Both the position numbers and the translations under genes were made by a program. Shown here piece after piece: positions 1 to 64,000 of a DNA stretch of 64,000 bases. The notes below the pieces were generated by a model that was given only the letters and a program-made list of their open reading frames with translations, had not been told where the DNA came from and did not search any database. Within the stretch, counting starts at the first letter, position 1; each line of letters starts with the position of its first letter. Source of the DNA: a bacterium (GTDB lineage: Bacteria > Hinthialibacterota > Hinthialibacteria > Hinthialibacterales > Hinthialibacteraceae); assembly GCA_963662285.2 (NCBI GenBank), contig CAXXMV010000001.1, positions 608,001 to 672,000 of the forward strand, written 5' to 3'.

Positions 1-20
1 CTAAAGAGACCGAAAAAGAA

Positions 21-1004
21 GTGAAGGCTATGCGAAAAAAGTTTCCGCACTACGGTCCTAAAAAATTACGGGTGGAACTGAAAAAAAAGGATGCGACGAA
101 GCACTGGCCGGCAATCAGTACGATTGGCGAGATACTAAAACGCAAAAATCTGATTGTCAGCCGCAAGCAAAAAGATCGCGCCAAACCAAGTGGTGAAGCG
201 TTAACCGAATTCGACCAAGTGAACCGCGTATGGTGCGCGGATTTCAAAGGAGATTTTCTAACGGGAGACGAACATCGATGTTTCCCTTTAACCGTATCGG
301 AAGGGGCTAGCCGCTATTTACTCTGCTGCCAAGGCATGCAAGAAACCAATGGCGCATTGGTACGCGTAATTTTCGAGCAGATTTTTCGCGAGTATGGTTT
401 ACCAGAAGTCATTCGAACGGATAACGGGGCGCCCTTTGCGTCGACCGGAATCGGAGGGTTAACCAAATTATCCGTGTGGTGGATAAAACTGAGAATTTAT
501 CCAGAACGAATCCAGCCGGGTCGGCCTCAACAAAATGGCCGTCATGAGCGAATTAACCGGACCTTGAAAGCAGAGGCCATTTCTCCACCAGCGCCAACGC
601 TGCGTGAACAACAAAAACGTTTTGATCAATTTCAAAAAGTGTACAACGAAGAGCGGCCTCATGAGAGTTTGGGACAACGACCTCCCGCGCAGTTGTATCA
701 ACCCTCGCCGCGCGTCTATTCAGGTAAAGCGCCGAATTGGGAGTATCCAGAGACCATGCAGGTGCGCCAAGTGAAAACCCATGGTGAAATCAGTTGGCGA
801 AGCAAGCATTGGTATTTGGGGGAAGCTTTGGGAGGTGAATTGGTGGGACTAGAGGAATTGGAAGAGAATAATTGGCGCATTAGTTTGGGTAACGTGATTC
901 TCGGTTGGTTGAATATGTCAAAAGGTGAGGTGGTGCGTGAATTGTCTTTGAGACGCATCAATCATCCAAAAGCAATCAGTCACCCGGCAGTATGTCCCAG
1001 GTAA
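21..1004 (+). CDS. IS481-family DDE transposase (probably 5'-truncated by window edge)
   Basis: rve integrase-core motifs WCADFKG, IRTDNGAPF, NGRHER, YNEERPH; frame open from position 3. Confidence 0.9.
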   Translation: MKAMRKKFPHYGPKKLRVELKKKDATKHWPAISTIGEILKRKNLIVSRKQKDRAKPSGEALTEFDQVNRVWCADFKGDFLTGDEHRCFPLTVSEGASRYLLCCQGMQETNGALVRVIFEQIFREYGLPEVIRTDNGAPFASTGIGGLTKLSVWWIKLRIYPERIQPGRPQQNGRHERINRTLKAEAISPPAPTLREQQKRFDQFQKVYNEERPHESLGQRPPAQLYQPSPRVYSGKAPNWEYPETMQVRQVKTHGEISWRSKHWYLGEALGGELVGLEELEENNWRISLGNVILGWLNMSKGEVVRELSLRRINHPKAISHPAVCPR

Positions 1005-1462
1005 AAAATGAGCTAGGGAAGTATCAAGATGAGGAATAATTCAGGTATTAATTTTCCTGAGATTGAATCCAGATCGTCCCTTTTTCGAGAAAATCAAAGA
1101 GCGCACGGGTGAAAAAAAAGGTGGCAATATCGGGGGCGCCGCCCCCGTACCCCCGGAGTTTTTTTAGGCATTAGCACAAACTCCAGATAGTATGCAAAAA
1201 AAAGCAAAGGGACGGTTCTAAATCCGTCCCTTTAGCGACTATCCGTCGCCCGTGCACCAGGATATCCCTTGACAGGTTGCTCTCCAGCAGAGCCTGTCTC
1301 CGTTTCTCCTGGTGATAATAACTATCGGATAGCTCGAAATAATCTGTAGAAAAAGAAGTAAAAAAACAGTTCTAGCAAGTAAGCAATTCAGAATACGTTG
1401 ATATACCTGAAAACGGATTATCTCTTTAAAAAAACAGATAAGTTGCCATAATTTGCGAGACA

Positions 1463-1510
1463 AAAGTGTAAACCATGTGCCCGGTCTAAAGTGTAAACTA
1501 TGTGCCCGGT
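1463..1510 (+). repeat. Tandem 23-bp repeats at IS right end (transposase binding sites)
   Basis: AAAGTGTAAACCATGTGCCCGGT (1463-1485) and AAAGTGTAAACTATGTGCCCGGT (1488-1510), 25-bp period. Confidence 0.85.
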
Positions 1511-1716
1511 CATTCAGTCCCAGGCCTTTACAAAGATTGGGAGAGGTTAGGAGAGGGTTGATAGCGACCACTTTTGTAAAGAAATATCCAACGATGTTAG
1601 TAGGCAATGAATCCAAACAAAACTTGTGGATAATGACCAGAGTTTTGGGGAAATGGATTTTGGATATATAACCATTTATATTTTTTTGACTTAGATATAA
1701 ATAATACTGTAGCCAA

Positions 1717-1767
1717 ACATTCCTCTCCCAAGATTGGGAGAGGTCAGGTGAGGGTTGATAACAATCA
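1717..1767. repeat. REP-like palindromic repeat family 1
   Basis: CCTCTCCCAAGATTGGGAGAGG hairpin plus T(C/T)AGGTGAGGG tail; near-identical copy at 30674-30724; relatives near 1535, 12555-12640, 13645-13860, 17872/18235, 20802, 26824, 30575. Confidence 0.8.
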
Positions 1768-1792
1768 ACCTCGAGAAGAGATAGTTATTTTC

Positions 1793-2749
1793 ATGGCTCA
1801 ACCAACCATCATTGCCGCAGGTCTGGCTTGCCTCGATGTTATGGGGATCGATTCTGAACAAATCCCCCGGCTTTCAACTGGCGGTTTTCCCAATGCGCTG
1901 ATAATCCTCAAAACCAAGGGCTGGAATGCCATCGCTCTGGCAGGTCTCGGCGCAGACCGGGCGGGAGATTATGTACTTCAAGAATTCAATGATTGGGGCA
2001 TCGACGCGCGTTTTGTACAACGCATGCCTGATATCAATACCCCGGTCTATGTTCTATATCATACGAAAGATGGTCATTTTTACGGTAAGGAATGCCCATA
2101 CTGCAAAATCCATTTCCCTCTATATTCTCCTATAGAATCAGAGACTATCGAAAGAATCCTACCGCAACTGCCGCAGCGGATCAACTTGTTTTATTTCGAT
2201 AAAGTGGCGCAGTCGCTCTTAAATCTGGCGCACTATTATAAAAAGCGCTCCGCCTTAACCATGTTCGAACCCAACCGTATAGATGATCAAGAGACATTTC
2301 ATCAAAGCGCCGCCACATCCGATATCATGAAATATTCCAACGAACGGCGCTCTGGAGTTCAAGCAATAACCGATTCTCTGCCGATTCCTCTTGAGATTGA
2401 AACTGCCGGACAGCAGGGACTTCATTACCGGATATTCAGCAATGGAACACGCAGCGCATGGCGCCCTTTGCCATCAGTATCCACTTCCGGTTTCGTTGAT
2501 GCCGCTGGCGCAGGCGATTGGTTGACCGCCAGCCTGATTGATTCAGTATGCCGTGATGGAGATTTCCATTCCATCATTGCCAATCAATCTCTTCTGGAAG
2601 AAATTCTAATAAAAGGCCAACGCGCATCAGCCGGAAATTGTCGCTATGCCGGCGCCAGAGGCTTGCTCTACAAAGAACGCAACATGCTGAACGGCAACGA
2701 CTTTTGTCCATATTGCCATGGAAACAATAAACCAAAGGATGCCTGCTGA
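1793..2749 (+). CDS. PfkB-family carbohydrate kinase
   Basis: GLGADRAG and C-terminal DAAGAGD anion-hole motif; ATG 1793 preferred because the GTG at 1748 lies in a repeat. Confidence 0.8.
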   Translation: MAQPTIIAAGLACLDVMGIDSEQIPRLSTGGFPNALIILKTKGWNAIALAGLGADRAGDYVLQEFNDWGIDARFVQRMPDINTPVYVLYHTKDGHFYGKECPYCKIHFPLYSPIESETIERILPQLPQRINLFYFDKVAQSLLNLAHYYKKRSALTMFEPNRIDDQETFHQSAATSDIMKYSNERRSGVQAITDSLPIPLEIETAGQQGLHYRIFSNGTRSAWRPLPSVSTSGFVDAAGAGDWLTASLIDSVCRDGDFHSIIANQSLLEEILIKGQRASAGNCRYAGARGLLYKERNMLNGNDFCPYCHGNNKPKDAC

Positions 2750-2751
2750 TA

Positions 2752-3294
2752 ATGACTAAAAAATGGCGTACAATTTCCTCTGAGGTCGTATTAAACACTC
2801 CCGGAGTTAAAGTCAGAAAAGATAAAGTTGACATGATGAATGGACGGGTGGTCGATGATTTCTATGTCTTTGAAATCAACGAATGGTCAACTATAGTCCC
2901 TCTGACCGAAGACGGAAAACTGATAATAGTCGAACAATATCGTCATGGGGTGGGGGATATAACGCTAGAGTTTCCTGCCGGACTGATTGACGCCGATGAG
3001 TCACCCCTGATCACCGCACAGCGGGAACTTACCGAAGAGACGGGCTATAGCAGCGACGATTGGCGGCCATTAGGCAAATATCATCTGGGACCATCCAAAA
3101 TACTCAATTCCTTCCATCTATTCCTGGCCAAGAACTGTAAACTAACCCACGCACAAAACCTTGATGACACTGAAGATATACGCGTATTGACCGTAACCCT
3201 GGAAGAATTTGAGCGCCTCTTCGAAGAAGGCAAAATCTCCGACGTAGATTCATCAATCGGATGGTTGATATGTCAAACCAAAGGTTTGTTTTAG
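2752..3294 (+). CDS. NUDIX hydrolase (ADP-ribose pyrophosphatase-like)
   Basis: Nudix box GLIDADESPLITAQRELTEETGY; QYRH and LEFPAG motifs. Confidence 0.9.
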   Translation: MTKKWRTISSEVVLNTPGVKVRKDKVDMMNGRVVDDFYVFEINEWSTIVPLTEDGKLIIVEQYRHGVGDITLEFPAGLIDADESPLITAQRELTEETGYSSDDWRPLGKYHLGPSKILNSFHLFLAKNCKLTHAQNLDDTEDIRVLTVTLEEFERLFEEGKISDVDSSIGWLICQTKGLF

Positions 3295-3314
3295 GTTTCG
3301 CCCTGAATGACCAG

Positions 3315-3359
3315 ACGGGTGGCAAGGGCAGTGTATTTTCTGCCCTTGATCAAACCACC
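3315..3359. repeat. REP-like palindromic repeat family 2
   Basis: GGGTG(G/C)CAAGGGC-N-GCCCTTGAT; copies at 13727-13778, 17941-17975, 18126-18161, 28237-28256 (half copy), 30498-30537. Confidence 0.8.
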
Positions 3360-3392
3360 TAATATTAATTTATGGTGAGGGATATTTTCAAA

Positions 3393-3902
3393 TCACTCAA
3401 AATAACTATATATTTTCACATCAGACATAGACATCGTATATTTGCATCCAGGAATACTAACGTATCCTTGTATAGTTCCAGAAAAATTGAGTCCCTGCCG
3501 GTCAGTCAGCTGTGCGGCGACCTCCTGCGGGATTTTCTCCAAAACTACATCCGGTAGACCACCAGCGTTTTCATCCATATCAATTACTAAACGGCATAAG
3601 CCGTTTTCTTCATCTATTGATTTTACAAAATATCCGATCCAGCCTTCAACCTTTTTGCCGGATAAGTTCTTACCGTATTTCTGGGTTTGCTCAGAAGTCA
3701 TCATCTGCTGGTTAAGCCGCAGTTTCCTAAACTCCACTCCAACGGCGATCGGCGTCGGGCCGGGAACAACAGTCGGAGTAGGCAATTGAACTACTTGCGG
3801 AATTTGAGTTGGCGCCGCCTGAGGAGGCGCTGGTTGTTCACAAGCCATAAATCCAAAAACTACCATTAACAGCAAACAAGAAAAAGCATACTTAACTCTC
3901 AT
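3393..3902 (-). CDS. Hypothetical lipoprotein with Pro/Thr linker
   Basis: Hydrophobic N-terminus with FMAC lipobox-like site, then PTPT linker. Confidence 0.7.
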   Translation of the reverse strand: MRVKYAFSCLLLMVVFGFMACEQPAPPQAAPTQIPQVVQLPTPTVVPGPTPIAVGVEFRKLRLNQQMMTSEQTQKYGKNLSGKKVEGWIGYFVKSIDEENGLCRLVIDMDENAGGLPDVVLEKIPQEVAAQLTDRQGLNFSGTIQGYVSIPGCKYTMSMSDVKIYSYFE

Positions 3903-4038
3903 ATTTACAAACCTTAACTTTTATTTTTGTGAATGCAGATTGCATTGCAAAATATTAATTTTAATCCCATATTAAAGACGATTATGTTATGATTTTGTAA
4001 CGATTTACCAGTGAGATATATCACATCATCCAAATCAA

Positions 4039-5193
4039 TCATCTAATCTTATAATAATTCCACATCTCTTCTTTATCTCCATCGGTGGTTTCAATCCTGA
4101 TCCGGTAGGCGACGCTTTCACCCTGAGGAATTGGATCAATAGTCCATGAGATATTGATATAATCATCTTCTTCCACCGTGTAATGGGGACCGATTTTTTT
4201 GAATGGTTCTTTAAGGTTTTGTTGATATTCCGCTTCGATCTTTTTGGGTATAAAGCGCTTCGGGAAAGAGGCGGTGATATGCACCGCATCAGTTGCGGAA
4301 GGTCGAAGCGGTGAATGACTGACGCTGAAGGTGGAAAACAACGAATCGTCATCTGCGCTATCTGTGTTTTTCCATCCTAACGCCAGTTTTTGATCTTCAT
4401 CGATCCAGGTTTGATTAATACTTCCATAATATTGAGCTAATCCCATGATGGAATTATTGATTGGCTCAGGATGCGGCAGCCCGATGCTATGCCCGATGCC
4501 TTCATGATAAACCACGCAATCGCTGCCCATCAGCGGAACGCGCCATCCATCAGCCGTTACTAATCCAAGCCCGATATGTTCCTGCGGCCAAAAAACAGCT
4601 CGAGATCCCCCACAGCGCGATCCGGGACGGTCTTCTCCTTCTGCATTGACATAACCGGCGCATTTGGAATGCGGTTCATCAAAAATACATCCTTCACCAG
4701 AGCATTCGCGGGTCCAGTCATCGTATGACGGAGAAAAATTGTTATCCGACAAAAGCAGGATTATAGGAAACGACTCAGCCTCAAATTGAAGTTCGCCTGA
4801 ATGCCAGACCTCGTTGATCATCTGCCAATAGAATTTATTGACATCATCCTTGGGAAGCCCGGCAAGCGTGGTTGATGAAATAAAAGGTTTGGCGTAAATA
4901 CTATAGTTGAATTGAGATTGGCCCGAAAATTCCCGGTTATGGAATTTCTGCGCCCGCCGCATCAAATACTCAATACGGTCATGCCAGTCATCTAATGGAA
5001 CTGAGTCATTGGGAAGATAATATACAACCTGCACATCAATTACCTTGATGCAGTCCGTTGCGCCTAATGTATGCATTTCTGCAGTACCGGATATTGAACA
5101 AAAGGCTGGCGAGATGCACAATACCGATAATAATGTCAAGGAAATGACAAGGATGCTTTTCGGAAGTAGTATGATTAAATGTTTAGTTGTCAT
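4039..5193 (-). CDS. Secreted zinc metallopeptidase-like protein
   Basis: Signal peptide; HEGIGHSIGLPH zinc motif followed by SIMG Met-turn. Confidence 0.65.
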   Translation of the reverse strand: MTTKHLIILLPKSILVISLTLLSVLCISPAFCSISGTAEMHTLGATDCIKVIDVQVVYYLPNDSVPLDDWHDRIEYLMRRAQKFHNREFSGQSQFNYSIYAKPFISSTTLAGLPKDDVNKFYWQMINEVWHSGELQFEAESFPIILLLSDNNFSPSYDDWTRECSGEGCIFDEPHSKCAGYVNAEGEDRPGSRCGGSRAVFWPQEHIGLGLVTADGWRVPLMGSDCVVYHEGIGHSIGLPHPEPINNSIMGLAQYYGSINQTWIDEDQKLALGWKNTDSADDDSLFSTFSVSHSPLRPSATDAVHITASFPKRFIPKKIEAEYQQNLKEPFKKIGPHYTVEEDDYINISWTIDPIPQGESVAYRIRIETTDGDKEEMWNYYKIR

Positions 5194-5339
5194 ATCAGTT
5201 CTTTGTTGAGAGTGATTATCGAAAAAAAGTTCGTTTAGAGTGGTTATAATAAACCGCTCTATTTGATTTTACGAGTGATCAGGAAAACAGCAAAGATCAA
5301 CTCTTCATAATATTGTTTTTTTTAATAAGGATAAACGTC

Positions 5340-6647
5340 ATGTTTAGAATAGTTCAACAGTGTTTGGTTTATTGCCTATATACCTGGCTTCTACTTAGCG
5401 TTCTGTCAATCAATGCGTTTACGGATAATAAAGAAGACAATCCGACCGATTATATGATTATCGTAACCGGCGGCGAACTGCTGCGCGGAGTTTACGCAGA
5501 TGGACATGCTTATTTCATTACGCGCATCCTGGAGCCTTTGGGGTGCCGTTGCATCGGAACCATGTGCGTCGGCGACCAATATAAAGATTTATATGACGCA
5601 CTGCAATATGCTTCTCAAAAAACCAATTTGATCATCGTAACGGGAGGACTCGGACCAACTGACGATGATATAACCCGCAAATCCCTATCAGAATTCACCA
5701 AAATCCCCCTCCAGGAAAATCCCGAAGCAGTCAAAGATATGATGCGTCGATTCAATGTTGATGACGTAAATAAGATACGGCAAAACCTGCGCATTCAAAC
5801 CCATACTCCTGTAAAAGGAACTTATTTCCCGAATCCAAACGGTACGGCGGTTGGCCTTGTATATGATGATGGCAAGCGCGTCATTAGCGCTTTACCCGGC
5901 CCGCCCCGCGAGTTGCAACCTATGGTGCAAGATTATTTAATCCCTTTTCTGGCTCAGCGGTTCGGGATTCATTCTATAGGCTGTTCAATCACCATGCGTT
6001 TTGTGGGTATTGGCGAATCGAACATCGATCACACCATGCATCAAAACATGACTTTGCCTGAACATTTAATGATATCATCCTTGTTTGAATTCGGCCGGGT
6101 CGATTTAACTTTTTCTCTTCCTGGCAACACAGATGAAGACAAAAAGCGGTTGAAAAGTCTGGAAAAGGAACTGTTGACGTATATCAATGATTATTTCTAT
6201 ACCGATGAGGGATTGAGTTTGGAGGAATGCGTTATTGGTTTATTTAAGGAAAAAGGATTGATATTCACCACTGCCGAGGTGGGCAGCGGTGGATCGCTGG
6301 CGGCCAGTTTGAATTATTCTGAAGGCGTAAATCAAGTCTATAAAGGCGGGTATACGGCTCCAAACAATAAAGCCATGGCGAATGTTCTGGGTATTCCAGT
6401 AGACGTTAACAACGGTGACGCCCTTTCAAAGAAAGAAGAAACCGAACGCATCGCCCATTGGTTATGCAAAGATTCGACCAAACAATGGTCGTTGGCTATC
6501 AGTGAAATTATTGAAGAGGATGATTCACGATTTGTATGGATCGCCTTTGGGTCAACCCAGGACGGTTTTGATGTGGAACGCGTCTCAATGCGTGGACATG
6601 GCGAAACCGGCCAAGCCAGATTGGTAAATAAGCGCTTGATCTACTGA
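5340..6647 (+). CDS. cinA: CinA-like protein (MoCF-binding domain plus degenerate PncC domain)
   Basis: IIVTGGELL, TGGLGPTDDDIT, LPGPPREL and GIGES motifs; RBS AAGGA before ATG 5340. Confidence 0.8.
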   Translation: MFRIVQQCLVYCLYTWLLLSVLSINAFTDNKEDNPTDYMIIVTGGELLRGVYADGHAYFITRILEPLGCRCIGTMCVGDQYKDLYDALQYASQKTNLIIVTGGLGPTDDDITRKSLSEFTKIPLQENPEAVKDMMRRFNVDDVNKIRQNLRIQTHTPVKGTYFPNPNGTAVGLVYDDGKRVISALPGPPRELQPMVQDYLIPFLAQRFGIHSIGCSITMRFVGIGESNIDHTMHQNMTLPEHLMISSLFEFGRVDLTFSLPGNTDEDKKRLKSLEKELLTYINDYFYTDEGLSLEECVIGLFKEKGLIFTTAEVGSGGSLAASLNYSEGVNQVYKGGYTAPNNKAMANVLGIPVDVNNGDALSKKEETERIAHWLCKDSTKQWSLAISEIIEEDDSRFVWIAFGSTQDGFDVERVSMRGHGETGQARLVNKRLIY

Positions 6648-6668
6648 GAAGGCGTTTGAGGTGATCCG

Positions 6669-7499
6669 TCAAGTAATATAAGGCCGACTCGCCTTCCACA
6701 CAGCAAGTACTGATTCCAAAAACGCTTCGATTGAATCGAGAGCGATCATGTTTGGACCATCGCTAAGCGCCTGATTTGGATTGGGATGAGTTTCAATAAA
6801 AAAGCCATCCACTCCAACCGCCGCAGCGGCGCGGGCCAGATATGGCGCCCATTCCCGGCGTCCCCCGGTTGAGGCGCCTTGACCTCCTGGTTGTTGTACG
6901 CTGTGAGTCACGTCAAAAATAACCGGAGCAAACTGCCGCATAATGGGTAGCGCCCGCATATCTACTACCAGGTTATTATATCCAAACGATGAACCTCTTT
7001 CGGTTATACAAACCTTTGAATTACCTTGACTTTTTACCTTAACGCATGCATAACGCATTCCATCCGGGTCCATGAACTGTCCCTTTTTTATGTTTACCGG
7101 GCGACCCGTCTTAGCGCAGGCTTCGAGAAGATCAGTCTGACGGCAAAGAAATGCGGGAATCTGTAAAATATCGACATGCTCAGCGACAATGGCCGCCTGA
7201 TAACTTTCATGGACATCGGTTATTACAGGAATCCCAAGATCACGGCGTACTTTTGAAAGAATATCGAGTGCATCATTAAAACCAATCGAACGAAAAGAAT
7301 CCTTGCTTGTGCGGTTCGCTTTATCAAAAGAAGCCTTAAATACGAATGGAATATCCAGACGCGCAGTAATCTCTTTCAATTGCTGCGCAATTTCATAAAC
7401 CATATCCCGTGATTCAATCACGCATGGACCAGCGATTAATACCAGTTTCTCCCCCCCCAGCTGTACTCCGGGAGCAATCTCGAAAGATGATGAATGCAT
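6669..7499 (-). CDS. kdsA: KDO8P synthase
   Basis: IAGPCVIES, KASFDKANRTS, QIPAFLCRQTDLL, KKGQF, DVTHSVQ. Confidence 0.97.
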   Translation of the reverse strand: MHSSSFEIAPGVQLGGEKLVLIAGPCVIESRDMVYEIAQQLKEITARLDIPFVFKASFDKANRTSKDSFRSIGFNDALDILSKVRRDLGIPVITDVHESYQAAIVAEHVDILQIPAFLCRQTDLLEACAKTGRPVNIKKGQFMDPDGMRYACVKVKSQGNSKVCITERGSSFGYNNLVVDMRALPIMRQFAPVIFDVTHSVQQPGGQGASTGGRREWAPYLARAAAAVGVDGFFIETHPNPNQALSDGPNMIALDSIEAFLESVLAVWKASRPYIT

Positions 7500-7781
7500 C
7501 GACTTTATTATCCTTAATTACAATATCAATAATGAAAAAAACAAGTATATACGAATTAGTTTATAGCGATTAACAAAACTATAAACGTATTGAAAGCACT
7601 GGATTTCTTAAAAATCCCATCTTTTCAAGATTTTTTAACCACCGCATTAACGCATGTAATATTGAGAATCGCTCTAACAACAGGCTACATCAGGAATCAT
7701 TTTTTTGAAGATGTTCGGGTAGATTTTACTAAAGGAATAAGAATCTATAGATAGATGCCAAGTATTCGTATCACGGTGTAC

Positions 7782-8426
7782 TTATATTACTTTAAGAATA
7801 GAGTTTTCTCCGCCAAACGAATTGGGCGATTTATGCGGATTCGCCGGATCGGTTATAGGTAGATCGTCGACCAGAAACAGATATTCATATTGCCCCGGTT
7901 TCAGATTAATCTGAGTAGACCAGAGTCCACTATTAGATGAATGCAAAGAAATCGCCTGACCCTCATCCCAGTCGATAAAGTCCCCAATTAACTGAACTTG
8001 CTTGGCTTCAGGAAGTGAAACAGATAGTTCGACTGATTTTAAAGTATTTGAATTAATCCGGGATCGATTACTTTTTAGACGTTCTCGTTCATCAGAATCA
8101 GGAGAAATAATAAAGTAGCCTTTTACTGAGCATCCCGGTTGAACTCTCAGACAAGGCGCCACAACGTCTGATTCCAAATTACACGATTCTATTAAAATAA
8201 CTTTACTAGTCGCTTCGATAGGTCCCTGAGTCATACCTTCGATTAATGCTTCGCTGGTGTTTATTTCTCCCCGAACAGCGCCATGTTTCAACACGCGAAC
8301 TCTTTGCTTGGCGATGACCTGTCCTTCAATCATTCCATCAATACATACGCTTCCCTCGGTTTTCAAGATTCCTGAAGCTCGAGTACGATGGTCGATAAAA
8401 CTCTCTGCATTAGCATCTGTTACCAT
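7782..8426 (-). CDS. Bactofilin domain fused to CBM48/AMPK-beta-like glycogen-binding domain
   Basis: N-terminal beta-helix repeats (IDGMIEGQV, GAVRGEI); C-terminal VQLIGDFIDW...LKPGQYEYLFLVD...DPANP. Confidence 0.75.
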   Translation of the reverse strand: MVTDANAESFIDHRTRASGILKTEGSVCIDGMIEGQVIAKQRVRVLKHGAVRGEINTSEALIEGMTQGPIEATSKVILIESCNLESDVVAPCLRVQPGCSVKGYFIISPDSDERERLKSNRSRINSNTLKSVELSVSLPEAKQVQLIGDFIDWDEGQAISLHSSNSGLWSTQINLKPGQYEYLFLVDDLPITDPANPHKSPNSFGGENSILKVI

Positions 8427-8882
8427 TTTTTTCCCAACTTAAAAACAATCTATAACACACTGTCAACACAAAATATAATCAGATTAATCGATATATAATA
8501 AATTGATTATAAATAAGCATTCATAAATCTCAAGTTGTCATGCAAATATAAAGAAATATTATTTTTTGCTTTACAAATTTAATTTCTGTAAAGCATTTAT
8601 TATATAAAATTTATATTACTTGAAATTACAGTCATTATCCATGATGCTCCATTTATTATCAATTCAATCAATTTAACTTAAAAAAGTTTGCTCTTTAGCG
8701 CCACTGGGATTCACAAAAGGCAATAAATTTGAGATTATACTTACACTCATTATTGCTAGACGCCAAAAAGCCATTAAATACATACGCCAATTCTTCGGTA
8801 AGTTCTTTATTTTATTTGATGTTTTTTTATTTTCTAAACGGATATAAGTTATACAAAGAATAAGATTGGCTGGAATATTAAC

Positions 8883-9314
8883 ATGAAATTACGCCAGATA
8901 TCAGTATTTGTAGAAAACCGCATTGGCCGGGTGGCCGAATTAACCCATCTTCTGGGAGTAAACGATATCAATATCCGCGCCGTATCATTGGCCGATACCC
9001 ATGATTTCGGGATCGTCCGGCTGATTGTAAACCATGTCGACCGGGCGCTCGATATTCTGCGCGAACATAAATTCACCGTTCATGACACTGAAGTAATCGC
9101 CATCTCCATTCCCGACGAACCTGATGGACTTGCCAAAGTATTATTTATGCTGAGTGAGGAAAAACTGGATGTCGGTTATTTATACGGATTTGTTGAACAA
9201 ACGGGGAGAAACGCAATTCTTATCTTCCGCTTTGAAGAAGTTGACCGGGCCATAGAAATCATTAATTCCAAAGGCTTACGCATCATAAGCGGAGAAGAAT
9301 TATACAAGATGTAA
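8883..9314 (+). CDS. Tandem ACT domain protein
   Basis: QISVFVENRIG...INIRAVSLADT...DEPDGL, typical of paaK-linked ACT proteins. Confidence 0.9.
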   Translation: MKLRQISVFVENRIGRVAELTHLLGVNDINIRAVSLADTHDFGIVRLIVNHVDRALDILREHKFTVHDTEVIAISIPDEPDGLAKVLFMLSEEKLDVGYLYGFVEQTGRNAILIFRFEEVDRAIEIINSKGLRIISGEELYKM

Positions 9315-9489
9315 AAAGCAAACCAACATTTTTTAGTTTTATTTTATACATACTATGCATTAGATAGCAAAATCACTAATTATCGAAGAAAGGAGGTGGC
9401 TTCCATTCGAGACAGAAACATTACAGCCGAATAATTGCTATAAGACTGTTACAGGAAATCAAATAAAAAATTACGGGAGGAATATTAGA

Positions 9490-11040
9490 ATGTGGAAAAA
9501 AGTATCGATGGTTATTGCGGTTGCTGCTTGCGTGGCTCTTCTTGCTCCAGCATCAGCCATGAGTCAAGGAAAAGTTGACGAACTGGAAAAGAAAATTCAG
9601 TCCATGGAAGCTCAACTAAATGAATTAAAAACCATGTTGCAATCGCAGCAAGCTGCTCCAGCCGAACCAGCAGCTCCTATTGCGCCAGGCAAAAGCGAAA
9701 TGACGTTGATCGGCAAGGGTGGAACTCTGGAAATAGGCGGCGACATTCGCCTAAGAGGCCTCTTCTTCGATAACCTGTGGGATTTCGATGGCAGCAACGA
9801 TTTCGATCAGCGCGAAGTCTTCCGCTTCCGTCCACGGGTCTATTTTGATTGGAAACCAACTGACGATATGGAAGCTTATGTCCGCGTAGCCAAAGAATGG
9901 TTCTATGGCCAGGACAACGAACGCCTCGGTTACGATGTCGAAGGCAAAGATGTCATGTTCGACAACGCCTGGGGTCAATATTCTGATATTATGGGTACAG
10001 GATTAACCCTTCGTCTTGGTCGTCAAGACCTGATTTACGGCGATGGTTTCGTGCTCCTGGATGGTACGCCTCAAGATGGTTCAATGACAATCGCATTCGA
10101 CGCCGCTAAATTAACGTGGGCGCACGATTGGGGTTCAAGTGATCTGATTTACGCCAAACTTCATGAAAATAACAACCAACGAGCCGATGATGAAGATCTA
10201 TATGGACTTTACAACAAGTTTAAGTTTGATGATTATGGTCTAGGTCTGGAACCATACTTCCTGGTTCGCAACAAGAACGACGCTGTAGATACAACAGGCA
10301 TTGGCCCAGCCACTTATCCATTTGCCGCGTATGATCCATCACCAAAAGAAGAAACATTCCTTCTTGGCGCACGCGCTACCTATAATCTAGATGTTGCTGA
10401 AGACGTCAATCTTGCTTTTGCAGCTGAGGGCGGCAAGCAATTTGGAGAGATGGATTTCTCTAACAGTCCTCTAGTAGGCGTCAATCCAGCTAGTGGTTTC
10501 AGCCGTTTTGGCGGCGACGATACAGTTGACCGCGATGCATGGGGCGGCCAGTTCCACGGCACATTGACCTTCAAAAGCGTCCCATGGACGCCAAGCGTCA
10601 AAGCAGGCGTCTCTTATATGTCTGGCGATGATCCCAACACAGCTGATTACGAAGGATGGGATGATTTCTACGGACAGTGGCCTAAATACAGCGAATTGTA
10701 CGTCTATTCGCTTTATGATGGTTTCAAATTCCTTAATGGCGGCAACGACGTGGACGTCGGCGTATGGTCAAACATGATCATCCCCGAACTGAAAATCACC
10801 ATGAAACCAACTGATCGTTGGACTCAGACTCTGCGCGCGTTATATTTCCTGGCCGACGAAAAAACCGGTCCTGGCAATGGCAACGAACGTGGACTCAACC
10901 TGCAATGGTTGACCGAGTACACTTTCACCAAAAACCTGAGCGGCCACGTATTGTTTGAATGGATGGATCCAGGCGATTACTACGGTCCAGACGCAGATGA
11001 TGCATTGTTTACCCGTTTTGAGGTTATGTACAAATTCTAA
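9490..11040 (+). CDS. Outer-membrane beta-barrel porin (alginate export family-like)
   Basis: Signal peptide, coiled coil, LGRQDLIYGDG, SGDDP, terminal YKF. Confidence 0.8.
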   Translation: MWKKVSMVIAVAACVALLAPASAMSQGKVDELEKKIQSMEAQLNELKTMLQSQQAAPAEPAAPIAPGKSEMTLIGKGGTLEIGGDIRLRGLFFDNLWDFDGSNDFDQREVFRFRPRVYFDWKPTDDMEAYVRVAKEWFYGQDNERLGYDVEGKDVMFDNAWGQYSDIMGTGLTLRLGRQDLIYGDGFVLLDGTPQDGSMTIAFDAAKLTWAHDWGSSDLIYAKLHENNNQRADDEDLYGLYNKFKFDDYGLGLEPYFLVRNKNDAVDTTGIGPATYPFAAYDPSPKEETFLLGARATYNLDVAEDVNLAFAAEGGKQFGEMDFSNSPLVGVNPASGFSRFGGDDTVDRDAWGGQFHGTLTFKSVPWTPSVKAGVSYMSGDDPNTADYEGWDDFYGQWPKYSELYVYSLYDGFKFLNGGNDVDVGVWSNMIIPELKITMKPTDRWTQTLRALYFLADEKTGPGNGNERGLNLQWLTEYTFTKNLSGHVLFEWMDPGDYYGPDADDALFTRFEVMYKF

Positions 11041-11108
11041 GCCACACCCTCTGGTTGATTCGGAGGATTACCGGAGAAGCCAGTTATGAGATCATAAGAT
11101 AACCCGAA

Positions 11109-11144
11109 TGGGGTGCGTTCCTCTTTGTAGAAGAACGCACCCCA
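11109..11144 (+). promoter_or_regulatory. Intergenic 12-bp stem-loop (mRNA stability or partial termination)
   Basis: TGGGGTGCGTTC / GAACGCACCCCA; no U tract. Confidence 0.5.
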
Positions 11145-11174
11145 CTCCCAAAAATCGTGGAGGATCGATTAACT

Positions 11175-12365
11175 ATGAGAAAATACCTAGTCTTTGCTAT
11201 AGGAATTGCGCTTCTATTTGGAATCTCTTGCAGTCCGGGCGACCAGAATGCCGGAGATCCAACAAAAGCGGCTGTAAAACCAGTTGTCAAAGAACCGATT
11301 AAAATCGGCGCTATTCTCGCTATCACTGGCAGCGCTTCATGGCTCGGTGAACCGGAACGCAACACCATTGTGATGATCGCCGAAACAGTCAACGCCGCCG
11401 GCGGTATCAATGGCCGTAAAATTGAACTGATTATTGAAGATTGTGAAGGCGCTCCAGATAAAGCCGTTACATCTATCAATAAATTAATAAAGCAGGATAA
11501 TGTTTGCGCCATTGTCGGCCCATCCCGCAGCGGCGTGGCCATGGCCCTCAAGCCTATCGCTGAAGAAAACGAGGTTCCACTGATTGCCTGTGCGGCAGCT
11601 GAAGATATTGTTAATCCCATCAGTAAATGGGTTTTTAAGACGCCTCAAAACGACAGCGACTGTGTTATCCGCATTTATGAGCACATGAAATCGGTTAATA
11701 TCAGTAAAATCGCCATCATTACCGGTACAACTGGTTTTGGCGCCGCAGGACGCAAACAGTTGATATCCATCGCCGCAAAGATGGGGATCACGATTGTGGC
11801 GGATGAGACATACAATCCGACTGACACCGATATGACAGCTCAGTTGACCAAGATTCGCGGTACGGATGCGCAGGCCGTGGTCAACTGGTCAATCGTTCCG
11901 GCGCAGAGCATCGTTCCCAAAAATATGAGCCAACTCACCATGACTATTCCTCTTTATCAAAGCCATGGATTTGGCAACATAAACTACGTCAAGCAAGCCG
12001 GACCGGCAGCTAATGGAATCATCTTCCCGGCAGGCGCATTGCTGGCCGTCGATTCTTTACCAGCTACCCATCCCCGTAAAGCCTTGCTGACCCAGTATGC
12101 AAAAGACTACCAAGCCAAGTTCAACGCCCCCGCCAGTACATTCGGCGGACATGCTTATGATGCTTTGCATCTGGTTATCAACGCCTTGAAAAAAACTGGC
12201 TCAGATGATAAAGCCGCACTGCGTGACGCCATTGAAAGCACCACCAATTTCGATGGCACGGCAGGCACATTCAACTATTCTGCTACAGACCATTGCGGTT
12301 TGAAAAAAGACGCCTTTGAATTGATTACCGTAAAAGATGAAAAGTTCGTCCTTTATACGCCATAA
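11175..12365 (+). CDS. livK: Branched-chain amino acid-type ABC transporter substrate-binding lipoprotein
   Basis: Lipobox GISC; IKIGAIL, GGINGRKIEL, YDA motifs; RBS GGAGGA. Confidence 0.88.
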   Translation: MRKYLVFAIGIALLFGISCSPGDQNAGDPTKAAVKPVVKEPIKIGAILAITGSASWLGEPERNTIVMIAETVNAAGGINGRKIELIIEDCEGAPDKAVTSINKLIKQDNVCAIVGPSRSGVAMALKPIAEENEVPLIACAAAEDIVNPISKWVFKTPQNDSDCVIRIYEHMKSVNISKIAIITGTTGFGAAGRKQLISIAAKMGITIVADETYNPTDTDMTAQLTKIRGTDAQAVVNWSIVPAQSIVPKNMSQLTMTIPLYQSHGFGNINYVKQAGPAANGIIFPAGALLAVDSLPATHPRKALLTQYAKDYQAKFNAPASTFGGHAYDALHLVINALKKTGSDDKAALRDAIESTTNFDGTAGTFNYSATDHCGLKKDAFELITVKDEKFVLYTP

Positions 12366-12402
12366 TATGATTGCTTGCATCAGAATCGTGATATTGACGA
12401 TT

Positions 12403-12436
12403 ACCGGGGGCATGATAACTCATGCCCCCGGTTTTT
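12403..12436 (+). terminator. Rho-independent terminator after livK
   Basis: ACCGGGGGCATGA / TCATGCCCCCGGT stem followed by T run. Confidence 0.8.
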
Positions 12437-12512
12437 AATCCGCAATATCCATAGCGCTTTGCTCCACTAACATAATTAAGATTTTGCATTAAATTGTCAT
12501 GATTCCAGCAGG

Positions 12513-12688
12513 TTAGAGAGATTGCCAAAAGTTTATTTTTAAGATAAAGGTAGTATTCCTTCTCCAAGGAGGATGTTAGGAGAGAGTTGGCTGGTCGCAA
12601 CGCAACCCCCCTCTAACTCCCGCCAGACTTGGGGCGGAGAATACTTATACTTATCTAACCAAAAATATAATTTTGAGAATCACTCTAA
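12513..12688. mobile_element. MITE-like element with TTAGAG-ended imperfect TIRs enclosing a family-1 REP
   Basis: 28-bp ends match 23/28 as inverted repeats; similar ends at 7561-7677 and 26676-26790. Confidence 0.55.
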
Positions 12689-12712
12689 TTAATTATCGCT
12701 TTTGAGGTTTCG

Positions 12713-13612
12713 ATGGAAATAAGTATCTGGACTCAGCTTCTTCAATACCTGGTCACGGGGATCAGCATAGGCAGCATCTATGGCATGGTGGCCATCGGCT
12801 TCAATATCATCTATAACTCCACCGGTATAATAAACTTCGCCCAGGGCGAATTCGTTATGCTGGGCGGTATGATCATGGTTACTTTAACTCAGACGTTCGG
12901 GCTTCCCATGCCGATTGCTTTTATTCTTACCACCGTCATGGTGTCGCTGATCGGTGGATTGTTTGAACGGCTGGCCATTCTACCCATGAAAAACGCCAGC
13001 GTGCTGACATTGATTATCATCACTATCGGCGGATCGATTGTGATGAAGGGCATCGCCATGTTTATCTGGGGTAAGGATTCTTATATGTTACCCCATTTCT
13101 CCGGCGAAGTTCCCATCACCTTCATGGGCGCATCAATCCTCCCCCAGACTATATGGATATTGGGGATCATGTTCACCACCGTGGCGCTGCTTACTATCTT
13201 TTTCAAATTCACCATAATCGGAAAAGCAATGCGCGCCTGCTCGTCGAACAAGACCGCCGCAATGTTGATCGGCGTAGACGTGCGCAAAATGGTATTATTC
13301 TCGTTCATGCTCAGCGCCGCTATCGGCGCCATCGCCGGAATGATTATCACGCCTATTGCGCTGGTTGATTATAATCGCGGCTTCATGCTGGCGCTTAAAG
13401 GTTTCAGCGCCGCCATCCTGGGCGGCTTAGGCAACAGCGCTGGCGCCGTAATCGCCGGATTCATCCTGGGGATTCTGGAATCAATGGGCGCCGGATTGAT
13501 CTCTTCGGGTTATAAAGACGCCATCGCTTTAGTGGTGCTGTTGGTGATCTTGTTTGTACGTCCTAGTGGATTATTCGGCAATAAAGAGGCATCGAAATTA
13601 CAGTCGTTTTAG
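12713..13612 (+). CDS. livH: ABC transporter permease LivH
   Basis: GIINFAQGEFVMLG, GKAMRA, LKGFSAAILGGLG. Confidence 0.92.
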   Translation: MEISIWTQLLQYLVTGISIGSIYGMVAIGFNIIYNSTGIINFAQGEFVMLGGMIMVTLTQTFGLPMPIAFILTTVMVSLIGGLFERLAILPMKNASVLTLIIITIGGSIVMKGIAMFIWGKDSYMLPHFSGEVPITFMGASILPQTIWILGIMFTTVALLTIFFKFTIIGKAMRACSSNKTAAMLIGVDVRKMVLFSFMLSAAIGAIAGMIITPIALVDYNRGFMLALKGFSAAILGGLGNSAGAVIAGFILGILESMGAGLISSGYKDAIALVVLLVILFVRPSGLFGNKEASKLQSF

Positions 13613-13644
13613 AGTTGTCGGTAAAATAACGTATTGGAATCAAA

Positions 13645-13860
13645 TTCTCCCCCCAAGCCTGGGGGGAATTAGAGGGGGGGTTGCGCTTTGATCAACCAAC
13701 CCCCTCCTAACCTCCCCCAGGCTTGGATGGGTGGCAAGGGCAAGACCGCATTGCGGTCAGCCCTTGATCAAACCACCCATTACTTGGAGAAGATCTATAG
13801 GGGAGGGCGCTTTGATCAACCAACCCCCTCCTAACCTCCCCCAGGCTTTGGGGAGGAAAT
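13645..13860. repeat. Composite REP cluster: family-2 copy between 42-bp direct repeats of family 1
   Basis: GCGCTTTGATCAACCAACCCCCTCCTAACCTCCCCCAGGCTT at 13683-13724 and 13807-13848. Confidence 0.8.
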
Positions 13861-13920
13861 TAAACACGGAAGTTGACTGATTTATTTGAAATATAAAATA
13901 AATAATATTGAGTTAGATAT

Positions 13921-14880
13921 ATGAGCCGTAACAATTTACTTTCCGTAACAGGTTTTATTCTTCTGATTGCGCTTATGCCTTTTATTGTGGGTACGGGCAG
14001 CTATTGGATCAATGTCATGGTGCTGATGGGCATCTATTCGATCATCACTATGGGATTGAGTTTGCTTATGGGATACGCCGGACAGATATCCCTGGGTCAC
14101 GGCGCTTTTTTTGGAATGGGGGCCTACGCCTCCGGACTGCTATGCACCCAGTTGAATTTTAATCCCTGGCTGGCCATGTTGACCGCTATGCTCTTGACCT
14201 GCGTGGCGGCATACCTGATCGGACTGCCCACCCTGCGATTGCACGGACACTACCTGGCCATGGCTACTCTGGCTTTTGGACAGATCATGGTCATCACCGT
14301 CACTGCTGAAGTCGGTTTAACTGGCGGTCCATCCGGTTTTGGCAGCATCCCCAGATTGTCCATCTTGGGTTTTGTTTTGAAAGATGACCTGGTCTACTAT
14401 TATTTTGTATGGATTATGGTTGCGATTGTATTAATCATATCTTTTAATATCATCCATTCACGCGTCGGCCGCGCCTTACGCTCCATCCACGGAGGCGAGC
14501 AGGCCGCCAACGCCATGGGAGTCAACACCGCAGCTTACAAAGTTCAGGTATTCGTGCTTAGCGCCGCTTTCGCTTCATTAGCGGGCAGCATGTACGTCCA
14601 TTACGTAACCTTCATCAGCCCCACATCATGCGAACTAAAATTCTCCGTCATCCTGGTGGTCATGGTTGCCATTGGCGGCATGAATCACCTTTGGGGCGCC
14701 ATATTGGGCACAGCGCTGCTGGCTGCTTTACCTCAGTTCTTAAAAGTTTTTCATGATTTTGATATTCTGGCTTATGGTTTAATACTTATGCTGATTATGA
14801 TCTTTTCCCCCGACGGGATTTTCGGCGGTATGGCCTCACTCATTAATCGTTTGCGCCATCGCCATATAAAGAGTGGATAA
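13921..14880 (+). CDS. livM: ABC transporter permease LivM
   Basis: GYAGQISLGHGAFFG, LRLHGHYLAMATLAF, GLTGG. Confidence 0.92.
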   Translation: MSRNNLLSVTGFILLIALMPFIVGTGSYWINVMVLMGIYSIITMGLSLLMGYAGQISLGHGAFFGMGAYASGLLCTQLNFNPWLAMLTAMLLTCVAAYLIGLPTLRLHGHYLAMATLAFGQIMVITVTAEVGLTGGPSGFGSIPRLSILGFVLKDDLVYYYFVWIMVAIVLIISFNIIHSRVGRALRSIHGGEQAANAMGVNTAAYKVQVFVLSAAFASLAGSMYVHYVTFISPTSCELKFSVILVVMVAIGGMNHLWGAILGTALLAALPQFLKVFHDFDILAYGLILMLIMIFSPDGIFGGMASLINRLRHRHIKSG

Positions 14881-14882
14881 TA

Positions 14883-15656
14883 ATGCAAGAGGGAAGCACC
14901 TTACTCGAACTCACAAACGTAACCCGTAGATTCGGCGGCCTGACGGCGGTCTCTTCGGTCAATCTATGCGTCGCCGAAGGAAAAATCAAAGCGGTCATCG
15001 GCCCAAATGGAGCGGGCAAAACCACCCTGTTCAACCTTATCAGCGGCGTACTTCCAGTTTCCGAAGGAACTATACATTTTAATGGCGACCAATTAACCGG
15101 ACGTAAATCTTATGCTGTTGCGCGGATGGGAATATCCCGCACCTTCCAAACCGCCGCTATCTTCCACAACATGACCATACTCGAAAACGTCATGATCGGA
15201 CGCCATATCAGAACCAAAGGTCAATTGCTGGGCGCTGCATTCAAAACGCCAAGATCCAGACTCGAAGAGAAACAGATGAAAGTTGACGCTGCGCACTGGC
15301 TGCAATTCATGGACGTCAACGTCGATTATAATACCCTGCCCGGCGAACAGCCTTTCGTCATCCACCGTAAGGTGGAGATTGCGCGGGCGCTGGCCACTGA
15401 ACCACAATTGATTATGTTGGACGAACCAGCGGCGGGTCTAGATATCCGCGAAACCGAAGAGATGGCCGAACTGATTCAGAAAATATGCAAACACGGAGTC
15501 ACTCCCCTTATTATCGAACACGATATGTCTCTGGTTATGGAGATATCCGATGAAGTTTTCGTATTGAATCACGGCGCTAAAATTGCCGAAGGTACGCCGC
15601 GTGAAGTGCAACAGAACAAAGATGTGATCGCCGCTTATCTGGGAAAGGAGAAATAA
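14883..15656 (+). CDS. livG: ABC transporter ATP-binding LivG
   Basis: GPNGAGKTT, LDEPAAG, IEHDM. Confidence 0.92.
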   Translation: MQEGSTLLELTNVTRRFGGLTAVSSVNLCVAEGKIKAVIGPNGAGKTTLFNLISGVLPVSEGTIHFNGDQLTGRKSYAVARMGISRTFQTAAIFHNMTILENVMIGRHIRTKGQLLGAAFKTPRSRLEEKQMKVDAAHWLQFMDVNVDYNTLPGEQPFVIHRKVEIARALATEPQLIMLDEPAAGLDIRETEEMAELIQKICKHGVTPLIIEHDMSLVMEISDEVFVLNHGAKIAEGTPREVQQNKDVIAAYLGKEK

Positions 15657-15660
15657 TCCC

Positions 15661-16395
15661 ATGCTGCGAATCACTAATCTGGTCAGTTATATCGGTCGCG
15701 TCGAAATCCTCAAAGGCATATCTCTGCACGTTCAAGAGGGAGAGATTGTCACGCTTATCGGAGGCAACGGCGCCGGAAAAAGCACCCTGATCAATACTAT
15801 CGCCGGGTTGATCCCCGCACGTGAAGGAAGCATTAAATTTCTCGAACGCGAAATAAGTAAACTGGCGCCGCCACGAATTGTACGAACCGGCATCGCCCTG
15901 GTTCCCGAAGGACGTCAGTTATTCGCATCCATGACCGTGGCCGACAATCTTCTACTCGGTTCTTATTGCCGGTACAGCAACAAAAACAAGCAAGATATCA
16001 AAGAACAGATGGAATCCGTTCTGGAACTCTTCCCCATACTGCAATCACGCAGCAGCCAACTGGCGGGAACCCTCAGCGGTGGCGAACAGCAGATGCTTGC
16101 CATCGGACGGGCGCTTATGTCCAGCCCTAAGTTGATCCTGTTGGACGAACCATCAATGGGATTGGCGCCCAGGATTGTGGAAGAGATTTTCGAGACCATC
16201 GATCAGCTGCGCCAAAGAGACCTGACCGTCATGCTAATCGAACAAAACGCACGCATGGCGCTCGAACTGGCTGACCGGGGCTATGTAGTCGAAACCGGAC
16301 AAATCGTTATGGAAGGCGATTGCGAAGACCTTAAACGCAACAATGAAATTGAACGCGCCTATCTGGGCAAGGGCTATAAAGAGATTTGGGAATAA
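15661..16395 (+). CDS. livF: ABC transporter ATP-binding LivF
   Basis: GGNGAGKST, LSGGEQQMLAIGRAL, LDEPSMGLAP. Confidence 0.93.
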   Translation: MLRITNLVSYIGRVEILKGISLHVQEGEIVTLIGGNGAGKSTLINTIAGLIPAREGSIKFLEREISKLAPPRIVRTGIALVPEGRQLFASMTVADNLLLGSYCRYSNKNKQDIKEQMESVLELFPILQSRSSQLAGTLSGGEQQMLAIGRALMSSPKLILLDEPSMGLAPRIVEEIFETIDQLRQRDLTVMLIEQNARMALELADRGYVVETGQIVMEGDCEDLKRNNEIERAYLGKGYKEIWE

Positions 16396-16412
16396 TTGAG
16401 AGTTTTGCAAAT

Positions 16413-16514
16413 GTAGGGGCGCCTTTCATGGGCGCCCGGTATATCAAACAGTTTGCGAATGTGGAAAAGCCAAAGGGAATTTTTATTCGGGTAACCACAA
16501 GGGATTACCCCTTC
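16413..16514. repeat. Degenerate GTAG-type REP pair (REPIN-like)
   Basis: GTAGGGGCGCC...GGCGCCC and inverted partner GGGTAACC...GATTACCCCTTC. Confidence 0.55.
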
Positions 16515-16545
16515 ATTTCCTTGATGGGCGCAAGGAGAAAGTATC

Positions 16546-17841
16546 ATGTCAATCATAGACCCTAAACATGAAAGTCTCAGCAGACCGGAAATTCGTCAAC
16601 TACAGTTGGAACGCTTGCAGGCCATGCTGAACCGCGTAGTACGCAATGTCTCTTACTATCAGCATTCATTTAAAGAAGCCGATATTCTGCCAACTGATAT
16701 CCGTTCTCTCAGCGACCTTTCCAAAATCCCCTTGCTTACGCGGGATATCTTAAAAGAGAATCAGCCCTACAATATGTTCGCGGTTCCACTGCGCGAGGTG
16801 GTTCGCCTGCATCCCAGCCGCTCTGGACTGGCCGATCCAATCGTCATCGGGCATACCAAAAACGATATCTTTGTATGGACTCACCTCAAAGCACGCAGCT
16901 TCTCCGCCGCTGGTATTAATCAAAATGACATGGTGCAGGTTTATCTGGATTACACTCTGTTCCCCGGCGCCGTTGTAGCCCATTACGGCGCAGAACAACT
17001 GGGCGCCTGCGTTACCCCCCTATACAGCATTCCCATCGCTAAACAGATAGAGATTATGCGCAATTACCGCACTACGGTTCTTATATGCACCCCGACCCGT
17101 GCGCTGCATATAATGCGCTATATGCGGGAAAATAGCATTGATCCCAAAGATATGTTCCTTCGCACGGTTGTTTTAGTGGGTGAAAGCTGGTCGATCCGCA
17201 CTCACCGGCAGATTGAAGAAAACCTTCTGGTTGATGTATACGGTAATTATGGAGTAAGTGAAATCTGCATTCCCGGCATCTCCTATGAATGCGAAGTCCA
17301 TTCAGGACTGCACATCTGCGAAGACCATTTCATCGCCGAGATTATCGATCCCAAAACCGGCGAGACGCTGCGCAACGATCAACGCGGCGAATTGGTGCTT
17401 ACTACATTGACCAAAGAGGCCTTTCCGCTTATCCGCTTCCGTACCGGTGATATAACCACTCTCAATGAGGATGAATGCCCCTGTGGAAGAACATTTCTAC
17501 GCATGGAAAACGTCACCCGCCGCGCTGATGACATGCTGATCGTTGAAGGGGTTGAATTCCTCCCGGCAGAAATCGGAACCATTCTGACCAACATCGAACA
17601 TGTTACATCCAACTACCGTTTGATAATCCAAAGCGAAGGCATTCGCGACCGGCTGGAAGTGGAAGTCGAAATGACGCCGGACATATTTATCGATCAACTG
17701 GGGCCGCTTGAAGCATTGCGCGAGAAAATCGAAGAAGACATATTCGACCGCCTGCGCATCAAGCCCATCATTAAACTGGTCGAACCGCAAAGCCTGGAAG
17801 GTCAGGAAAAAGTGGTTGATATGCGGGAAACCGACAGGTAG
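16546..17841 (+). CDS. Phenylacetate-CoA ligase-like protein with degenerate P-loop
   Basis: LQLERLQ, YPYN-like QPYNMFAVP, HYGAE, YGVSE, TTLTKEAFPLIRFRTGD; SSGTTG motif missing. Confidence 0.8.
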   Translation: MSIIDPKHESLSRPEIRQLQLERLQAMLNRVVRNVSYYQHSFKEADILPTDIRSLSDLSKIPLLTRDILKENQPYNMFAVPLREVVRLHPSRSGLADPIVIGHTKNDIFVWTHLKARSFSAAGINQNDMVQVYLDYTLFPGAVVAHYGAEQLGACVTPLYSIPIAKQIEIMRNYRTTVLICTPTRALHIMRYMRENSIDPKDMFLRTVVLVGESWSIRTHRQIEENLLVDVYGNYGVSEICIPGISYECEVHSGLHICEDHFIAEIIDPKTGETLRNDQRGELVLTTLTKEAFPLIRFRTGDITTLNEDECPCGRTFLRMENVTRRADDMLIVEGVEFLPAEIGTILTNIEHVTSNYRLIIQSEGIRDRLEVEVEMTPDIFIDQLGPLEALREKIEEDIFDRLRIKPIIKLVEPQSLEGQEKVVDMRETDR

Positions 17842-17884
17842 GGAAATAGTCAAAAAAATGCCTGCTTATAGTTCCCTCTCCCAC

Positions 17885-18234
17885 CGGGCTGATCTTTCCC
17901 CAAAAGTTTTGTTATTATTAATGGCTATGAAGAGATCAATACGGGTGCCAAGGGCAGCGTCCTTTCTGCCCTTGAAAGATAACTATTGAAAAACGGGAAA
18001 ATTTCTATGATATTCACGTTTTTATCCTAATTTTAGTCCAACTATTAATAATTGAACGTTAATCATAATTCAATTTATTGAGTAAAACGTTGATACAAAT
18101 ATTTGGAATAAAAGAGGTAAACTCTATCAAGGGCAGAAAATACACTGCCCTTGGCACCCGTGATTATCCTATCTTCAGTTAATAGTATTTCTTATAATCT
18201 CTCATATTGATATTTTTGTGTAAAGATCAGCCCG
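17885..18234. mobile_element. 350-bp MITE-like element with perfect 13-bp TIRs
   Basis: CGGGCTGATCTTT (17885-17897) / AAAGATCAGCCCG (18222-18234); contains two inverted family-2 REPs. Confidence 0.65.
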
Positions 18235-18406
18235 CCGTGAGGGATAGGGCTAGGGTGAGGGGAAATCTAAAAACACTCGCACACGCGCTAGAAACAGTCT
18301 ATTTTTTCACCATTAACTGACAACCACAGAGAATCAAAACCAATAATCATATATAATAGACCTGCCATATTTCATAGAACATAATCCAATTATGCGAGAA
18401 GATCCC

Positions 18407-20761
18407 ATGAAAAAACTCCTGTTCCCCTTCGCAATGTTTTTGTTAATCGTTTCCACTTTATGCCTACAAACCAATGCAGCGGATAAACCCGGTATAAAAG
18501 TTGGAACCTTCAAGCAAGAGATCAGCCATTCATTCTCCACTGCTGATGGATTGATTTCCAACAACATACTGTCAATAGCCATAGCGCCGGATGGCGCGGT
18601 ATATGCTGGTACGGATAAGGGATTGTGCGTTTACCTTAATGAAAAATGGCGTAGGGTTGACATCGTTCCAGCCAACACTATCACGGCTTTAACGATTCGC
18701 GGCGATGACGTCATCGTCGCTGTGATAAACGAAACATCTGAAATCTATTCTATTTCCAATGGCGCCGCTAAAAAATTAGTCGATGTTCCCGATGGGACTA
18801 TTCATGACCTAAACGCCGGAGACGAAATCATCCGTATTGCCGCAGATAAACATTTATATACGTATGACAATACAAACAATCTTAGTGTCACAGAAAACCT
18901 GATCATGCCCCGCTCCGTGGCTGCAAGAAAAGATGGATATGTTGTAATAGGTGGATCAATCAGTTTGATGTACAAACCTGCTAATCATTCATCCTTTCTG
19001 GCCAGCAGCCCGAAAATGGGTAATGAGAAGAGTTGGTTTCTGCGAAACGTTAAAGGCGTAACCTTCGACAGCCAGGGCCGCCTATGGTTCGCCAGTCCGC
19101 AGGGCGTGGGATGCATGAATACTGAGGATAATTCATGGACGCTCTATACCGGCCAGGACGGTCTGCCCTATAACGATTTCACCTGTATAGCCCCCGGCGA
19201 AGACGGCGTGGTCTGGTTTGGAACCAGGATCGGCGCCATCCGTTTTGATGGCGAAAACTGGAACTACCGCCAGGGCAAACGCTGGCTGCCCAATGACCAG
19301 GTCAACGATATCGCCGTCACCAAAGAAGGCCATGCCTGGATCGCCACCGCCAACGGCGTTGGATTAATCGAACGCCGCCCCATGACCCTCAAACAAAAAG
19401 CCGATTTCTATGAAGATGAGATCGAAAAATATATCAAGCGCACTGCGTATGGCTATCTTTCAGAAGTCCATCTGCCTACTCCCGGCGACAAGAGTAAAAT
19501 CATCTACAGCGATAGCGACAATGACGGCCTATGGACCAGCATGTACGGCGCAGGCGAGTGCTTCGCTTATGCGGCGACCAAAGACCCCTACGCCAAAGTT
19601 CGCGCCCAAAAAGCCTTTGAGGCCCTGCGCTTCCTATGCATTGCGCCAATTGATGGTGAAGTAAAACAGCAGCCCGGTTATGTTGCTCGAACGGTTTTAC
19701 CAAGCAGTGAACCTGATCCCAACAAGCGCGGGGGATACACCCTGGAGGGAATGAAAAAACGGCGTGACAATGAGGATGGCCGCTGGAAAGTTTATTTCCC
19801 CCGCTGGCCTTTGACCAAGGATAAAAAATATTATTACAAAACCGATACCAGTTCTGACGAACTGGATGGACATTATTTCTTCTATGCTCTCTACTACGAT
19901 CTGGTAGCAGATACGCCTCAAGAAAAAGAACGCGTCAGAGAAATAGTGCGCAACCTCACCGACCACCTGGTGCGCAATGATTTTTGCCTGGTCGATCATG
20001 ATGGAACTCCAACCCGTTGGGGAATCTATAGCCCAAAAGTATTGAATCACGATTTCGCCTGGTATGCAGAACGCGGCTTAAACTCGTTGAGTATGCTATC
20101 TTATCTATCCGTAGCCGAACATATCACCGGAGACGCCAAATACGGCAAAGCATCGCGTGAACTGATCGACAAGCATAGTTATCATCTCAACGCCATGTAC
20201 CCCAAAATGCAGCGCGGCGTCGGTTCGGGCAATCAATCTGATGACGAAATGGCTTTCATGAGTTTCTACAACCTGCTCAAATACACCAAAGATGAAACTC
20301 TGCGCAACCAGATGCTATTCTCATTCTTCAACTATTGGACTCTAGAATTTCCAGAGATGAATCCATTCTTCAATTACGCTTACGCCGCTTGTGGATACAA
20401 CAAAACATTCACCGATCCCTGGGGGACTTATCAATTATCACCCTGGGATGGCTGGCTGGAAGATTCCGCCGCAACCTTAAAAGATTTTCCTTTGGATCGT
20501 TTGAACTGGGCGCAACAAAACAACCATCGCCTGGATATCGTATCATTGGGCCGACATTCAGGCACTGATCCTGACAAAACCGCCCGTCAAAGAGGTCACC
20601 GGATAAATGGAAAAGTCCTCTCCGTCGCCGAGAGGCATTTCAACCATTGGAACACCGATCCCTGGACATTAAATTACGGCGGCGGGGGAACCACCCTGGG
20701 CAATGGAACCGTCTATTTACTGCCTTATTACATGGGGCTTTATTATGGTTATATTGAGTAG
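18407..20761 (+). CDS. Secreted protein: two-component-regulator-type beta-propeller plus probable alpha/alpha-barrel domain
   Basis: Signal peptide; DGLISNNI, DSQGRLWF, DGLPYN repeats; C-terminal DSDNDGLWT and TSSDELDGH. Confidence 0.7.
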   Translation: MKKLLFPFAMFLLIVSTLCLQTNAADKPGIKVGTFKQEISHSFSTADGLISNNILSIAIAPDGAVYAGTDKGLCVYLNEKWRRVDIVPANTITALTIRGDDVIVAVINETSEIYSISNGAAKKLVDVPDGTIHDLNAGDEIIRIAADKHLYTYDNTNNLSVTENLIMPRSVAARKDGYVVIGGSISLMYKPANHSSFLASSPKMGNEKSWFLRNVKGVTFDSQGRLWFASPQGVGCMNTEDNSWTLYTGQDGLPYNDFTCIAPGEDGVVWFGTRIGAIRFDGENWNYRQGKRWLPNDQVNDIAVTKEGHAWIATANGVGLIERRPMTLKQKADFYEDEIEKYIKRTAYGYLSEVHLPTPGDKSKIIYSDSDNDGLWTSMYGAGECFAYAATKDPYAKVRAQKAFEALRFLCIAPIDGEVKQQPGYVARTVLPSSEPDPNKRGGYTLEGMKKRRDNEDGRWKVYFPRWPLTKDKKYYYKTDTSSDELDGHYFFYALYYDLVADTPQEKERVREIVRNLTDHLVRNDFCLVDHDGTPTRWGIYSPKVLNHDFAWYAERGLNSLSMLSYLSVAEHITGDAKYGKASRELIDKHSYHLNAMYPKMQRGVGSGNQSDDEMAFMSFYNLLKYTKDETLRNQMLFSFFNYWTLEFPEMNPFFNYAYAACGYNKTFTDPWGTYQLSPWDGWLEDSAATLKDFPLDRLNWAQQNNHRLDIVSLGRHSGTDPDKTARQRGHRINGKVLSVAERHFNHWNTDPWTLNYGGGGTTLGNGTVYLLPYYMGLYYGYIE

Positions 20762-20920
20762 GATTTCTCTGTATGCAGCAGAAGCCGGTTGAAAGACATG
20801 ATCCCTCTCCCCAAACTTGAGGGGAGAATTAAAGGCTTACTTAATAGATACGGAACGCGTAGACAACATTGATGATCTATGACCAAACTAAAAGATCATA
20901 AAATATTGAAGGGGAAAATC

Positions 20921-23170
20921 ATGAGATTCTTCTTGAGTTTGATTTTATTGATCCCGATTATGAATTGCCAGGCATCCCTGACAATAACGATAAACAATCA
21001 ATCAGATTATGTGATATTTATACCGGAAAAACCAACTGAAGTTGAGCATTTTGCCGCCAAGGAATTACAGCAAACCATAGAGCAAATGACGGGCGTTAAA
21101 CTCGCTATTAAAAATCACAATCAGAATAGTACAGCCCCGGCTTTTTTTCTGGGAAATATTGTGGGATTATCCACCAAAATCAAATCATGGCATCCAGCGG
21201 AATTTGAACCTGAGGAATATTTATTAAAGACCGATGGAAGAAATATCCACATCGTCAGCCATGAACCTCGCGGTTTGCTATATGGCCTGTACGCCCTGCT
21301 CAAGGATAAATGGGGTTGCCGTTGGTATACGAGAGATGTTAACAAAATCCCCGTCAACAAAAATCTCGCGCTCCCTGAATTAAATGAAACCGGCAAACCT
21401 GCTTTTGAATCACGCGAAGTCTATTTTATCGAAGCATCCGATCCTCATTGGTGTATTCGCAATCGTTTGAACCGTTCGATGAAGGGCATCCCGGAATCCT
21501 TGGGCGGCGAATATGGCATATATCCTTTTGTTCACACCTACTACCAATTGGTTCCTCCCAAGAAATATTTTGAAGAACATCCTGAATACTATTCGCTCAT
21601 CGATGGGAAACGAAAAGGCGAAGAGGCGCAGCTCTGTTTGACCAATCCAGCAGTTCTGGCAATTGCCACTCAACAGGTTTTCAAATGGATCGAAGAGCAT
21701 CCTCAGGCCAGAATCATTACGGTTGACCAGAACGATGGCGGCGGCTGGTGCCAATGCGAAAAATGCATGGCTATAAATGATGCCGAAGGCAGCCAGTCCG
21801 GAACAATTTTGAATTTCGCCAATTCCATCGCCGATGCGGTGGCGCAAAAGCATCCCCATATTTCCATTCAAACATTGGCCTACTATTATTCAGAGAAACC
21901 GCCTAAAACCATCCGGCCTCATAAGAATGTCATCATCCGGTTGTGCCGTTACTCCGAATATTGCGACGCGCACCCCATCGAAGGCTGCAAAGTAAATAAG
22001 CCCTTCATAGATCAACTGCAATCCTGGAGCAAGATCGCTCCCCGCATAATGGTTTGGGATTACCTGGTCGATTTCCGGCACTTCTTTATGCCATTCCCTA
22101 ATTTTGACGGCATTAAAAAAGACCTGAAGTTTTATCACAATAATGGCGTCACCGGATTATTTGAACAGGGCAATTATCCCATGCAAGGCGGTGAGTTATC
22201 GCAGCTGCGAGCCTGGATTCTGGCTCAACTTTTGTGGAACCCCAATCAGAACGCCGATGATTTAATAGACGAGTTTATCGATAATGTATATGGCGCCGCC
22301 GCTCCGTATATCAAAGAGTATCTTGAACTAATCCACACCAAAGTAAGAGAAGGTAACATACATTTCAATATGTACGCCGCGCCAACCGTGGGACATTTAA
22401 CTCCTGCTATTATCAAGCAGGCGGAGCAAATATTCGCCAAGGCGGAAGCGGCGGCGGATAATCCCGCAGTATTGAAACGGGTTGAAACCGCTCATATACC
22501 TGTGCTCTACACCCGCTTATTCTTTTATACTATCGGCGGCAAAGCAGCCTATTTAACTGATAAAGAAATGCCGTCGGTGCGTGATAAGTTAATTCGCATC
22601 GCCAAAGAAAACGATATAGGCCAAGTTGCAGAGAACCGGAAGCATGGCACTTTTCAAGATTTCATTGATAAAGTAAACCAGAGCAAAGGTCTTTTTCTGA
22701 CGGATTGGTGGGTGATTGGACCCTTTGATAACCCTGATGAAAAAGGCCTGGAAACCAGTTATCCTCCGGAAAAATCTTTCGACGCAAACCAGACCTATAA
22801 GGGGATAAACAATCAGTCAATTAAGTGGAGACGCTACCAGGGCAAAGATACTGGTTATATCGATTTTACCCATATCTTCGATAATCCTGAACTTGGAGTA
22901 GCCTATGCCAGAACCACTATTACTGCAAAAGCTGACGTCACAATCAAAATCGGCCTCGGCAGTAATGATGGCTGCCGCTTATGGCTAAATGATAAATTAG
23001 TACATGATCAACCAATCCAACGCACAGCCATACCAAATCAGGATATTCTGACTGTACCTGTTAAAAAAGGCGAAAACTCAATACTAATGAAAATCGACCA
23101 GTTCGGAGGCGGCTGGGGATTTTATTTCTCAATATTAGATGGGGAAGAATTATTCTCTGGTCTGAAATAA
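20921..23170 (+). CDS. Secreted DUF4838-like protein with GH67/GH20-type N-domain and C-terminal PA14-like domain
   Basis: AAKELQ, RGLLYGLY, HPEYYSLIDG, LCLTNP, CQCEKC, WWVIGPF, GSNDG. Confidence 0.7.
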   Translation: MRFFLSLILLIPIMNCQASLTITINNQSDYVIFIPEKPTEVEHFAAKELQQTIEQMTGVKLAIKNHNQNSTAPAFFLGNIVGLSTKIKSWHPAEFEPEEYLLKTDGRNIHIVSHEPRGLLYGLYALLKDKWGCRWYTRDVNKIPVNKNLALPELNETGKPAFESREVYFIEASDPHWCIRNRLNRSMKGIPESLGGEYGIYPFVHTYYQLVPPKKYFEEHPEYYSLIDGKRKGEEAQLCLTNPAVLAIATQQVFKWIEEHPQARIITVDQNDGGGWCQCEKCMAINDAEGSQSGTILNFANSIADAVAQKHPHISIQTLAYYYSEKPPKTIRPHKNVIIRLCRYSEYCDAHPIEGCKVNKPFIDQLQSWSKIAPRIMVWDYLVDFRHFFMPFPNFDGIKKDLKFYHNNGVTGLFEQGNYPMQGGELSQLRAWILAQLLWNPNQNADDLIDEFIDNVYGAAAPYIKEYLELIHTKVREGNIHFNMYAAPTVGHLTPAIIKQAEQIFAKAEAAADNPAVLKRVETAHIPVLYTRLFFYTIGGKAAYLTDKEMPSVRDKLIRIAKENDIGQVAENRKHGTFQDFIDKVNQSKGLFLTDWWVIGPFDNPDEKGLETSYPPEKSFDANQTYKGINNQSIKWRRYQGKDTGYIDFTHIFDNPELGVAYARTTITAKADVTIKIGLGSNDGCRLWLNDKLVHDQPIQRTAIPNQDILTVPVKKGENSILMKIDQFGGGWGFYFSILDGEELFSGLK

Positions 23171-23299
23171 TAAAAAACCAGTTTCTGATTCTCTATCACT
23201 GTAGGCATTCCATCCCCTCTTATTGGGCTACTCTCCGTACACAAATCAGGAGAGGAGAATGAAACGGGGAACATCATAGAATGGGGAGCATCATAGAAC

Positions 23300-23625
23300 G
23301 GGGAGCATCGGCTTCTAGCCGGTGTGTCAAAGAAACCTATAAACCAGTCAACCAATTCCGAATGTCTCGTAGAATCCTTCCTCACATACCTGATACTGGC
23401 CAAACCTATTTCATTACGTTCAGAACCCATGATATTATTATGCCAAACGAAGTATTGGTTGTTGTCATGAATTCATTTTTGTGTTGTGATGTCGGATTAC
23501 GTGCACATCCAACTGACGCCATTGGAAATTTCAAACCGTGGATATCATTCGATCAAAACAATACTTCATATCTGTATGAAGAGAACCGAAGGTGCTGGCG
23601 CACCGGCTAGAAGCCGATGCTCCCC
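23300..23625. repeat. Perfect 25-bp inverted REP pair flanking a RAYT relic
   Basis: GGGGAGCATCGGCTTCTAGCCGGTG (23300-23324) / CACCGGCTAGAAGCCGATGCTCCCC (23601-23625). Confidence 0.9.
23362..23600 (+). pseudogene. REP-associated tyrosine transposase (RAYT/Y1) remnant
   Basis: MSRRILPH...TYFITFRT N-terminus; shifted frame from 23480 reads CVVMSDYVHI (VMPDHVH-like); internally deleted. Confidence 0.7.
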
Positions 23626-23661
23626 TTTTTGATACTACAACTTTCTGTCTCTATAAGCCGA

Positions 23662-26577
23662 TTACCTAAATGGATCCAACACAGATAAACCGGGCTTCTT
23701 TTCGGGCGCAGGCTCAGATTCCTCGAAAAGCTCATTGGCCTCGATCAGCAGTGGATTGTGCGGATCAATTTCGCGGGCGCTGGCCAGTGCATTTTCCGCC
23801 AGTTTCCTGTTCTTCATCTTCATGTAACAGAGCGCCAGATGCACCCGGACGGTTGCATGGGTGGGTTGAATTTCTGCGAGACGTTTGAATATTTTAGCTG
23901 CCTGTTCGGGATGGCTTTTTGAATGAATCTCAATGCCTATATCAAAAGCTTCATCCGTGGAAAGAGCCAGCAGTTTTTCTAAAGACGAATCGAATTCTTT
24001 TGGATTATACAAAGAGAGCTTCAAGTGTTGCGCAACCAGAAAGGAATCGTCAGGCGCATATTGAAGAGCGAAATCCACGATCTGCTTGCATTTATTGTCG
24101 AATTTGTATTGTTGGTAAAATCTAATCCACACTTTCAGGCTGGAAAGTTGTTCTGATGCGCAATCCCATTTCTTGAAACAGTCCATAATCCACGTCGGCT
24201 CGGTTGCGTCGATCAGCGCACGTTCAATGTTGTGTTGCCATTCCTTTGGCGAAAACAGCTGCAAGGGTGCGGAAAATTCCAGGCGCATATTCATATCGGT
24301 ATTGAATTGGATATTGCTATCCTCCTCTAAAATCCAGCGCACCCGCTCCTCTGGCAACAGATAGCCTCTCAATAAAAAAGTCGCGGCGTCGTTTGCATTG
24401 AAGAATTGATTGAGATCCTTGGCGGCCATCGGCGCCTCATCCAGCAGTTTTTGAGCGGCATGTAAATCGTCGATGCTAAATTGCAGCGATCTTTCCGAAA
24501 CAAGCACCAGCGTATCTCCATTGGAAATACGGATCAACGCACAATGGGGGAACACGTCCAACAGGGTGCGCGTGATCATGTTGTACTCAACGCTGGTTAA
24601 ATTATAGGTATGAATCCATTGAGTGAAGATGCCGCCCGGTTTCAAACGCTGTTTGACTGTTTGATAAAATTCGCGCGTAAAGAGGTTAGATATCCCTGCT
24701 ATCCAGGGATTGGAAGGCTCGGAAAGAATCAAATCAAACGAATCCTGGCATCCTTCCATATAACTTCGGCCATCGTCCAGCACCAGATTGAAATTCGGAG
24801 AAAGTTGCGGTTGATGGTTTACATGTGAAAAATAATAGCCGCCTTCGATCACCGCTGGCTCGATCTCACAACACGTCACTTTAGTATTGGGAAACTTCAG
24901 ACTGGCGCCGGCTGTAGTACCGCTGCCATAACCAATGATCATAACATCGCTGGCTGTGGGATGAAACAATCGCGGATAATAGGCTAATCCCAACTGCATG
25001 GGCATATCGTTAAGATCATTGGCGTCGACTTTTCCATTGACGCGCAGATTACGGTTCTGTAGGGTTTCCAGCACCATAACGTTGCTGTGCGTGCTTTCTT
25101 TGAAATATAGAACCTGCGAGGAGTTAACATTTTCTGCGGGCAAATAACCATACCTGTATTGTCCCATGTTGGTTAGGCGTGGATCGGTGGGCCGGGAAAC
25201 CATTAGGATCAAGAGAAGCATACATGGAATCGCGGGAAGCAGGACGACAACCGACTTTTTCTGAGAATAAGGATACACCATCAACCATGAGACCGCATAG
25301 AGCGACATGGTTAATGCAACCGTAATATTCGATCCCAAAACCGGTAATAAAAACAACGGGACCAGGAATGTACCAGCGATGCTTCCCACTGTATTCCAGG
25401 TATACACCGATCCGACTACTTTTCCAACCTTGGTCGTGCGCCAGCGTAATATGTCGACAAACAGTGGAAACAAAAATCCCATACATAGCGTTGGAACCAG
25501 TTGCAACACACAGTTTACGCTGATCGAAATCAATCCGTTGAGCAGCGGATTGAATCGCAGGCGGCGCATGAATCCAACGGCTATACTCAAATAGGGCAAT
25601 GAAAAGAATCCTATGGCCGTGGTTAGAATCAGTAGAAAAACGACGACCAGTAAAACTCGGGATAGATTGGTGAATCGCCGGGCTATCCGGCTGTAGAGCA
25701 GACTGCCTAATCCTATGCCCAAGAGAAAAACAAACAGCATAGAAGAAAACGCATACGTAGTCCCTCCCAGAACCAGGGCCAGTTGGCGCGTCCATATCAG
25801 TTGTAAAATCAAGGATGCGCAACCAGTCAACATCAAGGCTGGGTATATCGCTTTGGCGGAAAAGTATGACGAGCAGTCAGGATCGATGGATGGAAACGGT
25901 CTTTCATCAATAACAGGCGTCTCCTCTATACTCTGCGTCTCTGCTGGATACTGCCGTAGAAGGAGATAAACCAGCATGGCGACGTATACATTGATCGCCA
26001 CAGCCAGGTAATTAGCGCCGATCATCCCCAATCCGGGAAGAAAATAGAATCCTGCGAAAAAAGCGCCGAAGGCGGCCCCAAGCGTATTGATGGCATAGAG
26101 CCAACCGGTTGTTTCGCGGTTCCAGGGTTGCACGATCAGGAAATGCTTCAACAACAATGGCAAAGTCCCGCCCATCAGCACGCATGCCGGACCGATGACC
26201 AGGAAAGTCATAACAAAACGAAAGCCGAATTGGATGTATGGGTGACCCTGCAATATGGGATAAACAGCCGCTGATAACCGATGCAGCGCCGCCAGTTCGT
26301 AGGGGATGATCAATGCCAATACGCCGATCAGTATCTCGCAGACGCAATACCACCCCAGCGGTGATTTAACCCGGTCGGCGATGCGCCCTAACAGAAAAGC
26401 CCCCAGAGCCAGGCCAAACAGAAAAGAGGTTACCACAACCGCCTGAGCCAGGGTTGAACTGCCGTAAACATGGGTGAATCGTTTGAACCAGATGACTTCG
26501 TATATTAATGCGGCCATTCCGGAAAGGAAAAATAATGAGGATGCGATCCGGACGAGGGAAGCAGATTTTTTTGTCAT
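23662..26577 (-). CDS. Fused MFS-like/spermidine synthase protein with C-terminal TPR
   Basis: SGMAALIYEV, LMGGTLP, LYAINTLG; IGYGSGTT, CEIEP, DDGR, SEPSNPW. Confidence 0.88.
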   Translation of the reverse strand: MTKKSASLVRIASSLFFLSGMAALIYEVIWFKRFTHVYGSSTLAQAVVVTSFLFGLALGAFLLGRIADRVKSPLGWYCVCEILIGVLALIIPYELAALHRLSAAVYPILQGHPYIQFGFRFVMTFLVIGPACVLMGGTLPLLLKHFLIVQPWNRETTGWLYAINTLGAAFGAFFAGFYFLPGLGMIGANYLAVAINVYVAMLVYLLLRQYPAETQSIEETPVIDERPFPSIDPDCSSYFSAKAIYPALMLTGCASLILQLIWTRQLALVLGGTTYAFSSMLFVFLLGIGLGSLLYSRIARRFTNLSRVLLVVVFLLILTTAIGFFSLPYLSIAVGFMRRLRFNPLLNGLISISVNCVLQLVPTLCMGFLFPLFVDILRWRTTKVGKVVGSVYTWNTVGSIAGTFLVPLFLLPVLGSNITVALTMSLYAVSWLMVYPYSQKKSVVVLLPAIPCMLLLILMVSRPTDPRLTNMGQYRYGYLPAENVNSSQVLYFKESTHSNVMVLETLQNRNLRVNGKVDANDLNDMPMQLGLAYYPRLFHPTASDVMIIGYGSGTTAGASLKFPNTKVTCCEIEPAVIEGGYYFSHVNHQPQLSPNFNLVLDDGRSYMEGCQDSFDLILSEPSNPWIAGISNLFTREFYQTVKQRLKPGGIFTQWIHTYNLTSVEYNMITRTLLDVFPHCALIRISNGDTLVLVSERSLQFSIDDLHAAQKLLDEAPMAAKDLNQFFNANDAATFLLRGYLLPEERVRWILEEDSNIQFNTDMNMRLEFSAPLQLFSPKEWQHNIERALIDATEPTWIMDCFKKWDCASEQLSSLKVWIRFYQQYKFDNKCKQIVDFALQYAPDDSFLVAQHLKLSLYNPKEFDSSLEKLLALSTDEAFDIGIEIHSKSHPEQAAKIFKRLAEIQPTHATVRVHLALCYMKMKNRKLAENALASAREIDPHNPLLIEANELFEESEPAPEKKPGLSVLDPFR

Positions 26578-26675
26578 AAGAAATACAGCGCCGTTGGAAT
26601 GGCTCCTTAGTGTAATTGATTATTATGATTATGATACAAATGTTATTGAAGAATCAGAATGCCGCCAAAAGTTAT

Positions 26676-26790
26676 CTGGAGCGGTTGTCATAATAACATT
26701 CATATTCGCGTTTCGAAAAAGCCAGTAAAGATTGGTTTTTCGAAGACTATAGACGATAATAAACGAACATAATTTTGACAACCGCTCTAG
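26676..26790. mobile_element. 115-bp MITE-like element
   Basis: CTGGAGCGGTTGTCATAAT / ATTTTGACAACCGCTCTAG ends; internal TTCGAAAAA...TTTTTCGAA hairpin. Confidence 0.55.
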
Positions 26791-26912
26791 TAGTGTGATC
26801 AACTTATTATGTCGGGCGACCTCGTCCCCTTATCCCCCCGGGAGAGGGCTAGGGTGAGGGGGAATTACAGAAGACCTCCTGACAAAAGAAACTAGTCGTA
26901 CTACTAGACGAA

Positions 26913-28193
26913 ATGAAAGGTAAAGTAATGAAATTGAATTTGAAATCGCTGTTGATAGTTTTTGTGCTTCTCTTCTGTGCAAACTCAGTTCCTGCCTCCG
27001 ACAATTGGCCGGACTGGCGTGGTCCGGCTGGTGATGGCCGCAGTGATGCTACCGGCATCCCTCTGAACTGGTCAGAAACGGAAAATATTGTCTGGAAAAC
27101 CCCTATCCATGATCTGGGCCACTCAACGCCTGTTATATGGGGCGATCAAGTCTGGCTTACCACAGCGACAAAAAACGGACAGTCTCTCTACGCAGTCTGC
27201 TTTGATCTGAATACCGGCGTAGTCGTCCACGATATTGAGGTTTTTCATCAAGAAAAGCCCCAGCGGATTCACTCGAACAATTCTTATGCGACGCCTTCGG
27301 CGGTAGTGGAAGAAGGGCGCGTCTATGTACATTTCGGAACCTTTGGAACAGCCGCCCTCGATTCGAAAACAGGGGAAGTGCTCTGGCGGCGGACCGACCT
27401 GAACTGTCAGCACATGCAAGGCCCGGCTTCTTCACCGATTCTGTACAAAGATTTAATCATCCTTCATCTCGAAGGCACCGACGTCCAGTTTTTTACCGCC
27501 TTGAACAAAAACACCGGCAAACACGTATGGCGGGTTGATCGACCAAAGGATTATTACGAAACAGTTAGAGCGACCGTTTACCGCAAGTCCTATCAAACGC
27601 CGGTGCTTGTTGAGGTCGATGGCCAGACGCAATTAATAAGCAATGGCGCCCTGATGGTGACTGGCCATGAACCACAAACCGGCCAAGAACTTTGGCAGGT
27701 GCGTTATGGTTACGATAGCGCAATATCCCGTATCGTAAGCGGACAAGGGCTGTTCTTCGTCAATTGCGGCGGCCCTCCAGGTAAGGCTCAATTATGGGCT
27801 GTGCGTCAAGGTGGTAAGGGAAATGTAACCGATACGCACGTCGTTTGGAAAATGACCGAAGATGTGCCGCTCGAAAGTTCTCCGGTCCTGGTCGGAGAGT
27901 TGCTATATATGATTAGCGACAAGGGCGTACTGATATGTAAACAGGCAAAAACAGGAGAAACGGTTTGGACAGAACAGTTAGAAGGTAAATACGGCGCATC
28001 CCCGCTGTATGCCGATAACCGGATATACATTTCCAGCAAAGAAGGAAAAACCACTGTCATTAAACCGGGACGAACCTTCCACCAACTGGCGGTCAACCAG
28101 CTTGACGGAGAACTTTGGGCGTCGCCTGCTATATCGGGCAAGTCGATTCTCCTACGCACCAAAACACACCTATATCGCGTTATGAGCAAGTAG
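26913..28193 (+). CDS. PQQ-like beta-propeller repeat protein (BamB-like)
   Basis: Signal peptide; NWPDWRGP, WSETENIVWK, SSP and TG..W repeats. Confidence 0.88.
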   Translation: MKGKVMKLNLKSLLIVFVLLFCANSVPASDNWPDWRGPAGDGRSDATGIPLNWSETENIVWKTPIHDLGHSTPVIWGDQVWLTTATKNGQSLYAVCFDLNTGVVVHDIEVFHQEKPQRIHSNNSYATPSAVVEEGRVYVHFGTFGTAALDSKTGEVLWRRTDLNCQHMQGPASSPILYKDLIILHLEGTDVQFFTALNKNTGKHVWRVDRPKDYYETVRATVYRKSYQTPVLVEVDGQTQLISNGALMVTGHEPQTGQELWQVRYGYDSAISRIVSGQGLFFVNCGGPPGKAQLWAVRQGGKGNVTDTHVVWKMTEDVPLESSPVLVGELLYMISDKGVLICKQAKTGETVWTEQLEGKYGASPLYADNRIYISSKEGKTTVIKPGRTFHQLAVNQLDGELWASPAISGKSILLRTKTHLYRVMSK

Positions 28194-28390
28194 CAAGTAT
28201 GAAAAACGGATGAATGAATCAAACGAGAAAAAATCCGGTCTTGCCCTTGGGCGCCCATCAATTAGAATATTTGGTATATTTATTGACTGTCAAGATAAAA
28301 TGGTATAAAGCACGGTAACTATTCAATAATTTGTTCGGCAGGGGTTTATCTTAGACTCATCTTAACTAAACCAATAAGGAGTAATGTAAG

Positions 28391-29635
28391 ATGAAAAAAA
28401 TCACGCGAATTATTGTCTTGACCGGGTTATTGAGCACCATGATGTGTTCGGCGCTTTACGCCCAAACATTTCTGGCAGATCCCGATAGCCCATGTTACGA
28501 ATCAATCAAGAAACTGGAGTCGGCCTATTATTCAAAGGTGGATACTAAGTTTAAGGATCTACTGGATTCTGCGTTTGAGAACATGCAGCAGTTGCCGCCA
28601 GAATATCCTGATGGCAACCCATGGATCGGCAAGAAGTTTTCTGACCTGATCCTTTTCCTGAATAAATGGTCATCCTTTCTCCCAACCGCTGCTGGAAGCC
28701 ACGATACGGGCTTAAGGTATATTGAGAAATTCGCCTGGTTCTACTACCAAAATCAATATGGCGTGGATTTTGTGCAAAAGTCGCCTGGACGGGAAATCAT
28801 GCAGGACTTTGCGAGGCAGAGGGGTGTTTTCATGGATAGTGAAGCCTCTACTTCCCAGATCGCGAATTGGTTAAGTGACGTCAGGATTGAGAAAGAGGAT
28901 TACATACTTCCTGATCCAACTGCGCCGGATGGCGGGTTTAAATCGTTCAATGAGTTCTTTACACGCACGCTTAAAGACCAGGATAAGAGCCGCCCGCAAA
29001 CAATGCCAGATCGTGATTATGTGATCTCTGCGCCAACCGATGTCATCATAAACTCGATTCCGCAAAAAATATCTGACGCCGACGCGCTGATACCGACCAA
29101 GGGTAATCAGGCATTAAATATAGTCGATATGTTGGGTGGCTCTAAATATGCCAATAAATTCATTGGCGGCACAGCGCTTTCCTGCGTCTTGATGCCTAAC
29201 ACCTATCATCACTATCATGCTCCCGTCGGTGGCCACGTCGTGGAAAGCAGAATTATCGAGGATGCCTTCTACGGTTATGATGATTTCCCATCCTGGGCGC
29301 CTATCAATGGAAACGTAGGTTATCACGGCACGGATTTCAGTCAGTTTGAAAAATTCCAACGCGGCTACTTTATTATTGACACAGGCAAGTATGGCCATGT
29401 CGCTATGATACCTGTCGGTTTAGATACGATAAGTTCAATCGTCTTCGAAGAGCGGTTCGCCAACGTAACCAAGCCGGCGCCCGTCAAACGAGGAGATAGG
29501 CTCGGACATTTTGCGTATGGGGGTTCAATGGTAATCATTGTTTTCGAACCAGACAGATATAAATCAGATGCCATACGGGTTCGTTTAGGAAATCAGATTG
29601 GAATATTTGATACAAAAGATTCCGATCCGCAATAA
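28391..29635 (+). CDS. Phosphatidylserine decarboxylase family protein with signal peptide
   Basis: FKSFNEFFTR, LMPNTYHHYHAPV, GHFAYGGS self-cleavage motif. Confidence 0.8.
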   Translation: MKKITRIIVLTGLLSTMMCSALYAQTFLADPDSPCYESIKKLESAYYSKVDTKFKDLLDSAFENMQQLPPEYPDGNPWIGKKFSDLILFLNKWSSFLPTAAGSHDTGLRYIEKFAWFYYQNQYGVDFVQKSPGREIMQDFARQRGVFMDSEASTSQIANWLSDVRIEKEDYILPDPTAPDGGFKSFNEFFTRTLKDQDKSRPQTMPDRDYVISAPTDVIINSIPQKISDADALIPTKGNQALNIVDMLGGSKYANKFIGGTALSCVLMPNTYHHYHAPVGGHVVESRIIEDAFYGYDDFPSWAPINGNVGYHGTDFSQFEKFQRGYFIIDTGKYGHVAMIPVGLDTISSIVFEERFANVTKPAPVKRGDRLGHFAYGGSMVIIVFEPDRYKSDAIRVRLGNQIGIFDTKDSDPQ

Positions 29636-29676
29636 AAATTCAGGTTAGAGAGTTCTGTGATTGTCGCATATAAAAC

Positions 29677-29734
29677 TGCTAACAAGGCTAATCAACCGAC
29701 GTGAAAACCGCGCGGTTGATTAGCGATGTTACAT
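29677..29734 (+). other. Integron attC site
   Basis: R'' TGCTAAC, imperfect palindrome GCTAATCAACCG...CGGTTGATTAGC, R' GTTACAT; 58 bp, directly after a CDS. Confidence 0.75.
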
Positions 29735-29762
29735 CGCTTAGTCGAATACAGGAATAGGAAAC

Positions 29763-29853
29763 ATGATTGAATCACATCTTGGTGAGAAGGGTAATCACTG
29801 GCGCAAATCATGGTATTGTTGCGGCGACGGCAAAAGAATTCGCGGCGTTAGGC
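29763..29853 (+). pseudogene. N-terminal fragment of a short-chain dehydrogenase
   Basis: MIESHLGEK then, after a frameshift, VITGANHGIVAATAKEFAALG (TGxxxGIG-like); ends at GTTAGGC. Confidence 0.6.
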
Positions 29854-29869
29854 TCTACAAGGAATGAAT

Positions 29870-30412
29870 ATGGACAACGATCTAATTTCAGTTGCAGATG
29901 CATCTACAAAGATAGGGATTAAAAAGCAGACCTTATTCAAGGTCATAAAACGTTTTGGTCTGAGCGCAATAAAACAAAAGTCTTCTGATCACAGAGGACA
30001 ATCAATCTCTTATATTACTCAACAAGACTTTGACTTCATTATCAACAATTACCCGGCAAATAAAGCCTCCACAAATGACACCGAGGCTTCTACCTCATCA
30101 GTACAAATTGAGCATGGAGAGTTTTATCTTATTCAACTAGAACCTAATCACGATCCTGGCCGATTTAAATTGGGTTTCACATCCAATATGTCAGAGAGAT
30201 TGCGGGCACACCGTTGCTCTGCTCCATTTGCAACTATTCTTTCTACATGGCCATGTCATGTACTCTGGGAAAAAACTGCAATTGATTCCGTAACGCAAGG
30301 ATGTGAAAAACTCTATACTGAAGTATTTAGAACTGAGGACATAACTCAAGTAAAAGAAAAATGTGACCAGTTCTTCACGTTAATGCCTGAACTTGAAAAT
30401 TTAATAAGATAG
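29870..30412 (+). CDS. Cassette gene: HTH-like N-terminus plus GIY-YIG/T5orf172-like domain
   Basis: FYLIQL...RFKLGFTSNMSERLRAH...E; bounded by GTTAGGC and GCCTAAC; alternative ATG at 29864. Confidence 0.65.
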   Translation: MDNDLISVADASTKIGIKKQTLFKVIKRFGLSAIKQKSSDHRGQSISYITQQDFDFIINNYPANKASTNDTEASTSSVQIEHGEFYLIQLEPNHDPGRFKLGFTSNMSERLRAHRCSAPFATILSTWPCHVLWEKTAIDSVTQGCEKLYTEVFRTEDITQVKEKCDQFFTLMPELENLIR

Positions 30413-30452
30413 GCCTAACAAAAAAAATGCAGCGGACTCGTACCTCGTCGCC
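30413..30452 (+). other. Truncated attC (left half only)
   Basis: GCCTAAC-AAAAAAAATGCAGCGGAC has the R''/L'' pattern; right half missing. Confidence 0.6.
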
Positions 30453-30673
30453 AAGTACAACGATGCCCGAAAAATACGAAAAATCAGAAGTGATCGCATC
30501 AAGGGCTGACCGCAATGCGGTCTTGCCCTTGGCGCCCTTCAACGTGAACTGGAAAATCTATGGTTTTAGCAAACAACCCCCTCTTGAATTATTCCCCAAT
30601 TTGGGGGAGAGAGATTTTGAGATATAAACAGTTAGATCGTTTAGACTTAGTTATTCAAAAACACTTTAGTCAC

Positions 30674-30724
30674 ACATTCCTCTCCCAAGATTGGGAGAGG
30701 TTAGGTGAGGGTTGAAAACAATCA
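30674..30724. repeat. REP-like family 1 copy
   Basis: Two mismatches versus 1717-1767. Confidence 0.8.
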
Positions 30725-30774
30725 CCCCTCGCTAACATTACTCATTACTTTATGGGTAAAAACATAATGAAACA

Positions 30775-31755
30775 TCAAGCAACAGGAACGCCGTAAATCG
30801 GTTGCATGTCTGCGGCCAGTTTTTTGCCTTCAGCGCAAAACGCGGTCATCTCTTCATCTGAAAATGGTTTTAGTTGGATAATCTTTTGAGTGACTGTTTC
30901 CAGTTCATCAACTGACCGGAAGCCGATATTGGCGGTGCTTAAACCGGGCAGGCTTAGAGCATAGCGCAGGCAGGGATCGATTCGGTCAACGAATTTAGCC
31001 GCGCCGGTTTTCCAGTTACCAGCTCCGCCCAGAATCTTCATACCAACCATACCCAGGTTCTTCTTACGAGCCGGGCCGAAAACTTTCTCTTCAAAATTGT
31101 ATTGATGACGGGCGATGAAATTGACTGCGCATAGATAAACGTCAATATCATCCAGTTCATGAATTAGTTTCCAACGGCTGGGGAATAAGTGACCGGATAC
31201 TCCGATATGGCGGATCAAGCCTTGCTTTTTGGCCTCGCGCAAAGCGCTCAACGCCCCTTTGGGACCTAAGGCTTCCACCGCATCGGGGAAATACGTTTCA
31301 TAACCAATGTTATGCAGATAAACCAGGTCGAGGTAATCGGTCTTCAGTCGTTTTAAGCTGGTTTGCAGTAATTCCCAGGCCTTGTCGTAAGTCTGTTCTT
31401 CAGTCTTGGTAGCGAGAAAAACCTTGTCACGTTTATTTTTTAGCGCTTCTCCAAGAAAATCTTCCGACTCATCATAAGCTGGCGCGGTATCGATGGAGTT
31501 GACGCCCAATTCGAGAGCGCGTTCGATGATGTCGCCTGCTTGAGTCGGCGTTATTAAACTTTTACGCAGGTGACCGCATCCCAAGGTAAGCAGACTGACC
31601 TTGGCGCCGGTTCGTCCCAGGGTGCGCATAGGCATTTTATTCTCGAAAGCATCAACCATTGGAGAGAATAAGGCTGGCGCAATCAGACCAGCTGGTAATG
31701 CAGTTCCGGTGGCTTTAAGTATCTCGCGTCGAGTAAGTTTAGTGTTTTTGGGCAT
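30775..31755 (-). CDS. Aldo/keto reductase with Tat signal
   Basis: TRREILK; RTLGRTG, DTAPAY, SLKRLKTDYLDL, IGVSGH. Confidence 0.9.
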   Translation of the reverse strand: MPKNTKLTRREILKATGTALPAGLIAPALFSPMVDAFENKMPMRTLGRTGAKVSLLTLGCGHLRKSLITPTQAGDIIERALELGVNSIDTAPAYDESEDFLGEALKNKRDKVFLATKTEEQTYDKAWELLQTSLKRLKTDYLDLVYLHNIGYETYFPDAVEALGPKGALSALREAKKQGLIRHIGVSGHLFPSRWKLIHELDDIDVYLCAVNFIARHQYNFEEKVFGPARKKNLGMVGMKILGGAGNWKTGAAKFVDRIDPCLRYALSLPGLSTANIGFRSVDELETVTQKIIQLKPFSDEEMTAFCAEGKKLAADMQPIYGVPVA

Positions 31756-31971
31756 ATCCATTTCCTCGTTAATCAAGGTTTATATTATTCTGAATGAATT
31801 ATGACATACATCAAGCATAAATCCAAAAACTTTCTGAAAAATCTGCTTGATGATAATGTCATTGGATGATTGGCGTTTCGATATGTTTGTAAAGATGGGC
31901 TTTTTGATAGAGGAATGTTATTATGGATGAACTTGTTTTGAATATATGAACAAAACCAATAGGAGACGTTT

Positions 31972-34065
31972 ATGTTTCATAATATCAACCGGCGTGAATT
32001 CATCTCTTTATCTAGCCTAGCAGCGCTGCAAGCGTTGGGAGCGAATGCATCTGCATCGCAGGTAGCGCGATTGACCGATATTTTTCCTGCAACGCCGCAA
32101 TGCAAAAATCTGGTAGTTGCAGATATTAAATCTTCTGATGTTGATGAGCGAATAACTTTCCTGACCCTTCAAGGCCTAATCAATAAAAAACAGCCCCAGG
32201 TATACCTGCTCTCCAATGAGCATTGTGAATTCTGGGTGGATTATTACCAGCAGCGTTTTGATATTCAACATACCCGCACCGACTCGGTCTATACATTGCT
32301 GGAAATGTTCCGGGATAAGATTAGCGGATACCGTATATATGATCCCGATAACCTGTACACCATCAATCTAGCGTCGGTGATGGCCAGCCTGGATTATGCG
32401 TTGCCGATACATCCACAGCATGAAGCAAAAATGAAGCAGGCCGGTTTGCGATGCATTGATGATTTGCAGGGTAAGTTCAAGGATCGTTATGACGCTTACC
32501 GATGGAGTATTGACAATCTATATTCGTTGTGCTCACAACGGGTCATCGCCAATTTCTGCATGGATCGTCCTCATTGGCCATCGCACGTCATCACCGCCTT
32601 AGATTTCTTTGTAAGCCGGGATGCGTTCCAGGTTGATTTATCCTCATCAAGGGCGCATCCCAAAGACATGAGCCTGCTGGGTGAAATTTACGAACGCATG
32701 GAAAAACCGGGCTGCGTGGTTGGCTGGCATTGCGCCCGCGACCTGGAGCATGAAGCCGTCAGCCTGGCCGCTGATCATGGTATATTCGTCATTTGCAACC
32801 TCTCTTCGCCAAACTATTCAATCCATCAAAGCGTAAAACCTGCTGAGCCGTCGACATTATCACAGGCATTGCCGCCCGCCAAACAAGCAGCGAGTACTAA
32901 AGTTGAATCCAAGGTTTATATCGCTCCACTTATTACCGATGGCGACGCCGCCTGGGCTATGACTAACCGCATGGATGATAAATGGACTAATAGCGAACGC
33001 GGTAAAGCGCCGATGAACTGGGGATTCATGCCTGCGGTTTATCACTTAGGCCCTGGAATGTTACAGTATTATATAGAGACGCGCACCGATAATGATTATC
33101 TAATCGCCGGACCATCCGGCATTGGATATACCTATCCACACTTGCATCCCGATCCGCTGCCATTTCTGCAAATGACCCGTGAATCCATGAAACGCCTTGA
33201 TCTGCGCATAGCCAATATTGTCACCTGGGACCCCCGGCTATCTCACAAGGGCGTGAATCCGACCGGGTTTCATAACCTGATGAGGCGCGAAATTCCCGAA
33301 GCGTTAGGTTTCGTCAGGGGATTGGGCGATTCCCTTTGGGAACCAAGCATCCTGGATGATGGAGCTCCAGTGGTTTACAGCAGCTTAGCTATCCACCGGG
33401 GCGATGATCCCAATGAACGGCTGCAAGATTTGATCAAAGCCTGCCCTAATCGCCCATTGTTCATATTCGCCTACGTCAATCACAGCATTACGTTGGCGCA
33501 ATTGCTCGAAACCGCCAATAAAAACAGTAAAAATGTCGAATTCCTGCGCCTCGATGAGTTTATGATTAAACTGAAAACAGCCATAAAAACGGGACAGGTG
33601 AAAAACGAATTATATCCTGATAAATCCCGATGCGGCGCGTTGTTAATCAAGGAATTCAGGCCGAAATGGCAATCCGCTCTGGATAGCGTTTTGTCTATGG
33701 AACCTCTTACCGCCGCATCGAAGGAGGAATGCCTAACCCATTTCGCCAAACGCATTGGAGGATGCCAGCAAGACGAACTAGCCGCCGCTTTCCAGTTTGA
33801 CCTATGCCAGAATACCGCCAAACTGGTGCAGATCGCTTGTTACAGCCGGGGAGTATATATCGGCGCCCGGCGCCAAGGCGTCAAGCGCTTTCTTGAATTA
33901 TATGCATCACTACCCGATAAGGAGATCTTTCAACAAATCTCAAAATGGTGGCATGAGTGGGATCAAGGCATACAAACAATCCCTCAACTGCAAAAGGCCC
34001 TGAAACGCATTATTCCAGTCGCCCAATGGTTAAAGCAACAGAATCAAGACTGGCGACAAATATAA
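31972..34065 (+). CDS. GxGYxYP-family putative glycoside hydrolase with Tat signal
   Basis: NRREFI; TLQGLIN, TDGD, GPSGIGYTYP. Confidence 0.8.
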   Translation: MFHNINRREFISLSSLAALQALGANASASQVARLTDIFPATPQCKNLVVADIKSSDVDERITFLTLQGLINKKQPQVYLLSNEHCEFWVDYYQQRFDIQHTRTDSVYTLLEMFRDKISGYRIYDPDNLYTINLASVMASLDYALPIHPQHEAKMKQAGLRCIDDLQGKFKDRYDAYRWSIDNLYSLCSQRVIANFCMDRPHWPSHVITALDFFVSRDAFQVDLSSSRAHPKDMSLLGEIYERMEKPGCVVGWHCARDLEHEAVSLAADHGIFVICNLSSPNYSIHQSVKPAEPSTLSQALPPAKQAASTKVESKVYIAPLITDGDAAWAMTNRMDDKWTNSERGKAPMNWGFMPAVYHLGPGMLQYYIETRTDNDYLIAGPSGIGYTYPHLHPDPLPFLQMTRESMKRLDLRIANIVTWDPRLSHKGVNPTGFHNLMRREIPEALGFVRGLGDSLWEPSILDDGAPVVYSSLAIHRGDDPNERLQDLIKACPNRPLFIFAYVNHSITLAQLLETANKNSKNVEFLRLDEFMIKLKTAIKTGQVKNELYPDKSRCGALLIKEFRPKWQSALDSVLSMEPLTAASKEECLTHFAKRIGGCQQDELAAAFQFDLCQNTAKLVQIACYSRGVYIGARRQGVKRFLELYASLPDKEIFQQISKWWHEWDQGIQTIPQLQKALKRIIPVAQWLKQQNQDWRQI

Positions 34066-34296
34066 GCCATTAATTATCTATTAGCGTCTAGAAATCCCTG
34101 TTTTGGGGGATTTTTAGACGCATTTGTAAGAACTATATCCATAAAAACCAGACTAATTCCCAAATCCCCTTTCCAAAGAACTTGAATAATCAGGTTTTGA
34201 GATATAATACTTCCTGACTTATAAATGTTTCTTTCTTCTGGATTTATTCTTGCTTTGCGCAAGATTCAGAAGATTCCTCTTTTAGATGAAATTAAC

Positions 34297-34369
34297 GCTG
34301 GCGTAGCTCAGTTGGTAGAGCAGCTGATTTGTAATCAGCCGGTCGGAGGTTCAAGTCCCCTCGCCAGCT
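34297..34369 (+). tRNA. tRNA-Thr(TGT)
   Basis: GCTGGCG/CGCCAGC acceptor stem, GCTGA-TTTGTAA-TCAGC anticodon arm, GGTTCAAGTC T-loop; CCA not encoded. Confidence 0.97.
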
Positions 34370-34430
34370 TATTCATTTCACTTGACTTAGGAATATTCAA
34401 AGCCTTCCCGTTACCTTTCTAAATACGCGA

Positions 34431-34451
34431 ATCGTGCAATGATCGTGCAAT
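34431..34451. repeat. Candidate integrase arm-type sites
   Basis: ATCGTGCAAT twice with an 11-bp period, between tRNA and integrase stop. Confidence 0.55.
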
Positions 34452-35654
34452 TTACTGATTAATAACCAAGCGTGGGAATGGTATTATTCCCGAATCCGCT
34501 GGAGCATTCCACTTAGCAACTGCATCATCAATATATGAAACCACTTTTTCACGAAACAATGGAAGCAACCTTTTTCCTTTATCTCCGTGGTAATGGCGCT
34601 CTCCAATCGATGTTGGTGCATGCCCAACGTAACGCTGCATGTAATACCCATACCATCCGCCATCAATAGATGCCGTTTGGATAGTGTTGCGCAAATCTTT
34701 TGGTTTAATATTGACAGATGAGTTCCATCTTAGTATTTCCCGGCGAACCGCGTGTGAGTAATTATCGAATGCAGCGTAACCGGGAATTACTGGTCCTTGG
34801 GGATCAACCAAAGGTCGCACTCTACGTAACAACCGTGCAACAACCATTGATACAGGAATTTTTCTAATGCGATAATGATTCTTAACGACCCCATCAATCG
34901 TGATAGTTTCGTCTTTTAGATCGACTTTTTCCCATGTGAGACGAAGGGCTTCTTGTAACTGAAGCCCAGCCAATCCTTGGAGGGCGATGCCCACAATGAG
35001 GCCGTCTAGACCTTCTTTCCGCGCCAACCAATCCAAAAAATTTAATACCTGATGAATAGATAGGTAGGGATTTCCTTCATCTTCGTTATAAGTCGAAGGA
35101 TGAGATTCTTTCCTAGACAACCTAATACCTTGGCAGAAATTTGTATAATGCTTTGGCCAATTTGATGCTACCCATGCGGCTGAACGGCGTATTGGTAGCA
35201 GATAAAGTCGGATTGAATCAAAGGCAAAACCATGATCTACGAGATATTTTTGGTAATTCAATACATGCTCGTATCGAAGTTCATGCCAATATGTTAGTCC
35301 TAGTTTATCTACCCACTCCAAAAAATATTCGCAGAATTTTTCATCTTTCCGTCGTGTATATTCTGCCCAGTTGCGCGTCTTCGCAGCCCGTAAGAGCGCA
35401 TCGCTGATCTGAAGAGGTTCGAAAGCGTTGGATTGTTGGACTCCAGTAGCCTGTGTGGCTTGTTCCTCCAAGACATCATTCGCCAGGGTCATGGCCTCAT
35501 TCAAGTCTTTGGCATCAAACCGTATCCGGCGATACTTGCCGCTGGAATCTCTGCCGCTGACTTTCCACCGCCCCGGCTTTTCCTGATGGAGTGTGAACCT
35601 GTCTGTTTTGTATTTGTTTGCTTCGTTTTTCAAAGAACTCGGGTTTTTTATCAA
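34452..35654 (-). CDS. Tyrosine recombinase/integrase
   Basis: GLQLQEALRLTW, VKN..RIRKIP, KDLRNT, YVGH, RHY; TTG start at 35654 has RBS AGAAAGGA (ORF track start 35702). Confidence 0.8.
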   Translation of the reverse strand: MIKNPSSLKNEANKYKTDRFTLHQEKPGRWKVSGRDSSGKYRRIRFDAKDLNEAMTLANDVLEEQATQATGVQQSNAFEPLQISDALLRAAKTRNWAEYTRRKDEKFCEYFLEWVDKLGLTYWHELRYEHVLNYQKYLVDHGFAFDSIRLYLLPIRRSAAWVASNWPKHYTNFCQGIRLSRKESHPSTYNEDEGNPYLSIHQVLNFLDWLARKEGLDGLIVGIALQGLAGLQLQEALRLTWEKVDLKDETITIDGVVKNHYRIRKIPVSMVVARLLRRVRPLVDPQGPVIPGYAAFDNYSHAVRREILRWNSSVNIKPKDLRNTIQTASIDGGWYGYYMQRYVGHAPTSIGERHYHGDKGKRLLPLFREKVVSYIDDAVAKWNAPADSGIIPFPRLVINQ

Positions 35655-35871
35655 GATGATTATCCTTTCTGACCACCTTGCCCGTTCCACGTTGACGAGC
35701 AAGATGTTGACATAATATGGTTAAAGAGTCAATAACGTTCTGTCCCCAATACCCTTTTCCAGGCAGTCCAACCAATCCAAATTCCCGCAACGACTCCAAC
35801 TTAACGAAACCGCGCAGGATTTCATTAAGTTCTTTGGAGTCGTATAGCGTATGAGGATCGATCTTTATCAT
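35515..35871 (-). CDS. Excisionase-like small DNA-binding protein
   Basis: LYDSKEL winged-helix-like N-terminus; lies between polA and int and overlaps int. Confidence 0.5.
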   Translation of the reverse strand: MIKIDPHTLYDSKELNEILRGFVKLESLREFGLVGLPGKGYWGQNVIDSLTILCQHLARQRGTGKVVRKDNHLDKKPEFFEKRSKQIQNRQVHTPSGKAGAVESQRQRFQRQVSPDTV

Positions 35872-35892
35872 TATTGATTTCTTAAACCGTTG

Positions 35893-37947
35893 TTATTTCG
35901 CTTCAGCCCAGTTAGCACCAACATTTGCTTCTACTAATCCGTTGGTTGCTGCATCCGGGAATATCTTTAACATGCCGTCAATCATGGCTTGTTGGAGAAT
36001 TTCTTTTGCTTGCTCTGAAACCTCTTTAGCAGCCTCTAATACTATTTCATCATGTATTACGTTGACCAATTTGGCATCAATACCAGATTCATTTATTGAA
36101 TGCTCTAATGCTGCCAGCGCGGCCAACATTATTTCAGCAGCGCCGCCTTGAATAGGAGTGTTTAAGGCTTCTGTATACCTGTAACCCTTTATTTCCTTAC
36201 GAAAATCTCTCACTCTCCCGCCTGGCGTCATTACCTTCATGTCTAATTCGGCTCTCTTGGCTGTCTTCTGCTGCCAATTTCGTAGATCGGGATATGCGGA
36301 GAAAAAGGCGTTTCGTGCTGTCTCCGCCTCGCTTTCAGACATTTCAACACCGTAGTTAGCCCTTGCGTATGCTGCCAATCCTTTGGCTCCCTGACCATAT
36401 AACAACCCAAAGTTTACGGCTTTTGCTAACCGACGCTGTTCGTCAGAAACTTGTTCTATCGATAGTCCTGCGATGGCAGCCGCCGTTTTTCGATGCAAAT
36501 CGATCTTCTGTGTATACGCCGCCAACATGTTTTGATCGTTAGAGACCAGAGCAGCGACGCGAAGTTCAATCTGGCTGTAATCTGCAACGACTAACACATG
36601 GTTCTGTGATGCACAAAACAGTGACCGGAATTCTTTGCCTCGTAAGGGGTTTTGAATATTTGGTTTTGAGCAGGACAAGCGTCCACTAACAGTCCCCCCT
36701 AATTTAAAATTAGCGTGAATTAAATTTGTTACTGGATTAATATATGTGGAGTATTTCTCTCCGTATGTTGAGATTTTTTTTGAGTATTCCTTATAGTTAC
36801 GGAGAGGTTGAACTAAAGGTTGATTAGAAAATTGTGCTAAGGTCGCTGCATCGGTTTTTAATTGTCCAGAGTTAGTTTTGGGCCATTTCGCTGATGTCTC
36901 AACACCCAAATTTTTCAATAACCATTCAGAAACTTGTTTGGGACTTGCTAAATTAATTTCAGCGCCGACGATCATGCGTAAATCTGTTTCGGCGGTTTTT
37001 TGTTCGGTTTCCCATCGATTAAGAAGAAGGTTATGCGCCGCACTGTCGAATCCAATGCCATTGAGTTCCATTTTGGCGATGGAAGGCAATGCGTTCAGCA
37101 TAAGCCGGTATACTTGATCCTTATTCTCATGCTTCAGTTTTGGGTTTTGTATGTGGTAGACTTTAAGCGCTACCACAGCATCCAACGCTGCATAAGAAAT
37201 TTGTTCTGGCGTGAGTACTGCGGCTCCCCAGCCGGACGTTTGAAGGGTTTTATTTAAATCCCAATTCAGAAGTGATTCGGCTAATACAGTTAATTTGGGC
37301 AACGAGCCATCCAGAGCGTTGGTTTGAAGCATCGTGCAGTCGATGTTTTGAATATTGATCCCAGCGTGGATCAGATGTTTGATTTCAAATTTGGCATTAT
37401 GGGCAACCAGATTCAAATCCCATATTGGAGATAAAATGCTTATACCGCCTAACGCTTTCACATCGAAAACATATACCTCCTTGCCTCCTGTATACAATTG
37501 AATCAACCGTATCCGAGATAAAGGCGGCGCCAGCCCTGCCTGCTTATGATCCTCATAACCATCAAGTTTTACTGTTTCTATGTCGAGACCAATAGGATTC
37601 GCGATTTTCACCAATGCGGATATCACTTGCTCCGCTGAATGTTTGTCCGTTATATATTGAGTGGTGATACCCGCCTGCTTTAATATTTCTGAAGCACTCA
37701 ATGGTTCGGCAGAGGAGGAAGAGGGATTAGGTTTAGAATCCCCTTCCCATACATCATTCGTGATTGCCGCTGCGCTCAGGAGACCTAATTCGATTGTCTG
37801 TAGTATTTCAGATTTATACTGACGAAGCGCCGTTTCAAATTCAGGGGTTAAAATGCTATCCGAAGCATCAACGATCAGTCGACCATCGTCAATTCCGAAT
37901 TTTACTGATGAGGATTTTAATATAGTCATTGTTTCAATCAGATTCAT
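35893..37947 (-). CDS. Family A DNA polymerase (3'-5' exonuclease plus polymerase, no 5'-3' exonuclease)
   Basis: GLDIET, HNAKFE, YAALDA; DYSQIELR, RRLAKAVNFGLLYG, IHDEIV. Confidence 0.92.
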   Translation of the reverse strand: MNLIETMTILKSSSVKFGIDDGRLIVDASDSILTPEFETALRQYKSEILQTIELGLLSAAAITNDVWEGDSKPNPSSSSAEPLSASEILKQAGITTQYITDKHSAEQVISALVKIANPIGLDIETVKLDGYEDHKQAGLAPPLSRIRLIQLYTGGKEVYVFDVKALGGISILSPIWDLNLVAHNAKFEIKHLIHAGINIQNIDCTMLQTNALDGSLPKLTVLAESLLNWDLNKTLQTSGWGAAVLTPEQISYAALDAVVALKVYHIQNPKLKHENKDQVYRLMLNALPSIAKMELNGIGFDSAAHNLLLNRWETEQKTAETDLRMIVGAEINLASPKQVSEWLLKNLGVETSAKWPKTNSGQLKTDAATLAQFSNQPLVQPLRNYKEYSKKISTYGEKYSTYINPVTNLIHANFKLGGTVSGRLSCSKPNIQNPLRGKEFRSLFCASQNHVLVVADYSQIELRVAALVSNDQNMLAAYTQKIDLHRKTAAAIAGLSIEQVSDEQRRLAKAVNFGLLYGQGAKGLAAYARANYGVEMSESEAETARNAFFSAYPDLRNWQQKTAKRAELDMKVMTPGGRVRDFRKEIKGYRYTEALNTPIQGGAAEIMLAALAALEHSINESGIDAKLVNVIHDEIVLEAAKEVSEQAKEILQQAMIDGMLKIFPDAATNGLVEANVGANWAEAK

Positions 37948-40562
37948 ATTACTATCCTCCTTCGCGGTTCATTTATTACATCTTTAGGAGGATCAGGAGG
38001 GGGATCTGTCTCTTCAAGCATAGAAAAGAGAGAAAGTTGTATAGGAGTTTTGTTTAAGGATCCGTGATTTGCGTCATGAGCGTCAGTTGTCTCCGGATCC
38101 ATCACGCTACACACGGTACTTACGGTGTTTTGAGTGTTTTTAGTTATCTCAAAGAGGCGCTGTGATTTTTTAGTGGTAGCATTCCATTCCGTATCATTAG
38201 GTGGGGTAACATCAATGCCAATTTTCCGTAAGGAGGGAATTAATCTACGAATTCGATTTGATAAGGTCCTTGGATAATCAGGCCAAGATTTAGTTCGCTG
38301 AATTCGTTCGGGAACATATCCGCCAAGTTCTATTAGCAGATCTTGAGCAATACCTTCCCACGTCAGTCTCGTTTCCATTAACTTTACTATGGCCGATGCG
38401 ATGGGATCTTCTTCCAATACTTTCTCAATAGCATTCGCTTGGTTTCTTTCATAAATTTCTAAAAACCTCCCAGGTGCGCACTCAAGAGCGGGTTCAGCAG
38501 CTGTAGCTAAACAGGCGAAATCAACCATTCGAGGTTTTCGCGGCAGTTGGACTTTGTTAATGTTCTTCAAAGCCACACTGAGTGCATCAAAAATTGCCCC
38601 AAGGATTAAAGGGCTTTCTCGATTAAATTTTTCCCAGAACACTGTTTCTTCAATTCGCTGTGTATCGTTAATTGGAGGAAGATGTATATTTAACATACGG
38701 TCGATCAAGTCCGGTTGGTGGGCAAAATCGACTATTCCATTTAGTATGACTGGACACAACACGTTAAATTGAATCTCTTCATCATCTGTGTACAGTTTTC
38801 GTGTGGAAAAACCGCCGCCAGTAGAAAGCCTGCAAAGAGAATCAGAATTCTCTAGAGAAAGATTTGACAGATTGTCAAACGCGAGAATTCCTTGATGTTG
38901 GACTGAAATAATCAAGTCTCTTTCATTTTTTGGAAAGGCTCTTAGGGGATTGTTAACCGGATCTATCAAAGAACGAACCACTCTTGTTGCCGTGCTCTTT
39001 GCGCTACCGTGTTCACCTTGCAAATTCAAGATTGGTTTTGGCGTATTAAGCCGGAACGCTTCTAGTATCCAACTGACCAGGAGCACCAAATCATCATCCT
39101 TTTCTAAATTAATAAACTTTTTCAGAGACTTAACCGACCCGCCGCGCCGAGGGGTGGGGAGGGGGAGCATTCCGCTCGGCTGGAGAAATCGGATTATTTC
39201 ATTTTTAGTTATATCCCAACCAGAAGATGTTATGCTTACTACTTCTCCGCATGCATTCGCCAGATCTACATAGATGGTACCGTGATTCTCCGCAATGCGC
39301 GTGTATACCTCGGATTGAGTTCCTTCGTATAATCCCTTTGCTTCTAATAGATCTATAGCATCTTGTAATGGTTGTTTGCTGAGAGATTTTTTGTATTTAT
39401 TAAAATACCTGTAATGTAGAATGCTTGATATTTTTTTGCTACGGACAGGGTATGTTTTATTACATGTCTTCTCAGATATAGTAGCATATGCTTTCTCATC
39501 TTTTGTATGGAAAAGTTCAAAGTCCGTGATAAGCGGACCGATTCCCGATGGTAAAGATTCGTCGCTTTCTGTGTTGGGAGTATTCTTCTCTTGTGAATCG
39601 TTATAATGAGCGTTCGTATGAGCAAGAGCATTTTGGATGGTTTGGCGCCGGTAATCTTCACGTTCCCATTTTTCACGATACAACTTGGATTGACGAAAAA
39701 TACGATCAATTTGGTTCAGCGACTGCGTCCAGAATGCAAGAATACAGCATAAGGCTGAATCCGCTTCAGACGCCGACCCGTATCCGGTGATATCTCCAGC
39801 GTATAACCTCTGAAACAGTGAACCATTCTTCGCTGATTTAGCACGGGCTATAAGGTCTTCATCACTCATCTTCTCGGCACAGATAGTGGCTGGAAGTGAT
39901 GCAGAATCGTCATCAAACAACTGCTGGAATAGACCGTTTAATTCAGTCGTTCGCTCTTGGATGGATAAGGATTGTCCCTTAAGACGATTCCCTGTAACAG
40001 TGAAATAGCGGCCTTGGTCATACAGTTCAATACCACCTTTGCGGTTGTGTCCAGACGGTAGGCTGCCTTTAATGATTACATGCAAGCCCTGTCCACTGGG
40101 GGTTATTTCCGTGTACGAATCCATTTTGTCGACTATTTCTTGCGCCCAATCCTCCAATCGTTCGGTGCCTGGATCGTAGCAATGGTCCAGATCAATCCCA
40201 ACATAAGGATCATCGCCAGTGAATACAAAGCCAATCCCATCAAATCCGCCGTTATTAAAACTTTGCAATGCATCATCATGAGTCGCCCAAGTAGAAAGAT
40301 CATTTATACGTGCCGGGCTACCATTGGCCTGATATGGTACTTTCGTTATCTTGCCGTTGCGCTCTTGTTTTCTCCAAAGTACCCATTGAGGTTGTTGCTT
40401 AATCTCAACAGGAATGTTTTCCTGTTTGACTTGGGGTGACTGGTTATCCATACATACTGTTGTGTTGCCCTTTGTCTTTGCGTCATTTGAAGAATCGTTG
40501 GATACCTCTACTTCCTGGGATTGCCCCATGAAATCTAAAACATCTTGACTTATACTACTCAT
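37944..40562 (-). CDS. NrS-1-like primase-polymerase fused to a helicase-like P-loop domain
   Basis: QWVLW...KVP, GIGF, GIDLD, YTEITPSGQGLH, SASEAD; GEHGSAKST, FDN, RKLYTD; RBS AAGGAG before ATG 40562; ATGA overlap with polA. Confidence 0.85.
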   Translation of the reverse strand: MSSISQDVLDFMGQSQEVEVSNDSSNDAKTKGNTTVCMDNQSPQVKQENIPVEIKQQPQWVLWRKQERNGKITKVPYQANGSPARINDLSTWATHDDALQSFNNGGFDGIGFVFTGDDPYVGIDLDHCYDPGTERLEDWAQEIVDKMDSYTEITPSGQGLHVIIKGSLPSGHNRKGGIELYDQGRYFTVTGNRLKGQSLSIQERTTELNGLFQQLFDDDSASLPATICAEKMSDEDLIARAKSAKNGSLFQRLYAGDITGYGSASEADSALCCILAFWTQSLNQIDRIFRQSKLYREKWEREDYRRQTIQNALAHTNAHYNDSQEKNTPNTESDESLPSGIGPLITDFELFHTKDEKAYATISEKTCNKTYPVRSKKISSILHYRYFNKYKKSLSKQPLQDAIDLLEAKGLYEGTQSEVYTRIAENHGTIYVDLANACGEVVSITSSGWDITKNEIIRFLQPSGMLPLPTPRRGGSVKSLKKFINLEKDDDLVLLVSWILEAFRLNTPKPILNLQGEHGSAKSTATRVVRSLIDPVNNPLRAFPKNERDLIISVQHQGILAFDNLSNLSLENSDSLCRLSTGGGFSTRKLYTDDEEIQFNVLCPVILNGIVDFAHQPDLIDRMLNIHLPPINDTQRIEETVFWEKFNRESPLILGAIFDALSVALKNINKVQLPRKPRMVDFACLATAAEPALECAPGRFLEIYERNQANAIEKVLEEDPIASAIVKLMETRLTWEGIAQDLLIELGGYVPERIQRTKSWPDYPRTLSNRIRRLIPSLRKIGIDVTPPNDTEWNATTKKSQRLFEITKNTQNTVSTVCSVMDPETTDAHDANHGSLNKTPIQLSLFSMLEETDPPPDPPKDVINEPRRRIVI
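38062..38136. repeat. Iteron-like motifs in the primase 3' end
   Basis: CCGTGATTTGCGTCATGA is the exact 18-bp reverse complement of 43423-43440; ATCACGCTACACAC at 38101 resembles ATCACGGTACACAC at 43434. Confidence 0.6.
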
Positions 40563-40800
40563 AACAGAACTCCTTATAGTTTTGTCAGGGAGGGGCTTCC
40601 GCATTAACTGGCCAGTTTTGTTTGGAGCCTCTCCCGCTTAAAAATCTGTGTAACCGTTAATAGCCGTTACCGCTAAAATTATAATCACTATACTTTTACA
40701 GCAAGTAACGTTCCATTGTTAATAATAAAAAAAATTAACCTTTCATAAATACTTGAAATCACATTGTTTACATGTCTATGATAATTGACCACAAAACATG

Positions 40801-40882
40801 TCAGGAATCATGAAAACAGTTTCGGGAATGTTCGGATTGATTATTAATTGAATCAGGAATCGATGTATGCATTTTGGGAATT
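40801..40882 (+). promoter_or_regulatory. Four phased TYRGGAAT direct repeats
   Basis: Starts at 40801, 40822, 40853 and 40874 (spacings 21, 31, 21 bp). Confidence 0.55.
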
Positions 40883-40889
40883 CTTATTG

Positions 40890-41510
40890 GTGGGTTACCC
40901 AGTAGGTGGCCTGCTAAGACTGGAGTTTATTCACACGAACAATTGAAAAGGCTTGGTGTAGGGTCACATTAAATACTCTGCATTCGCTCACTGTGCTACG
41001 GTGAACCATCGAGTGTTGGTTAGTGTGATATACCAATGATCAGTGGGTTTAACTAACCCCATAGTCGCCCGGTGTGATCCGACTTGCGCTAGGGCCATAT
41101 TGTTCAAAGGGTTCTTATTCAACTCGAACAGGGAAGACTGAATAAAGAGGCTTACACGGGCTAAAAGATAGATTTCGAAAGGGTGAAGGTAACCGTTCTA
41201 GCGCCATCGCCATGAATCTGTCGAAAAACACCATAAAGAAACACAACCGCATGGCGGAGCAACATGTATTTCTCGGTACCTTCAAACCGCTGCCATCCAT
41301 CGAAGAACTAGGCGGCGCCCCTATCATCACCCCAACTCATGCACAGTAAGGTAGAACCGTATGAAGAACAAACCTGTCTTTTGTTGGACGCCGAAACTGG
41401 GTAGCAAACTATCAGGCTGCGCTTGCATAACGACTACGGGTATAGCGGGAGTTATTCGTCCTGGCGGCTGGAAGAACCTGTACCTGAAAGAACCAGAGGT
41501 GTTCTGCTGA
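40890..41510 (+). ncRNA. Candidate large structured ncRNA of unknown class
   Basis: No credible ORF; more than ten complementary segments of 6-11 bp, including a 10-bp helix 40894-40903/41396-41405; G-U pairs and A-rich linkers favour the + strand. Confidence 0.55.
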
Positions 41511-41558
41511 TCAATTTCAAATACTATTCGCAGCGATTCTTTTATTTGCTTGATACAA

Positions 41559-43289
41559 TTAACTGTGATCACAAATATAAAACGGGTATTTTTCTTTCTT
41601 TTCTCTTAATGCTCCAGAAGGGTGGTTATTTCGAATAGTATTTTCCGGTTTGCTAAATTTAACACTGGCTCCTTTAACATCATAACCAGAAAAATATAAA
41701 TATCCGCCGACAGACTTTTCCCGTTGTGAAAGACAGTAGGCCATATATATACTTTGCGCAGATGGTGTATTTTCCAACGTTACACCGTCCTCATCTAACT
41801 TATCCTTGAAATTCTCTACGATAATATCGGGCGTCACCGTATACCCAACCTTATTGCCAAAAAGATGATGTTCGTTTACTGATGCATATAGTTTCTCAAT
41901 CCCGCTAATCAACTCACGAACGTTTCCGCTGTTAAACAGGAATGAGCCATACATCATGAGCGCTGTTGGTGTAAAAGATATTTTGTTATTAGTGTTTGTT
42001 GCGCTGTATTTTTTATATCCAGGTAGATAATGAAGACTTAAAAGTATCCGGTCAAAATCACGGTCTTTAAGTGGGGGAACGCAGATCGCATTATCGACTT
42101 TTAACCGGTATAATAAATCGTGTTGTACTGCTGCCAGGAGTTTTTCTTTATCGAGATTTGATGCCACTATGATTTTAACTTCAACCCCAATATCTGTGTC
42201 GCTACCCAGTCTCCTGATCTTCTTTTCTTCTAAAAAGCGGAGAAGCATGGCTTGGCATTTGGAATCTAAGTGGTGGATTTCATCGAGAAATACGATTCCA
42301 TCATTAGCTTGTTCAAATAATCCTTTATGCTGCTTGTAAGCACCCGTGAAAGCCCCCTTTTCGTGGCCGAATAATAAACTGTATGCCGTGTTTCCGGATA
42401 CCGACGCACAATTGAATGAATGTATATCAGATTTGGTCAATTTACTAATGGATTGGCTAACTAGTTCTTTGCCTGTTCCCGTTTCTCCCAGAATGAAGAT
42501 AGGATCATTGTTATAATTGACTATGACATTCTTCATTACCTTTACTATTGCGGGACTGTAGCCTTGCCAATCATCGAACGCTCCTGGGAAATTGTTTTTA
42601 ATCTTGTTGTAATCTTCGTCCGGAGTTATTTTTTCTTCAATTTCTTTTCGCATCGCGATAGTTTTTGATTCCCATCCTTCAGACCAGTTCTTCTGGTCAT
42701 CATAAATTTCACAGCAAAGAATATCCGCTTTATCAAATTCTTCTAAAATGATATAGGTTTCGGCCAGGATGTCCTTGAGTGAAAGTAGAATGGAGACGAC
42801 AAAACCATGTAAATTAAATGATAGTGGAGGTTCTGATTCATATCGATAATGGAGTTCAATATTTTGGTTTTCAAATGGCTTAATTGTTTCAATAAGCAGC
42901 AACAACATTTGAGCATGCTTTTTTAACTTTTCTATTCCGTTTGGTATTGTCCACCAGTAGTCGCCTGGTTCCATACCCACGTATAATTCAGATGTGATCT
43001 CTTGTTGTGATGAAGAAAAAGAAGACATTATATTTATATCTGTACATCGTTTAAAAAAAGCATAATCGATTTCACTGCTGATATCCAAATCAAAAAAATC
43101 TTTAATAACTGTTTCTATGAAAGGATAAGAATCGGAAAAGAAAATCGATTCCGCATCGTTTCTATCGATACTAAGAGTTGTTGCTGCCTTATAAAAATTT
43201 GTCATCCAATCTTCGCCAAATGGACTTCTTATTTGGACGTTAGGAATTATTGATTCCATCTGCGCTGCAATAAGGTCGGCGTGACGCAT
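41559..43289 (-). CDS. Sigma54-dependent enhancer-binding protein with unrecognised N-terminal domain
   Basis: GETGTGKE, LFGHEKGAFTGA, VFLDEI, DLLYRL, GNVREL; C-terminal HTH-like segment. Confidence 0.88.
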   Translation of the reverse strand: MRHADLIAAQMESIIPNVQIRSPFGEDWMTNFYKAATTLSIDRNDAESIFFSDSYPFIETVIKDFFDLDISSEIDYAFFKRCTDINIMSSFSSSQQEITSELYVGMEPGDYWWTIPNGIEKLKKHAQMLLLLIETIKPFENQNIELHYRYESEPPLSFNLHGFVVSILLSLKDILAETYIILEEFDKADILCCEIYDDQKNWSEGWESKTIAMRKEIEEKITPDEDYNKIKNNFPGAFDDWQGYSPAIVKVMKNVIVNYNNDPIFILGETGTGKELVSQSISKLTKSDIHSFNCASVSGNTAYSLLFGHEKGAFTGAYKQHKGLFEQANDGIVFLDEIHHLDSKCQAMLLRFLEEKKIRRLGSDTDIGVEVKIIVASNLDKEKLLAAVQHDLLYRLKVDNAICVPPLKDRDFDRILLSLHYLPGYKKYSATNTNNKISFTPTALMMYGSFLFNSGNVRELISGIEKLYASVNEHHLFGNKVGYTVTPDIIVENFKDKLDEDGVTLENTPSAQSIYMAYCLSQREKSVGGYLYFSGYDVKGASVKFSKPENTIRNNHPSGALREKKEKYPFYICDHS

Positions 43290-43373
43290 GATCCCTCCAG
43301 TTGTATTGGGGTGGTTGAATTACATATTTACTCTAAGATTACAAGCCCTTTATACGGGAATTACACCATCTTG

Positions 43374-43388
43374 GCAATATGCGTGCCA
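43374..43388 (-). promoter_or_regulatory. Sigma54 -24/-12 promoter
   Basis: Minus strand reads TGGCAC-GCATA-TTGC, an exact consensus match ~85 bp upstream of the bEBP start. Confidence 0.75.
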
Positions 43389-43422
43389 TTTTAGTTATTT
43401 TTTAATACAATTCATTTTTTAT

Positions 43423-43594
43423 TCATGACGCAAATCACGGTACACACAGTGTTTTTTGAAAATAATATAATATTCTATACCTTAGTATGACTATTATATA
43501 CTACTATTTCTCTTCTTAAAAAGGAAAACAACCGTGATTTGCGTGTGTTGCGTGATGGCAAAGAAGATTCCACACGATCCTGACGCAAATCACG
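43423..43594. repeat. Cluster of ACGCAAATCACG repeats around an AT-rich core
   Basis: Copies at 43426-43439 (+), 43531-43544 (-) and 43581-43594 (+). Confidence 0.7.
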
Positions 43595-43608
43595 CAGTAA
43601 TGTAAAAA

Positions 43609-44739
43609 TCATTCCGCTCTCCACAACGTCGCGGCTATATACCGCTCCGGTGACTGATTGTCGCAGAAATAATAGACTGTGACAATAACACCATCCGGGC
43701 ATTGGATGGTTCGAGGGTAGCCAATATCCCGGCTGATACCATCTTCGCGTAAGCTGATGGGTTCGCTCCAGGTTTTTCCTTCATCCCCGCTGATCTGAGT
43801 CCGGATACTGAACGGTTCGGCGCGGTATCCATATGTCAGGCAAATCCGGCCATCTTGCAAACGGATCATACTGGGTGGATTGCCTTCACCAATGTCATCA
43901 GCGGGCGTGCTCCATGGTTGCCATTCTTTTCCGTTGTTTTCTGACCGGTATATATCTATCCAACGTTTATTCCCTTCGCGCTTTCGAAGAGCTACAATGA
44001 GATTCGTATCGGAAAGCCTGACGGAAGACGGCATAATGGAAAATCCTTCCGGTTCCGGTCCAATCCATGAAATCCGGTGCCAGGTTATTCCGCCATCTTG
44101 CGTACGGGCGCAGAAAGAACGCCCTTCAAGGCCATTTTTCTTAGCACATGTCAAAAAGGCCGTGCACTCTTTCGAAGAATCGACAATATAATCAGTCCGG
44201 GCGGCGATCCCTTTAACCCCATTTATCAACAAATCGAATGGCCCCTTCCAGTGATGTCCCCGGTCGTATGAATAATAGAATAATGAGGGGCCGGTGTTAC
44301 TATCCAGCATACGCATCGTCATGGCAAAATCGGGATGCGTAAAATCAATCTTTGTTGTATTTGGAATAGGTACAGGAGGGATAAGATGCGGGGGACGTTC
44401 TCCATGAAGCGCGGTTCCCCACGGTACAATGGTTTCAGAGGGATCTTCAACCGCCTAGGATTGCCCGCCATCGATACTTCTGGCAAACAGATGCTCTTCG
44501 GGCTGTTCGCGGTCTATATGATGCCTGTCGCCTAAATCCTTGTAATAACCACGGCTGAATCCAACCAGAATTTCATCGCCCCAATTCCAAATACCATGAT
44601 TAGCAGGCCAGCCTCCGAACCGTCCTTCCTCCCTGTATACTGTCACATGATTAATAACCGTAATCTTCGTATCCGCTTGAGTTGTAATCAAGATAACAAA
44701 AACAAAAAAGAAAATGAGCATCGTCTTAATACAGGACAT
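43609..44739 (-). pseudogene. Secreted BNR/Asp-box (sialidase-like) protein with one in-frame TAG
   Basis: ORFs 44455-44739 and 43609-44322 are in frame; SIDGGQS* has the stop at the Asp-box Trp; further boxes SYDRGHHW, TQDGGITW, SENNGKEW, SGDEGKTW. Confidence 0.8.
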
Positions 44740-44999
44740 TATAAATCCCTTTCTTCACAAACCCGTCGGTAAAAAGGTGACTGTGACTGAAAACTGTTTT
44801 ATCACAACGGCGTAACAGTAACAATAGAAGATCCTTAATCTGCTCACAAACGAAGCACAATTTCCCATATTCTCCAAACATGCTTATTATGATATGCCCA
44901 ATCGACCGTAGAAGCCGTATGGTGATTTAACTAAATTTTTTATCAAGGACAAATATATGAAATTAAAAAGAACTCATCCTTATAAGGAGGTAAAGTCAA

Positions 45000-45155
45000 A
45001 TGAAGATTGCAAAGTATACAAAGTCACTGACGATTGTCTTGGAAGAAGAAATTTATAACCACATCAAGCAGATCAGTGAGGAGCGAGAGACCAGTATGGG
45101 CGAAATCGTTCGTGAGATCGTCGATACGCATTTTAAACAAAACAAAAAACTATAG
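45000..45155 (+). CDS. Ribbon-helix-helix (CopG-like) protein, 51 aa, absent from ORF track
   Basis: MKIAKYTKSLTIVLEEEIYNHIKQISEERETSMGEIVREIVDTHFKQNKKL; RBS AAGGAGG. Confidence 0.75.
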   Translation: MKIAKYTKSLTIVLEEEIYNHIKQISEERETSMGEIVREIVDTHFKQNKKL

Positions 45156-45167
45156 GAGAGAAATATT

Positions 45168-45608
45168 ATGTTTAATAGTCAAGAAATAAATTTAACAGAG
45201 GTGAACGATTTTTATAACGATTTGTATAAAGATCGTAAAGAAGAAGCGAGTGCTCCGGAAGAAGTAAAGGCTAGTTCAGGTGTTCCCAATGGTGAATATA
45301 AAGTATCTGTGAACAATGTGCGTTTATCAGAATCAAAGAGTGGAAAACCACAATTAAAATGGGTGCTTGAAATCGAAAAAGGCGCTTACCAGGAAGATCT
45401 ATTATGGCATTGCAATACTCTGACGAAGAGTAAAGAATCGATGGATCAGTTACGGCGGGATCTATCCAAATTCGGTGTTAAATTGGATTCTCTGGATGAT
45501 CTGAGAAACCAAAAATTTCTGAGCCAGTTTGTAGGCCGCTGTTTGATTGTTTGTGTTGAGAGAGACAACACATTCGTGAATGCGCATTTCTTAAAAGCGA
45601 TAGATTAA
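45168..45608 (+). CDS. DUF669-like (phage SSB-like) protein
   Basis: VPNGEYKVSV...ESKSGKPQLKWVLEI...DLSKFG...FVGR. Confidence 0.7.
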   Translation: MFNSQEINLTEVNDFYNDLYKDRKEEASAPEEVKASSGVPNGEYKVSVNNVRLSESKSGKPQLKWVLEIEKGAYQEDLLWHCNTLTKSKESMDQLRRDLSKFGVKLDSLDDLRNQKFLSQFVGRCLIVCVERDNTFVNAHFLKAID

Positions 45609-45953
45609 AATCAAGCGGGCATAAACCGCTCTATCTGTCTATAAAAAACTTTCAAAATCTGGGGTCTCTCCAGCACTTCTGCTGGTAAAAAATACACAGA
45701 AGTATTAGAAAACAAGAATGGAAATGGCGCCAGCGCAAGTACTGGTTTTTATTATGACAAAGATCATATTGCAGCGGTTTTTGAATACTGTGCTAAAAGC
45801 ATTCGAGAAGGTGGTATCGTCATAAATGATAGTAAGTCTGCTTCCCAAAAGATAGTTCGGGACGCATCGGTTCAATCGAAAGCGCTCGTTAATAACAGTG
45901 GGATAGTACAAAACACTAATATCGAAGCAGCGGTAAAAAGGCAACCATATCGA

Positions 45954-46271
45954 TTGAAAGCAGAAATTTTTGATGTTCAAGTTAAACAGGATCCAAAATC
46001 AGGGAAAGAAAATGTTCAGTGGGGTTTGATACCTATTGATCTTGATGCTCCTAAGGATAAATATTGGCAAACAACATGGGTCAATTGCAAAGATAACAAC
46101 AGATATCTGAAAGATAATTTATCCATCTGCGGTTATCCTGATGCAACAGTGGAAGATTTGAAAAAACCAGATTTCGTACAGCAATTGATTGGAATACAAG
46201 TTTGGATAAAGGTCACTCCAAGTAGTGGAGATTACTGGAATACATGCATCGAAAGGAGATTCTATAAATAA
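45954..46271 (+). CDS. Divergent DUF669-like paralog, start uncertain
   Basis: KSGKENVQW...LKDNLSICG...DLKKPDFVQQLIG parallels its neighbours; frame open from 45645 without an ATG. Confidence 0.5.
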   Translation: MKAEIFDVQVKQDPKSGKENVQWGLIPIDLDAPKDKYWQTTWVNCKDNNRYLKDNLSICGYPDATVEDLKKPDFVQQLIGIQVWIKVTPSSGDYWNTCIERRFYK

Positions 46272-46443
46272 TGCTTGAAGCTCCGAGAGAGAAAATCTTT
46301 CGATACAAGACTCAAGAGCAAATAGTCGGCATTACCCAGAACCGGGATAAGTTAGTAAAAGTACGCACCACTTTGAAGACGAAGATAAATAATATTTTTG
46401 TCAACTCATGGTGGTGCGTATACTTATTATAGGAGATTAACAA

Positions 46444-46977
46444 ATGAATAAAGAATCAGATAGTACTTTACTTAATCTAAGCGATAGTACATCAAATGCG
46501 AATGATCAAATTATTTTCTACGAAAGCCATTGTTCATATAATAACAATGATAATTCAATTGAAAGGAGTGACTTGATAACTGATCGAGAAGAATTAGCGA
46601 ATGTTGATGATTTCTATCAAAAATTGAAGGAAAGAATGACAATTTCTTCTGTTGTAATCCCAAATGGAAAATATACCGTATCGGTTGTTGCCATGAAACT
46701 CAAAAAAACTACTGAGGGATATTTACAATTAGTGTGGACGCTTAAGATCATCGGAAAATTGGAAGAATTAGTGATAGAGCATAAAAACAATATAGTTGTT
46801 ACTTATAAACCCTTAAAACGGCTGATAAAGGATCTCGCAATATTTGGTGTTTCAATAAATAATATTACCGAATTGGATGATCCGAAATTCTATAAACAAT
46901 TTATTGGAAGAAAACTAGAAATAAAAACCAAACAAAAGATTGTAAGTTACAGCACTAATTTCTTGAAAATTCTGTAA
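46444..46977 (+). CDS. DUF669-like paralog
   Basis: VDDFY...IPNGKYTVSV...QLVWTLKI...DLAIFG...QFIGR; RBS AGGAG. Confidence 0.7.
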   Translation: MNKESDSTLLNLSDSTSNANDQIIFYESHCSYNNNDNSIERSDLITDREELANVDDFYQKLKERMTISSVVIPNGKYTVSVVAMKLKKTTEGYLQLVWTLKIIGKLEELVIEHKNNIVVTYKPLKRLIKDLAIFGVSINNITELDDPKFYKQFIGRKLEIKTKQKIVSYSTNFLKIL

Positions 46978-47055
46978 TAATTGACAACAAAAATTCTGTG
47001 GATCGAGGCATCGAAAGGAGAAGAATATTAGACGATGCGCAAAGTTCAAAAATCA

Positions 47056-47100
47056 AAGAAGGCTGGAGTCGTTTTTAGTGAAATGGCTCTGGCTTTTTTC
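47056..47100 (+). terminator. Probable terminator after the DUF669 cluster
   Basis: Imperfect stem GGCTGGAGTCGTTT / AAATGGCTCTGGCT followed by T run. Confidence 0.5.
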
Positions 47101-47447
47101 AACTTTGGAATTGCAGATATATTCTCTCATTTATTTATCCGGTATAGCAACAAAGGTCAAACTCACGGGTTGACTTGTGGGTTTCATTATCCTAGAACCG
47201 GGAACCTTACTAAGTGCTTGTATCGCACCTAACGGAATAATTCTATTTTGGGAATGAACGCAATCGAATATGTGGAAACTATCACTTACGACAGAACAAC
47301 CAAGCTATAACTCCCAGGATGACAATCTTCTTCGACAGATAAGTGAGTTAAACAAGTCGCTCTTGAATATGATGGAAGGAATGCCGTATCCAGTCATTGT
47401 TGAATACTCCTATATATTAAATCAAAAATAAAGACTCAAAAGAAAAC

Positions 47448-48122
47448 TCAAATATCCCATTCCAAAATGGCCCCATTTTTCAACAGCCAGTCTTTAGCTT
47501 TTTCCATATCGGTGATCTGAGCTTTGACGATGTTCCAAAACTGTGGCGTGTGGTTATTTTCAAGCAAATGAGCCAATTCGTGGATGATCATGTAATCGAT
47601 GATGAACATGGGGGCTTTGATCAAACGCCAGTTAAAATTGAGATTGTTCTTTGGCGTACAGGAGCCCCATCGATATTTACAATCCGTGATTTTAGCCTGA
47701 TTGTATTCAACTCCCAATTTTATCGCGTGACGGGGAACACGGGGGAGAATAATCTCTTTCGCTTTCTCGATATACCATTGCTTAATTACGTTTTTTCTTT
47801 TCGATAGTTTTTTTGGAATTAGGAACTTATGGGCAAATCGGATTTCGTCTACGCCATCTACCAATTCAATCAGGTAATTACGCCCCAAGTAAAGCATAGA
47901 TTCTCCGTTAACTAATTCTTTTCCAGGAGGGTGGGGTAATTCATTGAATTTTTGAGGGTGTTTTGTCTTGATGTAAATCCATTCTTTTCTCGATTCTACG
48001 GCTTGTCGAATTTTCTCTGGTGTTGCGCCAGCTGGCGCACGCACTACTATCGAACGGTCGCGTTCTACCGTGATCGCGATATTCTTCCTCTTCGAATAGA
48101 TAATCGTATAATTGAGTTCCAT
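47448..48122 (-). CDS. YgjP/DUF45 (M48-like) metallopeptidase associated with type I R-M
   Basis: RWGSC, LNFNWRL, IIHELAHL, NHTPQFW. Confidence 0.9.
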   Translation of the reverse strand: MELNYTIIYSKRKNIAITVERDRSIVVRAPAGATPEKIRQAVESRKEWIYIKTKHPQKFNELPHPPGKELVNGESMLYLGRNYLIELVDGVDEIRFAHKFLIPKKLSKRKNVIKQWYIEKAKEIILPRVPRHAIKLGVEYNQAKITDCKYRWGSCTPKNNLNFNWRLIKAPMFIIDYMIIHELAHLLENNHTPQFWNIVKAQITDMEKAKDWLLKNGAILEWDI

Positions 48123-48123
48123 T

Positions 48124-51100
48124 TTATGGCGCGTAGAGAATCCTGTCGTTATTCTTGTAGGCTAGTTCCATGCAACGAGTAATAATCTGTTCCCGCTTAG
48201 AAATAATTCCCGGCAATCTTACAAAATTCGCGGATAGCAGGACTTGTTGGATCTCTGCCCTCAAACGCTTCCGGGCGGGATTGCACTCCCAAAAGCCGGT
48301 TAATTTCAATTCCCGTTCTACCGTATTATACACTTGTTGTGTTAAGTCGACCATTTTACTGATTTGGTCATCGTCGAGTTCGCCGTTGTCATAGATTTCT
48401 TTCTTGAACATGCGGAAAAACGGCATCTGTTTTTTCTTATGCAGCCCGTACGTGGGTTCTTTATTCGCATTCAGAATTCGTTTCCGTAGTTTTTCTAATT
48501 CTTCATATATTTTCTGCCAGTTTTCTTTAAATTCCATAAAAATCGCAGCTAATGCTTCAGCGAAAGACGCTTGTAAATCGGGATCGTCGTCCAGTTCCAC
48601 TTCTATATGGTGGCGAATGGCATGCTCGACTTCCGCCGCTTTGGTTTTCTCCCGCTTACGTTTCCCCACCTGACTCTCAAAATCATCATCCAGGATGGAA
48701 ATCGGTTTTATCTTCTGCTCGATTCCTTTCGATTCGAGGTAAGCATCCGTCAACACGCGCAATTTGGCAGGAATCCCCTTCATGCTTAAACGCGCATCAT
48801 AAAAATGTTTCGCCGCCATAACATTGATTTCGGTCAGCTGCTGATAAAGATTCATGTATTCCAGTGCTTCTTTGGCAGGAAACACGAGATTCAAACTTTT
48901 AGTCAGGTTTTTGAAGGCCTGCATGTATTCAAAGCGGATGTCTTCATCGTAAAATAAATCAAAAAAAGAGTCGAGATCGTTATAATCAGTTAGACCGTAC
49001 TTCTCCAAGAATTCCTGGATCACTCGGCAGTTTGCCTGTAATTCCCGCAATTCTTCTTCAGGAAAACTGAGGGAATCACGTATTTCTTTTTGTTCTTTAT
49101 CATCATAGACATCGATAGCCCGCTTTAGGTGATGCCCGATGCCAACGTAATCGACGACGAATCCTTTCTCTTTATCCTCACTCTCCACGCGATTTACGCG
49201 GGCAATGGCCTGAAGCAGATTATGAGCCACGATAACACGATCCAGATACAACACCTGTTCGACTGGTGCATCGAATCCTGTAATCAACATGTTGTATACA
49301 ATCACAATTCCGATTTCCCCGGTCACGCCTTCATCCTGGCCCTCAAAAGGCAATTTGAAACTCTTAATGGATGCTTTGTGCTTAGATGGATTGGTATAAG
49401 GCTTAAGATGCAACTGATCGTTATTGTTACTAGAAATAATCACATCCGTTTCTAGTTTTTTGAGTGTGACAAGATTCAATTTACGGGGATTGCTCTTTTC
49501 CAATTCCGCTATGACATCCGCCAACGCCTTATCAAGCGCCGTTTTGTAACGCACCGCTGCTTCTCGTGATGCAGCTACTACCTGCGCCTTGAAGCCGTTA
49601 GGAAACACGTGATCAAGATAATGACGAATCACATCCTCCGCTTTGGCGGTTATGGTCGGCTCTGCTTCCAGATACGCATCACGCGAGCCATAACCGAGAA
49701 TCGCCAATCGTTCCTGTAGGTTGTATTCGCTGAACACGTCGGCGAACGCTGTATCCATTGCATCTCGGTTGACAATTTCGGCGTTATGCGTTCGGCCTTC
49801 GTAAACAATTTCCAGTGTGACGCCGTCCTCGATGGATTGGCGCATGGTGTATTTGTCGATGTAATCCCCAAAAACCCGCTCGGTCTTATCGATTGGCGTT
49901 CCTGTATATCCGAATCGGGCGGCGTTGGGAATCGCCTTATCCAGGTTCGCCGCCAGAAGCGCGTACTGCGATCGATGCGCTTCGTCGGTCATTACCAGGA
50001 TATTCGGGCTGGGATTCAATTCCGGGAAAGTCTGCGTCAGGTCTCGCTCCTGGAACTTGTGAATCATCGCCATAACCAAATCGGACGAACCAGAACGCAG
50101 CAGATCTTTGAGTTCGGGAATGTTGTTAGCCTGATTAACGGAGAAACCGATGTTTTGCCCCGTCTCCAGGAGTTGATCTTCGAGCTGCGTCCGGTCGGTG
50201 ACAAAAACCACTTTCCATTGACAGAGTTGAGGATGCTTGTACATCTCTCGCACCATAAACATCATGGTCAATGACTTGCCAGAGCCTTGGGTATGCCAGA
50301 TTATGCCACTGCGTTCGCGTGGCGTCTTCCCATCCAACAATTGTTTCACTGCCTTTTTCACCGCGCGGAATTGTTGATAGCGCCCAACGATCTTGATGGT
50401 TTCACCCTTGTCGTTGGTCGTGAAGAGGGTAAATGTTCGGATGATGTCCAATAGGTTATCCTTGGTCATCATCCCTGCAACTAACCGTTGTTGGTCGTTA
50501 GCCGTGCTGCCGCCGTGTTCCAGATCATCGACCGAAAGAGGGTACGGATCAGCCCAACGGAAGAAATATTTTTCCGTTTTCGTCGTGATGGATCCAAATT
50601 TCGCTTTTTGGCGACTGGTGACAACAATGAACTGATTGTAAAAAAACAACGACGGACTGCCTTCGCCTTTAGCACCGCGCTGTTCGCTGTAACGCATCAG
50701 TTGGTCGATGGCTTCAGGAATCGAATCATTCACCTTGGGGGATTTACATTCAATAACGACAAAAGGAAGACCATTAACGAACAACACGATATCCGGATAT
50801 ATATGGTGCTCCGTCCCCAGAATACGCACCTTGTACTGGCAGACGGCGATGAATCGGTTATTTTGAGAATTCTTGAAATCGATAAAGCGCACTGTCGGGC
50901 TTTTTTCGCCCGTTTGGCGGTTTTCGGAAACACTGGTGTTTTCCAACAGCAAATGCAACAGATGGCGGTTATTTTCAATTAGTTGGCTGCCTGGAAAGTT
51001 GGCGGTGAGATGCTTGACCGCTTCTTCCACCTGATCGTCTTCCAACCAGGGATTGATGGTCTTCAGCGACTCACGCAGCACGGGGAGCATCACCACTTCC

Positions 51101-51252
51101 GTGAAACTCTCCCTGAAGGTATCGCCCGGTTTCTGCTTGTTATTCAGGTCGATAATCTCCCAGCCCAATCCCGCCAACTGATCCAATAGCGGTTTTTCAA
51201 CGTGGTTACGTTCGTCGAGTTTGATGTGCGGAGGAGTTTTGTTCGTTTTCAT
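48124..51252 (-). CDS. hsdR: Type I restriction endonuclease subunit R
   Basis: PDIVLFVNGLP..IECK, WHTQGSGKS, DEAHRSQY, TGTP, TGFDAP, QAIARVNR. Confidence 0.96.
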   Translation of the reverse strand: MKTNKTPPHIKLDERNHVEKPLLDQLAGLGWEIIDLNNKQKPGDTFRESFTEVVMLPVLRESLKTINPWLEDDQVEEAVKHLTANFPGSQLIENNRHLLHLLLENTSVSENRQTGEKSPTVRFIDFKNSQNNRFIAVCQYKVRILGTEHHIYPDIVLFVNGLPFVVIECKSPKVNDSIPEAIDQLMRYSEQRGAKGEGSPSLFFYNQFIVVTSRQKAKFGSITTKTEKYFFRWADPYPLSVDDLEHGGSTANDQQRLVAGMMTKDNLLDIIRTFTLFTTNDKGETIKIVGRYQQFRAVKKAVKQLLDGKTPRERSGIIWHTQGSGKSLTMMFMVREMYKHPQLCQWKVVFVTDRTQLEDQLLETGQNIGFSVNQANNIPELKDLLRSGSSDLVMAMIHKFQERDLTQTFPELNPSPNILVMTDEAHRSQYALLAANLDKAIPNAARFGYTGTPIDKTERVFGDYIDKYTMRQSIEDGVTLEIVYEGRTHNAEIVNRDAMDTAFADVFSEYNLQERLAILGYGSRDAYLEAEPTITAKAEDVIRHYLDHVFPNGFKAQVVAASREAAVRYKTALDKALADVIAELEKSNPRKLNLVTLKKLETDVIISSNNNDQLHLKPYTNPSKHKASIKSFKLPFEGQDEGVTGEIGIVIVYNMLITGFDAPVEQVLYLDRVIVAHNLLQAIARVNRVESEDKEKGFVVDYVGIGHHLKRAIDVYDDKEQKEIRDSLSFPEEELRELQANCRVIQEFLEKYGLTDYNDLDSFFDLFYDEDIRFEYMQAFKNLTKSLNLVFPAKEALEYMNLYQQLTEINVMAAKHFYDARLSMKGIPAKLRVLTDAYLESKGIEQKIKPISILDDDFESQVGKRKREKTKAAEVEHAIRHHIEVELDDDPDLQASFAEALAAIFMEFKENWQKIYEELEKLRKRILNANKEPTYGLHKKKQMPFFRMFKKEIYDNGELDDDQISKMVDLTQQVYNTVERELKLTGFWECNPARKRLRAEIQQVLLSANFVRLPGIISKREQIITRCMELAYKNNDRILYAP

Positions 51253-52604
51253 GGCTTTCTCTTCACAACCCAGCGACCGCCTTTGGCCGGACCGGTTCGT
51301 TCGATGAATCCCTGTTCCCGTAGATTTTTCGTCTGTTTGAGCACGGCTCGTTTCGATATTCCAAGGATGTTCGCAATCGTTTCCGTCGAAATCTGAGGAT
51401 TGTCGAGCATCAATTCCACAATCCGTTCGCCGGTTTTTGGTGAACTTTTTGGTGAACTTTTTGGTGAACTTTTTGGTGAACTTTTATCCGGCGCTGGAGA
51501 GGGCAGGCTGAACTGTACCATCAACCCCGCGCCGTCGTACCGGTAGTTGGGCGGAGGGACTCCTGCATCCAGGCAAGCAGCGTTGATTTTCTCTATCCCT
51601 CGTCCCCACGATTCGATCATCCCTGTGCGGAAGAACGTGTTGGCGATCAAGGGATTGAATGGTCGCGAGGCGTGTTTGGATAATAGGTTTTCCACAGTCC
51701 AGTTTTCTGGAAGACGACCTTCATTCCAGAAATAGATTTTGTCTTCGTAAACGCTGATCTGAATGGGTACGCCGCTGCTGTAATCTTTATGAACAATGGC
51801 GTTCAACAACGCCTCGCGCAACGCCGCCGGAGGAACGGGTAACCGCTCCACCCGCACTAATCCCTCATAACTGATTGCGGCCTTCTGATATTTCGTGAGC
51901 AACAAATCCATCGCCTTGTCGGCCTGGATCAGCAGACTTCCATGGATTTCGTCCTGATACAGCAAATCGGCGTCTGTGCGAAAGTATCCGATTTTGATGT
52001 AGGCCCCGACCGCCCACTTTTCGGGATTGTGATGAAACAGCAGGAGGGCGGCGTGCTTGAGGTATTCGCCTTCAGTCAGGTTCAGATTGTCGAGCAGCAG
52101 AGCGTTGCAGTCCGCCAGGACGGCGTCGCTTACCCTTCCGCTACGCGCGGCTTTGGCGCGAAAGTTTGTAAACGATTCTTCCTGAAGATCGTCCGCCGTT
52201 ACGTTGGGCGTGGGCGCGCCATCCCAATGACGCCCCTGCTTCTTTAGCAGAAACCGGTCGAGGGCCGCCCCCTTTAGCTCCTGTTTGGTGCTTCCACTGC
52301 GATAGTGATATTCTCCCTTGTAATTGATGGGATAGGGATAGGATTCCACCAGGATTTCAAGAAGGTCTTTGCCGTTTTCCTTGATCAGGTTCACATCAAC
52401 AACAATACCTAGAATATCCCGTACTTTGTTGGGGATGTCGGTTAACAGTTTTTTCGCGTTGGAAAGCCCGACAGTCTTGCCCCTGTCGTCCTTTCCGACG
52501 ATCAGTTTGCCGCCCTGCGCGTTGGCAAAGCCACATATCCAACGCAGATACTCATCGCGCCAGGATTCTTTCCATTCCACGGATTGGCTTTCGCCGTCGC
52601 TCAT
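51249..52604 (-). CDS. AlbA_2/Schlafen-like domain plus HATPase-like domain plus HTH protein
   Basis: ESQSVEWKE...FANAQGG; REALLNAIVHKDY; NPLIA, ESWGRG; C-terminal wHTH. Confidence 0.85.
   Translation of the reverse strand: MSDGESQSVEWKESWRDEYLRWICGFANAQGGKLIVGKDDRGKTVGLSNAKKLLTDIPNKVRDILGIVVDVNLIKENGKDLLEILVESYPYPINYKGEYHYRSGSTKQELKGAALDRFLLKKQGRHWDGAPTPNVTADDLQEESFTNFRAKAARSGRVSDAVLADCNALLLDNLNLTEGEYLKHAALLLFHHNPEKWAVGAYIKIGYFRTDADLLYQDEIHGSLLIQADKAMDLLLTKYQKAAISYEGLVRVERLPVPPAALREALLNAIVHKDYSSGVPIQISVYEDKIYFWNEGRLPENWTVENLLSKHASRPFNPLIANTFFRTGMIESWGRGIEKINAACLDAGVPPPNYRYDGAGLMVQFSLPSPAPDKSSPKSSPKSSPKSSPKTGERIVELMLDNPQISTETIANILGISKRAVLKQTKNLREQGFIERTGPAKGGRWVVKRKP
51434..51481. repeat. 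12-bp tandem repeat x4 (coding SSPK linker)
   Basis: (TTTTTGGTGAAC)4. Confidence 0.95.
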
Positions 52605-53770
52605 GACTTGGCATCCTCTCGTTCATTTAGCAGTTTTGTTACACGCACCGTACCCGTTAATAAGTCTTGCATTAGGGCGGTTTTCTGACAAGTGAACTTA
52701 TTCAAGCTGCTTTTATAGTCCTCAATCAGTTGATCTATTGCTTCCAATACTTTTATGATTTCAATTTGTTCAGTTCTATTTGGTACTGAAAGTTGATTAG
52801 GATGTAAATCATTTCGGTTTAGAGACGGCGATCCAGATTTGGTTCCAAATCTTTGCAAATCTAAAAAAGTATATAAATAAAAAACATACTTTACACAGTT
52901 ATCATTAAAGTTAGTTACAAACAAACTTGTATCATGTGCCCAAAAGTCACCTTCAACATAGTGAACTAAACCAATTGTTCCTTTTCTTCCGACGGTTACA
53001 CCGGGGCCACTTGTTGTCCATTTGTTATGAAACCCAATAATTCCTGATGATGATATTACAGGATAGGTTCCTTCAATTATATTCTCTTCAATAATATCAA
53101 ATCCACGTTGTAGAGGGGCGAAATTACGAAGATTAACAATTTCCCACTCCACCGGAATCCTCCCCAGCGGAGTGTCCTTAAACTCATGATTTTCTTCAGA
53201 GCGGATATTGCCGTGTTCGTCGATGCCTTTGGTCAGCAGGTCCTGCATCAGGCCGGTCTTAATGCGCTGCTGCTTGGCGATCAACGCCTCGGTCTGCTCA
53301 ATCGCCCGATCTACCATCGAGAGAATTTCAGAGATTTGGGTTTGCTCTGCTTTGTCAAATTCAAGGATTTCCAACTTTCCGAGAATTTCTTTATCTACAT
53401 GCGGGATACCAGAACCAGATGTATGTCCTTTGAGATAAGGCTCCCATTTTTTCAGAGCATAAAAGAAATATTCTGTATCAAATTCATCTCCGTGAGATAC
53501 GTAAGTCATTGTTGAAGCTAATAAACCTTTACGTCCTCGGAAAATCTCACCAGCGTTTGAACCATCCCACAAAAGCACAGTATCTCTATCATCAATCCAA
53601 ACAGCTTTTGCGCTTGGCTTTGCGAGTTCGGCTGGTGCTTTACATCTTAGATATTCAGGGGACAAATAATAGGTTGCACCTTCACCGAAATATGGTATTT
53701 GGGCAGGTGGTTTACCTTTATTTAGAACGACCACTTCTGAAAGTAATTTATGCTTAATTTTTATAATCAT
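52601..53770 (-). CDS. hsdS: Type I R-M specificity subunit
   Basis: Two TRDs, [15 protein letters not shown] twice; ATG 53770 overlaps the hsdM stop (ATGA). Confidence 0.92.
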
Positions 53771-56424
53771 CCCATATACCCCAATCCCTTCAAGAAACCA
53801 TCCAACGTTAGCAGAGTTTCCTGCCGTTGCGCTTCTAGTTCGCAGCTGCTGACGGCGTATTTGTCCCACAGGTTTTCCACGATGCGGACAAGCGCCCGCT
53901 TTTCGGCGTTCAGGTAACGGTTCAGTTCTTCGTTGATCAGATCGTAGAGTTTCTTAAGGATCAGCCGCTTGGCTTCCTCCTCGGACAGCGGCCCGCCGAT
54001 TTCTTTCAGCAGTCCATCGACGCGCTCCAATCGCGCATTAAGCGCCGCCTTATCCTTGTTGAGGGCATTGACCTTTTTCTTGTTGTCTTTCTTCGCCGGA
54101 TCGAGCCCCGCCAATTGCGCCTCAACCTGCCGGATCAACTCGCGCGTCTCTGCCTTATATTCCTCGCCGCCAAGCCGTTTCAGTTCGAGTTTCTCCTGCA
54201 ACTCCGATTCTTTCTCTTTCAAAAAGGCCTTCAATTCCTTGATCGCCTTTTCGATATCTGTGATGGCCTTGAGCTGCCGCTGGTATTGCTTCAGTTCCTT
54301 TTTCGCCGACTCGCCGGGCGAATCCTTCAGGTCGTCTATTGTGCTTTTCAGATGTTTCTTGATCACAGTCGCGGTTACTTTTTCGCCTTCATCCGGTTCG
54401 TACTCCACCGCTTCCACTGCCTCCTCCAATTCCCCCTGCTTTTCACTAATCCGGGCTTCCAGGTCGGCGATGGCATCCGCCTCGGCTTGAAAGAATTCGG
54501 CGATAAGATACTTGTCGGGGATCAATCCATGATACCAACCGGTTGTGGTGACGGTTTTGAGATCGTATCGGATATTCTTCCACCAATTCACAAAAACTCC
54601 GGCGGACTGAAATTCATCGAGCACATTAAGTGGTACGAGTCTATCTTTGATAGTGGTTAACAGTTCGTGGCGCACGTCGGGTAGTTTCCTACCGTCGCGC
54701 AGCTGGGCGAAATCGTCACGTGCAATCGTCCACCACGTTTTTAGTATATTTGCATGTTTCGCCAAAACCTTAATCAATTGCTTATCTGTCTCCAGCCGTG
54801 TTTTAATAGCAGGTTTACTATTGATTTCAGGACGAAAAATCAGATAACCCGCCCGCTCTGGTTGAAACAAGGTCACCGAATCTACACGGAATTTAAAAAA
54901 CTCTTTGCGTTGTGTCTCAACCTCCGATTCTGGTACTCCACCGATCAAGTGCGCCTGTACATCTTCCGGCTCAGGATCTGGGGTATTATCCACATACCGG
55001 CGGATGTTCAGATTATAGTCGTGCTTTTCAATAATTTCGGTTGAATCCACCAGGCGGCTGTATTTAGAGATTTCCAGTTTATGAGTGAAGACGTGATCTA
55101 TTTTTTCGATGTCTTCCGGTCGAAGTTTGTTCTGATTTTTGCCCTCGGCGTATTCACGGTCGGCATTGACGAACAGAATCTTGTTCTTAAGCGTATCGGG
55201 TTTGTTTTTATTCACCACCAGCACGCAGGCCGGAATACCCGTCCCGTAAAATAATCCTGACGGCAAACTGATTATCGCTTCAATCCAGTCTTCCTGAATG
55301 AATATTTCGCGAATGAGTTTCTCTTTCCCGCCCCGGAAAAGAACGCCGTGGGGCATTATCGTCGCCATATGCCCATCGGATTTCAAACTGGCGATCATGT
55401 GCTGAACAAACATCAGATCGGCTTTTTTCCCAGTCTCCGTGCAAAACTCCTGAAAGCGGTGCTTAAAGTCCATGTTCTCGCGGCTGTAGTTCTGAGAAAA
55501 GGGAGGGTTGGCAAGCACGCGGTCGAATTGACGAATCTTTCCATTCTTCAAAATCAGAGGATCTTCCAGCGTGTCGCCGTTTTCAACGGTAAAGCGGGTG
55601 ATGTTATGCAAAATCATGTTCATGTTGCAGATCGACCATACCGTGCCGTTGGAGTCCTGGCCGTACAGGAATAAGTCATCCTGATTCTGCCCCTGTTCCT
55701 CGACGTATTGATACGCCTGAATGAGAAAGCCGCCAGATCCCACAGTGGGGTCATAGATCGTTTTACCCGCTTCGGGCTTGACTAACTGTACGAGCAGCCG
55801 AACTACTTCGGCGGGCGTATAAAATTCACCGCCCTTTTTCCCCGCGCTATCCGCAAAATATTTGATTAGGTATTCGTAAGCGGCTCCAAGCAGGTCTGGA
55901 AACTCAAAATTATCGTTGATCAACACAATACCGTTGAAATGATCGAGCAGTTTTTTCCAATTCTGGTCAGATATCTTTGTTTTGCCTTTTACGGCGTTGA
56001 AATCGATATTGTTTTTCAACACGCCAGCCAGCGCGTCGTTCTCGTCTTCAATGGCGGCGATTGCTTTATTCAGCATGTTGCCGATGTCATGCTTGAGATC
56101 TTTCATTGGTGGCACTTCGTCGCCATTCTCATCGATCCACGATTCACGCCAACGCGCCCTGGTTGGAATGAAAAAGGTATCGCTATACGACGTCTTGCTG
56201 TTTATGACTTCTTCATACTGTTTCGGATCAATTTCCTTCAGATGAGCGTAAGTCTTTTTGATTTCTTCCCGCTTTACATCGAACTCATCTGAAAGCCGCT
56301 TAATAAAAAGCATTCCAAAGATGAATTCCTTGAATTCCGAAGCGTCCATTTTACCGCGCAAAATATCAGCGGCTTTTAATAGAAAACTTTCCAATTGAGC
56401 AAGAGTGATTTTGTTACGGTTCAT
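53767..56424 (-). CDS. hsdM: Type I R-M methyltransferase with long coiled-coil C-terminus
   Basis: [36 protein letters not shown]. Confidence 0.96.
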
Positions 56425-57504
56425 AAATACTTAAATTCCCATCGTTTTTCTATTAACCAAAATCTTATCATGTTCCATAAAATTGACTTTAGGAATCATC
56501 TGCGATAGTAGTTAGCGAGTCAATTACCCCAGTTCGAAAACAAAAAAAACGTGAACCTGTCAGATAAAGGACGCTGCTTTTTAGAAGACTTAGTAGAAAA
56601 AGCCGCTTTTCTTACATCAAGCAGTGCTCATGGTAATCCCACAAAGACAGTCTGTCTCAAATAGTCACCCGCCATATTATTCGCCCCACCGCAACTTTCA
56701 CTGCATATAATCCACTTATCCACCCTAACCTCTCCAGGAGTAGACGTAGGCATGGGTCCAGATGAAACGTATTTATCTTACTGGACACAATTCTTCTTGA
56801 CTCATGATTTTCAAATTATCGATTAGAATACTCGATTTGACGCCGGGACCGCCCAATTGTACTACGCCAATGGGTGCAAATATTATAAGTAACTGGTTTT
56901 TGCTTGCCGATATGATTTATTACACCAGAACAAACTACAGGCGTCAACTGAACTGAACAACATATACTTACAACTAATAAATACATATATAATAAATAAT
57001 ATGCCAAATAAGTACCAAATATATTCATTATTTGCAAAAATTTTGGGTGGAATCGATAGAAAAATGAATTATGCACTACGCTTTTGATCCATAATACTGA
57101 ATAATACAACTGTATGTATTGACTTAATTGAATGACCTTGATGCGTAAGTATTAGATTGTTTGAGTCTCGGCGTTTTTACGTATCATTGAATAGTTATTT
57201 GTTTATTGTTGAAAACCTTGTAAAGTAACTCTTGTTATTTGCTGTTTTTATTCTCTATTGCATTCGACATGAACCGTTTTTGCGCAAAATCTTGTTTTTT
57301 AATGGATGTTTCTAGTGATATCACGGAAACCAATGGTGTTACGCTTATAGGGGCAGGTGTTCGGTTAAGTTTTCCTGTAATACTTATTGATTGTTGATGA
57401 ACATCAGAAGAAACGATGGTTGCGCTTTTAGTCTACCGATTAAACTCGGTTGCTTTTTGTTTGATCAAATCTTAAAAATCTCAAAATGCAGAGGAGAATT
57501 TATT

Positions 57505-59853
57505 ATGAACATGGTGAAATCTTTACGCTTCAATGCAACGCGAAAATTTGTATTTTACGGGATGATGGCATTTTGCTTTATGTTTTCCCAGAGTGGCGCT
57601 ACCCAGGAGACGATAGTTATCGATATTCCAAACTTACCGGCAGGCGCTAAACCCCTGGAAATGATACGAGTACCAGCAGGGACTTTTCTCATGGGTGCAC
57701 CAGCCGAAAAAGTTGAGAGTTTTGATGATGAAAAAGATGAATCTCCACAGCACAAAGTTTCAATCACTAATCCGTTTTATATTGGAAAATACGAAATAAC
57801 GCAGGCGCAATGGAAAGCAGTGATGGGCGATAATCCTGCGAAGGATTTCGGTGAAGGAAATGATTACCCAGTTTATTTTGTGTCATGGAATGACTGCCAT
57901 AGTTTTATAGAAAAACTTAATTCACTTGGACAAGGGCGATTTCGCTTACCAACTGAAGCGGAATGGGAGTATGCCTGTCGAGCGGGTATAACAACAGTAT
58001 TCTTTTGGGGAGACGACCCAATTTCTATTAAACTAATAGATGAATATGCGTGGACTTTTGGGGAAAATGAAGCAAAAAAATGTCATGTTGTTGGATTAAA
58101 AAAAACAAATCTCTGGGGATTATCTGATGTCAAAGGTAATGTTTGGGAATGGTGTTATGATTATTATGGCAAATATGTCTCAGCCGATCAAATTGATCCA
58201 AAAGGGCCTTCATCAGGAACTCACCTAGTAGTTCGTTGAAATGGTTCTATTAGATTAGTTCCAGACCATTGTTCTTTAACAAATCGAGGCATGGGTTCAC
58301 AAAATGAACGACATAAAGAGATTGGTTTTCGCATTGTACGAGAATATACAAGTCTACTACCGACGCCAATAATAACTCCAACGCCAACAGTTACTCCATT
58401 CCCAACCCCCACCCAGACGCCAACACCTGTTTCAGCGGGGACAGAACCTTTTGAATTGCCATTGAATGTGGATATCGGCCCATCAACGTTCAACCTTAAT
58501 TTGGGTACAAACGAATCAGCAACCGTCATATATGATCCAGGGATTGATGTATTAAGCCCTCCAGCCGATCCATCGGGTAGAGAAGCATATTTTATTCTTG
58601 TTTCCGGTGAAAAGTTGTGGACGGATTTACGTAATCTTGATACAGAGAATAGAAAATGGACTTTAATCATCACGGTTCCGCCCAATCAGCAAGCCACGAT
58701 TGTATGGAATCCAGAATTAATTCCCGATGACGGATATTTTGTTCCCGTTGATGCAATGGGGCGTCCTTCTGGGAAATCTATCGATATGAAGACGGAAATT
58801 TCTATCGACATTGAGGCGCAAGGCGGATTTGTTGCACGGAAGTTCTATTACCAAATTAATTTTGAAACAATTCTACCGGTAACCTTAGATTACGATTTGG
58901 TACGCGGCTGGAATTTAATTTCTGTACCGTTGCTCGTCGAGGAAAACGTAGTTCCAAGTAGCGTATTTGGAGCAATCACGCCAATATGGTCTTATAATCC
59001 GGAAATCTCGCAATACGAAATCCCAACATCCTTCGAGATGCAAAAAGGTTATTGGGTTTATGTTGAGCATGATCAACTTTTCCAAATAACAGGCCGCCAA
59101 GATAACAACCTTCCTATTACATTGATTCCAACCTGGAATTTGATTGGCGTTAATCAATCCGTTCTTCGCAGCACAGAAGGAATCGGTGTCGTATGGGGAT
59201 ATGATAACGTCAAAAAGAGATATATTCCTGTCGCGCCAACAGAATATTTAGAACCGCAAAAAGCGTATTGGTTCCAAGTCGGCGAACCAATTGAGTTGTT
59301 CTCGGATACTCCGCCAGCGAAAGTATCACATCGCGTAAACAAGGTAAATACGTTGAACGTTGAGACTCCATCAATTCTCTATTTGATTAATCCATCGATT
59401 GGTTCGGCACCTTTAGCGACATTAGAACTGGGAAGAGACGCCTCCGCTATCAATGAACTCGGTCCAGAAGATCTTCTTGCGCCCCCACCAGTTCCTGATT
59501 CAGACGGGAATGCATTTTTCTTGCTTAACACAGGGGTAGATTACGTAAAAGTAATGCGTGATGTACGTAGTATGCAAGGCAACCTCACTTGGCTTCTAGA
59601 AATCGATCAGAATCCAGGGATACCCGCCTCGCTAACCTGGGATGCAGCGGTCTTTGATGAACTAGCCCAAGCAGAGATTATTGAAATCGATCCAAATACG
59701 CTGCAACCAATAGCAGGATCCTCTTCAATAAAAATGGCGATTACCAATTCTTTACAGTTGGCTGCACCACAAGGCTTCGGTGGTACAAGTCGTTTCTTCC
59801 AAATTACATTATCAGAAAATACCGCCGTTTATGATTGGTTTATCATGAATTAA
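57505..59853 (+). pseudogene. Secreted FGE-sulfatase (SUMF1) domain protein with PT linker and C-terminal beta domains, one in-frame TGA
   Basis: GKYEITQAQW, RLPTEAEWEYACRAG, GNVWEW; stop at 58237-58239, then the same frame continues to IGFRIVR and ORF 58291-59853. Confidence 0.8.
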
Positions 59854-59878
59854 TCAAGAATCAACTCGGTTTATCACA

Positions 59879-59913
59879 TGGCGCTACTGATTTTTAGTAG
59901 CGCCAATTTTTTT
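59879..59913 (+). terminator. Rho-independent terminator
   Basis: TGGCGCTACT / AGTAGCGCCA stem followed by T7. Confidence 0.85.
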
Positions 59914-59985
59914 CAAATCACTATATATATTAAACACTAACGAGCATGTATTCATGAAACTGTTTTTACCAAAGGAGGTAAATTT

Positions 59986-60357
59986 ATGGCAGCATCCTTT
60001 GATTTACCAGTAATATTGGGCAAATTAACGTTGTGTTTGGTTGGAATAGTGTTGATGGCGTTATTATGTTCATGTAATAGTGAACCACCCCCGCTCACAA
60101 TCGAATACACCCCCACCCCACAAATCCACGAACAAACCATCCAGGAAGTCCAAACCACTCTCGCCAACATCCAAGAAACTCAGCGACAACTCATCCAGTC
60201 TCAAAAAAGCATTGATAACATGAAACTTGAGGCGGAACAGATTCGTCATCAATCCGCATTTCTGAAAGGCTTAGGTATTTCGGGGACTATTATGGCTTTA
60301 GTGGCTGGCGCGGCGCTGGGTTCCAGAGCACGTAACGCTGCCAAACGAAAGAGGTAA
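59986..60357 (+). CDS. Hypothetical membrane or lipoprotein with coiled coil
   Basis: RBS AAGGAGG; hydrophobic N- and C-terminal segments. Confidence 0.65.
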   Translation: MAASFDLPVILGKLTLCLVGIVLMALLCSCNSEPPPLTIEYTPTPQIHEQTIQEVQTTLANIQETQRQLIQSQKSIDNMKLEAEQIRHQSAFLKGLGISGTIMALVAGAALGSRARNAAKRKR

Positions 60358-60363
60358 TTGCTT

Positions 60364-60816
60364 ATGGTCAAAAATCGAGAGAACAAAAACGATGTAGCCG
60401 TTATTCAATCCAAAGAAATCGCGCAATCCCGCAGCACTGAATTATCACCCACGAAACTCCTCGACTTAATCCCTCCCGTATATCCGCTTACTGAACCAAA
60501 CGTGGATCGACTTATATCAAGACGGCATTGGCTTGAACGATCAACTGAAGTTTTGGCATATTCCATCAAATCCTTCGAGTACGCATTGTCGCCATCAGGA
60601 CGCCTTCGTCAGTTTATCAAATTGAATCTGTTATTACTCTGCATTATTGGCATCCCGCTGCTCATCTTCCTGCCCATTACCGCTTTCGCATTCAATCAGC
60701 TTGTTGATATCACTTATAACCTTCAACTGTGCATTAATCATCTGCTGCAAGCCGCTGTACCCGTCATGATTCTGGTTTTTGTATTATCTCTGATCGTCAT
60801 TATGGTTAAGAGATAG
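60364..60816 (+). CDS. Hypothetical two-TM membrane protein
   Basis: RBS GAGG; two hydrophobic helices. Confidence 0.65.
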   Translation: MVKNRENKNDVAVIQSKEIAQSRSTELSPTKLLDLIPPVYPLTEPNVDRLISRRHWLERSTEVLAYSIKSFEYALSPSGRLRQFIKLNLLLLCIIGIPLLIFLPITAFAFNQLVDITYNLQLCINHLLQAAVPVMILVFVLSLIVIMVKR

Positions 60817-60874
60817 CGCTTCATTCAGGTCACTTATACAACAAAAAAATCCAAATCACAAGAAAGGAATCGAT

Positions 60875-61222
60875 ATGCTGAATCATTGCGTATTAACCGG
60901 TAATTTAGGCGGTGATCCAGAAATAAGATATACAGCCAATGGAGATCCCGTCGCAACTTTGAACCTGGCGTTTAGATTTGGTAAAGATCAAACCGGATGG
61001 ATCAAAGTAACATGCTTCAAAAAACTGGCTGAACTCTGCGAAAAGTATCTTCACAAAGGCGCGCGGATTGGAATTGACGGGTATCTGACCCATGAATCGT
61101 GGGAAACGCAGAACAACGAAAAACGAACTGCGATCAAGATCATTGCCAACTCCCTGGAATTCATCAAAACCGACGGGCGTGGATTCAAAGAAGGTGAAGA
61201 CGCCAGTGATCTCCCGTTTTAG
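60875..61222 (+). CDS. ssb: Single-stranded DNA-binding protein
   Basis: LNHCVLTGNLGGDPE, YLHKG, acidic tail DLPF. Confidence 0.93.
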   Translation: MLNHCVLTGNLGGDPEIRYTANGDPVATLNLAFRFGKDQTGWIKVTCFKKLAELCEKYLHKGARIGIDGYLTHESWETQNNEKRTAIKIIANSLEFIKTDGRGFKEGEDASDLPF

Positions 61223-61253
61223 CAACATCATTCATCAGAAAGGAACATAATCA

Positions 61254-61970
61254 ATGAACCAAGAAGAACTCGAACAACAAAATCCATCCAAACCCAAATT
61301 GGATGATCGCTTCATCATGAATATCAAAGACAAGGAATTTGTTCAATACGCGGGACTGTTAGATTTGGCGCATCAACACGGTCTGATTAAACTGGAAGTC
61401 GAACATCTGCAATTCCCAAGTAAAGAGAATAACAATGTAGCCATCTGCCGGGCAATTGCGACGACAAAAACAGGTGCAGTGTTTTCTGATATCGCCGATG
61501 CTGATCCCCATAATGTCAATAAAATGATTGCGCCGCACATATTACGCATGGCCAGCACTCGCGCCAAAGCCAGAGCCCTACGGGATATGTGCAACATCGG
61601 CATCACCTGTATGGAAGAATTGGGATCATTGGATGAAGTAGTCGGAGAAAACCAGTATTCGAACAATAACAAAAAATCATCATCACCAACTCGCAATAAC
61701 AACAGCAAACAGCCGCCAAGCAATTCAGCATCGCCTGAGAAAAACACAGAACAATCAACTGCTTCAACTCCAAAATCAACCCATGATTCACAACTTGCGC
61801 CGAAACTCTCTGAAGCCCAGCACCGCGCCATTCGCAATCTCAGTAACCGCCGCGGCATCAAAGAAGATGAATTGAATAGTTTGGCTGTTAAGACCTATGG
61901 CGCGTCGGTCGATCAACTCACATTAAGCGACGCATCATCGTTCATCCGTACCTTACAACAAACCGCATGA
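61254..61970 (+). CDS. Putative Rad52/Erf-like single-strand annealing protein
   Basis: YAGLL...GDA-like IADA...RMASTRAKARALR...EEL, flexible linker, C-terminal LSEAQ..AI helical domain; context next to ssb and nuclease. Confidence 0.55.
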   Translation: MNQEELEQQNPSKPKLDDRFIMNIKDKEFVQYAGLLDLAHQHGLIKLEVEHLQFPSKENNNVAICRAIATTKTGAVFSDIADADPHNVNKMIAPHILRMASTRAKARALRDMCNIGITCMEELGSLDEVVGENQYSNNNKKSSSPTRNNNSKQPPSNSASPEKNTEQSTASTPKSTHDSQLAPKLSEAQHRAIRNLSNRRGIKEDELNSLAVKTYGASVDQLTLSDASSFIRTLQQTA

Positions 61971-62079
61971 TTTAACCCAGGCATCAACCGAACAAACAAG
62001 AAAAAACAAAGGGGACAGGGAACATGGGTTGAAATATCTCTGTCCCTAATTCATTCACTTTCAAAACAAGGAGGTCTGT

Positions 62080-62886
62080 ATGGATATACAAACGCTTCGC
62101 CAACAACCGCATCTGTCCGCGTCGTCGATACAAAGTTACATTGAATGTGGTCTGCAATACAAATTTGGTAAGATCGACAAGATTAAATCCGAATACACAT
62201 CTGATGCCATGCTGTTTGGATCATGCATTCACAAGGCATTAGAAAAGTTGCATATCGCCAAAAAGGATAATCGCGAACTCCCATTGGAGAGGTTACTCGA
62301 ACTGTGGGAATCCGAATGGCAAAAGGAATTAAAAAAGCATCCAGACATCCGGTACAAAGAAGGAGAGAGTGTCGATACTCTTCTGCATCAAGGCCGGAAA
62401 CTGTTGACAACCTATTTCAAACAGCGCCCACAGGATTCATTCAAAGTGATCTCTACAGAAAAACCATTCGCTTTTAATCTGGAAGGTGTTCCAATACCTA
62501 TTATCGGCGTTACTGATCTGATCGAAGAAGATTCCGCAGGTAATATTATCATCACCGATTTCAAAACCGCCAGCAAAGCCTATTCCTCTGACGATATCGA
62601 CAAGAGTTTTCAACTGACTGTGTATTACATGGAGGTACGGCAAAATGGATTGGCGAACCGGGAGATACTGCTGAAATTCGATTGTCTGGTCAAAACAAAA
62701 ACACCCAAGTTCCAACAGTATTACACCGTGCGCACGCCTGAAGATGAGAACCGGGCCGTCCGCAAGATTCAAAAAGTCTGGCAAGGCATTGAGAAAGGCG
62801 TGTTTATCCCCAACGATACATCGTGGAAATGCGGATATTGCATGTACAAAGATCATTGTGACAAATGGTTTCAAAAACGACAGTGA
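62080..62886 (+). CDS. PD-(D/E)XK nuclease (RecB/AddB/Cas4-like) with four-Cys cluster
   Basis: HLSASSI...EC, GSCIH, GVTDL, ITDFKT, QLTVY, CGYCMYKDHC. Confidence 0.88.
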   Translation: MDIQTLRQQPHLSASSIQSYIECGLQYKFGKIDKIKSEYTSDAMLFGSCIHKALEKLHIAKKDNRELPLERLLELWESEWQKELKKHPDIRYKEGESVDTLLHQGRKLLTTYFKQRPQDSFKVISTEKPFAFNLEGVPIPIIGVTDLIEEDSAGNIIITDFKTASKAYSSDDIDKSFQLTVYYMEVRQNGLANREILLKFDCLVKTKTPKFQQYYTVRTPEDENRAVRKIQKVWQGIEKGVFIPNDTSWKCGYCMYKDHCDKWFQKRQ

Positions 62887-62967
62887 AAACGAATTGATTT
62901 CAGGCTCTCAATCAACAACGACCATGATTGGATTTTAGGACAAATCAAAAAGAAGGAGATTCTTATC

Positions 62968-63207
62968 ATGAAGTCAAACATTATCGTCAGTGTAGGCGGC
63001 GGCGTTGTACAAGGCATTTGGGTATCGAAAGACATTCTTGATACGGTTCAGGTGATTGTGAAAGATTATGATTGTCAGCAGGACGAAGATCAACCAAATA
63101 TGATGAAAGATGAAAACGGGGATATCTGTGAGATGCAAAGATGGGATCAGGATAATTTCATCATCTTAACTGATGTCCAGGAAGGATTATTGAAAAACGT
63201 GATATAG
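62968..63207 (+). CDS. Small hypothetical phage-like protein
   Basis: RBS AAGGAG; IIVSVGGGVVQ...VKDYD. Confidence 0.6.
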   Translation: MKSNIIVSVGGGVVQGIWVSKDILDTVQVIVKDYDCQQDEDQPNMMKDENGDICEMQRWDQDNFIILTDVQEGLLKNVI

Positions 63208-63240
63208 ATCAATTCAAAAGAAGGGAGGATAACATTGTCT

Positions 63241-63999
63241 ATGCTTGAATTGAACGATCAACAAAAGCAAGCGGCTGAGTTCTATCAAGGAACAGCGATG
63301 GTAATTGCAGTGCCGGGCAGTGGTAAAACGCTAACCATGACTCATCGTATTGGCAACTTGGTTGAAAAATACAACGTGCCTCCCGAACAGATATTGGGGA
63401 TGACGTTTACCCGTAACGCAGCTCATGCCATGCGGGAACGTCTCAAGCCGCTGTTGGATAAAAAGGCCAAGCGCGTTCTATTGACCACCATCCATAGTTT
63501 CTGCTTTTACGTGTTGAAGCGGGAAGGCTATGCATTCGAATTACTCACCGGCCACGATCAAGCATCGTTACTCAAAAACATCATTAACGATCTTAAACTG
63601 AAGAATCTGACCGTGGGTATGGTACTGCGAGAGATCAGCCTTTCCAAAAACAACCTGATACTATTGGATGAGTTTCAGAATTTACATGACGGCGATTCAA
63701 CCATGCTTCAGGTTGCCCAGGTTTATGATCAGTACGAACAACGCAAATCGAAGAAGATGTTGTATGATTTCGATGATTTACTGCTCAACGTCCAGGCGAT
63801 TCTGAATGAGAAGCATGATGTTAGAGACAAGTACAGAGAAATTTACCGCCATATCCTGGTGGATGAATTTCAAGATACCAATCCGGCGCAAATGGAAGTG
63901 TTAAAACTGTTGCTGGCAGACTCGACCGAAGAATCCAGTTGTTGGGTATGCGGTGATGATTGGCAAAGTATTTACGCATTCAATGGAGCCAGCGTCAGC
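63241..63999 (+). CDS. UvrD/PcrA-family helicase, 3'-truncated by window edge (absent from ORF track)
   Basis: LNDQQ, AVPGSGKT, TFTRNAA, TIHSFC, DFDDLL, VDEFQDTN, GDDWQSIY. Confidence 0.92.
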   Translation, partial: MLELNDQQKQAAEFYQGTAMVIAVPGSGKTLTMTHRIGNLVEKYNVPPEQILGMTFTRNAAHAMRERLKPLLDKKAKRVLLTTIHSFCFYVLKREGYAFELLTGHDQASLLKNIINDLKLKNLTVGMVLREISLSKNNLILLDEFQNLHDGDSTMLQVAQVYDQYEQRKSKKMLYDFDDLLLNVQAILNEKHDVRDKYREIYRHILVDEFQDTNPAQMEVLKLLLADSTEESSCWVCGDDWQSIYAFNGASVS

Positions 64000-64000
64000 A

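Follow-up and report, generated by a model that had tools for sequence, protein, structure and literature searches.

The tRNA-Thr gene in this DNA raises the question of what has integrated there, given that a sequence-only reading of the window (the whole 64,000-nt stretch that was analysed) had described at least 29.6 kb of integrated DNA with its own replisome but no visible capsid or conjugation genes. The target, tRNA-Thr(TGT), lies on the plus strand at 34297-34369 (ARAGORN; Rfam tRNA, 67.1 bits), and attL, a 47-bp exact direct repeat at 34325-34371 (no strand), runs from the tRNA anticodon loop to the 3' end plus 2 nt. Extending the contig, as that reading had proposed in order to find the duplicated tRNA 3' end, revealed a second, exactly matching 47-bp copy, attR, at window-equivalent 75518-75564 (contig C1 683518-683564; L001 12518-12564, where adding 63000 to an L001 coordinate gives the window equivalent). 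This copy is the sole 40-mer match to attL within 300 kb downstream and lies 41.2 kb downstream of attL and 11.5 kb past the window end at 64000; the element, termed E1, therefore spans 41.2 kb and is a discrete mobile element that has integrated into the 3' half of tRNA-Thr. The integrase gene abuts attL, candidate arm-type integrase sites ATCGTGCAATG (repeat match, 1.9 copies) occupy 34431-34451 (no strand), and a matching repeat pair, ATCGTGCAACGACCGTGCAAT, occurs in the attR-proximal arm (L001 ~12029-12517), which is conserved in a sister element, E2; the CGTGCAA repeat pairs correspond on both E1 arms. In the E1-E2 alignment the attR arm becomes near-identical at about column 195 and stays so up to the att core; the blastn segment overall is 84% identical over 523 nt.

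The attL side carries an operon that runs from primase-helicase through PolA and a 118-aa ORF to a tyrosine integrase, all on the minus strand. The integrase (34452-35702) matches a PHROG integrase family at 6.8e-19 and Pfam at 1.9e-5, the latter below the cut-off, and its true start probably lies ~17 codons inside the annotated ORF because the orthologue in genome G004 has a stop at codon 10. The 118-aa backbone ORF (orf118, 35515-35871), 96.6% identical in E2 and 57% in G004, overlaps the integrase 5' end in the excisionase position; the earlier xis-like description has that position in its favour, and neither an excisionase profile nor any other family matched. The family A DNA polymerase (35893-37947; DNA_pol_A 6.7e-89) is of the apicoplast/Aquificae-like type, with a 3'-5' exonuclease (3.4e-23) and no 5'-3' exonuclease. 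Its exonuclease and polymerase motifs are intact (DIET, DYSQIELR, RxxAKxxNFG and HDE), and in the PDB it is matched best by 8jrb and apicoplast polymerases (E 1e-78, 2.6e-70), with Klenow lower (1.3e-57). The primase-helicase (37944-40604) is one fused protein, an NrS-1-type AEP primase-polymerase with a C-terminal P-loop helicase (Pfam NrS1-1_pol-like_HBD 1.1e-20; PDB 6a9w 9.5e-38, with 6a9w, 6k9a and 7rr3 at E ~1e-37), whose helicase half has its nearest matches, 36-50% identical, in related genomes. The integrase, PolA and primase-polymerase/helicase assignments made earlier are thus borne out; no replication origin was identified in E1.

The backbone also includes a processing cassette of SSB, Rad52-like annealase, PD-(D/E)XK exonuclease, UvrD and DUF932, together with DUF669 ssDNA-binding proteins, all encoded in the window on the plus strand save for DUF932, which lies beyond it (L001 2173-3102). 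A 51-aa ORF, ribbon-helix-helix-like and preceded by a Shine-Dalgarno sequence (45000-45155; sub-cut-off matches to RHH families, E 3e-4 to 4e-3), adjoins the first DUF669 gene on its upstream side. This gene, copy a (45168-45608; Pfam, PHROG), encodes a phage-type ssDNA-binding protein, and copy b (46444-46977) sits with orf105 and orf65 in a backbone block (45954-47232; profiles and homology to E2) within a region, 45688-47225, that is 93% identical to E2 in DNA. Backbone genes orf123 and orf152 (59986-60816; homology to E2, metagenome relatives) are followed by an OB-fold SSB (60875-61222; Pfam, PHROG), a candidate single-strand annealing protein (61254-61970), a Cas4/RecB-like PD-(D/E)XK exonuclease (62080-62886; Pfam, PHROG), orf79 (62968-63207; homology to E2, metagenome relatives) and a 627-aa UvrD/PcrA-type helicase, whose 5' part is in the window (63235-64000) and which ends at window-equivalent 65118; orf111 lies at L001 3199-3534. 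The nuclease and UvrD genes had been correctly called, whereas profiles back three of the four proposed SSB-like genes (two DUF669, one SSB) and the fourth was not confirmed. The annealase-like call is upheld by a Rad52 fold match, albeit a weak one (Foldseek E 2.5e-3); with its Rad52-like N-terminal and Red-beta-like C-terminal domains the product is probably a single-strand annealing protein, and many of its relatives carry an extra SWIM zinc finger. A candidate large RNA was not substantiated, as Rfam gives the tRNA alone and neither of the two largest gaps folds more stably than its shuffled versions (z +0.57 and +0.47).

Neither Pfam (28 window ORFs plus 13 in-element L001 ORFs, UvrD counted once) nor PHROGs (23 + 13 ORFs, the five R-M operon genes left out) matched a capsid, portal, terminase, tail, lysis, T4SS, coupling-protein or relaxase family in E1, in agreement with the earlier reading, and the 11.5 kb from the window end to attR hold UvrD, DUF932, a diversity-generating retroelement (DGR) and an E1/E2/JAB operon but no structural or T4SS module. 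About ten backbone ORFs are without an assigned function (orf118, orf105, orf65, orf123, orf152, orf79, orf111, DUF932 and others), and a divergent relaxase or packaging protein may be among them. P4-like, PICI and other phage satellites share with E1 an integrase, att repeats at a conserved host gene, a primase/helicase module, defence cargo and the lack of virion genes; to our knowledge, the described satellite families encode no DNA polymerase. E1 differs in adding PolA, the annealase/exonuclease/UvrD set and a sigma-54 activator, and no helper-hijack genes were detected in it. That E1 is itself a satellite, excising and replicating only on helper infection, packaged in helper capsids and carrying its defence cargo against competing phages, is in our view unlikely. 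It fits the definition given in the consulted portion of PMC13376191 (integrase and own replication module, no virion genes), and its tRNA site, rich defence cargo and phage-type primase-helicase and annealase are consistent with such a lifestyle; however, E1 and E2, at 41.2 and 62.2 kb, far exceed the 7-20 kb quoted for satellites in that portion. Furthermore, no TerS, capsid-remodelling, cos/pac function or helper-sensing repressor was found in either element by Pfam or PHROGs, and 16 viral contigs with the annealase domain all lack the complete cassette.

Quite unlikely, too, is a mobilisable, IME-like island that excises, replicates by UvrD/PcrA and its own polymerase, and is moved by the T4SS of a conjugative element in trans. 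The combination of SSB, annealase and exonuclease also occurs in SXT/R391 conjugative elements, and the JAB protein weakly matches the 'ICE_VC0181' model (E 3e-5). DUF932, also present in E1, is reported on islands with prophage and ICE hallmarks in the part of PMC7466150 consulted. Against mobilisation in trans, no relaxase, coupling-protein or T4SS family was matched in E1 or E2 and no oriT was identified; a sub-cut-off TraI_2_C match (E 0.005) was rejected as a relaxase and is not credible, sitting as it does on the DGR reverse transcriptase.

The sister element E2, 62.2 kb at tRNA-Arg(TCT) on another contig of the same genome, is flanked by a ~61-bp repeat and has four blocks in common with E1 at 84-93% DNA identity, the backbone itself matching at 88-93%. 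Backbone proteins of the two are 82-99% identical, the integrase (60%) excepted, while the E2 primase/helicase (AAA_25; PHROG primase/helicase 1.2e-35) and cargo differ; no structural family was found among 31 E2 ORFs with Pfam or 21 with PHROGs. The synteny recurs, as the earlier reading would expect, in E2, in a related-genus 4-kb contig with int-orf118-PolA-primpol, and in one metagenome contig, whose recombination module is 81-97% identical in protein sequence; in the G004 copy PolA is cut off at residue 443. In metagenome contigs the SSB-annealase-nuclease-UvrD-DUF932 cassette has a wide distribution; the full backbone is rare. Across 80 metagenome loci, many of them short contigs, we counted SSB in 68, the nuclease in 55, UvrD in 34 and DUF932 in 17, and the 107 flanking ORFs of eight cassette loci gave zero structural or T4SS family matches and several defence-type genes. 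PolA matches at E<=1e-60 occur in only 3 of 35 phylum genomes, one of them at 32% identity, and the best non-self PolA among 5.8 billion proteins is 56% identical.

Close PolA relatives (47-54% identical) have housekeeping-type neighbours in four of eight annotated loci, as might be expected of an immobile, domesticated island in which integrase and att are relics and PolA, primpol, annealase, nuclease and UvrD serve host repair or defence. Precedents appear in the consulted parts of two papers: a Thermus element primase-polymerase is reported to be dispensable for element replication and to act against environmental DNA (PMC7693054), and MGE primpols can act in repair (PMC11724360). We nevertheless give this reading little credence, given two copies at two different tRNAs with exact 47-bp and ~61-bp repeats, conserved arm sites alongside integrases that have diverged to match different cores, intact backbone ORFs throughout both elements, and an E1/E2 replicase module swap of the kind typical of active elements. 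DGRs are often phage-borne, and the one in E1, with the phage-type (PHROG-matched) replication and recombination genes, could also hint at a decayed prophage now devoid of structural and lysis modules. This is highly improbable: structural remnants are absent from E1, E2 and the eight annotated cassette loci, repeats are exact and backbones intact in both elements, and the nearest viral PolAs (IMG/VR contigs) are 37-41% identical as opposed to 50-54% in bacterial MAG contigs.

The cargo consists mostly of anti-phage or diversity systems. The type I R-M system had been recognised before and is confirmed at 47448-56424 (minus strand), where YgjP metallopeptidase, HsdR, a Schlafen/AlbA_2-HATPase_c_4-wHTH protein, HsdS and HsdM are encoded. 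A BNR/sialidase-like 237-aa protein and a 94-aa ORF (43609-44739, minus) precede it, with a second copy at 78% identity on contig C6, outside E2. An FGE-sulfatase-domain and beta-propeller-like gene (57391-59853, plus) encodes a single 801-aa protein in relatives and is split in E1 into 282 + 520 aa by an in-frame TGA at 58237-58239, such that the only large unannotated ORF of E1, of 520 aa, is the C-terminal part of this protein. Beyond the window L001 carries a DUF1375 lipoprotein (3620-3940); the DGR, with template repeat (4352-4470), reverse transcriptase (4408-5541), Avd (5538-5885) and a GH10 + C-type-lectin-fold target (5985-8525; variable repeat 5990-6108); a 107-aa TM-like ORF (8644-8967); and the operon of E1 (8986-10191), JAB (10198-11094) and E2 (11098-11529) genes.

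The predicted sigma-54 activator is confirmed as an enhancer-binding protein with an AAA+ core (41559-43289, minus; E 8.8e-44), in which Walker A is present and the GAFTGA loop intact. Its closest match is RtcR; for its N-terminal 245 aa no relatives were found, and Pfam detected no DNA-binding domain. Two small ORFs downstream of its gene (71 and 81 aa; 41115-41572, minus) have no family match. A promoter-like site, TGGAACGTTACTTGCT (40700-40715, minus), with one mismatch to TGGCAC-N5-TTGCW, lies ~95 nt upstream of the primpol start codon, and another, TGGCACGCATATTGCC (43373-43388, minus), lies ~85 nt upstream of the activator start codon. Upstream of the latter, CGTGATTTGCG occurs three times within 43424-43594, twice in direct and once in inverted orientation. 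This sequence, a candidate operator or binding site for the activator, has seven copies genome-wide, four of them inside E1. Correct-strand intergenic sites with at most one mismatch precede the E1 primpol operon, the E1 activator gene and the E2 replicase operon: three observed in 1488 nt of upstream DNA, against 0.015 expected from the genome-wide rate (147 sites in 2 x 7.29 Mb). Between E1 and E2 these upstream regions are not homologous, and the host genome has rpoN. The earlier suggestion of sigma-54 control gains support from these promoter-like sites directly 5' of both replicase operons. Because the E2 activator lacks GAFTGA and no sigma-54-like site stands in front of its gene, sigma-54 control in E2 may be decaying or may depend on the E1 activator in trans.

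Among other capsid-less systems, pipolins are integrative and encode their own replicative DNA polymerase; E1 lacks their primer-independent PolB and has PolA and an AEP primase-polymerase instead. Staphylococcal SCC/SCCmec elements are likewise integrative, without capsid or conjugation genes, and have their own helicase (Cch), A-family polymerase-fold enzyme (the primase CCPol-MP) and ssDNA-binding protein. They use serine recombinases and insert in orfX. E1, at two to three times their size, occupies a tRNA gene and encodes a tyrosine integrase, a full PolA with proofreading domain and, as a separate protein, an AEP primase-helicase. Phage NrS-1 matches the E1 primpol in its AEP and helix-bundle domains but is a virus with a capsid; the island that encodes the E1 protein has none. 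SCC elements are regarded as 'mobile and replicative' in the portions of PMC10061031 and PMC11724360 consulted, and their polymerase is described in that of PMC10201439 as a truncated primase without most of the exonuclease domain. The consulted text of PMC11724360 also describes long-B pAgo islands (AgaPP/AgaPH), interpreted by its authors as replicative MGE, that are tRNA-flanked with integrase, AEP primase-polymerase, helicase and variable defence genes; as described there, they differ from E1 in a primpol of another AEP group, a separate DUF3987 helicase and the lack of PolA, recombination cassette and sigma-54 activator. After DNA polymerase I 8jrb, the best solved matches of the E1 PolA are the apicoplast enzymes that represent a cluster in PMC10201439, a likeness judged by these matches to solved structures. 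In the sections consulted, that paper lists the cluster's prokaryotic role as unknown and reports fusions to AEP primase-polymerase in Verrucomicrobia, Planctomycetota and Nitrospirae; in E1 the two are adjacent genes and the mobile-element context is explicit.

Collectively, we favour as the reasonably probable reading that E1 is an integrative mobile element with a replicase backbone, its own sigma-54 activator, swappable cargo and no virion or conjugation genes, which would excise and replicate as a circle. The earlier proposal of a self-replicating integrative element or satellite is supported to this extent, satellite being one option of several, with excision and replication, like an inducing signal and a route into new cells, being what we infer from gene content. 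Logan contigs of one study, in which word depth does not equate to copy number, yielded no attP or attB joint. At rest, the sigma-54 promoter before the replicase-integrase operon would be silent; the orphan N-terminal domain of the activator would sense a signal that triggers ATP-dependent open-complex formation, upon which integrase, a possible directionality factor, primase-helicase and PolA would be co-produced. Recombination of the 47-bp repeats would then release E1, the excised circle would be copied by its own primase-helicase, proofreading PolA and SSBs, and the annealase/exonuclease/UvrD set would process or recombine the products. By sequence comparison, E1 and its intact sister E2 are part of a small family of at least these two, in which a conserved backbone is combined with swappable cargo, and E1 seems to switch on its copying and excision genes via its own sigma-54 activator.

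The sequence-only reading had proposed an integrated element at tRNA-Thr and suggested extending the contig to find the duplicated tRNA 3' end; the integration target is the tRNA-Thr(TGT) gene (window 34297-34369). By extending the contig in the source genome (7.29 Mb, 8 contigs; completeness 92.5%, contamination 3.5%) we located this duplication: attL (34325-34371), comprising the 3' 45 nt of the tRNA gene plus 2 nt, recurs as an exact 47-bp direct repeat at C1 683518-683564 (window-equivalent 75518-75564; 12518-12564 of L001, the locus covering the window end and the sequence downstream), 41.2 kb away and the sole 40-mer match within 300 kb downstream of attL. The position of this attR copy thus defines an element of 41.2 kb, E1, that reaches 11.5 kb beyond the window end. 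On the outer side of attR, the first gene encodes an HTH_17/PTS-EIIA regulator and is followed by glycoside-hydrolase-like genes, which we took as chromosome. The ~25 nt after attR (C1 683565-683590) resemble the element side of attL (34372-34397; TTNATTTCACTNGACTT), and this motif falls within the exact repeat of E2, a sister element in the same genome; the resemblance may represent part of a core-type site or the trace of earlier integrations.

We annotated E1 with Pfam, PHROGs, NCBIfam and PADLOC. Reading from attL, the minus strand encodes a tyrosine integrase, orf118 (118 aa, in the excisionase position and overlapping the integrase 5' end), a 684-aa PolA with a 3'-5' exonuclease domain, an 886-aa NrS-1-type AEP primase-polymerase with a P-loop helicase half (primpol), two small ORFs and a 576-aa sigma-54 activator. 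Next along the element lie a BNR protein, a 51-aa ribbon-helix-helix (RHH)-like ORF and two DUF669 ssDNA-binding proteins, then a type I R-M operon that also encodes YgjP and a Schlafen/AlbA-type protein, and then an FGE-sulfatase/propeller gene. A plus-strand block follows with orf123, orf152, SSB, orf238, a PD-(D/E)XK nuclease, orf79, UvrD, DUF932 and orf111, in that order, and the remaining cargo consists of a complete DGR and an operon of E2, JAB and E1 enzymes with a small membrane-like ORF. These genes account for essentially all of the coding space, with unannotated ORFs of at most 152 aa apart from DUF932 (309 aa). The 51-aa RHH-like ORF (45000-45155) has a strong Shine-Dalgarno sequence just 5' of the first DUF669 gene and may regulate the genes for ssDNA-binding proteins on the plus strand. 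A candidate large RNA, also proposed from the sequence, did not survive closer inspection: Rfam, at gathering thresholds and at E<=1, matched only tRNA, and the gaps at 44740-45167 and 56425-57390 folded no better than shuffled sequences, the former containing the small RHH-like ORF. We also observed that the BNR protein and its adjoining 94-aa ORF (43609-44739) are duplicated at 78% identity at C6 1155385-1156449, outside both elements.

The absence of capsid and conjugation genes, noted in the window, persists through attR and in E2 by Pfam, PHROGs and NCBIfam. No capsid, portal, terminase, tail or lysis family was matched in E1 (Pfam on 41 ORFs, PHROGs on 36) or in E2 (31 and 21 ORFs, respectively), and both elements thereby lack the gene set that defines a tailed temperate prophage. 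Likewise, Pfam, PHROGs and NCBIfam returned no T4SS, coupling protein (T4CP) or relaxase family, the three components that together define an ICE. With respect to an IME, no relaxase family was matched, about ten backbone ORFs have no assigned function, and an oriT is unrecognizable by sequence alone.

Searching the genome with 39 element proteins by tblastn revealed E2, which occupies 62.2 kb of contig C6 (283859-346098; loci L011-L016) at tRNA-Arg(TCT), between the two copies of a ~61-bp repeat at 283859 and 346038. The two elements share DNA in four blocks: 34855-37512, spanning the N-terminal two-thirds of the integrase, orf118 and most of PolA (88% identity); 45688-47225, with orf105, DUF669b and orf65 (93%); 60064-66621, from orf123 to orf111 (91%); and a 523-nt non-coding arm adjoining attR (84% overall, the last ~380 nt being close to identical). 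Paired CGTGCAA repeats are present on both the attR arm and the attL side, and we read these as candidate arm-type integrase sites. The integrases are 60% identical overall and their DNA match ends before the C-terminal third, from which we infer that arm binding may have been conserved and core recognition may have diverged between the Thr and Arg tRNAs. In place of the primpol, E2 has another kind of primase/helicase (AAA_25; PHROG primase/helicase, 1.2e-35), and its activator is only 31% identical to that of E1. Its cargo comprises Dpd/DISARM-like helicases with a methylase, Mrr, a TGT-like protein, five histidine kinases, HU and two IS elements, and it also encodes a 1514-aa protein ending in a PolA domain (PADLOC 'RTasPolA', 1.4e-29). 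Backbone conservation combined with swapped replicase and cargo at two different tRNAs marks an active element family, not a decayed prophage.

The E1 PolA belongs to family A (DNA_pol_A, Pfam 6.7e-89) with intact DIET, DYSQIELR, RxxAKxxNFG and HDE motifs; exo1 and DNA_pol_A are its only detected domains, leaving it without a 5'-3' exonuclease domain, and the exonuclease DxE is kept, with D122 and E124 invariant in the alignment. In phmmer searches it matched 8jrb (1e-78) and 5dku (2.6e-70) ahead of Klenow (1.3e-57), such that after one polymerase I (8jrb) its nearest solved structures are apicoplast enzymes representing PolA cluster 8 (Aquificae-like/apicoplast). Its assignment to that cluster is by nearest solved structures and domains. 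In the published PolA classification that contains this cluster, the prokaryotic role of cluster 8 is given as unknown and fusions with AEP primase-polymerases are described in related phyla (PMC10201439). The context of E1 and E2 suggests that cluster-8 PolA may serve as the replicase of integrative elements.

The full backbone is rare. PolA matches at E<=1e-60 occurred in 3/35 genomes of the phylum, namely the source genome, G004 and G026 (the last at 32%), and the primpol query matched in 8/41 genomes. Among the five relatives whose loci were examined, only G004 shows the int-orf118-PolA-primpol synteny, on a 3989-bp contig (C105, locus L010). There PolA ends at residue 443 and consequently lacks the catalytic palm and fingers motifs, making this either a decaying copy or an assembly artefact. 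Across 5.8 billion proteins, the best non-self PolA was 56% identical, and the nearest PolAs from species genomes (50-54%) belong to Desulfobacterota, Nitrospinota, Acidobacteriota, Binatota, Chlamydiia and others. Single-protein pattern scans gave no match in genome or viral contigs, whereas alignment-based scans did; in viral contigs these recovered distant PolAs only (37% over full length, 41% for partial matches). Of 80 PolA loci retained, we annotated the neighbourhoods of eight (135 ORFs). In half of these, recombinases and primase/helicase-type genes adjoin PolA: L017 carries a primpol-like ORF, PolA, a serine recombinase and housekeeping genes, in that order; L018 a resolvase, a type III R-M system, a Schlafen protein and DUF3987; L019 DUF927, a DnaG-like primase and two integrases; and L023 an integrase and a Toprim-DUF3631-exo-PolA fusion. 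The other four have housekeeping-looking neighbours.

No sequence profile matched orf238 (61254-61970); its structure was modelled from 31 sequences (mean pLDDT 68.6, with blocks over residues 41-110 averaging 83-94). Its confidently modelled N-terminal domain is beta-beta-beta-alpha, the best Foldseek matches of the protein are Rad52 chains (E 2.5e-3 to 3e-2, TM 0.2-0.5), and the three helices at its C-terminus form a domain similar to the one by which Red-beta binds SSB (TMt 0.72, rmsd 1.8); this modelling lends weak but coherent support to orf238 being a putative annealase. For DUF932, Foldseek gave no credible fold match and VIA-align a best Z of 6.5; for residues 19-108 the match to RPA/Teb1 was OB-like, but its Z of 5.0-6.1 falls short of the level at which the tool advises caution, and a possible OB-like fold is only a lead. 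An alignment search with orf238 yielded 80 metagenome loci, many of them short contigs, in which the partners were present in the same order: SSB in 68/80, the nuclease in 55/80, UvrD in 34/80 and DUF932 in 17/80. The recombination cassette is common, unlike the full backbone. One locus (L098) is a close relative, at 81-97% protein identity, yet carries another left-hand cargo. Surroundings in metagenome contigs were viewed to 10 kb, and in eight loci the 107 flanking ORFs included EcoRI-type methylase/GmrSD, AAA_21/HNH, SIR2, a pPIWI-associated nuclease, RadC and transposases, with no structural or T4SS family among them. The annealase domain was present in 16 viral contigs, and none of these had the whole cassette.

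Scanning both elements for TGGCAC-N5-TTGCW, with GG and GC obligatory and at most one mismatch allowed, gave six sites, three of which lie between genes and point towards the gene that immediately follows. Each of the three has one mismatch: 40715-40700 (minus strand) lies ~95 nt 5' of the primpol start, 43388-43373 (minus strand) ~85 nt 5' of the activator start, and C6 289585 precedes the E2 operon of a 137-aa protein, primase-helicase, PolA, orf118 and integrase. At the genome-wide rate (147 sites per 2 x 7.29 Mb), 0.015 sites would be expected in the 1488 nt concerned against the three observed, and the E1 and E2 regions involved are non-homologous. The sites are predicted promoters of the -24 GG/-12 GC type, and the host carries rpoN (C2 674833-675312). 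The E1 activator (Sigma54_activat, Pfam 8.8e-44) is nearest to RtcR-type models and retains the Walker A (GETGTGKE) and Walker B (FLDEIH) motifs and the GAFTGA loop, by which it is predicted to be competent to contact sigma-54. Its putative sensor domain (residues 1-245) had no match among 1.84 billion representatives. We also noted three copies of CGTGATTTGCG 5' of the activator's own promoter; this sequence occurs seven times genome-wide, four of them in E1.

Several observations count against a simple sigma-54 picture. The E2 activator homologue keeps the AAA+ domain (1.6e-38) but has lost GAFTGA, its gene has no sigma-54-like site upstream, and neither activator showed a recognizable DNA-binding domain; in E1 the C-terminal ~100 aa matched neither HTH_8 nor any other HTH family. 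Among the papers listed by a limited literature search, none described a sigma-54 activator governing the excision or replication of a mobile element.

Evidence of current mobility was also sought. No attP or attB joint was present in contigs assembled from three runs of one study and aligned to 26000-44000, and the loose contig ends at the tRNA proved to be tRNAs of other organisms. Word depth, which is not a copy number, was 4.5 and 6.2 over 37447-44000 compared with 4.7 and 6.0 over the left flank. An empty attB could not be demonstrated because none of 19 family genomes matched the 697-aa protein of the left flank, and no tRNA lies in the 14 kb around the 80% orthologue of the right-flank gene in genome G013. 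No origin of replication was found in the element.

The cargo of E1 includes several systems of its own. The DGR (L001 4352-8525; window-equivalent 67352-71525) encodes an RT (PHROG 3.8e-118) and Avd (NF033474, 4.8e-37), with a 119-nt TR/VR pair in which 24/25 differences fall at TR adenines. The VR lies at the 3' end of a C-type-lectin-fold target, stopping 5 nt short of the end of the ORF. This only detected target is an 846-aa protein combining a GH10 xylanase-type domain with the diversified C-type-lectin-fold module (FGE-sulfatase, 7e-52); such a hypervariable binding module joined to a glycoside hydrolase seems unusual for a DGR target. The TR lies downstream of the RT and not between avd and the RT. 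No second VR was found for a 282-aa FGE-sulfatase-domain protein, which has 32 further tblastn matches on five contigs, seven of them clustered at C8 1040260-1055582, and which is part of a large paralogous family in this genome. The FGE-sulfatase/propeller gene (57391-59853) is interrupted by one in-frame TGA (58237-58239), splitting what is an 801-aa protein in the closest relative (66% identity); the stop is either a recent nonsense mutation or an error of the assembly. A 520-aa ORF for which the protein atlas gave nothing above 0.81 was resolved through homologues as belonging to this split gene. The operon of E2, JAB and E1 (ThiF) enzymes (L001 8644-11529; window-equivalent 71644-74529) has no cyclase and no recognizable ubiquitin-like protein, and is related to Cap2/Cap3 and Bil-type systems. 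Its fourth gene encodes a 107-aa membrane-like protein, which we rejected as a ubiquitin-like candidate because it lacks a glycine at its C-terminus and looks like a small protein of the membrane. Separately, the Schlafen/AlbA-type gene contains a perfect 12-nt tandem repeat at 51434-51485 (TTTTTGGTGAAC, 4.3 copies); the repeat is in frame, and a change in copy number would therefore add or remove four residues.

Capsid- and conjugation-less replicating integrative elements are represented by few well-studied cases, namely satellites, SCC, pipolins and primpol islands, most of them small and from few phyla. E1 works like each of these but fails a defining feature of each. Like satellites, E1 and E2 have an integrase, att repeats, their own replication initiator or primase and no virion genes; at 41.2 and 62.2 kb, however, they far exceed the 7-20 kb of phage satellites (P4-like, PICI, cfPICI, PLE and PICMI), and no hijack-gene family (TerS, capsid-size redirection, cos/pac, helper-sensing repressor) was matched in either, though divergent versions may be present. 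E1 resembles pipolins as a replicative integrative element, but no PolB, the primer-independent family B polymerase of pipolins, is found among its ORFs. It works like SCC cassettes without being a member, having a tyrosine integrase, a full-length PolA with exonuclease and an AEP primase-helicase in place of the Ccr serine recombinases, Cch helicase and truncated CCPol-MP primase. Compared with pAgo-carrying integrase-PrimPol-helicase islands, its primpol is of a different family and PolA is added. The general category is not new, as an earlier study already ties bacterial AEPs 'nearly exclusively' to integrated mobile elements (PMC5862659). The initial description of E1 was largely right, and its interpretation as a self-replicating integrative element or satellite holds.

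Collectively, E1 is a repeat-bounded tRNA island in which the genes for integrase, PolA, primase-helicase, SSBs, nuclease and UvrD are all intact, and it has a sister copy in the same genome. We propose that, upon a signal, the activator would fire the replicase-integrase operon; the integrase, perhaps with orf118, would excise E1 at the 47-bp repeats; the primase-helicase and proofreading PolA would copy the resulting circle, aided by SSB and DUF669; and the annealase, exonuclease and UvrD would resolve or recombine the replication products. Helper capsids, a helper T4SS or transformation are candidate routes of the element DNA into new cells. The putative sigma-54 promoters before the replicase-integrase operon suggest activator-gated rather than repressor-released induction. 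A further-reaching reading, which we consider less likely than not, goes beyond this proposal: E1 and E2 would form a new family of capsid-less, non-conjugative, self-replicating elements in which an operon of primase-helicase, PolA, directionality factor and integrase is gated by the element's own RtcR-like sigma-54 activator with a unique sensor, coupling stress or infection to excision and amplification together with the defence cargo.

E1 represents a much larger version of such elements, in a little-sampled phylum, with a near-complete phage-style replisome and recombination kit and a cargo of three or four systems for defence or diversification. The sister copy shows the exchange of backbone and cargo in action and provides a two-copy natural experiment. 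The cassette, on dozens of metagenome contigs near defence genes, may mark such islands for finding. Together, E1 and E2 link an orphan PolA clade to mobile elements and, if the further-reaching reading is true, the Aquificae-like/apicoplast clade would gain a concrete bacterial job as the replicase of integrative elements.
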